Origin: a virus
Taxonomy: Duplodnaviria > Caudoviricetes
DNA: 45,756 nt
IMG/VR virus record: IMGVR_UViG_3300033076_001086
Location: 1-45,756 of that record
Reading direction: 5' to 3' (one strand)
The first letter of the stretch is position 1. The number at the start of each line of letters is the position of its first letter. A program made the translations under genes and the position numbers. This document shows positions 1 through 45,756 of this stretch, piece by piece. The notes under the pieces were generated by a model. That model had not been told where the DNA came from. It worked only from the letters and a program-made list of their open reading frames with translations, and ran no database searches.

Positions 1-287
1 AAAAAGGCCCCACCGCCTGGGTGCGCAAGAGCATCGAGGAATGGCAAAAGGGTAAACGCGTCGTGCTCGTCTACCCGGTGGACAAGTGGATCCTGATGCT
101 GCTCAAGGCCATCGTCGGAGATGCCGGAGAGATCAGGAACCTGGGCGACGTGAAGTGGCTGGCGACCGAAGATGGCTCCATCGGCAAGGGCACTGGGCGT
201 CACATCGCCTGCTTCATTCTCGAACCCAAAGCCGGCCCAAGCGCAGCCCGCGCCCGGGGTGAGGGAGATACGACAGGCGGCAGTTGA
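1..287 (+). CDS. C-terminal part of phage DNA N6-adenine methyltransferase; continues from 45510-45756 across the window ends
   Basis: The last base of the window plus bases 1-2 form an AAA codon that puts 45510-45756 in frame with ORF 21..287, reading ...[44 protein letters not shown] followed by W..K...E..KG..VV is typical of phage Dam-like MTases. Confidence 0.8.
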   Translation, partial: KGPTAWVRKSIEEWQKGKRVVLVYPVDKWILMLLKAIVGDAGEIRNLGDVKWLATEDGSIGKGTGRHIACFILEPKAGPSAARARGEGDTTGGS

Positions 288-312
288 CTTGGGTAATACC
301 CACGGTCATACT
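284..312 (+). promoter_or_regulatory. Sigma70-type early promoter, family A copy 1
   Basis: TTGACT-17bp-CATACT. The spacer holds TGGGT-AAT-ACCCA; heptamers at 293 and 305. Bases 283-312 are identical to 5626-5655. Confidence 0.8.
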
Positions 313-344
313 CGACCACACCGTAACACACCGGAGCTACTGAG

Positions 345-632
345 ATGAGAACCTACCACCCGATTACCGGTCGCGCTGTTGTGAGGCGGCCAGCGACCGA
401 GAACGTGCAGACCGCAACGCTGCAGATCGTCCGTGAGCGCCTGGACACCGCCGCGCAGGCGCTGGAACAGGTGCGCCGCATGGACGAAGCGGTCCTCATT
501 GAACGGGCCCGGTGGCTCAACTGGCGTGCGTGGCTTGAGTGCACCGCCGACCTGTCGCGTCCTTTCACCCCCTACCACGCGTCCAGCCGTGTGCAACGGG
601 GCCTCAAATTTTCACGGGAGTACCGTTCGTGA
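345..632 (+). CDS. Hypothetical early protein (95 aa)
   Basis: ORF directly behind a promoter with GGAG upstream; stop overlaps the next GTG start. Confidence 0.65.
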   Translation: MRTYHPITGRAVVRRPATENVQTATLQIVRERLDTAAQALEQVRRMDEAVLIERARWLNWRAWLECTADLSRPFTPYHASSRVQRGLKFSREYRS

Positions 633-1153
633 TCATCAATATCCTTTTGCGCCCCAACCTCGACGGTGCGACCGTGGCCGACGTATTTCGGGACGCTGGA
701 ATTTCCCTACGTTGGTGCACCACCTTGACCCGAACAGGTGCTAACTGCGTGTTCTATGCGGAGGTGCGGTACTCCCTTGCCCCCGTAGAGCCGTACCTTC
801 AGCGCGTGGCGGACAAGCTTGGACTTCGCGTTTTTTACCGCCAAACTGAGGAGGCCCCGACTCAGGGCCGGTGCGTAAATCCTTCCGGGTCCGAGTTTGC
901 TGTCGGAGGGAGGTACGTTGTCGAGAACATCCCTTCGAGCCTGCCGCATGACGCCGCGGTTTGCAGCAAAACGCCCCAAGTTCTCGGCCGCATCCACAAG
1001 CGTCATACCGAACCGGACGATGGCGCCACGTTCGCGTGGCTTCAAGAGATGCGGGATCGCAGCCGCCGAGCGCCGGAAACTGCCGGGACCGCGCCTATCA
1101 CCAATGCCGAACTGCGCCGGCTGTTGCGCTTGGTCATCACGGGGGCCGAATGA
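629..1153 (+). CDS. Hypothetical protein (start revised to GTG 629)
   Basis: Frame of ORF 539..1153; GTGA overlap upstream and ATGA overlap downstream. Confidence 0.6.
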   Translation: MIINILLRPNLDGATVADVFRDAGISLRWCTTLTRTGANCVFYAEVRYSLAPVEPYLQRVADKLGLRVFYRQTEEAPTQGRCVNPSGSEFAVGGRYVVENIPSSLPHDAAVCSKTPQVLGRIHKRHTEPDDGATFAWLQEMRDRSRRAPETAGTAPITNAELRRLLRLVITGAE

Positions 1154-1452
1154 TCCGCCTGTTCCTGACCATCGATCACCACTACGCGCACAAGACGATT
1201 GCCCGATGCGGGCTCAAAGATCCTTGGGTGCTGGTGCGTCTCGGAACGCCACGGTACGACACCTCCAGCACCTACCGCGTTGGGGCTCCGCTCACCGGCT
1301 ATTTTGGCTGCGTGCGCTCCGTGGCGTTCCTCCTGCAGCGCCCGGTGCTGGTCCAAGTGGGCGGCGAACGGTACGGCCATCTGGTGATGCCCTTGCGCAC
1401 CCACCCCGCCGACATGGCCAAGCTCGAAATGTGGCGACCCGACGGATGGTAG
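1150..1452 (+). CDS. Hypothetical protein (MIRLFLTIDHHY...)
   Basis: Frame of ORF 961..1452; ATGA coupling at 1150. Confidence 0.6.
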   Translation: MIRLFLTIDHHYAHKTIARCGLKDPWVLVRLGTPRYDTSSTYRVGAPLTGYFGCVRSVAFLLQRPVLVQVGGERYGHLVMPLRTHPADMAKLEMWRPDGW

Positions 1453-1500
1453 TTGACGGGTCATACCGGCGCGCGTAGTATTACCTCATCGCAACACGAA
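1453..1500 (+). promoter_or_regulatory. Sigma70-type early promoter, family B copy 1
   Basis: TTGACG-17bp-TAGTAT; 43/48 identical to 19378-19425; heptamers at 1460 and 1478. Confidence 0.8.
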
Positions 1501-1512
1501 CCGGAGCCCGAC

Positions 1513-1734
1513 ATGACCACCATCCTCAGCACCCCTCTTTACGAATTGCTGATGATTGCCCCCGCGGGTGCTGTGCGCCCTGTGCAGCAGGCAATGCGCC
1601 ACGTAGCGGCCGGCGAATGGAAAGAAGCCGCCAAGCAAATGAACGTTGCTGCCGAAGTCAGCGAAACCGAAGACGCTTGGTATCTGGCAGCGGGCAAGGC
1701 CGCCGACGAACTGCACCGCCACTACTACAAATGA
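1513..1734 (+). CDS. Hypothetical early protein (MTTILSTPLYELL...)
   Basis: GGAG RBS before ATG 1513, directly after the promoter. Confidence 0.7.
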   Translation: MTTILSTPLYELLMIAPAGAVRPVQQAMRHVAAGEWKEAAKQMNVAAEVSETEDAWYLAAGKAADELHRHYYK

Positions 1735-1784
1735 GATACCCGCAGTATTACCCCATCGCAACCAACCAACAAGGAGCCCACACC

Positions 1785-1988
1785 ATGAACCAGCTTTCCT
1801 ACCGCGACAACCCGCACCCCTGGCTGCGCACGCCCCGCACGAGCACCTCCCGCCCGGACTACGCCAGCCCTCTGACCTGCTACCGCAGCCACGCAAACCG
1901 CGCCACACGTCTCGCGAGGGTCTTGGCCTTCGTGTTGATCTGTGGCGCGCTTGGCATGCTGGCGGCCTGCGCGGGGGTCGCATCGTGA
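1785..1988 (+). CDS. Small protein with C-terminal transmembrane segment
   Basis: AAGGAG RBS before ATG 1785; hydrophobic VLAFVLICGALGMLAACAGVA. Confidence 0.65.
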   Translation: MNQLSYRDNPHPWLRTPRTSTSRPDYASPLTCYRSHANRATRLARVLAFVLICGALGMLAACAGVAS

Positions 1989-2113
1989 ACCAAGACGACG
2001 ACACGGAGCGCGACTTGGACGCCGAAATGTGGGCGTTCCTCAACAGAGTGGGGGTGTTCCTGGCGGCCCTCTTCCTGTTTGGCGTCGTTGTTCTCGTTGG
2101 GGGCATGACGTGA
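1985..2113 (+). CDS. 42-aa membrane micropeptide
   Basis: GTGA overlap; acidic N-terminus then VGVFLAALFLFGVVVLVGG. Confidence 0.55.
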   Translation: MNQDDDTERDLDAEMWAFLNRVGVFLAALFLFGVVVLVGGMT

Positions 2114-2199
2114 ACAGCTTTCTGGCCGCACTCGCCGTGTGGGTGCTCGCCTGCGTGGTGTGGGGCGGCTTCTACCTCCTGATCGTCATTTTCTCGTGA
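2110..2199 (+). CDS. 29-aa membrane micropeptide
   Basis: GTGA overlap; MNSFLAALAVWVLACVVWGGFYLLIVIFS. Confidence 0.5.
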   Translation: MNSFLAALAVWVLACVVWGGFYLLIVIFS

Positions 2200-2288
2200 C
2201 GCTCTTTCGGGCCGCACTCTACGCGGCGGGGGTCGCTTGGATGTTTTGGGAGGGGGTGGTGCCGCTGCTGCGGTGGGCGCTACAATGA
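2196..2288 (+). CDS. 30-aa hydrophobic micropeptide (not in ORF track)
   Basis: GTGA overlap; hand translation MTLFRAALYAAGVAWMFWEGVVPLLRWALQ. Confidence 0.4.
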   Translation: MTLFRAALYAAGVAWMFWEGVVPLLRWALQ

Positions 2289-2321
2289 CCGGCATCTCTA
2301 CCTACCCCCCGAGGTGCCCCC

Positions 2322-2726
2322 ATGACCATCCAGCTCAGTGACCCGGTGCGCAACGCCCGGCTCGACTCGATCGAGACCACGATCGGCGCTACCGCCAAAC
2401 TCCAGTTCCGTTCCGGCGCCCAGCCCGCCAACTGCGCGGCGGCCGACACCGGCACCCTCCTGGCGGAATTGACGCTGCCGAGTGACTGGATGAACGCAGC
2501 TTCCGGTGGCGTCAAAACGCTGCTGGGAACCTGGGCGGGGGCTGGCGTGGCAGCGGGCAACGCGGGGCACTTCCGCCTCAAGAACAACGCCGGCACGGTC
2601 TGCGGCATGCAAGGCTCGGTCACGGCAACCGGTGGCGGCGGGGACATGACGTTGGACAACATCGCCATCGCCGCAGCCCAAGCCGTCACCATCACGGGCT
2701 TCACGCTGACCGACGCCAACGCATAA
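2322..2726 (+). CDS. Putative virion fibre-associated protein (134 aa)
   Basis: GAGGTG RBS; Gly/Ala/Thr-rich beta-type sequence (RNARLD...GTLLAELTL...GGGGDMTLDN...ITGFTLT) of a kind often seen next to phage fibre genes. Confidence 0.65.
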   Translation: MTIQLSDPVRNARLDSIETTIGATAKLQFRSGAQPANCAAADTGTLLAELTLPSDWMNAASGGVKTLLGTWAGAGVAAGNAGHFRLKNNAGTVCGMQGSVTATGGGGDMTLDNIAIAAAQAVTITGFTLTDANA

Positions 2727-2736
2727 GGGGCACCCC

Positions 2737-2976
2737 ATGGACATCCAAACCAAACTCGCTTACGCCAAGCGGCACATTGACAGCATCGCCGAGCACTTTG
2801 ACGCACCCGAGGCAGAACTGAAAGCCGCCCTGGGCGAACTCGAAGCCTACGCCAAGACCAAGCTCAAAGGCAGTGCGGCCGATCGCGCCCGGTATGAGGC
2901 GGACCGCAAGGCCCAAGCCGAGGCCCTGGCCGCAGACCGTGCCCGCGTGCAGGCAGAAGCCGACACCGAAAAATAA
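2737..2976 (+). CDS. Small helical/coiled-coil protein (79 aa)
   Basis: Tightly packed in the operon; Ala/Glu/Lys-rich. Confidence 0.65.
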   Translation: MDIQTKLAYAKRHIDSIAEHFDAPEAELKAALGELEAYAKTKLKGSAADRARYEADRKAQAEALAADRARVQAEADTEK

Positions 2977-2985
2977 GGGCCCGCC

Positions 2986-5274
2986 ATGGCCCTGTCTTAT
3001 GTAGGCTCGGCCGTTGGCACGACCTCGGCCACGCTGCCGAGTTTTCTTCCGGGCGACATCGCCCTGACCTTCGCTTTCCGCGACGGGGTGGCCACGGCTC
3101 CCTCGCTGCCGGCCGGGTGGGACGATGTCATCAGCGGAGCGGCCAATACCTGCGCTCAGCGCGTAGGCACCCGCCAGCTTCAGACCGGTGACACCAGCAC
3201 CGGCACGTGGACCAACGCAACGTCGGTCATCGTCCACATCCTGCGACCCACCGGCGGCCACGCCATCGTGGGCGCGTCGTCTCAGAACGGCGGCACGGCA
3301 ACCTCCGTCACCTACCCGGCCTTGACGCTACAGGACGCCAGCGGCTCAAGCTGGGTTGTTCGCATGGCCGGGCATCGCTCGGTCAACACAAACCTGCAGA
3401 ACCCCCCGAGCGGCTACACCTTCCGCAACGGGCAAGTGACCGCAACGGATGAGCTCGCCACGTTCGACTCGGCCGCAGGGCTGTCCGCCAATCCAACCGC
3501 TGACGCCGTGGCCGTGGGTGGTACGGCGAGCGGCTGGCGCACGGTGTCGATTGAGGTGCGCTTTGAACCTGCGCGCATACCCCCTACCTACCGCAGCAGC
3601 ACCAGCAACGGGGATAGCTCCTTTACGAACAACCAGATCACCGCAGATGTGCCGGGCGGTGCTGGCGTGGCCATCGGCAGCTATGAGGAGATCAAGGTAG
3701 CCGCGGCTTGGTTGGCTGGTTCTGGTGCAGCACCCATCATCAACACGCCGGCCGGCTGGAACCTGCCCGACAACGGTACGGGGCTCTCGGTTCCGAGCGC
3801 GGGCGGGCTGGTCAACACGCGGACAACGGTGTTCTGGCGGATGTCGCCCGACACCGGGTCGCCCGCCACCCTGGCCATTTCGACCGGCGCCAATGGGGTG
3901 TTCGTGTACGAGCGCTCCGCCTACGATGGCGTAGACCCGACCAACCCAGTCCGGCAGGTCATCCAAAGCAGCGCGGGGTCTGGCAACTCCATTGTGTTCC
4001 CGAGCTTCAATGCCGTTGTGGACTCGATGCTGCAGGCCTTTGTGTCCCTGGGCGCCGCGCAGACGACCACGCCGCCGGCATCCATGACCGCCCGCCAGAA
4101 CAACGCGGCCTACGGGGTGACGGCGGCGGATGAGGTTCTGACGACAACCGGCCTCACCGGCCCGCGCACGTTCACCTTTGCGACCACTTCCGAGGCGGTG
4201 GGCGCAATCACCGAGATTCGAGGTGTGTTGGCGCCCACGGGTGTTACCGGCACGTTGAACGCCGCACTGGGCGCCCTAACCGTGGCCGGCGCTGGCACAG
4301 TGGAGGTTTCGGGCACGTTGTCGCGCACCCTGGGCGCTCTGACTTTGTCGGCCGCCGGGGCGGTTCCGGTCTCCGGTTCTTTGACGGCCACCCTGGGCGG
4401 CCTGGGACTGGCCGCTACCGGCGTGGTTGGCTCCCCCGCGATCACCGGCACGCTCAGCGCCACACTGGGCGCTTTGACCCTGGCCAGCGCCGGCACGGCG
4501 CAAGTGGCCGGGGCTTTGACCCAAACCCTCGGGGCCCTCGGGCTTGCCGCTACGGGGGCCGTGGGCGTCTCCGGGAGCCTCGCGGCTACCTTGGGGCCTC
4601 TGACCCTCGTTGCGGCGGCCACAGCCCGCGTGACGGGCTCCCTGACGGCAACGCTGGGCCCGCTGACCCTCACGGCGGCCGGCACGCTGCCGGTCATCGG
4701 CACGCTCAACGCCACCCTGGGCAGTTTGGGCCTCGTGGCATCCGGAGTCGTGGGGTCGTCCCCGGTCATCGGCACGCTCAACGCCACCCTGGGGGCCCTC
4801 ACTGCCTCCGGCGCTGGCACAGTGCGGGTAGCCGGCGCCCTGGCGGCCACGCTCGGTCCGCTCGGGGTGTCGACGGCGGGAACGGTTCGGGTGTCCGGCA
4901 CGCTGGCGCGCACCTTGGGGCCGCTGGGGCTGGCCGCTACGGGAGCCGTGGCGGTACGCGGGGTGCTTTCCGCTACCCTCGGCCCCCTCACCCTCGTTGC
5001 GGCGGCCACAGCCCGCGTGACGGGCTCCCTGACGGCAACGTTGGGCCCGCTGACCCTGGACGCCACGGGCACCAACCAGCCCGGAATCGTCGGTAGCCTG
5101 GACGTGCTCTTGGGGGCGCTCACGTTGGTGGCCACGGGGGTAACATCGCAGACCAAGCCCTCCAAGGCCCGCACGATCCGCGTGGCCGCCGAGGACCGAA
5201 CGACACGCGTAGCCGCGCAGATCCGCCGGGTGCGCGTGGCCCGTGAGACCCGAACTGTCAAGGTGACACTATGA
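2986..5274 (+). CDS. Long fibre-like virion protein with about 21-aa repeats (762 aa)
   Basis: Two N-terminal beta-rich domains each containing PAGW, then about a dozen repeats of G(T/S)LxATLG(A/P)L(T/G)LxAxGxVxV, then a basic C-terminal tail (RTIRVAAEDRTTRV...). Confidence 0.7.
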   Translation: MALSYVGSAVGTTSATLPSFLPGDIALTFAFRDGVATAPSLPAGWDDVISGAANTCAQRVGTRQLQTGDTSTGTWTNATSVIVHILRPTGGHAIVGASSQNGGTATSVTYPALTLQDASGSSWVVRMAGHRSVNTNLQNPPSGYTFRNGQVTATDELATFDSAAGLSANPTADAVAVGGTASGWRTVSIEVRFEPARIPPTYRSSTSNGDSSFTNNQITADVPGGAGVAIGSYEEIKVAAAWLAGSGAAPIINTPAGWNLPDNGTGLSVPSAGGLVNTRTTVFWRMSPDTGSPATLAISTGANGVFVYERSAYDGVDPTNPVRQVIQSSAGSGNSIVFPSFNAVVDSMLQAFVSLGAAQTTTPPASMTARQNNAAYGVTAADEVLTTTGLTGPRTFTFATTSEAVGAITEIRGVLAPTGVTGTLNAALGALTVAGAGTVEVSGTLSRTLGALTLSAAGAVPVSGSLTATLGGLGLAATGVVGSPAITGTLSATLGALTLASAGTAQVAGALTQTLGALGLAATGAVGVSGSLAATLGPLTLVAAATARVTGSLTATLGPLTLTAAGTLPVIGTLNATLGSLGLVASGVVGSSPVIGTLNATLGALTASGAGTVRVAGALAATLGPLGVSTAGTVRVSGTLARTLGPLGLAATGAVAVRGVLSATLGPLTLVAAATARVTGSLTATLGPLTLDATGTNQPGIVGSLDVLLGALTLVATGVTSQTKPSKARTIRVAAEDRTTRVAAQIRRVRVARETRTVKVTL
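4603..5057 (+). repeat. 68-bp direct repeat inside the fibre gene (4603-4670 and 4990-5057, one mismatch)
   Basis: Direct comparison: ACCCTCGTTGCGGCGGCCACAGCCCGCGTGACGGGCTCCCTGACGGCAACG(C/T)TGGGCCCGCTGACCCT. A second repeat of about 32 bp lies near 4690 and 4762. Confidence 0.9.
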
Positions 5275-5612
5275 CCCCCTGCTCGCCCGCTTCCGACTCC
5301 CTGCCCACCACTCGACGCACCACCACGGATCGGCTGGATTACCCTTTTGACTGGACGGACTGGCTGGCTTCCTCCGGGATGACGGCGGCCAACATCACGG
5401 CCTTCGACTTTGCGGTCGTGGGAGACCCGCTGCTCACCGTGGCCGCGCAAACTCGGGACGGGGCCTTGGCGGTACCGTGGCTGGAGGGCGGCACGGATGG
5501 GGTCACTTCGGAGCTGCGCAGCACAATCAGCGGCATGAACGGCCCCCAGGCGTTCAACGTCACCCGCTCTCGCTTGATCGAGGTCCGGTTGTCCGTCGGG
5601 GCTCGCTCCTGA
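5271..5612 (+). CDS. Putative fibre adaptor protein
   Basis: ATGA-coupled to the fibre gene; LDYPFDWTDWL and WLEGGTDG motifs resemble a small phage fibre-adaptor family (recalled, not searched). Confidence 0.6.
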   Translation: MTPCSPASDSLPTTRRTTTDRLDYPFDWTDWLASSGMTAANITAFDFAVVGDPLLTVAAQTRDGALAVPWLEGGTDGVTSELRSTISGMNGPQAFNVTRSRLIEVRLSVGARS

Positions 5613-5626
5613 CCGACGAACGGCGG

Positions 5627-5655
5627 TTGACTTGGGTAATACCCACGGTCATACT
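5627..5655 (+). promoter_or_regulatory. Sigma70-type early promoter, family A copy 2
   Basis: TTGACT-17bp-CATACT, identical to 284-312. Confidence 0.8.
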
Positions 5656-5685
5656 TGGCGCCATCAACCACATGGAGCTTAGGAC

Positions 5686-5907
5686 ATGGCTGTTTCACTC
5701 AAAGGTACTCCCTGGGAACTACCCGCCCTGCGCGTCCCAAAACGTTGGCCCGCGGCACCCAAACCCCACCTTTGCCGCCAACCCTTTGGCGCGTTTCTGC
5801 CCCCCGTGTGGGTCTGCACTTCCCCCAACGGGGAGAGTGACCTATTTGTCGGGGTTGCGTTTACCGCGGGGGAGGCGTTCCAGCTGTGGAAGGGGCAGCA
5901 GCCATGA
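5686..5907 (+). CDS. Hypothetical early protein (73 aa)
   Basis: Follows the promoter; GGAG/AGGA RBS; ATGA-coupled to the next gene. Confidence 0.6.
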   Translation: MAVSLKGTPWELPALRVPKRWPAAPKPHLCRQPFGAFLPPVWVCTSPNGESDLFVGVAFTAGEAFQLWKGQQP

Positions 5908-6125
5908 CCACCGGAAGCGCCCTCGACTCCACGACAGTGCGCCTTGTCCGCAAAGGCCTTCAAGTCTCCAAGATCGAGCGAGGCAAGCCCACCAAGTACG
6001 GCACGGTTTCCAAGGCCAACGGCGAACGCTGTTGGGTGCTGTGGCTCGGCGCTCGTGGGTCGTCCTACGAATGGTGCAAGAACTTAACCGTGCTGGAGAA
6101 ACACGAATGCCCTCCTACCCCATAG
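5904..6125 (+). CDS. Hypothetical protein (MTTGSALDSTT...)
   Basis: ATGA overlap at 5904; frame of ORF 5886..6125. Confidence 0.6.
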   Translation: MTTGSALDSTTVRLVRKGLQVSKIERGKPTKYGTVSKANGERCWVLWLGARGSSYEWCKNLTVLEKHECPPTP

Positions 6126-6316
6126 CTGCGCACGACGCGGGCGGTCTCATTCTCCGAGGCTGGCCGCGCTCGGGGTTCTGGTACTTCGGCATCCGAGAGG
6201 ACGGCCAGACCGGAGCGCTTGCGCAGTGGGACGGGTGGAAATTTGCGAACAGCGAGAGTGACGACGTGGACATGACGATCTACCACCACTTGCAAGAACA
6301 GCCGCCGCGCGGCTAG
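6107..6316 (+). CDS. Hypothetical protein (MPSYPIAAHDAGG...)
   Basis: GGAGA RBS before ATG 6107; 3' part of ORF 5477..6316. Confidence 0.55.
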   Translation: MPSYPIAAHDAGGLILRGWPRSGFWYFGIREDGQTGALAQWDGWKFANSESDDVDMTIYHHLQEQPPRG

Positions 6317-6325
6317 AATGGTCCC

Positions 6326-6411
6326 ACCTTGGGGTCCAACGGCCCAGGGCTTTCGTGGTTGTCTCCTTGTTCATTCGCCCCCGCGCTGACCCCCAGCTCG
6401 GGGGCATTTTT
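6326..6411 (+). ncRNA. Candidate small RNA with anti-Shine-Dalgarno tract
   Basis: Own promoter TTGCAA(6290)-18bp-TAGAAT(6314); 5' hairpin 6327-6349; unpaired GTGGTTGTCTCCTTGTT; terminator 6377-6411; lies between convergent genes. Confidence 0.6.
6377..6411 (+). terminator. Intrinsic terminator
   Basis: GCCCCCGCGCTG-ACCCC-CAGCTCGGGGGC followed by ATTTTT. Confidence 0.75.
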
Positions 6412-6721
6412 ACGCCCTCATCACGTCGTCAATCAGCCGCAGGGCTGCGCGGCTAGCTTCCGCGCCGCCCACGTCACCGCGTTTCACCTGACGGGCCAAC
6501 CGGGCAGCAAAGGCCTCGCGGATGCGATCCGCATCGGAGACCACCTGGACGGGGTCGTCCGTGTACGGGGTAGCTTTCAGGTTGAGATCAGAAGATTCTC
6601 GTTCGCTTGTTTCCAGGCTGGTGAACAGGTTTTCGCACCATACGCACGAGCCGCCGAAGCGGCGCTCAAGTGCAGTGAGCGCGCGACCGCAACCCTTGCA
6701 ATTTACTTTACCCATAGTCAT
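6410..6721 (-). CDS. Zn-finger hypothetical protein (103 aa)
   Basis: CKGC...CVWC; ATGA-coupled to the primase gene. Confidence 0.65.
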   Translation of the reverse strand: MTMGKVNCKGCGRALTALERRFGGSCVWCENLFTSLETSERESSDLNLKATPYTDDPVQVVSDADRIREAFAARLARQVKRGDVGGAEASRAALRLIDDVMRA

Positions 6722-9084
6722 ACTCTGTACGTCTGGATGGTTTGGGCGGCGGTGTAGGCCTTGGCGATCTCGGAGCCGCCCGTAATCCGAGATGCGGGAG
6801 ATCCCGCCAGGACAAAGAGCTGCACCCGTTTGCCGTCCGGCTGCACGGGGTTGTTCACACGGCCGTCAGGCAGGCCAGGGTGCAGGATGTACCCCATTTG
6901 AAGGAGCATCTGCCGGCGGCGCTGTAGGCTAATTTTGTTGCCCAGACGCAGCGTGTCGGAAATGAGGCGATCGAGGAATCCAGAGGACACCCAGCCCCCC
7001 ATAAACCCGGGCGTCTCCAAGGCGATGGCCTCGGCGATGTGCTGCTCAACGGCGCCACGCGATTCAATGATGGCCTGATCCGTGGTTGAGGTGTGCGGCG
7101 CTCGGTGCAATGTGGTCGCTGGGTTGAATTCGTCCGCGATGGGGTACGTGTGCAGAAGCTCGGACACGATCGCAAACCCATCCTGGCGCAACCAGCCTTG
7201 AAGCTGCGGAAAGTATGACCCGCCCATGCCGTCACGCTCGATGTCGGCTTTCGTCTGCTGGGCCATGTAGAACAACCCGAAGCGGCGGGCATTGTCCGCT
7301 GTCTTTCGCACCGCGTCCCGGTGGTTGGTCGTGCACATGAAATTAGCGACGATGGCTTTCGACTCTTGGTCTACATTTTTGAACTGGACTTGAATCCCCA
7401 TGCCCCCCGTGATGAGCACGTGCAGGTTCTCCAAGGCGTCATCGGTGTGTGCTTGGTCGCGCCCCTTGAGCTCCTCTACGGCCACAAAAGTTTTGTCTGC
7501 AATCCAGCCGTTGAACTGGCTGGCCAAGTCGTTCGCCTTCGGCCAGTGCGTGTAGTGCTGCCCGACGGCCATGGCCACGCAGGCGAGCAGTGTGGACTTG
7601 CCGTTGCCCTCCGCGCCCTGTATGACTGGGGCCCACTGAAACTTGATGCCTTGATGCTGGACGCAGGCGGCCATGTAGGACAGAAGAATCGTCCGGTCTC
7701 GCTCATCGGGGAGCATCTTTTCGAGGTGCCGCAGGAACGGTGTCACATCGCCCACCACCCGGCGCACATAGGCCGGCCACCACGTATTGACCCGCGTCCG
7801 GCCCGCATCGTTCACGACCTCGCCAGGGGGCCGCGTGGGCATGAAACAGGTCGTGTCGGCCCGGGGTGCCCTCAGCGCCTGGGACTCGGTGAAAGCCTCC
7901 CAAGCGTTGCGCGTGGTGCGCTCGTTGATCGTGTCCATGGCGAACGTGTAGCCGCCGAAGGTGACGTTAAACCGGTCCTTGTTCAAGAGGTGGCCCCCGG
8001 GCACGAGGATGCGGTTCTGGCTCAGCACGTACACGCAGCCATTGAAAGTATTACGCTGCTCCTCGGGGGACAGAAAAGTGTTGCCCGTGATGTCGGCCTG
8101 GATGGGCGCCCCTGTCATTGGGGCCAAAGAAGGCGGGGGCTCGGGCGGGGTGTCCTTGAGGACGTCGCCGCCCCGAGATAGAACCTCGGAAATGGAGCGG
8201 GGAAGGTAGTCATCCCGCAGCCACTTCTCCCGCACAAGGGCGGACTGTTGCATCAGCCGCTCAATCCGCTCCCCGTGCTTGCCGGTCCAAAAGGCCAGAT
8301 GGGCAATTAAGGCAGCGTCTGCGGCGCTGGCGTTGTAGGGGCGGTCCGGGTCTGGATATGCCTTGCCGAGCTGCACGTGGTTGGCGGTCCACAGGTCCGC
8401 AAACGCCGCCTTGGCGCCAAAGGTGCTCGCGGCGCTGCGCGACTGCATAGCCCGGCGGATCAAGTCGGCGTCGTCGGTGGGGCCGTTCCACTCGGGCACG
8501 GGCGCGGTGCTTAGCGTCCAGTCACCATTGGCGCTCCCGGCGTTCGGAGGGAAGAAATGCTCGGTGATGTACTGAAGATTCGCAGTGCAGTCGATAGCGG
8601 CGTCACCCTGCGCCATGTTGCCCGTAAGGGCGATGAATCGACGCTCGGTGTAAAACTCCAAGCGCAACGCCTCGTTCTTTTTGCCGTGGGGCGGGGCTTT
8701 GCCGGTGCCGATGATGTGCAGGCCTTGGCCGGATTGCGAGAGCTCCATGGCGGCGCCGCGAAAGCCCGCGCACAGGAATTGCGCCAGCTCGCTCGGCCCC
8801 TTGACGGCGTCGTAGTGGTCATCAAGATCCACAAAAAAGAAGGGATCGGCCGAGGTGAGCACAAAGGCCACACCGTAGGAGGGGCCCCAGGCCGTCGCGC
8901 AGGCGCAGGCGGTGGCGGCGTCGGTCCAGTTGGTCGGGTCGTGCGCGGTAACGACTTTGGCGGTGTGGGGGCTGACCGGCAGTTTGTCCATCTTTCCGGG
9001 CTTCGTCTCACTCGGGACAAGCACGTAGCACATGAACTGCCGATAGGCGCCCATCGGCGCGAGAGCGGGGGGAAGCTGATGCAC
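6718..9084 (-). CDS. NrS-1-like primase-polymerase fused to SF3 (DUF5906-type) helicase
   Basis: Prim-pol motifs FVDLDD, ELSQSGQGLH, EFYTERRFIALTG; helix-bundle-like SAADAALIAHLAFWTG...REKW; Walker A GAEGNGKS, Walker B VAVEE, motif C CTTNH. Confidence 0.88.
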   Translation of the reverse strand: MHQLPPALAPMGAYRQFMCYVLVPSETKPGKMDKLPVSPHTAKVVTAHDPTNWTDAATACACATAWGPSYGVAFVLTSADPFFFVDLDDHYDAVKGPSELAQFLCAGFRGAAMELSQSGQGLHIIGTGKAPPHGKKNEALRLEFYTERRFIALTGNMAQGDAAIDCTANLQYITEHFFPPNAGSANGDWTLSTAPVPEWNGPTDDADLIRRAMQSRSAASTFGAKAAFADLWTANHVQLGKAYPDPDRPYNASAADAALIAHLAFWTGKHGERIERLMQQSALVREKWLRDDYLPRSISEVLSRGGDVLKDTPPEPPPSLAPMTGAPIQADITGNTFLSPEEQRNTFNGCVYVLSQNRILVPGGHLLNKDRFNVTFGGYTFAMDTINERTTRNAWEAFTESQALRAPRADTTCFMPTRPPGEVVNDAGRTRVNTWWPAYVRRVVGDVTPFLRHLEKMLPDERDRTILLSYMAACVQHQGIKFQWAPVIQGAEGNGKSTLLACVAMAVGQHYTHWPKANDLASQFNGWIADKTFVAVEELKGRDQAHTDDALENLHVLITGGMGIQVQFKNVDQESKAIVANFMCTTNHRDAVRKTADNARRFGLFYMAQQTKADIERDGMGGSYFPQLQGWLRQDGFAIVSELLHTYPIADEFNPATTLHRAPHTSTTDQAIIESRGAVEQHIAEAIALETPGFMGGWVSSGFLDRLISDTLRLGNKISLQRRRQMLLQMGYILHPGLPDGRVNNPVQPDGKRVQLFVLAGSPASRITGGSEIAKAYTAAQTIQTYRV

Positions 9085-9093
9085 GGCGGCCCC

Positions 9094-9408
9094 TCAAGCG
9101 GCCAAGGTCTGCAGGGCGCGGGCTTTCAGGTCGTCGGGTGCCTTGCGGGCGTGGCGGTCCCTGGCGGCGAGTCCTTGCGCCAGCACGCGCAGGTTCTCGC
9201 GCTTGATGGCTTCGCGCATGACCTTGCGGCGCAGCTCCTCCATGGTGCCCATGTGGTAGGTGATGAGCGAGGGCGAAGGAAAGCCACACACCCGAGCAAT
9301 CGCATCTCGCGAGACGTTGGTGTAGCCGTGCTGCTCGGCCAGAATCAAAGCCGTGTCGAGGATGTGTTTGATGCGCTCGCGGGCGTCTTGTTTCGGTTGG
9401 GGCGTCAT
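9094..9408 (-). CDS. TetR-like HTH transcriptional regulator (start revised to 9408)
   Basis: ILDTALILAEQHGYTNVSRDAIARVCGFPSPSLITYHMGT matches the TetR N-terminal HTH pattern. Confidence 0.75.
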   Translation of the reverse strand: MTPQPKQDARERIKHILDTALILAEQHGYTNVSRDAIARVCGFPSPSLITYHMGTMEELRRKVMREAIKRENLRVLAQGLAARDRHARKAPDDLKARALQTLAA

Positions 9409-9439
9409 GGTGCGATGGTGTCTCGGTTTGTCGGCGTCG

Positions 9440-9901
9440 TCAAGTATAGCGCCAGGGGCGCAGCTTCTGTGAGTAAGGCACGTACAGGGGGTGTTTGGGC
9501 GAACCGTTGGCGTTCGTTCCCAGGCACCATAGCTCCGCCCCGTGCCGTGTGAGAATTGATGCTGTTCTGGCGCCCTGTTCTCGGGGGGCATTGTTGCCCC
9601 AGCCAATCACGATCAGCGGGTAAAGGGCGGCCATACCCAAGTAGACGTCATTCTCGGGCCCGTAGGGGTCCGCCATGGCTCGCCAGTCTTTCGGGTCTGT
9701 CGCTCGCCCCGCTCCGATGTTGAAAAGGTGATACGCGGGGTACCCCCAGTCCCGGGCGAAGGCTTTTATCTTCGTGGACGTGGGGTCGTCTACCTCAGCG
9801 TCAGCCGTACTCGGGTTGAGCAGCACCACCGCGCACGCAGGGCCCGCGCCCCGCGTGAGAACGTAGCGATAACGACCGCAGGGGGAGAGGATCGCGTTCA
9901 T
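9440..9901 (-). CDS. DUF1643 family protein
   Basis: SPCGRYRYVLTR, LLNPSTAD...DDPT, GWG, PKHPLY motifs; ATGA-coupled start 9901. Confidence 0.85.
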   Translation of the reverse strand: MNAILSPCGRYRYVLTRGAGPACAVVLLNPSTADAEVDDPTSTKIKAFARDWGYPAYHLFNIGAGRATDPKDWRAMADPYGPENDVYLGMAALYPLIVIGWGNNAPREQGARTASILTRHGAELWCLGTNANGSPKHPLYVPYSQKLRPWRYT

Positions 9902-10272
9902 AGCTGCAATCCGTAGGGCTTGTACAAAGGAATGTTCGCGCTTTCGAGTAAGCGGACCATGTGGGCGGTGCCCGTCCCTCCGGGAAAAGCAAGACCGTAT
10001 GTTGGTCGACAAAACCGCATCATCCACTCGTTGCGGAGCGGGCCCGCGCGCTTACTATAGGCCGTCCAGTTTGCATCTACCTGCATGACGCACATCCCTT
10101 GCGCGCGCCCCCACTCGGCGCACAAAGCGTCCGCACCTTGGGCACCCCCGTGCAAGATGGCGGTATCTGACCGCAGTAGCCCCGAGTGTTCAAAAAGTCG
10201 AGTTAGGGCGGTGGCCACCTTGTCGCGGTCAAAAAAGCGACGGCCCCCGCAGCATAGTAATACTTGCGTCAT
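9898..10272 (-). CDS. SLOG-superfamily protein (YspA-related, DUF2493-like)
   Basis: CGGR, ILHGGAQGAD, ANW...AGPLRNEWM, AFPGGTGTAHMV. Confidence 0.85.
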   Translation of the reverse strand: MTQVLLCCGGRRFFDRDKVATALTRLFEHSGLLRSDTAILHGGAQGADALCAEWGRAQGMCVMQVDANWTAYSKRAGPLRNEWMMRFCRPTYGLAFPGGTGTAHMVRLLESANIPLYKPYGLQL

Positions 10273-10754
10273 AGCGTCCCCACCCCAGTTGCAAACCGCG
10301 CATCTCCGCCGTCTGCGTTTACAAGGTTGATCCAAGCCAGCTGTGCGCCTTCGTGCGGGTCATTCGGGTGGTATTGCCAGCCGGGCTCTTTCATCTCACG
10401 ACAGAGGAACTGCGCGATAGTGTGGCCAACGTGGCTTTGCTGTATTACCACGGGGCGCCAGCCGATCAGGTCACTGGACTTGATGACTTCGTTTATTTGC
10501 TTGGACTCATTGGCCAGCCCGAAGCGCACCACGCGGCCGGTGGAGTCCTTGAGGGCCCCCACGTTGTTGCGGAACAGCTTGACGCCCACGCGGCTCGCTT
10601 CCAGGCGGACCATGGACTGCGCCCAGGCCTCGGACTTGCCCGCTTCGGGTGCGTCCGGGGGGAGTGGCGGGGTATAGGTGCCGAGCATGGTCTGAAGCTC
10701 ACGCACTGCGTGCGGCGGTAGCCCGTACTTGATGGCCCAGGTGTGAAGGGTCAT
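10269..10754 (-). CDS. VRR-NUC-like PD-(D/E)xK nuclease / possible resolvase
   Basis: SEAWAQ, LFRNNVG, RFGL, SSDLIG, REMK, Q..WI..V...GG.A. Confidence 0.75.
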   Translation of the reverse strand: MTLHTWAIKYGLPPHAVRELQTMLGTYTPPLPPDAPEAGKSEAWAQSMVRLEASRVGVKLFRNNVGALKDSTGRVVRFGLANESKQINEVIKSSDLIGWRPVVIQQSHVGHTIAQFLCREMKEPGWQYHPNDPHEGAQLAWINLVNADGGDARFATGVGTL

Positions 10755-11218
10755 CACTCGCACCCCCTGCCAATTTCGCCCGCGTCATGCGGCGCGGTGA
10801 AATCCTTCCAGTGTCGAAAGCCTTGGGGGCACAAAAACCCCCACTCGCGCACGCGCGGCCCCGTGATGAAAAGGGTACGACACGGATGTTCTGGACCCCC
10901 GAAGAATTTAAACAGCTCCACGCGGTGCGGCGAGGCGCCCCAACGAAAAACCACGGAGCCACGACGACGCAAAGACACCCCTTGCGGCGTGTGTTCCCAG
11001 TAGGACCCGCGCCACACAATCGAAATATTGAACAGCCAGGGGTGGGTGTGCAAAGCGCGGTCGTCGTCGCTGCGGCGAAACTCATGGCCGTAGATGTTGA
11101 AAAACGGGTTGCGCGGGATGATCCACCACCGAAGCAGGTAGGGGTTCTCGTGGCCTCCGATGACCACATCGGGGGGCGCAGTCATGCGGCGGTCAATGTA
11201 TCGGGCTATGGCGTTCAT
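10754..11218 (-). CDS. Cupin-like metal-binding phage protein
   Basis: YLLRW, SDDDRALHTHPW, GSYWE, HRVEL, TLFITGPRVREWGF. Confidence 0.7.
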   Translation of the reverse strand: MNAIARYIDRRMTAPPDVVIGGHENPYLLRWWIIPRNPFFNIYGHEFRRSDDDRALHTHPWLFNISIVWRGSYWEHTPQGVSLRRRGSVVFRWGASPHRVELFKFFGGPEHPCRTLFITGPRVREWGFLCPQGFRHWKDFTAPHDAGEIGRGCE

Positions 11219-11475
11219 ACCGGCCCCAACGCCATGATGGAAAACCCCGCCTCCAGCCCGAAGAGAGGGCCGGTCAAGAGGTAGCACACGCGACGCTCCA
11301 GCACCCGCCCCGTAGGAAGCAATTCCCAGTCTTCGCCCTGGTAACTGTGCTCGCGAAGTTCTAGAACATCGCCCACTTTGAACCCGCGATCGTCGTACCG
11401 AAGTTCAAAATTCTTTCGCCCGTCCGCCACTGCCGCGTAATAGTCCGGCAAAATTTTTAGGATGTGCGTCGTCAT
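11215..11475 (-). CDS. ASCH/PUA-like (DUF3850) domain protein
   Basis: HILKILPDYYAAVADGRKNFELRYDDRGFKVGDVLELRE. Confidence 0.85.
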   Translation of the reverse strand: MTTHILKILPDYYAAVADGRKNFELRYDDRGFKVGDVLELREHSYQGEDWELLPTGRVLERRVCYLLTGPLFGLEAGFSIMALGPV

Positions 11476-13199
11476 ACCGTGGTTACTCCATTCTTCAAAA
11501 GATGAGCGGTAATACGCCCGGTGAGTGCCTCGGCCTCCGGGCGTCCGAGCAGCTGCGCGGACATCACGTCAATGCCGAAACGGTGAAAAAATTGTCGTTG
11601 CCCCTCGCTGTCCGAGTGCCCCAGCGCGGACCGCCAGCCACCCCACAGCATCAGCACGTTGCGCAGCCGCTGCTGGGCCTCGAAGCGCTCTCCGTGCACA
11701 CGGAACGCCACGGAGCGCCCGGCGGCCATGATGTGACTGGCGGTCGGAGCCCCGTCGATAACAGCCTTTTGACCGCGCATGGCCTCCAGTACCGCCGGGT
11801 CGAGCTCGTACAGGTCGCCATCCACAAACTCAGGGCCCGAACGGGAGGCCGGCTCCGGGTAATACTGGCAGAAGGGACACACCTTCAAGTACCTCTCGTA
11901 CACGGAGGCGCAAGGTGTGCCCCTTCCGTCTGCGTTCGGGTTCGCGCACACGCGGAGCGGCACGGCATCGCTTTCGCTTGACGCACGCGAGGCCCTGCGG
12001 TCGAGGCTCCACGTCTGGATCGCGTCCGGCACCCCGTGGCGAATCACATTGCCTACGTGGTCAATGATGATCCCGGCCGGCTTGGTGCTGCGGGCGATCT
12101 CGGCCCGTCGTTGCTCGGGCGTCATGAGCTCCCATTGGCCCATTGGCGTACCCACGAGGAGGCGCAGGGCCCGGCCGAACTGCTGCACGTACAGAGAGAA
12201 TGACTCCGTCTTGCGGCCAAAAATCACGACCTCGATTGCGGGCAAGTCGAAGCCTTCGCCAAACAGATCCACGTTCACCAGCATATGAATCTGTCGAGCG
12301 GCGAAGCGGCGCAGCACGTCGCCTCGCACAAGGGGGTCAGTGTCGGCCGTCACAACCGCCGCCGTCACCCCGGCCGCATCAAACGCGTGCTTGAGTTCTT
12401 TGGCGCTCTCGACATCCACAGCGAAGGTGACGCCGAGTTTTCCTGGGGCGATCTTCTGGTAGTGCCGGACCACATCCCCCACAAAGGAATCAGAGGCATG
12501 CACCGCGGCCGATAGCTTGGCGGGGCTCAGGTCTCCGGAGGCCGTCACCTTGACCTCGGAATAATCCACATCTGAGGGCGGCGCAAAGATGCGGTACGGG
12601 GTGAGGTAGCCAAGGTCGATCAGCTCGCGCATTTCCGGACCTTGCACCATCGCGTGAAAGAGCCCATCAGCGTGCGCGCCCAGCCCCGCCCCATCCGCTC
12701 GGCGAGGCGTGGCCGTCACGCCCAGCCCCCAGGCATTGGGAAACATCGCGGCGGCCTTGCCCCACTTGTTGCCCTGCAGGACATGGTGCGCTTCGTCCTG
12801 CACCCACAGGCCCACTTGTCGAAACCAGCTGTCCTCCGAGACGTTGCGCTTTACCAGCGTATCCACCCCGCAGGCCCCCACACGGGCGCCGGGATCGTGC
12901 AGCGAGCGCCCAAGCTCTTTCATGTGCAACGACACGCAGGTTCTGCGCAGGACATCCGAGCCGACAATGCGGTGGCGGACATTCTCGCGGGCCAGTGCGA
13001 GGGACATTTGCGAGACAAGCTCGCTACGGTGCGCGATGACCGCCGCCGCGGTACTGTTCACGCTGTTGACGATGTCGGCGAATAGGACAGTCTTACCGGA
13101 ACCCGTGGGGGAGACGGCCAGAACGTTGCGGTTTCCGTTGCCCCAGGCCGTAAAAATCTCTTGCTTGAGCTTGCTTTGGTAGCCCCGAAGTCGTGACAT
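11472..13199 (-). CDS. SF2 DNA helicase with C-terminal Zn finger (start revised to 13199)
   Basis: LRGYQ, PTGSGKT, DEAHH, TATP, EGFDLP, QQFGRALR, CPFC. Confidence 0.92.
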   Translation of the reverse strand: MSRLRGYQSKLKQEIFTAWGNGNRNVLAVSPTGSGKTVLFADIVNSVNSTAAAVIAHRSELVSQMSLALARENVRHRIVGSDVLRRTCVSLHMKELGRSLHDPGARVGACGVDTLVKRNVSEDSWFRQVGLWVQDEAHHVLQGNKWGKAAAMFPNAWGLGVTATPRRADGAGLGAHADGLFHAMVQGPEMRELIDLGYLTPYRIFAPPSDVDYSEVKVTASGDLSPAKLSAAVHASDSFVGDVVRHYQKIAPGKLGVTFAVDVESAKELKHAFDAAGVTAAVVTADTDPLVRGDVLRRFAARQIHMLVNVDLFGEGFDLPAIEVVIFGRKTESFSLYVQQFGRALRLLVGTPMGQWELMTPEQRRAEIARSTKPAGIIIDHVGNVIRHGVPDAIQTWSLDRRASRASSESDAVPLRVCANPNADGRGTPCASVYERYLKVCPFCQYYPEPASRSGPEFVDGDLYELDPAVLEAMRGQKAVIDGAPTASHIMAAGRSVAFRVHGERFEAQQRLRNVLMLWGGWRSALGHSDSEGQRQFFHRFGIDVMSAQLLGRPEAEALTGRITAHLLKNGVTTV

Positions 13200-13210
13200 A
13201 ATGGTATTAC

Positions 13211-13239
13211 TTGACAGTGTCGTTAAGTCTGATGATACT
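13211..13239 (+). promoter_or_regulatory. Sigma70-type promoter at the divergence point of the replication genes
   Basis: TTGACA-17bp-GATACT; heptamer GTATTAC abuts the -35 at 13204-13210. Confidence 0.7.
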
Positions 13240-13271
13240 GCAAGTCCTTTCAACCACAACCGGAGTTTTAC

Positions 13272-14201
13272 ATGCATCTCAAAATCAATCTCGCCAGCCG
13301 CGAGGACATCGCCGCCGCAGTGCCGCTGCTGCAGATGATCCTGGCCGGCACCGTGGCCGGCGGTTCTGCTGGCGTCGTCTTGACGGAGGCCGACGCCGCG
13401 GCGGACCTGGCAGGCACGCCCCGTCCCAACAACCCGACGGTTGTCATCAACCCCCCGTTCCCGGTTCTCACCGAAACCGTGCAGGATGCCGCTGCAGTGT
13501 TCGGCGGAACTCCCGCGAGTGCACCCCCTTTCGTGCCCCCGATCGTTGCCCCCTCTACTGTGGGTGCACCAGCATCCCCCAATGCCCCCGAGGCGCCGCA
13601 GGCTGGCGCGGCGATGCCGACGCCCGGTGCATTTCCTTCTGTTCCCCCTACCGGGCTCGTGGTGCCTGTCCCGACGGCTGGTGCGACGGGCGCGAACCCT
13701 GCAAACGGCGTTGACCTCGACAGCACCGGGCTACCCTGGGATGCTCGCATCCACGCGGGCAGCAAGAGCAAAAACAAGGACGGCTCGTGGACGGCAAAGC
13801 GCGGGCTCAACGACGAAGCGGCAGTGAACGCTATCAAGGCGGAGCTTCGCGCCTCTCTTGCTTCGGGCGCGCAAGCCGGCGCCGCGTTCCCGCCGCCGCT
13901 CACCCCCTCGGCCCCTTCACTGCCGCCGATGCCGGGTGCAGCCCCTTTCGTGCCCCCGGTTGTCAGCTCTCCGCCTGCGCCGCCGGTTGCGCCTTCCGCA
14001 CCTGTCGCCCCGCCGGAGACGTTTGACCAGCTCATGCTGCGCGTGGTGCCGTTCCTGCAAAGCGGCTACGTGCCCCCGGACGCCGTGGAGAAAGCGGCCC
14101 AGGCCTACCGCCTTCCGAACCTGACCAGCCTGCAGCAAAACCCCGCCTACGTCCCGCACGTGTGGGGCTACCTGCAGCAGCAGTATCCGGACATGAAATG
14201 A
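13272..14201 (+). CDS. Pro/Ala-rich phage protein with folded-looking core DSTGLPWDARIH...KNKDGSW
   Basis: GGAG RBS; core motif typical of genes preceding the exonuclease/SSB/polymerase block. Confidence 0.75.
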   Translation: MHLKINLASREDIAAAVPLLQMILAGTVAGGSAGVVLTEADAAADLAGTPRPNNPTVVINPPFPVLTETVQDAAAVFGGTPASAPPFVPPIVAPSTVGAPASPNAPEAPQAGAAMPTPGAFPSVPPTGLVVPVPTAGATGANPANGVDLDSTGLPWDARIHAGSKSKNKDGSWTAKRGLNDEAAVNAIKAELRASLASGAQAGAAFPPPLTPSAPSLPPMPGAAPFVPPVVSSPPAPPVAPSAPVAPPETFDQLMLRVVPFLQSGYVPPDAVEKAAQAYRLPNLTSLQQNPAYVPHVWGYLQQQYPDMK

Positions 14202-15388
14202 GCGCAGCGCCGCCCCTTCCCTCTGTCCTAACCCCGGTGGCCGGGGCGGCGCATGCGATCCTTGCGCCTTCGTCGGCCCACCGTTGGGTTTTCTGCCCCG
14301 GCTCGGTGCGCTTGGAGGCCCTGTTTCCGGAGACCGAGGAACGACCTGAAGCTGCGGAGGGCACCGCCGCGCATTGGGTTATCGAGTGCATGCTGCTGGA
14401 ACACCGCACGCCCGCCGTGGATGAGGTGGCCCCCAACGGGGTCCACGTTGATGCAACCATGATCGAAGCGGCCCAGGTTGTCTACGATGATGTGGTGGCC
14501 ACGCTCGGGGCGCAGTGGCGGCACATGATTGCGGTCGAGCAGCGAGTAGCTATTCCCCGCGTGCACCCGCAGAACTGGGGCACGCCCGATATCCGGGCGT
14601 GGCAGCAGCTCGGGGACGGCCGGTGGAAGCTGCACGTGTGGGACTTCAAGTATGGCTTTAAGATCGTTGAGGCCTACGAAAACTGGCAGTGCATCGACTA
14701 TGCGTCCGGGCTGCTGAGTGAAGCAAAGCTCGATGACGGATGGAACGATCAAAACACGGTCGTTTCTATCTGCGTCATTCAGCCCAGGGCGCCCCACCGC
14801 GAGGGCTCCGTGCGGCGCTGGGTGTTCCGGGCAAGCGACATCCGTGGCCACATCAACCGGCTTCAGATGTCGGCTATCGATGCGCTCGGCGAGAACCCGA
14901 AATGCTACCCGGAGCCCAGTGCTTGCGAGGACTGCAAAGGCCGTACCGTGTGCGAAGCGAACCAACGTGCCTCGCTGCGGGCCGCCTCGCTGGGGTACTC
15001 CGCGCAGCCGTTGGAGATGACGCCGCACGCGGTGGGTGTTGAGCTGCGCATGCTGTCAAGAGCAAAGAAAGTGCTTGACGCCCGCGTGGCCGCCCTGGAG
15101 GAGCAAGCCGTGGCCTATTTCCGCCGAGGTCAAGCCGTGTCGTGGTACGCGATGGAATCCACGCAAGGCCGCCTCGCCTGGACGAAGCCGACCGAGGAGG
15201 TGTTGGGCCTGGGTCGCATGCTCGGCAAGAACTTTGCAAAGCCTACGGAGCCCATCACGCCCACCCAGGCTAAGGCGCTCGCGCCTCAATTCGCCAGCTT
15301 GATTGACGCCGTTGCCGCGAGGCCGACCGGTTCGGTCAAGCTGGTGCCGGACGACGGGTCGAAAGCCCGCCGAGTATTTTCGTCTTGA
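14198..15388 (+). CDS. DUF2800 / Cas4-like PD-(D/E)xK exonuclease
   Basis: HAILAPSSAHRWVFCPGS, AAEGTAAH, VEQRV, WGTPD, DFKYG, IQPR, C..C.....C. Confidence 0.88.
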   Translation: MSAAPPLPSVLTPVAGAAHAILAPSSAHRWVFCPGSVRLEALFPETEERPEAAEGTAAHWVIECMLLEHRTPAVDEVAPNGVHVDATMIEAAQVVYDDVVATLGAQWRHMIAVEQRVAIPRVHPQNWGTPDIRAWQQLGDGRWKLHVWDFKYGFKIVEAYENWQCIDYASGLLSEAKLDDGWNDQNTVVSICVIQPRAPHREGSVRRWVFRASDIRGHINRLQMSAIDALGENPKCYPEPSACEDCKGRTVCEANQRASLRAASLGYSAQPLEMTPHAVGVELRMLSRAKKVLDARVAALEEQAVAYFRRGQAVSWYAMESTQGRLAWTKPTEEVLGLGRMLGKNFAKPTEPITPTQAKALAPQFASLIDAVAARPTGSVKLVPDDGSKARRVFSS

Positions 15389-15413
15389 CGGCCCCGTTAA
15401 ATCGGGTCATACT
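15385..15413 (+). promoter_or_regulatory. Sigma70-type promoter for the SSB/polymerase genes
   Basis: TTGACG-17bp-CATACT; heptamer at 15406 overlaps the -10. Confidence 0.72.
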
Positions 15414-15445
15414 TTCTTTTCATCAACCCCGAAAGGTATTTTTCC

Positions 15446-16558
15446 ATGTCCAAAATTGACTTTGTTTCGCCGGTCGGCCGGCTTGTCCAAGGAGACCCGT
15501 TCAAGGCCCAGGACAAGAACAAGGCAGGCCAGCCCCTTCAGACGCAAAGCGGCCAACCCCGCGTCTCGTACTTCGTTGCCGTGGCGTTCCAGAAAACCGA
15601 CGTGGCTTTTGGTCAGCTCTATCAACTCATGGTGCAGGCGGCCCGCCAAGGTTTCCCCAACCTGTTCAACGCTCAAGGCCAGTGCACTCATCCACGCTTC
15701 GCCTGGAAGCTCATGGACGGGGATGGCGTGGACGACGACGGCAAGCCCAACGCCAACAAGCCCGGCTTTGCGGGCTGCTGGGTTCTCAAGCTGTCGTCCG
15801 GCTTCCCCCCGAAATGCTTTTACGCCGGGCGCTACGCACCGCACGAGCAGATCCAAGACCCCAAGGCCATCCCACGCGGGTATTACGTCCGAGTGGCCGG
15901 TACGATCGAGGCCAACGGAGACGCCAGCAAGCCCGGGCTTTACGTCAACCTGAGCATGGTCGAGCTGGTGGGCGGTGAACCCTCGATGATCATCAACAGC
16001 GGCCCCGACGCGTCCGCGGTGTTCGGTGGCTCCGCGCCGCAATTGCCAGCGGGGGTGCCTCCGGTGGCCATGGGCGCTCCGATACCTGCGGGAAACGGGT
16101 TTCCCGGGGCGATGGGGGGCCAGCCACAAATGCCGACGGGTCTACCGGGACCGACTTCGTATCCCGGTTCGGTCGGTACTGGTGCACTGCCTGCGGCGCC
16201 TTTGGCCCCACAAGCACCTGTCGCACCTGTGGTCGTTAACCCCAACCCGGGGTTTCTCAACGGTCCCGGCACGGCGCCGCCCCCGCAGATGGTGGCCCAA
16301 CCGGGTTTTCCGCAGCCCGGGGCCGCCCCGGGTGCTGTGCCGAATGTGGGGCACCCATCACCAGCCACTGGTTTCGTGGCGCCCTCTGCCGGGCCTGCGA
16401 TGACATACCCTTCTAGCCTGCCGCCGATGCCCGGTGCCATGGCCCCCGCAGCTCCGGTGCGAACCATGACTGCCGCGGCCCAAGGCCACAGCTACGAGGC
16501 GTTGATTGCCCAGGGTTGGACGGATGACACCTTGCGTCAGCAAGGCTTGATGCTGTAA
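15446..16558 (+). CDS. Putative ssDNA-binding protein with long Pro/Gly/Ala-rich C-terminal tail
   Basis: Lies between exonuclease and Pol A; SPVGRLV.G, F.WK..DGD, GYYVRV, GLYVNL motifs of DUF2815/T7 gp2.5-like SSBs. Confidence 0.72.
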   Translation: MSKIDFVSPVGRLVQGDPFKAQDKNKAGQPLQTQSGQPRVSYFVAVAFQKTDVAFGQLYQLMVQAARQGFPNLFNAQGQCTHPRFAWKLMDGDGVDDDGKPNANKPGFAGCWVLKLSSGFPPKCFYAGRYAPHEQIQDPKAIPRGYYVRVAGTIEANGDASKPGLYVNLSMVELVGGEPSMIINSGPDASAVFGGSAPQLPAGVPPVAMGAPIPAGNGFPGAMGGQPQMPTGLPGPTSYPGSVGTGALPAAPLAPQAPVAPVVVNPNPGFLNGPGTAPPPQMVAQPGFPQPGAAPGAVPNVGHPSPATGFVAPSAGPAMTYPSSLPPMPGAMAPAAPVRTMTAAAQGHSYEALIAQGWTDDTLRQQGLML

Positions 16559-16566
16559 ACCACACG

Positions 16567-16592
16567 GGGCGGCCACATGGTCGCCCTTCTTT
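16567..16592 (+). terminator. Intrinsic terminator after SSB gene
   Basis: GGGCGGCC-ACAT-GGTCGCCC-TTCTTT. Confidence 0.6.
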
Positions 16593-16609
16593 CCTGAAAG
16601 GTATTACCC

Positions 16610-17005
16610 ATGACCCCCGAACAACGCGAACGAAAAAAGCAGGCGGACAGAGAACGCCGCGCTCGCCTGAAGGCGCAAGGCCTGGACGCCAAGGCGATCC
16701 GCGCTGGTGTGAAAGCCGCCATGAAAAAGCCTCGACCCGCAGCCGCCGCCCCCACGGTGAAGGTGAGCCGCAAAAAAGAGCTGGCCGACATCAATGCGGA
16801 CCTTGCAAAAGTCTTTCCGGGTAAGCCGATCAAGGTGGACCGCAATGGCCAAGTCGTGCGCAACCAGCACGCCAGCCGTAGTGCGGCTCCCGAAGGTCGC
16901 ATGCAAGTGATCTCCTTCAAGGGCCACACACACCACGCGGAAAAGCTGCGTCGGCTCGGGGGCGGCGAGTTTTTGCGCGGCGCCATTGAAGACGCCAAGG
17001 AATGA
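16610..17005 (+). CDS. Basic protein, possibly DNA-binding (131 aa)
   Basis: Very Lys/Arg-rich; C-terminal EKLRRLGGGEFLRGAIE resembles ribbon-helix-helix-like regulators; heptamer lies between RBS and ATG. Confidence 0.65.
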   Translation: MTPEQRERKKQADRERRARLKAQGLDAKAIRAGVKAAMKKPRPAAAAPTVKVSRKKELADINADLAKVFPGKPIKVDRNGQVVRNQHASRSAAPEGRMQVISFKGHTHHAEKLRRLGGGEFLRGAIEDAKE

Positions 17006-19362
17006 CCCACCCCAGCCAGTACCCCGCCGGAACTCGGTTCCGTGCGGGGCTTTCTTTTTCTACGGTCTTACCCGATCTCGACTTTGAGACCTACTCAGAG
17101 GCGGGGTGCTACTTCGACCCGGTCAAACGCCGATGGCACGGCCCGCCTCGGGCGTCCAAGAAAAGTAAGGGTCTGCCTGCTATCGGGGCGGTGAACTACG
17201 CTACGCACCCCTCCACGGAGGTGCTCACGCTTGCCTACAACCTGAAGGACGGCACGGGCCCACATCGTTGGCGGCCTGACCTTCCGCCGCCGCTTGACCT
17301 CCTCGCGCATGTCGAGCGGCAAGGGCTGCTAGAGGCCTGGAACAGCGCTTTTGAGTGGTGGATATGGAACTACGTTTGCACGCGCCGTTATGGGTGGCCC
17401 GCGCTCGCCATCGAACAGACGCGATGCGCCATGGCCAAGTCCAGGGCCTTCAGCTTCCCGGGCAAGCTGGAGATCGCGGGGCAGGTCATGAACCTGCAAG
17501 TGAAGAAGATCGAGGGTAAGGCCCTGCTCGACAAGTTCAGCGTTCCTCTCAACCCCACCAAAACCAACGGGGGCCGCACGCGCTTGCTCCCGCACGAAGC
17601 CCCCACGGAGTTCGCCGAGCTCGTGCGGTACAACGACACCGACATCATCGCGGAGGCCGAGGCCGCCAGCCGCTGCCCCGACCTCGAAGGCGAGGAACTG
17701 GAGTTCTGGATAGCGGACCAGAAGATCAACCGCCGTGGCGTCCACGTGGATGCCGAGTCACTGCGCGCCTGCGCCCACATGGTCGAGTTGGTGCTGGAAA
17801 AATACGACGCCGAGTTGTGCGCCATGACTGGCGGGGCGGTGCAGCGGGCGAGTCAGTTGGAGCGGTTGCGTGCCTGGGTGGCCACGCGTGGCCTGCACAT
17901 CGCCTCGGGCCCCGGCACGATGGACGAAGATGCGCTGGGCGAGATACTCAAGGCCCCCAACCTTGATCCGCTCGCTCGCCGAGCCCTGGAGATCCGCCAG
18001 TTGGCAGGGTCCGCCAGCGTCAAGAAGGTTTTTGCCATGGTCAACACGTTGTCGCCCTGGCAGCGCCTGCATGACCTCTTCAACTACCACGGCGCCCACA
18101 CCGGCAGGCCGACGGGGGAGGGGCCCCAGCCGACCAACCTCCCCAAAGCCGGCCCGGAGGTCTACCGTTGCTTGTGCGGCCGGCATAGCGGTGTGCACTT
18201 GCGAAACTGCGCATGGTGCGGTTTTCCCATGCCCCCTAAACCCAAGGCGGCGGCATGGGGCCCCCGAGCCGTGGAGGACGTTCTAGAAGTCATCAAGCGC
18301 CGAGACCTTGATCTGTTGGAGCGCGTGTTTGGCAACGCGTTTTTGTGCGTCTCCGGGTGCCTGCGCGGGCTGTTCACCGCGGCCCCCGGCCATGACCTCG
18401 TGTGTTCGGACTTTTCGTCCATCGAGTCCGTGGTGACGGCCATGCTCGCAGGGGAACAGTGGCGCATCGATCTGTTCCGCACGCACGGTAAAAACTACGA
18501 GATGGCCGCGGCCAAGATCAGCGGTGTGCCTTTCGAGGAGATGATGCGGCTGCGGGGGTACGACGTCAGCCAACCCGAATGGTGGAAGCAAAAGGCCGAC
18601 GGACCCCACCACCCATTGCGCCAAACGCTCGGCAAAGTTTCGGAGCTGGCCTCCGGTTTCGGCGGCTGGATCTCGGCATGGTTGAAGTTCGGTGCGGGGG
18701 ACTTCATGAGCGAAGATGAGATCAAGAAAGCTATCCTCGCGTGGCGCCGGGACTCGCCCGCCGTCGTCCACTTTTGGGGTGGCCAGATTCGAGACCTGTT
18801 CACCCGAGACGAACGCCCGGAGCTGTTTGGCTTGGAGGGTATGGCAATCAAGGCAGTGTTAGAGCCGGGCGTACCGCAGCCGGTCATGCGCCTGGACGGC
18901 ACGCACAGCGGTATTACTTTTTCTTGCGATGGAACGACCCTGTACTGCACGCTGCCCAGTGGTCGCAACCTCCACTACCACAACGTCGTTCTGAGCCCCA
19001 ATCAACGCTCGTGGGGCGGCCAATACTCCATGAGCTTCGAGCGGTACAACACGAACCCGCAACAGGGCCCGGTGGGGTGGGTCCGCGTGGACACCTACAG
19101 CGGCAAGCTGTGCGAGAACGTGGTGCAAGCCGTGGCCCGCGACATCCAGCGGTACGCCATGGTCAATTGCGAGCGCCAGGGCTACTCGATCGTCCTCCAT
19201 GTGTACGATGAAATCGTGGCCGAGGTGCCCGAGGACTTCGGCAGCGTGGAAGGCCTGGAGCGGATCATGGCCACGCTGCCGCCCTGGGCCGCCCATCAGG
19301 GCCTGCCGTGGCCCATCAAAGCCGCAGGCGGCTGGCGCGGCAAGCGGTACCGGAAGGATTGA
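17002..19362 (+). CDS. Family A DNA polymerase
   Basis: Exonuclease DFETYS and AWNSAFE; YHGAHTGR, QPTNLP; motif A SDFSSIE; motif B GKVSELASGFGG; ENVVQAVARD; motif C HVYDE. Confidence 0.93.
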   Translation: MTHPSQYPAGTRFRAGLSFSTVLPDLDFETYSEAGCYFDPVKRRWHGPPRASKKSKGLPAIGAVNYATHPSTEVLTLAYNLKDGTGPHRWRPDLPPPLDLLAHVERQGLLEAWNSAFEWWIWNYVCTRRYGWPALAIEQTRCAMAKSRAFSFPGKLEIAGQVMNLQVKKIEGKALLDKFSVPLNPTKTNGGRTRLLPHEAPTEFAELVRYNDTDIIAEAEAASRCPDLEGEELEFWIADQKINRRGVHVDAESLRACAHMVELVLEKYDAELCAMTGGAVQRASQLERLRAWVATRGLHIASGPGTMDEDALGEILKAPNLDPLARRALEIRQLAGSASVKKVFAMVNTLSPWQRLHDLFNYHGAHTGRPTGEGPQPTNLPKAGPEVYRCLCGRHSGVHLRNCAWCGFPMPPKPKAAAWGPRAVEDVLEVIKRRDLDLLERVFGNAFLCVSGCLRGLFTAAPGHDLVCSDFSSIESVVTAMLAGEQWRIDLFRTHGKNYEMAAAKISGVPFEEMMRLRGYDVSQPEWWKQKADGPHHPLRQTLGKVSELASGFGGWISAWLKFGAGDFMSEDEIKKAILAWRRDSPAVVHFWGGQIRDLFTRDERPELFGLEGMAIKAVLEPGVPQPVMRLDGTHSGITFSCDGTTLYCTLPSGRNLHYHNVVLSPNQRSWGGQYSMSFERYNTNPQQGPVGWVRVDTYSGKLCENVVQAVARDIQRYAMVNCERQGYSIVLHVYDEIVAEVPEDFGSVEGLERIMATLPPWAAHQGLPWPIKAAGGWRGKRYRKD

Positions 19363-19377
19363 GCCGACGAACGGCAC

Positions 19378-19425
19378 TTGACGGGTATGACCGGCGCGCG
19401 TAGTATTACCCTATCGCAACACGAA
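19378..19425 (+). promoter_or_regulatory. Sigma70-type early promoter, family B copy 2
   Basis: TTGACG-17bp-TAGTAT; near-identical to 1453-1500; heptamers at 19385 and 19403. Confidence 0.8.
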
Positions 19426-19446
19426 ATGATTTTTGAAAGGCGCATC

Positions 19447-19647
19447 ATGAACACAGCCCAAAGCGCGCAGCACACACCGGGGCCGGTTAACCCGTACAGC
19501 GGCAACGGCTCGATGCAAGAAGCGTGGCAACGCGGGTTTGAAGGGCGCCCCATGCTGGCCTACCCGGGCAGTGATTACGCCAGGGCCTATGCAGAAGGCC
19601 AAGCAGCCCGCGCCGCCATCGCCAAAGCCACCGGGAGCGGCGCCTGA
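19447..19647 (+). CDS. Small hypothetical protein (HTPGP...ARAAIAKATG type)
   Basis: AAAGG RBS; terminal motifs common in small phage early proteins. Confidence 0.7.
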   Translation: MNTAQSAQHTPGPVNPYSGNGSMQEAWQRGFEGRPMLAYPGSDYARAYAEGQAARAAIAKATGSGA

Positions 19648-19716
19648 CAGCACCAGCAGCAAGCCGGACGCAGACGGCTTGCGCGGGGATTGTCCCTGAC
19701 CCAAGGAGCCCACACC

Positions 19717-20082
19717 ATGACCCGTCTTTACCACAACCTCGTGGCCAGCATTTCCCTGTTGGTCGCTGGCTTTCTCGCACTGGGAGCCACGGCGGTCCAC
19801 CTCAAAGCCGAGCGTGACGCTCGACCTCCCACTGTGGTCATCCCTGACGCTTCCCAGGCACGGGCCGTCTGCCGCGAGTTCATCGAGCGCAAGGCCCCCA
19901 CGGTCGTGCCGGTGTTCTACCCGAACTGGCGGGTCAAGGCGCCGGCCCACGGTTCCGGCCGGTGGCAGGTCATCGCCGAGTTCCAGGCCGTCCACGGCAG
20001 CGGCGTGACCACACACCATCGCATGCTGTGCGTCGTTGACCACACCCCCGGCACCCGCTGGAAACTGGAGAAACTGGTATGA
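19717..20082 (+). CDS. N-terminally anchored or exported protein
   Basis: AAGGAG RBS; hydrophobic LVASISLLVAGFLALGATAV. Confidence 0.7.
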   Translation: MTRLYHNLVASISLLVAGFLALGATAVHLKAERDARPPTVVIPDASQARAVCREFIERKAPTVVPVFYPNWRVKAPAHGSGRWQVIAEFQAVHGSGVTTHHRMLCVVDHTPGTRWKLEKLV

Positions 20083-20339
20083 CCAAAAGCCCCACAGGCC
20101 GTTACCTGCTGGAATACCGACCTCCGTTCCATGAACTCCCCCGTTTTGGGGGCCGATTGCGCGACCACACGGTTCAGCTCCCGCACCACGTGCATGAGCT
20201 GGAATACCTGCACGAACGGGAGATTGAGTGCTGGCGGATGTTTGGCCTGCACGTGGAGCAAGTCCAAGACGAAACGTGGGTGTGCGTCGTTGACCACACC
20301 CACGGCACCGGCTGGAAACTGGAGAAACTGGTATGACCA
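20027..20339 (+). repeat. 59-bp direct repeat (20027-20085, 20281-20339; 57/59 identical)
   Basis: Direct comparison; both copies encode CVVDHT.GT.WKLEKLV-stop and end in GTATGACCA. Confidence 0.92.
20079..20336 (+). CDS. Hypothetical protein sharing its C-terminus with the upstream gene
   Basis: GGAG RBS, ATGA coupling. Confidence 0.6.
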   Translation: MTKSPTGRYLLEYRPPFHELPRFGGRLRDHTVQLPHHVHELEYLHEREIECWRMFGLHVEQVQDETWVCVVDHTHGTGWKLEKLV

Positions 20340-20527
20340 CGCCGCCCATAAAGCTGTGCCCGGAGTGTTACTCCGTAAACCTTTTGGGGGTGCGGTACTG
20401 TCGGGACTGCCGGCGCCCTTTCTACTTCGAGCGCCAAAAGTCCCCCGCGGCCGCCAAAATCGCCCCGCCACGCCGCGATCGTCAGGGGGCCGAGGGGGTA
20501 GTAGCCAAAACGCCCAAAGACGCTTGA
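20333..20527 (+). CDS. Small Zn-ribbon protein
   Basis: CPEC...CRDC; ATGA coupling. Confidence 0.6.
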   Translation: MTTPPIKLCPECYSVNLLGVRYCRDCRRPFYFERQKSPAAAKIAPPRRDRQGAEGVVAKTPKDA

Positions 20528-20994
20528 CAGGCCTTCAGCGTGGTTTCGGTTCGCTCGATGCCGGCTCGGAGGTCGAGAACAGCTTGTCCCACAGCGGGAG
20601 CGAGGATGGCACCGGCTGCAGAATCCACGCCTCCACCACTGGCGGTCGGGGGCAGGCCTGGGGTGCTTGGGGGGCAGACGCCGGCAACGACGCGCACCCC
20701 GCAAGTGCCAGCAGCGATACAGCGGCGCATGCGGTCGTTTTCAACATTGGTTTTCTCCAGGGCGGCAGTGCCGGCGGCGGCAATTTGGGTCACTTGGTCT
20801 TGCGCGGCGTCCCGCTCGGCGGTCCGGGCGGCCAGGGTCTCCGCTGCTGCCTCGGATGCGAGGAGCATGGACCGGGCGTGCGCAGCCTTGAGGTCGGACA
20901 GCGCGGCGCCCACACGCCAGCCATTGACCGCCCAGCCCGCCCCGAACGCAACCGCCAGGGCTCCCGCCGCCAGCCAGGGCTTTAGAGGCCCCAC
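20482..20994 (-). CDS. Rz-like inner-membrane spanin
   Basis: N-terminal TM ending GWAVNGWR, coiled coil, C-terminal LKACQ; directly after the endolysin. Confidence 0.85.
   Translation of the reverse strand: MGPLKPWLAAGALAVAFGAGWAVNGWRVGAALSDLKAAHARSMLLASEAAAETLAARTAERDAAQDQVTQIAAAGTAALEKTNVENDRMRRCIAAGTCGVRVVAGVCPPSTPGLPPTASGGGVDSAAGAILAPAVGQAVLDLRAGIERTETTLKACQASLGVLATTPSAP
20535..20747 (-). CDS. Rz1-like outer-membrane lipoprotein spanin embedded in Rz
   Basis: MLKTTACAAVSLLALAG-C lipobox; Pro-rich; alternate frame fully inside Rz. Confidence 0.85.
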   Translation of the reverse strand: MLKTTACAAVSLLALAGCASLPASAPQAPQACPRPPVVEAWILQPVPSSLPLWDKLFSTSEPASSEPKPR

Positions 20995-21626
20995 GTGGAC
21001 ACCTCGGCAGCGGCGAGGCGCAAAGCGGCCTCTCGCGGCTTGAGCGTGGACAAGTTACCCTGAATTTCGGCGCTGATGCGGGCATAGTCTTTTCGATCCG
21101 CGGCCCCGTTGAGGCCGTGAGCGACCCAGTAGTGCGCCGAGGTCCAGGCCGCTCCCTTGGGCTCCGCCACGAGATCCGGGTTCGCGAGGTAATCGTCCCC
21201 CGTGATGTGCACGAGGCCATCGCGAGCGAGTTTGTAGTTGTCGAAAAAGGTCAGCATCTTGCCGCCGCGGCCCCGGTACCGCCAGCCGTCTCCGTCGCGG
21301 CGGTTCCCGAACCGACCCCCGTAAACAAAATTGGCCAGGGCCTCGGGGTTGCCCGCGAGCTGATCGGCGATCTTTGCCGCTGCAGCCCACCGGCTTTTAG
21401 GACCGTTGAGCACGCCGAGCTCCCGAATGCGGTCGGCCCGATAGTTCAAGTCCTCCTCGGTTCGGGCGAGGCGCTTGGTCTCGTGCGCCATCTGCGCCAG
21501 GAACATACTCGCCCGGTCCGGCGTGTTGATGCGGAATGCTTGCATGGCCTCCGTGAAGTGCTCGGCGAACCGTGTGGCCGCGACCTTTGTGGCGCCAGTG
21601 GCGCGAGCGAGTTGGTCAGGGGTCAA
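20982..21626 (-). CDS. Endolysin, glycoside hydrolase family 19
   Basis: FLAQMAHET, EEDLNY, ANFVYGGRFGN, DGWRYRGRG; TTG start. Confidence 0.9.
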   Translation of the reverse strand: MTPDQLARATGATKVAATRFAEHFTEAMQAFRINTPDRASMFLAQMAHETKRLARTEEDLNYRADRIRELGVLNGPKSRWAAAAKIADQLAGNPEALANFVYGGRFGNRRDGDGWRYRGRGGKMLTFFDNYKLARDGLVHITGDDYLANPDLVAEPKGAAWTSAHYWVAHGLNGAADRKDYARISAEIQGNLSTLKPREAALRLAAAEVSTWGL

Positions 21627-21934
21627 AGTAGGGCTCCCGGTTGGGTGAGGTACTCGCGCGGAACACCGTGGCGCCAGCGCTCGAAGTCCGACACGAGGAG
21701 GATGATGACGACAGCGGCCGCGAGGACGTCAGCAACGCCGGCATACGTGCCGAAGAAAAAGGGCTGCAGGGCCATCATCACACTGACCTGCACCAGCGCG
21801 ATATACCCGTACCCGATGCGGGGCAACGTGGCTCCACGCCGCAGGGCGGCCACCCGGCACAGAGCGATGGGGGCTACCACAAAGGCCCACATCAGCGCCG
21901 CTATGCCGGTGAAAATGAGATCAGTTGGCGTCAT
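21623..21934 (-). CDS. Membrane protein, holin/antiholin candidate (start revised to 21934)
   Basis: Three hydrophobic segments; adjacent to the endolysin. Confidence 0.65.
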   Translation of the reverse strand: MTPTDLIFTGIAALMWAFVVAPIALCRVAALRRGATLPRIGYGYIALVQVSVMMALQPFFFGTYAGVADVLAAAVVIILLVSDFERWRHGVPREYLTQPGALL

Positions 21935-22325
21935 TCCCGTTGCCTTTCTTATCAAGCCACCGAGAGGCAAAGCTCTTGAGCTTGTTAAACACGGAGGGCC
22001 AATCATCGCCCATGGCTCCGATGGCAAACGCAACAAAAGGAACCGAGTAGTGCGCCGTGTTCTCACCCACCCATCGTTCCAGCAGAATCGCCGACGTGCC
22101 CGAGAAAATCAAGGCAATAAGCACCAGCCACGTAAAGAACCAAATGGACTGTTTCCGGGGCATCAAGGGCGCTCGGTACAGCGCAAAGCTGGCCCCCGCC
22201 GTGGACGCCAAGAGTATGACCGCATAGGGGCCCAGGATAGCGGCAGTGCCCGGGCCGAACACCAGCCCGAGCAGGAACACCACAACGTAGACGATATCGA
22301 GCGGGGGCGGTTGTGGAGGCATCAC
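21921..22325 (-). CDS. Holin candidate
   Basis: 3-4 TM segments, charged C-terminus, in the lysis cassette. Confidence 0.7.
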   Translation of the reverse strand: MMPPQPPPLDIVYVVVFLLGLVFGPGTAAILGPYAVILLASTAGASFALYRAPLMPRKQSIWFFTWLVLIALIFSGTSAILLERWVGENTAHYSVPFVAFAIGAMGDDWPSVFNKLKSFASRWLDKKGNGNDAN

Positions 22326-22335
22326 TTTGTTTCAG

Positions 22336-22827
22336 TTAGGGGATGCGATAGACGACATCGAGTTGAACCTCATAGAGCGTCCACACGTTGACTCCGTCGT
22401 CGGCGATCTGGAATCCGAGGTGCTTGTCGATGCCGGCCGACACCAGCGCATTAAAGTGTGACGTAGCGTCAACGATGGTACAAGTCGGGTTCATGCTGCC
22501 GTTGCCGTTGACGCGGCCCATCTCCACGATGTTGACCGGGCCGCCGTCAAATTGGATCAAGCGAATGGAAACCGCCACATTGCGCGGAATCCAGCAGGCC
22601 CGCAGCCAAGCCCGTTCAACGGGGGGAAGCCCCTGCGAAAAAGGGATATGGACGGTGCTGCAGCTGAAGCAGGCCCCCACGGCTTTGTAGGTGGCCCCGT
22701 GGACTGCGGTGATGCCGTCTTTCTCGTGGGCGGGTCCGAACAGTTGGTAGGTCGTAGGGATCGCGTACCCTGCGTGCGCGAACAGCGAAAAGAAACAGAG
22801 CAGGAAAGATAGAACAAGCTTTTTCAT
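22336..22827 (-). CDS. Exported protein with Sec-type signal peptide
   Basis: MKKLVLSFLLCFFSLFAHA- with an A-x-A cleavage site. Confidence 0.7.
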   Translation of the reverse strand: MKKLVLSFLLCFFSLFAHAGYAIPTTYQLFGPAHEKDGITAVHGATYKAVGACFSCSTVHIPFSQGLPPVERAWLRACWIPRNVAVSIRLIQFDGGPVNIVEMGRVNGNGSMNPTCTIVDATSHFNALVSAGIDKHLGFQIADDGVNVWTLYEVQLDVVYRIP

Positions 22828-22833
22828 AGCGTA

Positions 22834-24252
22834 TTACCCGATGGCGCCGGATTCTTGGAGGCGGTAGCCGTTGACAGAAAGACTCAATGAGCCGGAGGTG
22901 TTGTTGTACCAGACATTTGGGGCACTGTCGGGCCAGTCAAGGTACATCTCCGCGTTGGTCCGACCCCCCTGGACGTTGCCGGCAGAAAACGCTAGCACGG
23001 AAGCGGCGGGACTCGTAGCGGAATTCCGCGAGAACACGTTTGCCGTGGACTCCCCCGCCGAGGCGGGGGAAGCTTTGTTCAAAAAGAGGTTGGCCGAGAC
23101 CGCCAGGGGCGGCACCGCAGCGGCCAACGACACGGCGGTAAGGGAGGTAGCCGCCCCCGCCGCCAGCACGGAAACGGCGTCTTTGTAGAGGGCCAGAGAG
23201 CCCCGCTGCACGAACGGCCGGAAATTGCCCGCTGCGTTGCGCACGAGACCCACCAGCGCAAAGAAGGAGAACCCCCCGGGCAGCGTGGGGGCGGTCGTGC
23301 TCAACGAGAGCAAGGCGGACACCGCCCCGCTGGCCGGGTTGTAGATGGCGAACACCGCATACCACGCGTCCGCAGACTCTACGCCCGTGTCCAGGCCGCC
23401 CGCGCCGGAAACCGTGATATCTGCGGAGGTGGCCACGGTGTTGAGGCGAACAACCGAACCCGCCGCGTTGCGCACGGTCAGCTCGGAAGCCGACAGGTCA
23501 ACGATCGTGTTCGGAGTCGCCGCGTTGGTCCGGACCTGCAAGCCCCTTGCGCCACCCGCCACCACGGTTTGCCCCGTGAGGGCAGCAGCAGGGTTAAGCA
23601 GCACGTACTTATCGAGCGTCAAGTCATAGACGTAGAGGCCCCAAGAGCCCGCGCCGGGGATGTCGCCAGGGGCGAGCAAGGCGTCATTGGCGCGGACGAT
23701 GGACTTCGCGGCGCCGCCGTTGAGCGCCAACGTTGCCGCAGCAGTGTTCGCGTTTGCGTGGCGGAGGTAGAACACGGTCCCCGTGGGCACCACGCCGAGC
23801 GAAGGCACCAGCGTGGCGGTCAGGGCGTTGGCGGTACCTGCAGCTACCGCAACCGGGGGCGCGTCCCGAACCGGGCTCCAGTCGGCCGCCACGGTTGGCA
23901 ACGAGGTGTTGGCGTTCTTGCGCGAGACGAACACGCGAGGACCGTTGGTGCCATCGTCATACCGAACGCGGTCCCCGATACCGTAGGAGTAGGCCACACC
24001 CCCGTTGAGCGCGGTGGTGATGAAATCAGGCGTCCCGTGGATCTGCAGCAACTGCAGCTCCTGGGTGATGTCGTAATACAGCTGGTTAGTTTGGTCCCGC
24101 GGGACATTTTTCGACAGCGGGTTGGTTTTGGGCAGCTGGTACGGAAGGGTGAAACCCTCCTCATAGTTCACCGAATCATCGCCGGGGTCCGTGTCGGGGA
24201 TGGCGGCCCGCGTACCCGTAATCGCGAATGGGTTTTTGAAAAATTTAAGCAT
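22834..24252 (-). CDS. Tail fibre protein (start revised to 24252)
   Basis: N-terminal FKNPFAITG.R..IP...VNYEEGF..PY baseplate-attachment region; ANTAAATLALNG repeat; follows the baseplate genes. Confidence 0.85.
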   Translation of the reverse strand: MLKFFKNPFAITGTRAAIPDTDPGDDSVNYEEGFTLPYQLPKTNPLSKNVPRDQTNQLYYDITQELQLLQIHGTPDFITTALNGGVAYSYGIGDRVRYDDGTNGPRVFVSRKNANTSLPTVAADWSPVRDAPPVAVAAGTANALTATLVPSLGVVPTGTVFYLRHANANTAAATLALNGGAAKSIVRANDALLAPGDIPGAGSWGLYVYDLTLDKYVLLNPAAALTGQTVVAGGARGLQVRTNAATPNTIVDLSASELTVRNAAGSVVRLNTVATSADITVSGAGGLDTGVESADAWYAVFAIYNPASGAVSALLSLSTTAPTLPGGFSFFALVGLVRNAAGNFRPFVQRGSLALYKDAVSVLAAGAATSLTAVSLAAAVPPLAVSANLFLNKASPASAGESTANVFSRNSATSPAASVLAFSAGNVQGGRTNAEMYLDWPDSAPNVWYNNTSGSLSLSVNGYRLQESGAIG

Positions 24253-24889
24253 AAAAATTCCCGTTGTTGAAGTTCTCGCGGTACACGCCAAACCCCCACC
24301 CGCCAACCTCACTCAGCACGACGTAATCAGAGAACACCCCCGCTGGTCGAGGCAGCAAGTCATACTCGTTTATCACGAACTCCAGTTGAGGCCCCAGGGG
24401 CACCGTGAACACGTAGCGTATCCGCATTTGAAGGGAGTCCGTCACGTAACCCCAACCCGGCCCGAACACATTGTAGAGGATGGCATTCGCCTGTGGCACG
24501 CTGTGCCGCGTGGTCAGCTGGTAATACCGCAGCCGCAGCGCAAGGCGCTTCTGCTCCGTGGTCAGAATGATGTTGCCGCTTGCCGCGAAATTTCCGTTCT
24601 CGAAATTTTCATCGTCCGTAGCGAACCCCCAAATAGGCTTGTCCGGATCGTCCGTAGGAGTGACCGAGAGCGGGAGGCCGAGGATTACCGCCCACACCAT
24701 CAGACCAAAGTCGTTTGCGGTCTGCAGGTTGAACACGTCCCGCACCCAGTCAGTCCAAAAGGCGGTTTGGTTCACGTCATACCATGCTTGCTTTGCCCGC
24801 AAGAGGGCCTCCAGGCGCTCCGCCTTGTTGTACTGCCAGAGCAGGGCCCGCAGCAGATCGACCGAGAAATCAAAGACTTGGATGTTCAT
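24245..24889 (-). CDS. Baseplate wedge protein (DUF2612-like)
   Basis: ALLWQY, LQTANDFGL.VW..ILG, LLPRPAGV; synteny. Confidence 0.8.
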   Translation of the reverse strand: MNIQVFDFSVDLLRALLWQYNKAERLEALLRAKQAWYDVNQTAFWTDWVRDVFNLQTANDFGLMVWAVILGLPLSVTPTDDPDKPIWGFATDDENFENGNFAASGNIILTTEQKRLALRLRYYQLTTRHSVPQANAILYNVFGPGWGYVTDSLQMRIRYVFTVPLGPQLEFVINEYDLLPRPAGVFSDYVVLSEVGGWGFGVYRENFNNGNFYA

Positions 24890-26082
24890 GCGACGATGAC
24901 GGTAATACCGCCTTCCGCGATCGTGGCAATCTGGTTGAGCGCCATGGGGATCTCGACGACTTGGTAGTCCACCACTGACTGCAACGTGATCTCCATTTTC
25001 TGCACGTACAAACCGGGGCTCAGGACGTTGACCGCGCCGGCAAGCTCAAAGGGGGACACGGCGGCACCCACGGTGAAGCCAGCCTCTCCGTCCAATTCGC
25101 CCCGCGCGAACGCCAGGATAGCGGAGCGCACGAGGGTTTCCGGGTCTCCGGTAGCGCCCGCCACTCTGACCGTGGCTTTGGCTAGGATGGCAACGGGGGT
25201 GGGCCGGTCGAATTTTACCGGGTAGACCTGCCCCGAGAGTGGCTCGGTGACGTTGACGGTCGTCCCACCGTTGTACCCTGCGCCCATGCTCTTGCGCTCT
25301 AGCAGCGTTGTTGCTACGGCCAGATTCGTGCCGCCGTCCACGCAGGCATAGATGCTGTGCGCGTCCATCAAAATGCCGTCGATCGTGGCCGGGCTGGCAC
25401 TGGTGTTTTCGCGGAAACTGAGCGACCGCACGCCCTCCGTATCCATGAGGCCCGAAATGATAGCCTCCGGACCGCCGGAGCCCTGCAGCGCCAGGGTTTG
25501 CCGGCGGCGAATGCGAGCTGCGCCATCCGACTCGACGTTGCGGCCGATCACTGCGGCGTTCGCGTTGGTGACAGACTCCCACCCGAGCACACCCGAAACC
25601 ACCGTATTGAGCGCGGCGGGGTTGCAAGCGATGGGCCCGAACTCCACCGCTACGAAATCCACGACCGCCCCGCCGCCAGCGTCTAGGATCACGTCCCCTA
25701 CGGTCTCAAACTCGATGCCGTCCGACTTGGCTGCGCGAGATCCGGCCGGAATCAGCGTCCCCGCCACCCCCGCCACGGCCACCGCGGATATGTAGGACCG
25801 CGTGGCCGCCAAGCGTTGACCGTCGGTGAGCGCCCATATCGCGTCGAGGAACACCCCTCCGGCGAGGTTGGGGTTGATCTGGTTGGCGAGCGCAGCATTG
25901 TTAGCCACCGCATTTGCTCGCGCCGCAGTCTCCGCCGTGATGAGAACGCCTTGGGGCGTGTTGGGTGTTACCACAAGGTCCGAACCGAACACCGCCCGGT
26001 ATTCGTTCTCCACCTCCGTGCGCAGGTCGGCGGTGTCGGGCACGATGACGCCCGTTTCCTCGATATAGGCGTAGTCAGCCAT
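24886..26082 (-). CDS. Baseplate J-like wedge protein
   Basis: TPQGVLI, NPNLAGGVFLD, G...ESD...R.RR. Confidence 0.85.
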   Translation of the reverse strand: MADYAYIEETGVIVPDTADLRTEVENEYRAVFGSDLVVTPNTPQGVLITAETAARANAVANNAALANQINPNLAGGVFLDAIWALTDGQRLAATRSYISAVAVAGVAGTLIPAGSRAAKSDGIEFETVGDVILDAGGGAVVDFVAVEFGPIACNPAALNTVVSGVLGWESVTNANAAVIGRNVESDGAARIRRRQTLALQGSGGPEAIISGLMDTEGVRSLSFRENTSASPATIDGILMDAHSIYACVDGGTNLAVATTLLERKSMGAGYNGGTTVNVTEPLSGQVYPVKFDRPTPVAILAKATVRVAGATGDPETLVRSAILAFARGELDGEAGFTVGAAVSPFELAGAVNVLSPGLYVQKMEITLQSVVDYQVVEIPMALNQIATIAEGGITVIVA

Positions 26083-26422
26083 TGATGCTCCCGATACCGT
26101 AGATGGTTGAAATTACTGCGCGGTAGGTCAGCACATCGGCGACCTGCTCGGAGGTGAGATCCTGCACTTCGATGACCCCCTCTACCTCCTCAAGAGCACT
26201 GCGCAAAAAGGCCTCAAACTGTAGGCGGTTGGGCGAGCCACTCCACACCGTGTCGAAATTGGGGAGGCCTTCGTCCACGGCGTAAATCATCTCGCCGCGC
26301 ATGGTCTTGGCCGCGTGCTCGCAGTTTTGCAAGACCGCCAGCAAGTCCGACCGCAGCGACAGCGACCCATCCGCCCCGATAAACAGGTCGTTGGTGTCGT
26401 CTACGGCAACAGTAAGGGTCAT
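26075..26422 (-). CDS. Baseplate wedge / sheath initiator (gp25-like)
   Basis: RGEM.Y..DEGLP, VEGV, ISTIYG; synteny. Confidence 0.75.
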   Translation of the reverse strand: MTLTVAVDDTNDLFIGADGSLSLRSDLLAVLQNCEHAAKTMRGEMIYAVDEGLPNFDTVWSGSPNRLQFEAFLRSALEEVEGVIEVQDLTSEQVADVLTYRAVISTIYGIGSING

Positions 26423-27066
26423 ACCACGCCTCCAGAAACGCCCGCGCCGGGCTGCACTCCGCTATGCTGGTGGGCAGTGAAAGTGCGCCCGTTGATGATA
26501 ACCGGTACCCCGTCTAACGAAATGGCCGCAGGGCCCACCTCGACTCTCGCGGCGCCAGCGGCCAGGACCACGCGGTCGGGCCGGACGGAGACTTTCACCG
26601 AACCGTCCAGAGACTGCAGGACCGCCGAGTCCGCATCTTCCCCCGCGATGGTGTACCCGGTCATGGGCGCCGGCATGAAAACCGCGTCTTGGAAGGAGTG
26701 GAACCGCAAGGTGTTGGGGGCGGAAGCTTTGTAGTTTTGAAGGAACAAACTGATGTCCCGGTCATTGGCTTTGATCCACCCCAAGTCCCCGGGGGCCAGA
26801 GGGAATTTCAGGACGAACCCCCCGCCCCCTGGCCACAGGATGGGCACACGGGCAATCGTGGGGCGATCGATCTGGCGTTCATCCGTGGTCAACAGGCGAA
26901 TGAGCGGCTGCACTTGCACCCGGTCGGCGGCGGCGTCATACGCCACCACTCGGGCCGGCAACATGTCGTCCACGCCCTGCAGGAACTTGCGCAGTGCGAC
27001 ATTCAGTGCGCCCAGCAAAGTGCCGTCGTCGGCCGGGTCGCGTGAGGGAGGGGCATTTGTGGCCAT
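26419..27066 (-). CDS. Baseplate central spike (gpV/gp138-like; start revised to 27066)
   Basis: LPARVVAYD, GDLG....DRDI, C-terminal HQHSGVQPG iron-binding tip motif. Confidence 0.88.
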   Translation of the reverse strand: MATNAPPSRDPADDGTLLGALNVALRKFLQGVDDMLPARVVAYDAAADRVQVQPLIRLLTTDERQIDRPTIARVPILWPGGGGFVLKFPLAPGDLGWIKANDRDISLFLQNYKASAPNTLRFHSFQDAVFMPAPMTGYTIAGEDADSAVLQSLDGSVKVSVRPDRVVLAAGAARVEVGPAAISLDGVPVIINGRTFTAHQHSGVQPGAGVSGGVV

Positions 27067-27070
27067 GGTA

Positions 27071-27904
27071 TTACCGGGCACGGACGGCCCGTGTAGCTTC
27101 CGCGATGTAGTAGAAAGGGACGTCCCGACTTGCGATCTCAAAGCCCAGCTTGGACACCGTATATAGACCGTCTGCCGCCGGGTTCATCTCGCTCCGGATG
27201 TCCAGGCCGCCGCCGATCACGGTTTGATTGTCGAACAACATGCGGACCTTGACGCCGTACTCGGTGAACTCGGGAATGCCTATCATCCCCGTGTCTTTGT
27301 TGAGCACTCGGGTGCGGCCGGCTAGAGGAACGTTGTAGTCTTTGACGATCAGTTTCCCGTCGTCAACAAAAGCATTCACGCGGCCCATGACCCCGAGTTG
27401 GTCAACCTGCTTCAATGCGCCGCCCGCAAACGAATAGTTGGCTATCTGTTTGTCCTTCGCTTCAAATTGCAGCGACAGCCGCAGGTCCGCGGCGATCCGC
27501 TGCGCAAGGCTGCGTAGGGGGGTGGCGCCCGCCGAGGAGCGAGACACAATGTCTCCCTTCAGGTAGTCCCCCGTGGCGCTTTTGAGGGTAAGCATGATGT
27601 CCGGGGGCTGGGAGCCCGTGGCGCTGGTGATGTCGCCTTGGTACACCAGTGCGGTGCCGGTGCTGCGGCGGCCGGCTTCCACGCGGAGCAGCTTGCGGCG
27701 GCGGTTCTTGTTGAACGGGCTGGTCTCGGTCAGGAGGTAGTCCCTCGTGGCTTTGTCGAGGTTGGCGATTTTGACCTCGCACTCGTTCTGGTTGGCGTTG
27801 GCGTACTTCGTGCCCGAGGCGATGACATAGAGATCGTCGTAGGTTTTAAGTACCCCGTTGACCTCGATCCCAATCAAGACGATGCGCGGGTCAAGCGTTG
27901 ACAT
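27071..27904 (-). CDS. Baseplate hub protein
   Basis: Size, synteny, TGMIGIPE motif. Confidence 0.75.
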   Translation of the reverse strand: MSTLDPRIVLIGIEVNGVLKTYDDLYVIASGTKYANANQNECEVKIANLDKATRDYLLTETSPFNKNRRRKLLRVEAGRRSTGTALVYQGDITSATGSQPPDIMLTLKSATGDYLKGDIVSRSSAGATPLRSLAQRIAADLRLSLQFEAKDKQIANYSFAGGALKQVDQLGVMGRVNAFVDDGKLIVKDYNVPLAGRTRVLNKDTGMIGIPEFTEYGVKVRMLFDNQTVIGGGLDIRSEMNPAADGLYTVSKLGFEIASRDVPFYYIAEATRAVRAR

Positions 27905-28214
27905 TTGCCGCCCGCAATTCTTCCAACTCGATGTCGGACAGGTAAACGAGAAACTGGGTCACTCCGAAGGCCGGGTAATACGGCAGCTCATCCCCGTCCG
28001 TTGTGAGAACAAAATTGCCACGCTCTTGGTAGCGGTACGGCAGCACGGGCGACCCAGCCACCAAGCGGACGTTTGACACCACAGGTACGTCATCGCGCAC
28101 CACCGACATCGCCATGACGCCGTTGGTCTCTTTGATCGTGATGACGTAGCGGAACTCCTCCAGCTGAATCGACAGCTCTTGGTTTGGCAGCGCCTGGATA
28201 GCAATGTCGATCAT
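27891..28214 (-). CDS. Small baseplate protein
   Basis: I.IQALPNQ...FGVTQFLVY; synteny. Confidence 0.7.
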   Translation of the reverse strand: MIDIAIQALPNQELSIQLEEFRYVITIKETNGVMAMSVVRDDVPVVSNVRLVAGSPVLPYRYQERGNFVLTTDGDELPYYPAFGVTQFLVYLSDIELEELRAANVNA

Positions 28215-28738
28215 GAGAATATCCGCGACAAAATGGAGCCCCGCTGCGGGGGCGCGGCCTTGGGCTGTTGCTCCCCGCGCTTTACCGTCGAGCTGTCCCG
28301 AGGGGTGGCCACGCGGACCGTGGAGAACTGCGGGATGACAAACGCCGCCTCTCGGAAAGTGATGGTCATTGCGACACCGTCTTGGAGGTCGGCGGCCTCC
28401 TCGTGCGGGATCTTTTCAATGACCATATTCCGGTATGACCGGACCCGAGTTTGAACGGTGAGCTTTTCGCCCCGCGTGTACAGATCGAAAACTTGGTTGT
28501 AGACCGACGCGTAGTCTCGACTGGTCAGCAGCAACGGGATGTTGATGATGATCGGAAGCAGAATCCTGTGGTCCACGATGGACGCCCCGTTTTCTAGCGG
28601 GTGTTCCATCAGCTGCGCCTCGGGGAGAATCTCGGCGGTCACGGGGCGGGCCAGGGGGAACACCTGGGCCAACCGTGAATTGAACACGCCCACCACATCT
28701 ACGGCGTTGGTGGCGGGAGGGGTTTGAGAGATGGCCAT
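28211..28738 (-). CDS. Baseplate / tail-tube initiator protein
   Basis: EHPLENGA...DH; directly after the tape measure gene. Confidence 0.72.
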   Translation of the reverse strand: MAISQTPPATNAVDVVGVFNSRLAQVFPLARPVTAEILPEAQLMEHPLENGASIVDHRILLPIIINIPLLLTSRDYASVYNQVFDLYTRGEKLTVQTRVRSYRNMVIEKIPHEEAADLQDGVAMTITFREAAFVIPQFSTVRVATPRDSSTVKRGEQQPKAAPPQRGSILSRIFS

Positions 28739-30258
28739 TACGCGGCTACTCCGTCGTCATAGTTGGCGGAAACCTGGGACATCTGAGAGGACAAGGCGCC
28801 CCCGATGCTCCTGGCGATGCCGGGCCCATCCGTGGCCTGGGTGCTGACCTCCACTTTGTTGATGTTGACCGAGGACGTGCGGTCGCCGCCGCGCTTCGTG
28901 GTCACGCTGTTGGACGTCTGAGCGTTGATCGGAGAGGCCCCGGCCGCCCCTAGGAGGGCCTGCCCTGCGGCGACCCCCGCCGCGACCCCTGGCGCAGTGT
29001 CAGGCGCGGCAAATTGGTGGCTTTGAATCGCCCCCCAGGCCTTGCCCGCCAGCCCGCTTACGAAGGAGCCAAAGGTCTTGACGTACTCCCACAAGGCTTT
29101 GACCCGCGTGGCGATGTGGTCCCATAGCGCGAGGATGCCTTGGCCGGCCAACTCAAAGGCGGAAGCAATCACCCCGGCGATCTCTTTTGCTACCGCGCCG
29201 ACGATGTAGAACACCTGGGCCAGCATCGGAAATTTCTTGAGCAGCTGCCCGATCAGGGAATCGTTGCCCTCCAGAAAATTCATGACGTCGTCGTACAGCA
29301 GGGCGAACGCCGTGGCCAGCAGCCCCACAACCGCAATGACCCCCGCGAAGGGCGCCAGGAGCCCCACCACGGCGGCTACGGTGGAGATGATGAGCGGGAG
29401 CAACAGTTTGGCCAGAACAGCGCCTAGCGCCACGAAAACGCCAATGACGAAATGGTGGTTCTCTCGCACCCAGGTTACGAGGCTGGTGAAAGCCCCGACA
29501 ATACGGGTGACGATGGGTAGTACCGCCTCGGCCATGCCGAGCCACAAAGACCGCAGGCTATGCCGGAAGTCGTCCAAGGAGTCTCGATACGCCGCGGCAA
29601 TCTCGCCCTGTTTCTCCGTCACCACCCCGAGCTCTTTGTGCTTTTTAATGAGGGCCTCCAGCTCCCGCCGGCCGCCCTGCAGCATCATGATCGTGCCCAT
29701 GTCAAAGCCGATCTTTTTCCCCATCGCGATCGACTCTTGTCGGCCCATCGTGGCGAACGCATCCGCGATCTGCGGAAGAAAATCGAATGCGGTCTTACCC
29801 TTGTTGGCCACGCTGTCGAGGTTGATCCCCATCTCCTTGAGGAACGGGGTCGCCTTGCTCTTGCCCGTGGTCTCCATGGTGGCCAGGGCAGTGTTCAACG
29901 TGTTCAGGCTCCCAATGAACCCCTCCTGCGTGCCCCCCGCTTCTTTGATGGCGTCACTGTAGGCGCTGAGCTCCTCGGTAGCAAGCCCGAGAGCCTTGGC
30001 CGATTCGTCCAGCTGGTCGGCCTGTATTACCGCGTCACTGAAGGACGCCAGGAGCTGACGCGCAGCCAGCATGCCGAGGAGGGCGCCCCCAAAGGTGCGG
30101 ATTGCGCCGCCCAGGCGCTCGCCCATTTTGTACGCCGCGGCGTCGAGATCCTTGACCTGCTGCGTCGTCTGTTTGGCCCGCTTGTCCGATTCGTCCAGAC
30201 CCTTGTTGAGCTTGGACGCATCGGCTTCAAACAGCAGGAAAAAGGAGTCAAGAATCAT
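28738..30258 (-). CDS. Tape measure protein (506 aa)
   Basis: Helical, Ala-rich with TM segments; follows the chaperone pair. Confidence 0.85.
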   Translation of the reverse strand: MILDSFFLLFEADASKLNKGLDESDKRAKQTTQQVKDLDAAAYKMGERLGGAIRTFGGALLGMLAARQLLASFSDAVIQADQLDESAKALGLATEELSAYSDAIKEAGGTQEGFIGSLNTLNTALATMETTGKSKATPFLKEMGINLDSVANKGKTAFDFLPQIADAFATMGRQESIAMGKKIGFDMGTIMMLQGGRRELEALIKKHKELGVVTEKQGEIAAAYRDSLDDFRHSLRSLWLGMAEAVLPIVTRIVGAFTSLVTWVRENHHFVIGVFVALGAVLAKLLLPLIISTVAAVVGLLAPFAGVIAVVGLLATAFALLYDDVMNFLEGNDSLIGQLLKKFPMLAQVFYIVGAVAKEIAGVIASAFELAGQGILALWDHIATRVKALWEYVKTFGSFVSGLAGKAWGAIQSHQFAAPDTAPGVAAGVAAGQALLGAAGASPINAQTSNSVTTKRGGDRTSSVNINKVEVSTQATDGPGIARSIGGALSSQMSQVSANYDDGVAA

Positions 30259-30491
30259 GGCTTTTTCTTCCCGTGTTCGGCGGCTAGGTACTCGTTATAC
30301 CGGGTCGTAACCACGACCTCCCACATGTCGAGGAGGTCTTCTAAGTCGTACTCGAATCGGAGTTCTTTGAGGGTGGCTTGGCCACTGGCGAGGACCGCCC
30401 CGACAAGTCCGTCAACGTTTGGGAAAGCAACACTTGGGCTTTCGCTGCGATAGCTTCTAAGAAACCCAAGGCCTTCCCGTTCCCGAAAAAA
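30255..30491 (-). CDS. Tail assembly chaperone C-terminal extension (gpGT-like, -1 frameshift)
   Basis: Slippery T-TTT-TTC at 30491-30485; the -1 frame (ORF 30255..30623) stays open to the tape measure start. Confidence 0.8.
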   Translation of the reverse strand, partial: FFREREGLGFLRSYRSESPSVAFPNVDGLVGAVLASGQATLKELRFEYDLEDLLDMWEVVVTTRYNEYLAAEHGKKKP

Positions 30492-30808
30492 CTTACGTTG
30501 TACTCCATCATGGCCATTTCGAGTTTGGCCAGGGCCTCCCAGTCCGGAACGTGGTTGTTCACCAGCTCCCGGGTGGACAGCAGCAGGGGGCCTCCGCTGT
30601 CGCGGGGGACGCCCACGTAGCACATGAGTTTGAGCATGAGCGCCTCATTCATCGCGTAGTCCCCGACCTTGGGGGCCGCGGTCAGGGGGTACTGCGTGAC
30701 CAGCTCGCGGCCCGGGATGGCCGGGATACGCGAGATGATGTAAGTATGACTCTCGCCATCGCGGTCGAGAATCGTCACTTCTTTGGGTTTAAGAAGAATG
30801 GAGGTCAT
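30341..30808 (-). CDS. Tail assembly chaperone (gpG-like)
   Basis: Between tube and tape measure genes; contains the slippery site. Confidence 0.8.
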   Translation of the reverse strand: MTSILLKPKEVTILDRDGESHTYIISRIPAIPGRELVTQYPLTAAPKVGDYAMNEALMLKLMCYVGVPRDSGGPLLLSTRELVNNHVPDWEALAKLEMAMMEYNVSFFGNGKALGFLEAIAAKAQVLLSQTLTDLSGRSSPVAKPPSKNSDSSTT

Positions 30809-30813
30809 GGTGC

Positions 30814-31257
30814 TTACGTGCGCGCGAAGTTCTCAAACGCGAATTGGTAGGTGTTGGACTTGAAGCGGCCCGCGCTGGCCACAGACAGCCCCGGGGGGCC
30901 GTCGGTGATGGCGCCCTGTTGAGCCGTGAGTACCCGGCCGTCCGGGTAGATGCCGATCAGGGTGATGATGTCGCGCGACCCCCGCTTGCCTTTGCCCACT
31001 CGGTTGGCGTCGTACAGAATCGACATGTTGCGGTCGTCGTCGCTGCCGGGAATGAGCGAGATGGACAGGATCAAGGGGTTGGCCTTGCTCCAGACGATCA
31101 AGTCCCCATTCACGCCCATTGCCTTGTCCCGGATCTGGACCGACGGCAAGTCGAACGGGTCCGCGTCGTCTGCAAATTGCGTGAGGTCGAACCCCGCGGG
31201 GAAGGTTTGGGATGCCAGCACCCGAACCTTGAGGCCGAAGCCGCTGATAACGTTCAT
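30814..31257 (-). CDS. Tail tube protein
   Basis: 147 aa after the sheath; TQFADDADP...MGVNG...Y.FAFE. Confidence 0.82.
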
Positions 31258-31277
31258 TTGGTATTACTCCGTTGGGG

Positions 31278-32786
31278 TTAGATGAGGGCGTGGGTACCTT
31301 CGACCTTGCGGACGATGTCGTCTTTCGAGTAGATCAGGGTGTATTCCGCTTTCCACTCGGTGCGGCCATCGGTGGTCACGTAGGACGTGAGCACGATGTC
31401 AAACCAGTAGCCCAGGGTGAACACCTGTTGCCAAGCGTTCTCATCCCCCGTCAGGTTCGCGATGAACAGCTTTTGAACGGGGGTCAAGGGCTTGCCGATG
31501 CTGATGGTCCCGTTGAAGGTGGCACGCTCAATCACGGGGGCGATGACCGCCAGCAGCTGCGAGCGGCCCTGCTCGTTGGCCGAGACCTTCGCGAGAGACA
31601 GCAGGAGCGACATGACCTGTGCGCCTGCGGCGTCCTTCAGCCACATCTCGTTTGCGTAGGTGTTCATGTCCACGGGGTCCGTGGCCAGCCCGCCCATGAC
31701 GCCGCGTTGGTAGAAGTCAATGAACTGGCCCGCCGTCTGCGTGCGCCCGTAGTAGTTCGCCCGCGTTGCGTCGAACAGGTTGGCCGCGGCGTCCGTGGTC
31801 ACGCTGGGCGTTTGCGAGAACTGCTGGAACATGTAGCCATGCACGCTGTTGCGCTTGCTGTAGTCCGTCGCGGCCAGGATCATCGCGGGGTCAAGCTCGT
31901 GGTACTCGGCGGGGAACGGCGAGTAGGTCCACGACACGCCCGACAGCCCGGACAGGGCCGCGAACAGGGTGGACGCCTCGGCCTCCGTGTCGAAACCGAT
32001 CGTGTAGTGGAACCGAACGTTGTACGTGTCGTTTTGCGTGGCCACCGCCAGAATCTGCGCATCGCTCAGCGTGGGGATGAACGCGAAGGTGCCAAAATTG
32101 TCGGTCGCTGCCACCGAGTCAATGAACGAGACCACGGGCTCCTCGGGGTCCACACCGGGCGAGTAGACCGCCGAAGGGGTCCAGCCCAACAGGGGCGCCA
32201 GAGGGGTACCGGTAGCAGCCGGCGCGATCGCCACGGCGCCAGGGCCCGGGTCGCCCGAGGTCAGGTTGAAGGAGTTGGAAGGGGCGTCGTATGCCACCGT
32301 TGCCGTGGTCCAGGCGACCCCGCCGGCCACGACCGCCCGCACTGCGGTTTGCAACAGCGTGGCGACTGCGGCAAGGCTGGCCGCACCGGTCAGGTTGATG
32401 CCGGTCACATCGCCCGTGTAGGAGCCCAAGGTCAGCTTGAAGGAACCGGCGGACACCGCAACCAGCGAAGCCAGGGAGGCCGCGGTGCGGGCGCCGAAAA
32501 TCTTGGCGGCGGTCTCCACGTTGGCCCAGCGGCCAAAGCTGATTTTCTCGGGCCGCGTGATGTTCTTCGAGATGAAACCGAAATACTTGACGGCGCGAAG
32601 GTACTCGGGGGAGGTCAGGCCAAAGTATGACCCGACAGACTCCGCGCTCGTGAACTCCAGCACGCTTTTCGCGGGCACGCGCTCGGACGTCGTCATCAGA
32701 CGAAGGATCAATTCGCGTTCGCGAACCCCTGCGCCACCGCCAACACCAGACGTGATTTTCACGTACCGATCGAATGAAATGCTCAT
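31278..32786 (-). CDS. Tail sheath protein (DUF3383-like)
   Basis: 502 aa; V..YFG..SPEY..A..YF; position in the tail operon. Confidence 0.88.
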   Translation of the reverse strand: MSISFDRYVKITSGVGGGAGVRERELILRLMTTSERVPAKSVLEFTSAESVGSYFGLTSPEYLRAVKYFGFISKNITRPEKISFGRWANVETAAKIFGARTAASLASLVAVSAGSFKLTLGSYTGDVTGINLTGAASLAAVATLLQTAVRAVVAGGVAWTTATVAYDAPSNSFNLTSGDPGPGAVAIAPAATGTPLAPLLGWTPSAVYSPGVDPEEPVVSFIDSVAATDNFGTFAFIPTLSDAQILAVATQNDTYNVRFHYTIGFDTEAEASTLFAALSGLSGVSWTYSPFPAEYHELDPAMILAATDYSKRNSVHGYMFQQFSQTPSVTTDAAANLFDATRANYYGRTQTAGQFIDFYQRGVMGGLATDPVDMNTYANEMWLKDAAGAQVMSLLLSLAKVSANEQGRSQLLAVIAPVIERATFNGTISIGKPLTPVQKLFIANLTGDENAWQQVFTLGYWFDIVLTSYVTTDGRTEWKAEYTLIYSKDDIVRKVEGTHALI

Positions 32787-32804
32787 TTTGAAAGCTCCTA
32801 AAAA

Positions 32805-33383
32805 TTAGACCCGCTGGACGTTCAAGTCATACCCGGTTACTACCTGCTCCACATCAACCCGAGAGCGTTCGTGAATGAACACCACATCAAAGGAGGGTTC
32901 GGCCTCGAAATGGTCTCTGTCGTCCGTGGAGCTGGGGTTTCTGACATCGGTAATACGCAGTACCCCGATGCCTCGCGCCCGCAAGTCCGCCAGGAACCTA
33001 TCGGAATTGATTATGCCAGCAACAGCATCTAAAACGTCTGCTGGCGTGGGCAGCGCCGGCCGCTCGTTGTCCTGGGGCACGAGGGCGGCAAATTGGTACT
33101 GTTGCTGCAGGATCTGCATTTCCTCGTACTGCATTGTCCCGCGAGGGGCAGGGGGCGGTAGCGGGGGCGTGGTCTCGACGTAGGTGGCGCGGGTCCGCTT
33201 CCAGCCGTAGCGCTTGTGCCCGATCTTCACGAAATAGACCGTCGCGGTGTCGTCTCGCCCCTGCTGCGTCGGGTCGTAGTTCTGCACGAAGCGCAAATCG
33301 GGGAACTGCCCCAAGATGGCGTCACTGGCCGCCCGAGGGCTCAGCAGCGCCACAAGGTGAGCATTCAACTGTGCGTCAGTCAT
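32805..33383 (-). CDS. Tail terminator / neck protein
   Basis: Synteny directly upstream of the sheath. Confidence 0.7.
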   Translation of the reverse strand: MTDAQLNAHLVALLSPRAASDAILGQFPDLRFVQNYDPTQQGRDDTATVYFVKIGHKRYGWKRTRATYVETTPPLPPPAPRGTMQYEEMQILQQQYQFAALVPQDNERPALPTPADVLDAVAGIINSDRFLADLRARGIGVLRITDVRNPSSTDDRDHFEAEPSFDVVFIHERSRVDVEQVVTGYDLNVQRV

Positions 33384-33757
33384 ACCGCGGGCCCTATCTC
33401 AACGAACGTGTAGCCGGCCCACCCGTCTTGGGTGCTCCAGTCAGTCTCGCTTTGCGCCTCGTGCAGCTTGCCGCCGTAGATGAGCTGGTCCCCGCTGCGG
33501 TCGCGCCCGGGGGTCGAGATGGGGACGGGGGTGTACAGCATCGAGTGCGACTTGTTGAGGTCGAGTCCGAGTTGCTGGTAGTGCTTGCGGTCGATCGGCT
33601 GGAAACTGCCGATGATGGCCACAGGGTCCGCGTAGGTGGAGACCTGCCGCCCGGCCGCATTGGTGGAGCGGCCGGTCCACTGTTTGAGCAGCGGTGCCTG
33701 TGGTTGTATGACGCGCAGCGCCATCATGAGGATGTTTCCGCCTGGGACAAGCATCAT
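33380..33757 (-). CDS. Head closure / collar protein
   Basis: Synteny; GSFQP, R.GDQL...G, DW..QDGW. Confidence 0.7.
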   Translation of the reverse strand: MMLVPGGNILMMALRVIQPQAPLLKQWTGRSTNAAGRQVSTYADPVAIIGSFQPIDRKHYQQLGLDLNKSHSMLYTPVPISTPGRDRSGDQLIYGGKLHEAQSETDWSTQDGWAGYTFVEIGPAV

Positions 33758-34242
33758 TCCACCTGTGACGTGAGAGTGGCGAGCAGCAAGCCCGAATCAA
33801 CCAACGGTTTCTCGATCGTGGCCGCGGGGGGTGGCCCGCCCGCACGTAGCCGGCGTTTTCGGTCGGCAATCGTGGCCTGCGCGAGCGGCGGGGTCTGCAG
33901 CTTCGTGATCGTCTCGCGCACGTCCCCCTCGGCCTTGAGGCACAGACCCTCGAATAGCGCTGTGGGCTGGATCTCGCCGCGCATGACCATGCGGGAGAGC
34001 CCCGCCGACACCCGGGCCCACTCGCCCGCCTGTTCGAGCTCAGTGGGCCGAAAGAACGGCCGGGGCGGGATACCTTGCTTGGCGCTGCCGAGCTCCTGCA
34101 CGGCGGCCACGCCTGCCACGGGCGTGCCGTCGGGGTACTTGGCAGACGGGAACCATCCGACCTTTCCGGACTGCTGGCCGAGCTGGATCGCGGCCCCGAG
34201 GATGTGGCGCCGGGCAGGGCCGGCCACGCGGGTGACTTTCAT
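33754..34242 (-). CDS. Neck / tail-completion protein (start revised to 34242)
   Basis: KVGWF...[39 protein letters not shown]. Confidence 0.8.
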
Positions 34243-34688
34243 CGGAACTGCCCCCAAGCCCCACGGAAGCCCATGACGGGCGCCCCCGGGAAGTAGAAGC
34301 CGCCCGCTGCCTGCATTTCCAAGAGCTGCAGCAACGCTTGGCCGTAGGGGGTCAGGTTGAGCCAATAGCGCCATTGGCTCGTGCCATAGGGCGGCGAGGC
34401 CAGCGTCACCGACACCTTGTCGATCGTGGCACCCGTGGTGATCCCTGCAGCCCCTGCGCCGGCCGCGTTGAGGCAGGCCAAGGCCATGAGGTGCGCGGTC
34501 ATGTTCTGCAGCGCCAGGGCCTGCGCGCCTTCGCTCATCGCACCGCACGGCGACCACGTGGTCGGGTTCGTGATGTACAGGCTGGCCATGTCCCAATTGG
34601 TTTGGATGGTGGCCTCGGGGAATACCGTCGCGATCGCGAATTGCGGAAAGCGTTTCCGAAACTGCGTGACGTCGAGTTGAATGTCCAT
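34239..34688 (-). CDS. Head-tail adaptor (DUF4054-like; start revised to 34688)
   Basis: [21 protein letters not shown]. Confidence 0.82.
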
Positions 34689-34701
34689 TGCGCATCCGAT
34701 C

Positions 34702-34739
34702 AAACAAAAGGGCCGGGGGTATGGTACGCCCCGGCCCTT
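34702..34739 (-). terminator. Intrinsic terminator after the head genes
   Basis: AAGGGCCGGGG / CCCCGGCCCTT stem followed by TTGTTT on the minus strand. Confidence 0.8.
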
Positions 34740-34761
34740 GACACCGTCAAACCGGTGGGGG

Positions 34762-35148
34762 TTATTTCGACTTGCCGGCCTTCGGCGTGCCCGCGCTCGA
34801 CGAAACCTTTTCGCCCTCGACCGCATCTTGCGGGACCAGCGGGGCGCTTCCGTCTCGGCTGGCCATGTCGGCGGCGAATTTCTCGGGATCGACTTTCTCC
34901 GGGCTGATCTGCACCCAGCCGGCCTTTTGATGCTCCTTGAACGCATCGCAGGTTTCGAGCCAGAGCTTTTCCTCATCGCTGATCGGCGTGACGACACCTT
35001 GGGGGGTCAGGATCGCACCGTTGGCGATGTTGGCACCACCGCGCACAAGAACCTGCGTGGTGATCTGTGGGAGGTCGTTGGCGCCGTTCACGTAATTCGT
35101 GTAGAGCTGGTCCGACGACAGGGTAGAGAGAACGAAATGCTTTTTCAT
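34762..35148 (-). CDS. Hypothetical virion protein (128 aa)
   Basis: AAGGAG RBS; directly after the major capsid gene. Confidence 0.75.
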
Positions 35149-35167
35149 GGCTGGGGACTCCTTACAG

Positions 35168-35199
35168 AGAAAGAAACCCGGCGCGGGTCAGGCGCCGGG
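35168..35199 (-). terminator. Intrinsic terminator after the major capsid gene
   Basis: CCCGGCGC-7nt-GCGCCGGG-TTTCTTTCT on the minus strand. Confidence 0.65.
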
Positions 35200-35210
35200 C
35201 GGGGAGGGCT

Positions 35211-36341
35211 TCAGATGCCCGAGCGGCGCACGATGGCAAACGGGCGCTTGAGCAGCACGCCAGCCGTAGCGTTCGAGTAGTCCTCGACCACACTCTTCGC
35301 GCGTTTCTCGGTGCCGAGGGCCTTGAACTTGGCCGGCACCAGCTGCGCCCAGGTTGCGCCGCCGTCGGTGCCGCTGTCTTGGACTGAGTCCGCGAACAGG
35401 TAGAACACGTTGGCGCCGCCGTTGGCTGCGTTGAACTCGGGGATGGAAACCACGCGGACGTTCGGGTAGGTTTCCTTGAGCCACTCCGCCACGCTGTTGC
35501 CAAAGTCCGAGGTAACGGACAGGTACTGTCGTGCGGCCAGGGCGACACCCAGCGTGATCGGGGTTTTCTCCACGTCGATCAGGCCCAGCGCTTGGTTCTC
35601 CAGGGCGGCCATTGCACCGCGGATATCGGCCGTGATCTGAAGGAACGTCTTGGCCGACCACGTACCGCCGGCCACGTTGACGTAGGCCGGCAGACTGGGG
35701 TCGTTCAAGATCCCGTAGGTGCGGTTGTTGCCGCCGTTGAAGCCCACGAAGGCGGTACTGTTGCGGCGGATGTCCAGGGCCAGGGCAGCAGCGTTGCGCT
35801 TTTCGGCTGCGCTGTTGATGTTGAGCTTCGAGGCGCGGGCTTCTTCCAGCACACCGACCTGCGTGCCTTTCTCCCAGCGCACCACCGTGCGGCGTTCCCA
35901 GGAGGGGTTCCACGACGCCAGGGGGATGCTGTTGTGGTCGCCGTAGAGCTGCGCGTCACCAGTGGGCTCGATCATGCCTTGGATGATTTCCTCATCCTCC
36001 CAACGACCGACCGTCTGGATGCCGATGAGGTCATCCGCACGGCGGGCCTGGGTGAGCACGCGCACGAGGCCGGGGAGCCACGATTGCAGGAACTGCACCG
36101 GGTTGGAAATGGTGGCGGTGGACACGAGGGGGGTCGTGTCGTCCATCGCGAAGCCAACGGAGTCGAGGCCGCTGTGGCGGATCATGTCGCGCACGTCGCG
36201 CGGCGAGATGTCCAGGCCGAACACGCGCAGGTCTTGCAGCGTGCCCAGCTGGATCGCCGAGACTTCGGCGGCGTCCATGGCAAGGCCAGCCGCGCGCAGC
36301 TCGCCCGGGCCGAAAGAGTGGAGGATTTGGGAGCGGTCCAT
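35211..36341 (-). CDS. Major capsid protein (DUF2184 / Bcep781-like)
   Basis: 376 aa; strong codon bias; AAAGGA RBS; G.A.LYGD, TYGILNDP.L, T.G.LLKRPFAI.R.SGI. Confidence 0.9.
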   Translation of the reverse strand: MDRSQILHSFGPGELRAAGLAMDAAEVSAIQLGTLQDLRVFGLDISPRDVRDMIRHSGLDSVGFAMDDTTPLVSTATISNPVQFLQSWLPGLVRVLTQARRADDLIGIQTVGRWEDEEIIQGMIEPTGDAQLYGDHNSIPLASWNPSWERRTVVRWEKGTQVGVLEEARASKLNINSAAEKRNAAALALDIRRNSTAFVGFNGGNNRTYGILNDPSLPAYVNVAGGTWSAKTFLQITADIRGAMAALENQALGLIDVEKTPITLGVALAARQYLSVTSDFGNSVAEWLKETYPNVRVVSIPEFNAANGGANVFYLFADSVQDSGTDGGATWAQLVPAKFKALGTEKRAKSVVEDYSNATAGVLLKRPFAIVRRSGI

Positions 36342-36387
36342 TTTGGTACGTCCTTTGGGATTGAAGAGTGGGGAGATGGACCGGGGG

Positions 36388-37083
36388 TCAGTTGCCGATC
36401 AGGCTGACGACGGCGAGGCCGGCAGCGAGGTTAGCGTAACGGACCACACGAGCGTTCGCAATGGCGGTCTCGCCAGCACCGGGGGCGCCCGCCAGGATGA
36501 CCCCGGTGGTGTCGTTGTACTTCAGGGCTGCGCCCACAGCTGCAGCGCCGGGCAGCGCCACGATGATGCCGGGGGTGTCCGTGCAGAACGAGCCAACGGT
36601 GCCGGCCAGGAGCGTCAGCGTGGGCGCCAGGGCGCCGCCAGCTGCCGTACCCGGGGTGCTGTACTCCTTGGGCGACATCAGAATGCCGCCAGGGACGCCG
36701 CCAGCGCCGCCAGGAACAAAGGTGCCGTCAGCGGGATCGATCGTGAACCAGCGCCCGACAACGAGGTTGGCCGCCGTGCCCTTGAGCACCCCGGGCTGCA
36801 CACGGCTGGAGCCGCCCGCGTCAAGGAAGAACTCACCGATAACGCCCAGCGCCAGAGTGGTGCCGATGGTCGTCTGAAAGGCCTGCGCGTAGGGCGCCAT
36901 GCGAACCACCGCGGCCATTTTCAGGTGCTGCCACAGGGCGAAGGCCTGGAAGCGCAGCTCGGCGACCTGCTCAACCGCGAAAGCCTTGGCTTGCGCCCAG
37001 CCCGACACGGTGGCGGCGGGCACGAGGGCCCACACGATGACGGCCAGCACCATCGCCAGCACAGAGAAAAAAGCGTTTTTCAT
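36388..37083 (-). CDS. Capsid cement/decoration protein with hydrophobic N-terminal extension
   Basis: Between DUF2213 gene and MCP; core AFQTTI...GVIGE...GIL..PKEY; GGAG RBS before 37083. Confidence 0.75.
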   Translation of the reverse strand: MKNAFFSVLAMVLAVIVWALVPAATVSGWAQAKAFAVEQVAELRFQAFALWQHLKMAAVVRMAPYAQAFQTTIGTTLALGVIGEFFLDAGGSSRVQPGVLKGTAANLVVGRWFTIDPADGTFVPGGAGGVPGGILMSPKEYSTPGTAAGGALAPTLTLLAGTVGSFCTDTPGIIVALPGAAAVGAALKYNDTTGVILAGAPGAGETAIANARVVRYANLAAGLAVVSLIGN

Positions 37084-37111
37084 GTTGAAAGCTCCGAAGT
37101 GTGGGGGTGGA

Positions 37112-38629
37112 TCAGGCGGCCGAAACTCGCTTGAGCATGCCGGCGACCAGACCGCCGGGCACGATCGCGGCGTCCATCGCCACGGTGCGCGTGTCGGCAG
37201 CGGGGGCGGCCTTGGGGGCGGCCTTCAGGAAGGCGTCCAGGGCGTACACCGCAGCAGCGGCGGGCACGTCGCCCAGGCCGATCGCCTCGTGCTTGCACCC
37301 GTAGGCGGCGACCTCGGCCGAGGTCATCTCGGCGTGATCGAAGGTGCCGATAACGGGGGTGAGGCGGGCCACCAGTGCATCACGGACCGCAATGTCCTTG
37401 AGCACCTCACGGGTGCTGTTGGCCTTGAACTCGGCCAACTGCGTGGACACGGTCTTGAGCGCAGCATCCATGGCCACGGCTTTGTCCTTCATGTCCTCGA
37501 CTTCCGCCGTCAGGGCCTCGGCGGCGGGCTTGGGCTCCTCGCCGGCCGGTTTGGCCGTGGCCGCCATGGCGGCGTTGAGGGCGGCCACCTGGGGGGCCAG
37601 CTCTTTCAGCATCTTGACGGCATCGGCCAGGGTCATACCTGCCCCGGCGTCGCCTTCGTCTGCTGCGGGTTTCTTTTCCGGATCAGCCATGATGAGTTCC
37701 TTTGCGTCGAATGAAAATGTGAATTGGTCCATGACAGCCACGTCGGCGCCCATGCGCCCTTGTTTGACCAAGGCCAAATGGTTGCCCCTGATCTGACGTT
37801 GCACGGCGTCATACGCTTGGCCCTCAAAGACCCCCGGCGTAAAGTCATACCGGCAACGATAGCCCGCTGAGAGTTCGCGCTTTCCGGCGTCGATAAGTTC
37901 CGCGAGACTGTCTGAAAACGTTTTGATATTACCGTACAAAACGCCATCTTCAAAAAACACCTGTTCCCCGATGACCCCGTGCACCCCTTTTGCCTCGGCG
38001 GGCAACGCGGTGTCCATGACCTTCTGGAAGGCCGGGCCGATCATCGTGTGGTTGTCCACCCAGGGGAGCAGCTTGAAGGATTCGATGCACTCGGGAGAGG
38101 CCAGCTCCTCGGGCGGGCGCAGCACAAGGTACGTGCGCTGGGCGTCCTCCCCGGTCTTACCGAGCTGGGCGCCACTGTACGGAAAAACGCCAACCTTCGA
38201 GATGGGATTTTTCTTGACCTCGAACCAGCCGTTGCCGTCGTACTGGCGAGCGCTGAGGGTGTCGGTAGCGGCGGACATGGGGAGCAACAGAGGGGCTAGG
38301 CCTGGGTGTAGAGGCGTGGGCAGATCAGAGAGCGGCGCCCACACGAAGCCGCGATGCTCGGAATTTAGCACGGGATCGAACGGAGCGGGTAGTCTGACCC
38401 GGAACGTCGCAAAGTGCCCATCGTCGTGCATGGGGAGCAGCGGAAGCTGGGAGGGATCGAAGCCGACCTCCTCTTGGCACTCTCGAATGGCGGCCTCGCT
38501 CGGCGTCTCCCCCGGTTCGATCTTCCCGCCCGGCAGGCCCCACGTGCCCGGTTCGTCGCAGTCGTCGCCGCGCAACAGCAGCAAGACTTGGCCCGCGGCC
38601 AGGAACAGAATTCCGGCTGCGTAGGTCAT
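37112..38629 (-). CDS. Nudix hydrolase fused to DUF2213 prohead protease/scaffold (start revised to 38629)
   Basis: Nudix box [23 protein letters not shown]; then [29 protein letters not shown]; helical scaffold-like tail. Confidence 0.88.
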
Positions 38630-38787
38630 GCTGCGATCCCGGTAATACTTTGGGCCAGGAACACGATGGCCGCCACGAACCACAGTGCGCCCTGCAGGTC
38701 TCGCTGTCCGTCGTGCTTGCTGGCGATCGCCGCCATGCCGAAAGAAGCGCACGTAAGGGCGATGATGGCGCTGGCAACAGGGCTCAT
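38626..38787 (-). CDS. 53-aa protein with two hydrophobic segments (not in ORF track)
   Basis: Hand translation [53 protein letters not shown]; ATGA overlaps at both ends. Confidence 0.65.
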
Positions 38788-39680
38788 TCTGCGGTCTCCG
38801 TTTCGGTGGGGGTTTCTTCGTCCTCAAAGACGAACACGGGGGACATTGTGCATCGGCAGTTGGGCGCTTGCCCAGGGATTCCGCGCTCGCCCGTGCGTTC
38901 GTCAATGACCGGCAGGTCGTCAAACGAGTAGACGTTGCCGTCCATGGCGATGTGATCCTCCCGGGGGTGGGCGCCTCCGCCGCTGTGGTGCCACTTGAAT
39001 TTTTTGATCCCGATGGCTTGCATGCGGCCCTTGTTGATCGAGTTGTAGGCCTTGCGTGTCTGATCGAGCGCGATGTTCCGCGCCCGGCGGTGGGTCTGCC
39101 CCTCGTACTGCTGCAGCGCGGGGATCAGATCCTGTAGGCCGTTCCCGGTGGTAATACTGCGCATGACTGCGCCTTGCACCTTGTCGAGATACTCGCTGGC
39201 AATCGACTTGATAAGCCCCACGTTCTCGGTGACGCTCGCTTTGTAGACGTTCTCCAGGGCGGGCGTCATGACGTTCGTTTTCAGGCTCATGCCGCCACTG
39301 AGTTTCTCCAGGCTACTGTGCGTGGCCGAGGCAGACGCGCGGTCAGCCTGCCGTACCATGCGATCGGCCAGGATCTTCGCCCGCTTGTTGAACAGGTCTT
39401 GGAATCGAGCCTGCAGCGAGTTGACCAGAATCCTCGCCTCGCTGGCCACGCTGCGGGCGTCGGTGGCGAAATGGGCGCTGGCGGCCTCGCCCTCGAATAG
39501 CCGCTTGATTTCGCGCGTGACCTGCGCGGTCATCTGCGCCGTGAGTGACCCCAAGGCATTGACGTACCGCACGCCGACTCCGGCCGGGTTGTTGAGCGTG
39601 GTCCCCTCAAACGTTGGGGGCTTCACGCGCTGAGACGCCCACAGGTCTCGCTTCTTGGTGAGCCGGACGGTGGGTTTCAC
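38784..39680 (-). CDS. Minor head morphogenesis protein (MuF / SPP1 gp7 family)
   Basis: [14 protein letters not shown]...[14 protein letters not shown]. Confidence 0.9.
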
Positions 39681-41209
39681 ACCAAGTCCTCATCCAGCGG
39701 CTCGGCAACCTCTATGCCGTCATACCCGCCCGTCTTGTCCTTGGACCACTTGATCCGCACATCCGATCCGTCGATAGCGCCAGTGCCCACGAGGATGGCG
39801 TCTGTCTCCGCCTTGGTCTTGTTGACCGCGGCTTGCTCCTCGGCCGTGAGGCTGTCGAGCGGGTGGAACACCACATCAACCGCGAACGGCCGCACGGTGC
39901 CTGCCAAGCGAGGCAGCACCTCGGAGCGGATGACGCACATGTGGTGCCGCTCCATGAGGGGCAAGAGATCCTCGGTCTGGATGGCTTCGAGCTCCTCGTG
40001 GTAGTTCGCCTCCTCGTACTCGCCCGTCGAGTTGAAGCCCTTGGGCGTGGTGCCGAGGAGCTTGGTCGCCGGGATGTTGCACGCCGCGGCCACGAGCTGA
40101 TATTGGGTCATGATCGTGGCGTCCAAGTCGGCCAGCCCCGTGTCGTGCTGCTCGATCTTGTCTGCGTCTTTGTCCGCGACCTGCACCCCGTAGTTATCCC
40201 GCAGGCCCGCCCAGGTCATCAGCTTTTCGGAGAACTTGGCTAGGTTGGACAGCGCCTTGGCTGAATCCGTGTAGAAGATAGTGGACCGCTTCGTCAGCAG
40301 CAACTGCGGCGACTCATTGGCGCAGCGCTCGGCCGCATACACCCGCTCAAAGATGAGCTGTGGCACCGACATTCCGCCGTAGAGGTAGGAGGGCTTGAGG
40401 ATGTCGGGAACCTCCGGGCCTTTCATGATGACAAGGTGCGAGCGATGCACCCGCTGGCCGTTGACAATCCAGTAGGTCGGCTCATAGAACTCCACGGACG
40501 TCGGGTCCATAGCGCCAGACGTGGACAGCTCGGGCGCCAGCCAATAGGGGTCGATCTGCACGATGCCTCGATAGCTGTTGGGCCGAATGCCGTCCGGGTT
40601 GAAGGGCTTGACGTAATACTCCGGGTCGGTGGACTCGACCTTGAACATAGCCACACGGATGCCGAACACGCGGCCCATCTTCACAAACTCAATCATGTTC
40701 TTGCGCAGGCGAAACTTTTTGTCCGCCCGCTCGATCATGGCCAGAACCTCCACGGGGTTGACGCCTTCGATTTCGGGGACGTTGACCTCGTACCCCTTGC
40801 GGATGGCATCTCGGGCGGGCACGAGGCAGGCTTTGTTGACCAGCCACTGCTGCGCGATGAGGGCGCACATCTGGTACCCGATGAACCCTTGCGACCCGTA
40901 CCAACCGAGCTGCACTGTGGGCACGCCAGACTCGCCAAATTGGTAGAGGGCCTTGATTCCCCCTGGCGCGTCCGCGCTGTCCATGGCCGCCGCCACCTGA
41001 GTGACCGGGTTGTAGACCCGCGTGCGCGCCAGCGCCTGGGTGAGCCGCATCTGAATTTTCGATAGGAGGGTTTCCCGAGAGACGCCGATTGCGGGTTGCG
41101 GCCCATCGTCCTCGCGTTCGGTGGTGAACTCGGGTTCCGGTGCCTCGCGGGGTTCGGGCGCTGGCTCCGATCGCGTGATGAATTTCCAAAGCCGTCCGAA
41201 CATGGTCAT
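39677..41209 (-). CDS. Portal protein (DUF1073 family)
   Basis: Directly after TerL; [28 protein letters not shown]. Confidence 0.88.
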
Positions 41210-42834
41210 ACCTCTTGATCAAAAAAGCCTCGGCGTACAGGCTCGCCGGGCGCGTGGAGAATCATAACGGCGTCGGCCAAGTTCGGCGACTTCATGCCGT
41301 CGGGGGCCTTGTTGATGAGAAGCTTTCCAGTACCGTCCTCTTTGTAGGTCGGCTGGCTCAGCTCGACAATCAAGGCCTGCAGGTCCGGCAGGCGACTTGA
41401 GATAGAGATGATTTCATCCGGGTCGAACGGGTGGCCCTGCACCACGGCACGGTAGGTGCGCAGGAACTTGAGACGCAACGTCCACCAACCTTGAGCCTTC
41501 AGGTTCTTGAAATAGTCTTCGTTGGTCCGTTCCTCTTTGTCCCGTTCGTCGTTGGGGTCCACCTGGGGGATCTTGCCCTCGGGGTCCACAACCTTGGCCG
41601 ACCCTCGGAACGGGATGACCGTGATCTCCCGTTGGTCGCGCTCGGTGCGGGCCTCGTTGATGACCCGGGCATCCCCTCGCACCCCTGCGCCCAGGCCGTC
41701 GGCGTCATACCGAAATTCCGTGTAGCCCTCGGAGTCGCACACCTCGAAGGCCCGCTCGGTGGTGCCGAAAATGTCATCCCCCTTGCCGCTCCACGAGTCG
41801 AGGAACTCCAGCAGAATCCCGCGGCCCCCTGCAAACGCGTTCATGTCCTTGCCTTCGTCCGCAACGTCGAGCGCCCCGCGGCGCTTGCCGGTCGGGTTGA
41901 TGCCGAGCTTCACGTGGGCGTCTACCGCCGCTTGAATCCACGCGGACGGGATGACCACGCCCTCTACGCTGGCGTTTTCGTCAAGGTCATACTCTTGGGC
42001 GATGACGCGAACGTCCTTAGTGGCCTTCAGGTTCTCGTACCACTCCTCGGTCTTTCGGGGGTCGTCGCGCCAGTGGATCGTAAAGACCCGGCCCGCTTCC
42101 CAGGTCCGGCGCTTGATGGAAAACGGCGTGTCGCTGCCCTTGACCGATGACATGTCGATCCGGCAGTTGGTGGTGGCGCTCAACGATTCGTCCGCCAGCA
42201 AGGGCCGCTCCAAGTGCGCCGACTCATCAACGAAGTAGATGGCGCAGCGGTCGCCGCGGCCAATGTTGTCGCCCGCCTCCCCCGAGATGACGCTATCCGT
42301 CCCGGGAAACGTGATCCGCATGTATGCGCCGTGCTTGGCTTTGTTCCACCCGTTTTTGAACTCGGGCGGGAGGTTGTCCAAGAACACTCGGGCCTTGTAG
42401 AACAGGGATTTTGGACTGCCCAGCTGATCCACGTACTGCTCTTTGCGCGACCCGAAGCCGATGGCCATCCCAGGGTAGAACAGGCACAGCGTGCAACTGA
42501 GGGCGATGGCGCACCAAGAGGCCCCGGTGTCGCGAGACTTGGGGACGATGCCGTCACTGCTGTCCTTCCACTTCGCAACGATCCATTGCATGAGCTCGAC
42601 TTGCTTTGGGAACGGAATGAACGGGATTGTGGCTGGCAACCCCCGCTCGATGTTCCGAGGGTCGTAGGTCATACCCCAATCCTCGATGAACTGCCAGGGA
42701 TGCAAGCGGTAGTACGCCTTGAGCATTGAGAGCTTCTGGCCAGACTGGTCGTTTCGCAACTGCTGCAGCATGTGCAGCCGCCGCTTGAACACCATTGCGT
42801 AGTCTGGGTTGACGAAATCGAAGCCTTCGATCAT
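41206..42834 (-). CDS. Terminase large subunit (start revised to 42834)
   Basis: [40 protein letters not shown]; GGAGG RBS and ATGA overlap. Confidence 0.92.
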
Positions 42835-43604
42835 GCCTCCCCCTTCGTCCACTGCTGGTACATGAGGGCGAGTTTGTTGGGGTCATCCGGCAGCACCTCG
42901 GCCACATCCACGACGTCGCCGCCTGCGCGCCCGTAGCCGCCCTGTGGGGGCGTTGGGCCGTCCTTGGAGGTCATGCGCAGATAGTCGCTGATGTTTTTCC
43001 ACATGGCCGCTTGATCGTGCATGAGAACCTGTATGCCGTCCTTCGTCACCTTGACGCCTGCGAACAAGGCCCGCTCCGGCCCGGTGAGTGTCGAGCTGTC
43101 GGCGATGAACACGTCTACCACGCCTTCGCCCAGGCAGCGGGGGCAATCCGGGCTCGGGTCGGCATTGAACGTGAACCCCATGCCGCCCGCCCCGTCTGGA
43201 AACTCAGGGCGCTTTTCGTCGCGCTTGGTCGGCCGCCATTCGAGCACGTCTTTGACGCGCTGGGCGTACTCCCACTCGGTCCACTGGTATTTGTGGTCCT
43301 TGCCCCAGCAGTGCCGGCAGTTGAGGCGGCGAACGCGGATGAGCTTGGAGGGGTCGGCGGTGGCCACATCCAGCCACTGTTTCAGCACGAGGGCCGGGCT
43401 GATGTTGGCCAGCTGAGCGACGGCGGCCCGGCGCTCCTCAATGGCCGCCAGGACAGCAGGATCTGCGAGGAGCTTGGCAACGGCGTTGCTCGCGGTGCCC
43501 ACGCTGAATCCAGCGTTCAAGGCGGCCTCGCGAGGGCTGGCCACATTGGTCTTGGCCATCTCCTCAATGAATCGGTGGGTGCGTGGGAAGCGTAGGAGGT
43601 TCAT
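42831..43604 (-). CDS. Terminase small subunit with Zn-finger insert
   Basis: AALNAGFS...A...L HTH-like start; CRHCWG...CPRC.GEG; LFAGVK..KDGI; upstream of TerL. Confidence 0.85.
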   Translation of the reverse strand: MNLLRFPRTHRFIEEMAKTNVASPREAALNAGFSVGTASNAVAKLLADPAVLAAIEERRAAVAQLANISPALVLKQWLDVATADPSKLIRVRRLNCRHCWGKDHKYQWTEWEYAQRVKDVLEWRPTKRDEKRPEFPDGAGGMGFTFNADPSPDCPRCLGEGVVDVFIADSSTLTGPERALFAGVKVTKDGIQVLMHDQAAMWKNISDYLRMTSKDGPTPPQGGYGRAGGDVVDVAEVLPDDPNKLALMYQQWTKGEA

Positions 43605-43609
43605 GGTGC

Positions 43610-43644
43610 GCGATTATCGACCGGTTGCGTGCGATTATCGACCG
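43610..43644 (-). repeat. Tandem 14-bp direct repeat upstream of terS
   Basis: GCGATTATCGACCG at 43610-43623 and 43631-43644 (21-bp period). Confidence 0.85.
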
Positions 43645-43679
43645 CTTCTTAATGACCACACGGTCAGTAAAACGCCGTC

Positions 43680-43875
43680 GCTCTCAGTATGCATACTTTG
43701 TGTAGTTTCGTGTAGTTTTCGAGTAACCCTAAGTCGTTGATTTTCTTATAGTTTCTACCCTTTTTACCCTTTACTCTAACTTCTACTCTACTCCATATAA
43801 GAAATACTATACTATGTATGCTGTATGTATCGTATAGTAGAGGCATCATACAGCATACATATCATATAATTTCCT
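43680..43875. other. AT-rich non-coding region, candidate replication origin or packaging site
   Basis: Only long AT-rich tract in the window; palindrome AGTATGCATACT (43686-43697); IHF consensus match (43730-43742); perfect 15-bp inverted repeat 43813-43827 / 43847-43861. Confidence 0.65.
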
Positions 43876-43927
43876 AGGCCGACATCAGGAATCCCGTTTG
43901 GTGTACGATTTTCGTGTAAAACACTCT

Positions 43928-44353
43928 ATGCATACAGTTATTTCCCGAACCGACGCCGCCGCCGCTGGTGCTCGTTTCTTCTACACCGGGCGGCCCTGCA
44001 CGCGAGGCCATGACTGCCTGCGCTACACCAGCACCGGCAACTGCGTGGAGTGCCACCGGGCCCGCGGGCAGGTTCTGACCAGCAACGCCAAGCAAGGCCG
44101 GATCGCCCGGATGCGCGAGCACTTTTCGTATGAGCTGCACCCTGACGACCACGCTGCCGCCCTGGCGTTCTGTCAGGCGCTGGACATTCAGCGGGGAGTC
44201 ATACCCAAGTCCGCACCCGCAAGGCCTGCACCGCGCACGATCACGCCCGAGGAGATCGAGGCCCGGCGCCAGTGGGTCATCAACGGCGGCATGTACCCCC
44301 AAGCCCGAGGCCCCGCGGCGGCCAGGGACGACTTCCCCCCGCTGTCAAATTGA
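43928..44353 (+). CDS. Zn-binding protein (YTGRPC..GH...RY....CVEC), no HNH domain visible
   Basis: The motif is commonly N-terminal to phage HNH nucleases; here it stands alone. Confidence 0.7.
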   Translation: MHTVISRTDAAAAGARFFYTGRPCTRGHDCLRYTSTGNCVECHRARGQVLTSNAKQGRIARMREHFSYELHPDDHAAALAFCQALDIQRGVIPKSAPARPAPRTITPEEIEARRQWVINGGMYPQARGPAAARDDFPPLSN

Positions 44354-44364
44354 GGTACACTGGC

Positions 44365-44558
44365 GGCTCCCAATGGCACTGAGTTAGCGGAGCCCACGAA
44401 AGGGCCAGCCGCAAGGCACAACCTCCGGTGTTACCCCGGAGCGTGGCGCCCGGTTTCTCTAGGTCGGGGAATTTCAATGCAGCCGAAGCCACAAGCTGCG
44501 TGACGATGGCAAACGCTTTGCCCCTAAGCCCCCGGACTTGCAACTCCCGGGGGCTTTT
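44365..44558 (+). ncRNA. Candidate multi-hairpin structured RNA
   Basis: Six consecutive hairpins plus a terminator in an intergenic gap; TACACT -10-like box at 44356. Confidence 0.45.
44526..44558 (+). terminator. Intrinsic terminator
   Basis: AAGCCCCCGG-11nt-CCGGGGGCTT-TT. Confidence 0.75.
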
Positions 44559-44579
44559 GCATTTCTGGACGGGCGGCAC

Positions 44580-44609
44580 TTGACGGTTCGGTCAAGTGTG
44601 GGTAATACT
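44580..44609 (+). promoter_or_regulatory. Sigma70-type early promoter
   Basis: TTGACG-18bp-AATACT; heptamer at 44602 overlaps the -10; upstream GACGGGCGGCAC resembles the upstream element of the other early promoters. Confidence 0.65.
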
Positions 44610-44636
44610 TCAACTCCCAACCACAAGGAGTTAAAC

Positions 44637-44672
44637 ATGGCCGCACGCAAACCCACCGGAGCCAAGTCATGA
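44637..44672 (+). CDS. 11-aa leader mini-cistron [11 protein letters not shown]
   Basis: Strong AAGGAG RBS; stop overlaps the next ATG (ATGA). Confidence 0.45.
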   Translation: MAARKPTGAKS

Positions 44673-45517
44673 GCGACCGCAATATTCAGGAGCGAGTGGA
44701 GTACACCCAGCCCCAACGCGAGACGGCTTACGCCATGCTCGACCGCAAGCTGCGGAGCATGCCGGACTACCCGGAGTTGTCGGGCGCGCTGGAGTGCCTC
44801 TACGCGCCCTCCCAAGCAGCGCAAGCCGACCTGAACGCGGAATACACGCGGGGCCGTTCTGATGGGTGGGAGGCGGCGAAAGCCAGCAAGGCCGAGCAGG
44901 CAGAAGCGCCGAGCGATATGGGCTCATTCGGGCACAGGTGTCTTGCGGTGACGGGTCATCGCGGAGGAGTGTTCGTCTGCCAGTCGGCAGGGCATGCCGT
45001 GTCACAGAACAGCTACTGCAGGGACTGCACCTGTCCTGCCGCCACCCACCCCACGGCCAGCAATGCGGGAGAGCGGGAGGCGCACGCCCGCATGATCGCG
45101 GACTTCCCGGCATTGAGCCTTTTTCACACCAAGCACGCGCTGGGGCCGATGACTGCACCTTCGTGCCTGTGCTGCGGGCAGTTGCCGGAATCGATCGCCA
45201 TCAAGCATGCCGAGCTGCCTGGGATTGTGATCTGCACAAAGTGCCGAGACGCCGCCCTCGCCAGCAATCCGCCTGCCGAGGAGCAGAAGCCGGTGGAAGG
45301 TGGGGCGAACTACACGCTGACCATCGTTGCCGACAGCGGGTATGAGGCGACCACCGAGGGGCGCTGTACGGCGGAGCAATACGGCGCTGCGATTGGCGCG
45401 CTTCATGGCGTCGTTGCGCAACCCGAGCAGGTGGCGCAGGACAGCCCGCTCACAACGTCGCAACTCGCATCGGCGTGCATGGCGTTTATCCGAAAGCAAG
45501 GTGGTGGCAATGTCTGA
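44669..45517 (+). CDS. Mosaic Cys-rich hypothetical protein (282 aa)
   Basis: Long ORF with several CxxC pairs and Ala/Gln linkers. Confidence 0.7.
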
Positions 45518-45756
45518 GACGCATCAGAGCCTTCTCGCACCAGTGGCCAACAAGTTTCACGTTGGCAACGGTGACGACGGCAAACACTACTGGCTCACGC
45601 CCCCCGAGTTGTACGCAGCCCTGAACGCAGAATTTCAGTTCGACTTCGATCCCTGCCCCTTTCCAAAGCCCGAAGGCTTTGACGGCCTAACCTGTGAATG
45701 GGGTTCGTCCAGCTACGTAAACCCGCCATTCGGTTCCATCATGCACATGGGCAAGA
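45510..45756 (+). CDS. N-terminal part of DNA N6-adenine methyltransferase (continues at 1-287)
   Basis: Hand translation: ...[26 protein letters not shown]...[19 protein letters not shown]; W.TP, F.FDPCP, DGL..W and NPPF are characteristic. Confidence 0.85.

Follow-up and report, generated by a model that had tools for sequence, protein, structure and literature searches.

The heptamer GT(A/C)ATAC, present in exactly 60 copies in the window (the whole 45,756-nt stretch of phage DNA analysed here), is likely recognised by a predicted ribbon-helix-helix (RHH) protein that the phage itself encodes. This protein would repress early promoters, and its operator would have spread to about 60 places. 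We put the probability of this reading at about 0.72. The system is best regarded as stoperator-like, and the protein family is an unnamed one.

Abundance and form of the heptamer and its constraint within genes

An exact count recovered every one of the 60 coordinates given in the initial annotation and no further copy, and reproduced its split into 37 GTMATAC and 23 GTATKAC on the + strand, spelled 14 times GTAATAC, 23 times GTCATAC, 13 times GTATTAC and 10 times GTATGAC. The estimate of about 5 copies expected by chance at an assumed GC content of 64% was likewise close to the value of 5.2 recomputed at the actual 63.4%; Markov models of order 2 and order 3 predict 3.7 (0.6+3.1) and 6.7 sites, respectively. 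Because GTGATAC and GTTATAC occur only once each and all other one-mismatch neighbours at most 13 times, the specificity of the heptamer is sharp. The heptamer itself stands as first proposed; its form, originally described as palindromic arms around an asymmetric core, is better read as the dyad GTA-W-TAC, in which C is tolerated at position 3 and a purine is preferred outside, with T as the 5' flank in 0 of the 60 sites. A search for regular spacing along the window found none, the sites being placed at random with the largest gaps reaching 3.9 kb, and a search for extended hairpins left 39 of the 60 sites without any extra paired base. The sites within genes and at gene starts are the following:

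1002..44204, both orientations: 36 sites wholly inside genes of the replication, head, tail and lysis regions
6717, 11471, 20077, 20331, 26418, 33379 and 41205: seven sites centred on ATGA stop/start overlaps
10257, 22831, 27068 and 31261: further sites that precede a start codon by a few bases

So could codon usage account for the intragenic sites, which on the coding strand read GTATKAC in 24 cases and GTMATAC in 12? In 1000 synonymous-codon shuffles, 3.7±1.8 such sites were obtained (maximum 11) against the 36 observed, so that the enrichment persists in the codon-preserving comparison that the initial annotation had named as a check, and the six Val-Ile spellings that it had singled out (7620, 10442, 22214, 30024, 33706 and 44198) are all in frame. 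In the sister phage G001, which shares about 77% of its nucleotides with the window, 18 of the 22 sites at which the amino acids are conserved have been retained (background 0.32, p 2e-6), as have 56 of 67 codons within sites against 32.5 expected; the loss of sites at synonymous positions in relatives, which had been named in advance as the refuting outcome, is thus not what this relative displays. Taken together, the codon shuffles and the conservation in G001 support the original proposal of a functional recognition site under selection at the level of the DNA. Furthermore, 24 of the 60 sites fall within -45..+10 of a start, zones that make up 7.9% of the genome. A caveat is that the heptamer partly shares its letters with -10 elements and ATGA junctions, an overlap that favours it at those places for other reasons.

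Site-bearing promoters and the candidate reader

The promoters that carry the site in the window, all matching the sigma70 type, are as follows:

284..312, + strand: TTGACT-17-CATACT, two sites (293 in the spacer, 305 over the -10)
1453..1484, + strand: TTGACG-17-TAGTAT, two sites (1460 and 1478)
5627..5655, + strand: TTGACT-17-CATACT, two sites (5636 and 5648)
13204..13239, + strand: TTGACA-17-GATACT, site directly upstream of the -35 and also at the start of the divergent helicase gene
15385..15413, + strand: TTGACG-17-CATACT, upstream of the SSB-RHH-polymerase genes, site 15406 over the -10
19378..19409, + strand: TTGACG-17-TAGTAT, two sites (19385 and 19403)
44580..44609, + strand: TTGACG-18-AATACT, site 44602 over the -10

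Under one and the same promoter rule, a site accompanies seven of the eight matches in the window and seven of eight in G001, compared with 0 of 24 in four genomes that lack the RHH gene; in G015 and G016, which encode the long RHH form described below, the rule returned 0 of 1 each. Among relatives with the short form, a site adjoins the -10 of TTGAC promoters in 3 of 3 cases in G006 (always GTAATAC) and in 4 of 6 in G002. Single cases of a site against a promoter -10 were found in G020, G021 and G022, the last two of which have no homology to the window beyond the RHH in the DNA compared, and no promoter-type match of the site was found in G018, G023 and G024, likewise of the short form.

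The candidate reader and the site at its own gene are:

16610..17005, + strand: protein of 131 aa, its gene flanked by those for an SSB-like protein and DNA polymerase A
16601..16607: site overlying this gene's ribosome-binding region (AAAG-GTATTAC-CC-ATG)

The latter arrangement recurs in G001 and G017, and in G002 a site lies at the start of the gene. The protein consists of a basic N-terminal helix (residues 3-22), a variable linker rich in K, A and P, and a C-terminal predicted RHH (about 95-131) with V100-I-S-F-K104 as the predicted strand; residues 1-93 contain 25 K+R and 9 D+E. The full-length AF2 model is poor (pLDDT 63), whereas that of the RHH domain reaches pLDDT 89, with an extended region followed by helices 17-25 and 29-38. 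Modelled as a dimer, residues 92-131 score 0.78 against 0.00 for the best control. The mark for this test was attained in 20 of 30 solved pairs and in 1 of 23 single chains, and the pass may reflect the likeness of the model to solved RHH dimers. Contacts coincide between runs to at least 97%, with pLDDT of at least 85, and strands 100-104 of the intertwined copies pair as an antiparallel two-stranded sheet with I101 and F103 facing the helices. The C-terminal 40 residues are thus predicted to form an RHH dimer whose sheet would read GTA-W-TAC through the outward-facing V100, S102 and K104.

Structure comparison returned 45 matches, nearly all to RHH proteins, with Z scores of 2.0-3.6 that are low for a model of 41 residues, the best being 7e4j (Z 3.6, rmsd 1.9, 36 residues aligned). 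Among the matched proteins are Arc, AmrZ, NikR, PutA52, omega, ParG and CdbA. With the same 41-residue model, Foldseek found no match in the PDB; Pfam RHH profiles matched none of 33 family members, nor did a sequence search of the PDB, and only one of the 33 matched a CopG-like PHROG, weakly (E 0.0057). In the Atlas, RHH_1 clusters appeared only at 0.86. The family of the 131-aa protein comprises about 71 clusters, and a GTDB scan with profile A1 found no relative of the long RHH.

The heptamer and the form of the RHH go together among relatives. All six records that encode the long RHH, with its N-terminal extension, show enrichment (observed/expected 4.6-16.2), compared with 0.5-4.5 in eight short-form records, where the value of 4.5 comes from the fragment G021 with 5 sites, and no more than 2.3 in 16 whole relatives that lack the RHH gene. 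Three of the long-form records, G015, G016 and G017, were retrieved by RHH profiles alone, and their sites, counted afterwards, numbered 33, 54 and 50; G015 is only 24-37% identical to the window in head and tail proteins. Genomes whose strand reads Q/R-V-x-S/T-F/W-K favour G as the flanking base (G:C 3.4-6.1, background 0.9), whereas those with V-V-x-S-F-R have no flank preference, even though G007, one of the latter, is nearer to the window than G015 and G016. The short-form G002 has a different strand, P-R-T-I-R, and yet the same promoter site. Since a helicase tree unites all long-form genomes (support 0.93), in contrast to the polymerase and exonuclease trees, which split them, there may have been only one or two independent origins.

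Bcep781 and OP2, named in the initial annotation as relatives for comparison, do not share the enrichment: Bcep781 has 1 site and OP2 has 7 (control 4). It is uncultured relatives that share it. A search of Bcep781 and OP2 with RHH profiles, run with no positive control, gave no match, and tblastn with the short RHH of G002 matched no cultured phage. The one match in a metagenome scan, L241, has the N-terminal helix only, no RHH and 0 sites. A scan for the promoter pattern in DNA (50 loci) found strong enrichment only in G017 and G008, and weak enrichment in three AT-rich loci; a scan for the two-site pattern, covering 8 of 64 parts, gave 120 loci, five of them above threshold and not relatives by RHH profile. 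In open-licence PMC and bioRxiv literature, we found no paper on the heptamer or the RHH protein family.

Role of the sites and alternative readings

We infer that the RHH protein binds the heptamer and acts as a repressor: it would occupy the -10 regions of early sigma70-type promoters and would sit on the ribosome-binding region of its own gene. Because the promoter at 15385, which likely feeds the RHH gene, carries a site, repression would work as negative feedback. In this scheme the protein likely shuts down the early genes, and it may in addition coat the genome as a whole. The evolutionary order would run from a short form with few operators to a long form with many, the operator having likely multiplied to about 60 copies in the lineage whose RHH carries the basic N-terminal arm. 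For the sites within genes and at starts, the most likely role, yet the least certain part of the scheme, is a stoperator-like damping of read-through, combined with a function as anchor points that hold the basic arms along the genome. A pure roadblock is a poor fit, since many sites fall in head and tail genes whose late expression must be strong.

An alternative that retains the same reader, possible but doubtful, is that the RHH is mainly architectural, with anchors every 0.4-0.8 kb or so and arms that wrap or bridge the DNA, so that it would act as a phage-specific, self-marking nucleoid protein and promoter repression would be secondary. This would suit the 36 of 60 sites that are intragenic, randomly spaced and in both orientations, the coincidence of genome-wide spread with the basic arm, and the turnover of positions between distant members (0 of 18 common to the window and G015, 2 of 32 to the window and G016) while density stays high throughout. 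There is a precedent in CdbA, an RHH nucleoid-associated protein of Myxococcus xanthus, for which 569 peaks and small effects on transcription are described (PMC7156744). However, the sites concentrate at promoters and starts far beyond the share of such zones in the genome, the gaps are long in places, and CdbA, similar as it is in fold and in its many, often intragenic sites, is portrayed there as a protein of moderate specificity, under c-di-GMP control and acting on a cell chromosome, as opposed to the sharp phage heptamer (PMC7156744).

Other proteins are less plausible as readers. One of them, a possible rival or partner of the RHH, is encoded at the following position:

9440..9901, - strand: DUF1643 gene, found together with the long RHH in all six records

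A reading in which the heptamer is recognised or modified by DUF1643 or some other phage protein, with the RHH as a passenger, is unlikely. DUF1643 is indeed the sole other window gene found in 3 of 3 near-complete long-form relatives and absent from 3 of 3 near-complete short-form ones, and its motifs have what we take to be a uracil-glycosylase-like look. Nevertheless, five unrelated phages that carry DUF1643 contain 0-6 sites over 42-64 kb, short-form relatives without it keep the heptamer at promoters, and the DUF1643 of G007 is 75% identical to that of the window even though the flank preference differs. Quite unlikely, too, is a reader supplied by a shared host, be it a transcription factor, a nucleoid protein or a methyltransferase. 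Other family members are enriched in words containing GATC or CCWGG, which we take to resemble host methylation sites; against this, the enrichment in all three new long-form records was predicted from the phage RHH gene alone, the flank varies with the phage RHH, and the heptamer sits on the RHH gene's own start.

That the heptamers are primase recognition sites or programmed single-strand nicks is very improbable. The window encodes an NrS-1-like primase and GTCATAC is skewed between strands (23 on + and 10 on - in the window, 27 and 12 in G001), but G007, G008 and G017 have no such bias, the primase is 64-65% identical in the non-enriched G006 and G002 versus 54-56% in the enriched G015 and G016, and the positioning at promoters would go unexplained. 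Of the four readers put forward in the initial annotation, then, the basic protein at 16610-17005 is the likely one. The NrS-1-like primase and the TetR-like protein (9094-9408) have relatives at 58-65% identity in genomes without enrichment and are rejected on that ground. Also rejected is the adenine methyltransferase, encoded from 45510 across the origin to 287 by an ORF that contains the motif NPPF: it is missing from all five other long-form enriched records (G001, G007/G008, G015, G016 and G017), three of them near-complete, so that the heptamer as its target is close to refuted.

Known systems and significance

The predicted fold and dimer and the autoregulatory site are shared with repressors of the Arc, omega, ParG and AmrZ type. 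These use tandem arrays or few operators. Omega reads heptads (PDB title 2bnw). The archaeal RHH aCcr1 of Sulfolobales is reported to bind the box A(T/G)G(A)TA(G)A(T/G)TACN and to repress from promoters, by occlusion and with one or two boxes per promoter (PMC9976878). It resembles the present case as a small RHH dimer, predicted here, whose consensus contains GTAWTAC, and differs as an archaeal protein, with viral homologues, that controls host cell division genes; the available part of that account describes no spread through a virus's own coding DNA (PMC9976878). The RHH Gp53 of phage PhiPA1019 is reported to act on host promoters, unlike the candidate sites of the window protein (PMC13650114). 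In Cluster A mycobacteriophages (L5, Bxb1), 20-30 repressor sites per genome are described, few of them in early promoters and most elsewhere (PMC6550527), and the dispersed sites of the window, with their share in early promoters, are alike in this respect. However, Cluster A stoperators are asymmetric, 13 bp long, oriented with transcription and serve lysogenic immunity, whereas the window has a 7-bp pseudo-palindrome in both orientations, in about 60 copies, with a predicted RHH as the candidate reader. A scan of 67 window proteins found no integrase or partition family, a Cluster A trait.

Working from sequence alone, the analysis matches an unnamed phage protein family to a precise DNA site. 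It also captures an evolutionary step at its start and at its end: a short repressor with few promoter operators, and an extended one with about 60 sites, many of them in coding DNA, where they are paid for with rare codons. Temperate mycobacteriophages are known to carry such genome-wide repressor sites; in the present phage the predicted fold is different and there is no sign of lysogeny genes. The natural strand variants with their differing flank preferences offer a small RHH recognition code, and a single 40-residue domain with a 7-bp site makes testing cheap. More tentatively, a lytic phage might have turned a promoter repressor into its own sequence-anchored chromatin, with dimers docking at a private heptamer every few hundred bases. 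If so, the basic arms would coat or bridge the DNA and mark the phage genome as self, for protection, replication or packaging, and the rising copy number of the genome would titrate the repressor.

A heptamer selected at the DNA level

The window is a 45.8-kb myophage genome (63.4% GC) whose modules cover replication, lysis, tail and head; it is probably circular and complete because one ORF crosses the record ends. This adenine methyltransferase-like ORF, with an NPPF motif (window 45510-45756 joined to 1-287), is lineage-specific, with a single weak match among relatives. All 60 positions of the heptamer GT(A/C)ATAC claimed in the initial annotation proved exact; on both strands, GTAATAC occurs 27 times against 0.6 expected and GTCATAC 33 times against 3.1 (order-2 Markov), the remaining two middle letters yielding one copy each.

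Under the predicted gene calls of the window, 36 heptamers are fully intragenic, compared with 3.7+-1.8 in 1000 synonymous shuffles. In the sister phage G001 (~77% at the nucleotide level), 18 of the 22 heptamers with unchanged amino acids are retained, against a background of 0.32; the same comparison gives 7/8 in the relative G007 and 6/6 in G017, and retention is absent in the non-enriched relatives G002 (0/5) and G006 (0/4). Thus, the selection on DNA proposed in the initial annotation is borne out by the codon shuffles and by retention in three relatives: the heptamer is a real site.

Other words also deviate from expectation. Several palindromic hexamers are strongly avoided in the window (CGTACG 0 vs 43, CTCGAG 0 vs 27, GGATCC 2 vs 26, GTCGAC 4 vs 32). 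Words containing CCAGG are avoided too, and both patterns hint at restriction systems of the host. In more distant relatives GATC-containing (W06, W08) or CCWGG-containing (W11, G012) words are over-represented. The locus L029 (G014) holds 22 copies of CCGGAGCC in 19 kb, with 0.8 expected. GTAAAC is enriched beside GTMATAC in L004 (G011; 29 vs 2.9) and L006 (G009; 19 vs 3.9), fragments on which the candidate reader gene described below is not found. GTCAGAC is enriched in L011 (G008; 12 vs 1.9) and in G007 (10 vs 3.7), which suggests that a symmetrical dyad variant is tolerated in these two phages.

The candidate reader

Two genes of the window enter the argument:
16610-17005, + strand: 131-aa protein with a basic N-terminal arm and a predicted C-terminal ribbon-helix-helix (RHH) domain
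9440-9901, - strand: DUF1643 gene

Among the four readers initially put forward, the basic protein (16610-17005) is supported and the adenine methyltransferase, the NrS-1-like primase and the TetR-like protein are not: the methyltransferase is missing from enriched records, and the other two are both present in non-enriched ones. The initial survey found enrichment in G001 and G007-G010, and none in G002, G003, G006, G012-G014 or 14 cultured relatives. Three further records encoding the long form, that is, the RHH protein with its basic extension, were retrieved by protein profiles before any heptamer was counted, and contain 33 (7.2 expected; G015), 54 (5.5; G016) and 50 (3.7; G017) heptamers. 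Across all records examined, observed/expected ratios are 4.6-16.2 in 6/6 long-form records, 0.5-4.5 in eight short-form records (G019 being near-identical to G002 and G024 only partial), and at most 2.3 in relatives without the gene (16 whole and 2 fragments); G008-G011 are enriched fragments that do not span the reader locus. A GTDB scan returned no long-form relatives. It weighs against this association that the long-form genomes group as a single apparent clade by helicase and as two by polymerase and by exonuclease (midpoint-rooted trees).

The C-terminus of the product displays a strand-helix-LGG-helix pattern, and at the equivalent locus G006 and G002 encode this domain in a short form; a profile search yielded 71 clusters, both short and long. 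Two tandem RHH-like domains are apparent in several family members (P0016, P0025, P0026, P0034, P0036 and others). The window protein matches no sequence family in Pfam, PHROG or PDB, so RHH membership is a prediction. The monomer model of the domain (pLDDT 89) gave 45 structural matches (Z 2.0-3.6), nearly all RHH proteins, and the dimer model of residues 92-131, in which residues 100-104 pair across copies, scored 0.78 against 0.00 for the best control, on a scale whose mark was reached by 20/30 solved pairs and 1/23 single chains. Furthermore, a G outside the heptamer is preferred in four records with strand Q/R...K (p 2e-7 to 2e-10 vs background) and not in two with V...R, a grouping that cuts across the polymerase tree; across these six related records, it is suggestive of a flanking base that follows the RHH strand residues. 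The distribution of DUF1643 matches that of the long form, which counts against the RHH protein as the reader, but five unrelated DUF1643 phages hold only 0-6 heptamers. The modeled RHH protein is, then, the likely reader.

Heptamers at predicted promoters and gene starts

Start-proximal positions (-45..+10), 7.9% of the window genome, hold 24/60 heptamers, seven of which are hosted by ATGA overlaps, where ATGA itself gives 4 of the 7 letters. All promoters here are predicted, from consensus matches alone: TTGAC, a 16-18 base gap and a -10-like hexamer, followed by a ribosome site and start. Of eight such matches in the window, seven carry one or two heptamers, lying within the spacer, across the -10 or alongside the -35, the eighth lying within the primase gene on the opposite strand. 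The corresponding fractions are 7/8 in G001, 2/2 in G007 and in G008, 3/4 in G017, 0/1 in G015 and in G016, and 0/24 in four relatives without the reader gene. Consensus matching found no late promoters. The heptamer also covers the ribosome-binding region of the long RHH gene itself in the window, G001 and G017. In short-form records, heptamers adjoin the -10 of TTGAC promoters in G006 (3/3, GTAATAC), G002 (4/6) and, one each, G020, G021 and G022, and not in G018, G023 or G024.

Near-identical stretches comprising a ribosome site, the heptamer and the next gene's ATGA overlap end two small adjacent genes (20055-20085, 20311-20340). By eye, a terminator-like hairpin separates the SSB and RHH genes (about 16565-16595); the loop of its G007 counterpart holds a GTCATAC.

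A proposed repression network and its possible spread

Most likely, an RHH dimer would bind the GTA-W-TAC dyad and occlude early sigma70 promoters; the protein would accumulate from the replication operon and then limit its own synthesis. The archaeal RHH protein aCcr1 represses promoters and, in EMSA and ChIP, recognises A(T/G)G(A)TA(G)A(T/G)TACN, with R2, K7 and R27 being required (PMC9976878); an RHH protein can therefore read GTAWTAC. Further precedents are CdbA, an RHH protein working as a nucleoid protein (PMC7156744), Gp53, a phage RHH protein acting on host promoters (PMC13650114), and the 20-30 oriented repressor sites of Cluster A mycobacteriophages, of which some are operators and most stoperators (PMC6550527). 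The GTMATAC network would work like a stoperator/operator network, yet outside the stoperator family and with a likely reader named; open-licence PMC and bioRxiv literature yielded nothing on the motif or this RHH family.

The promoter and autoregulatory circuit, being retained by the short forms, appears older than the genome-wide spread. Within the long-form lineage, the basic arm would raise affinity to the point where even a lone heptamer is occupied, after which heptamers would be selected genome-wide. The dispersed heptamers may be roadblocks, anchors of a DNA coat, or a sink tying repression to genome copy number; a structural or titrating role is favoured because positions turn over at constant density and late genes carry them.
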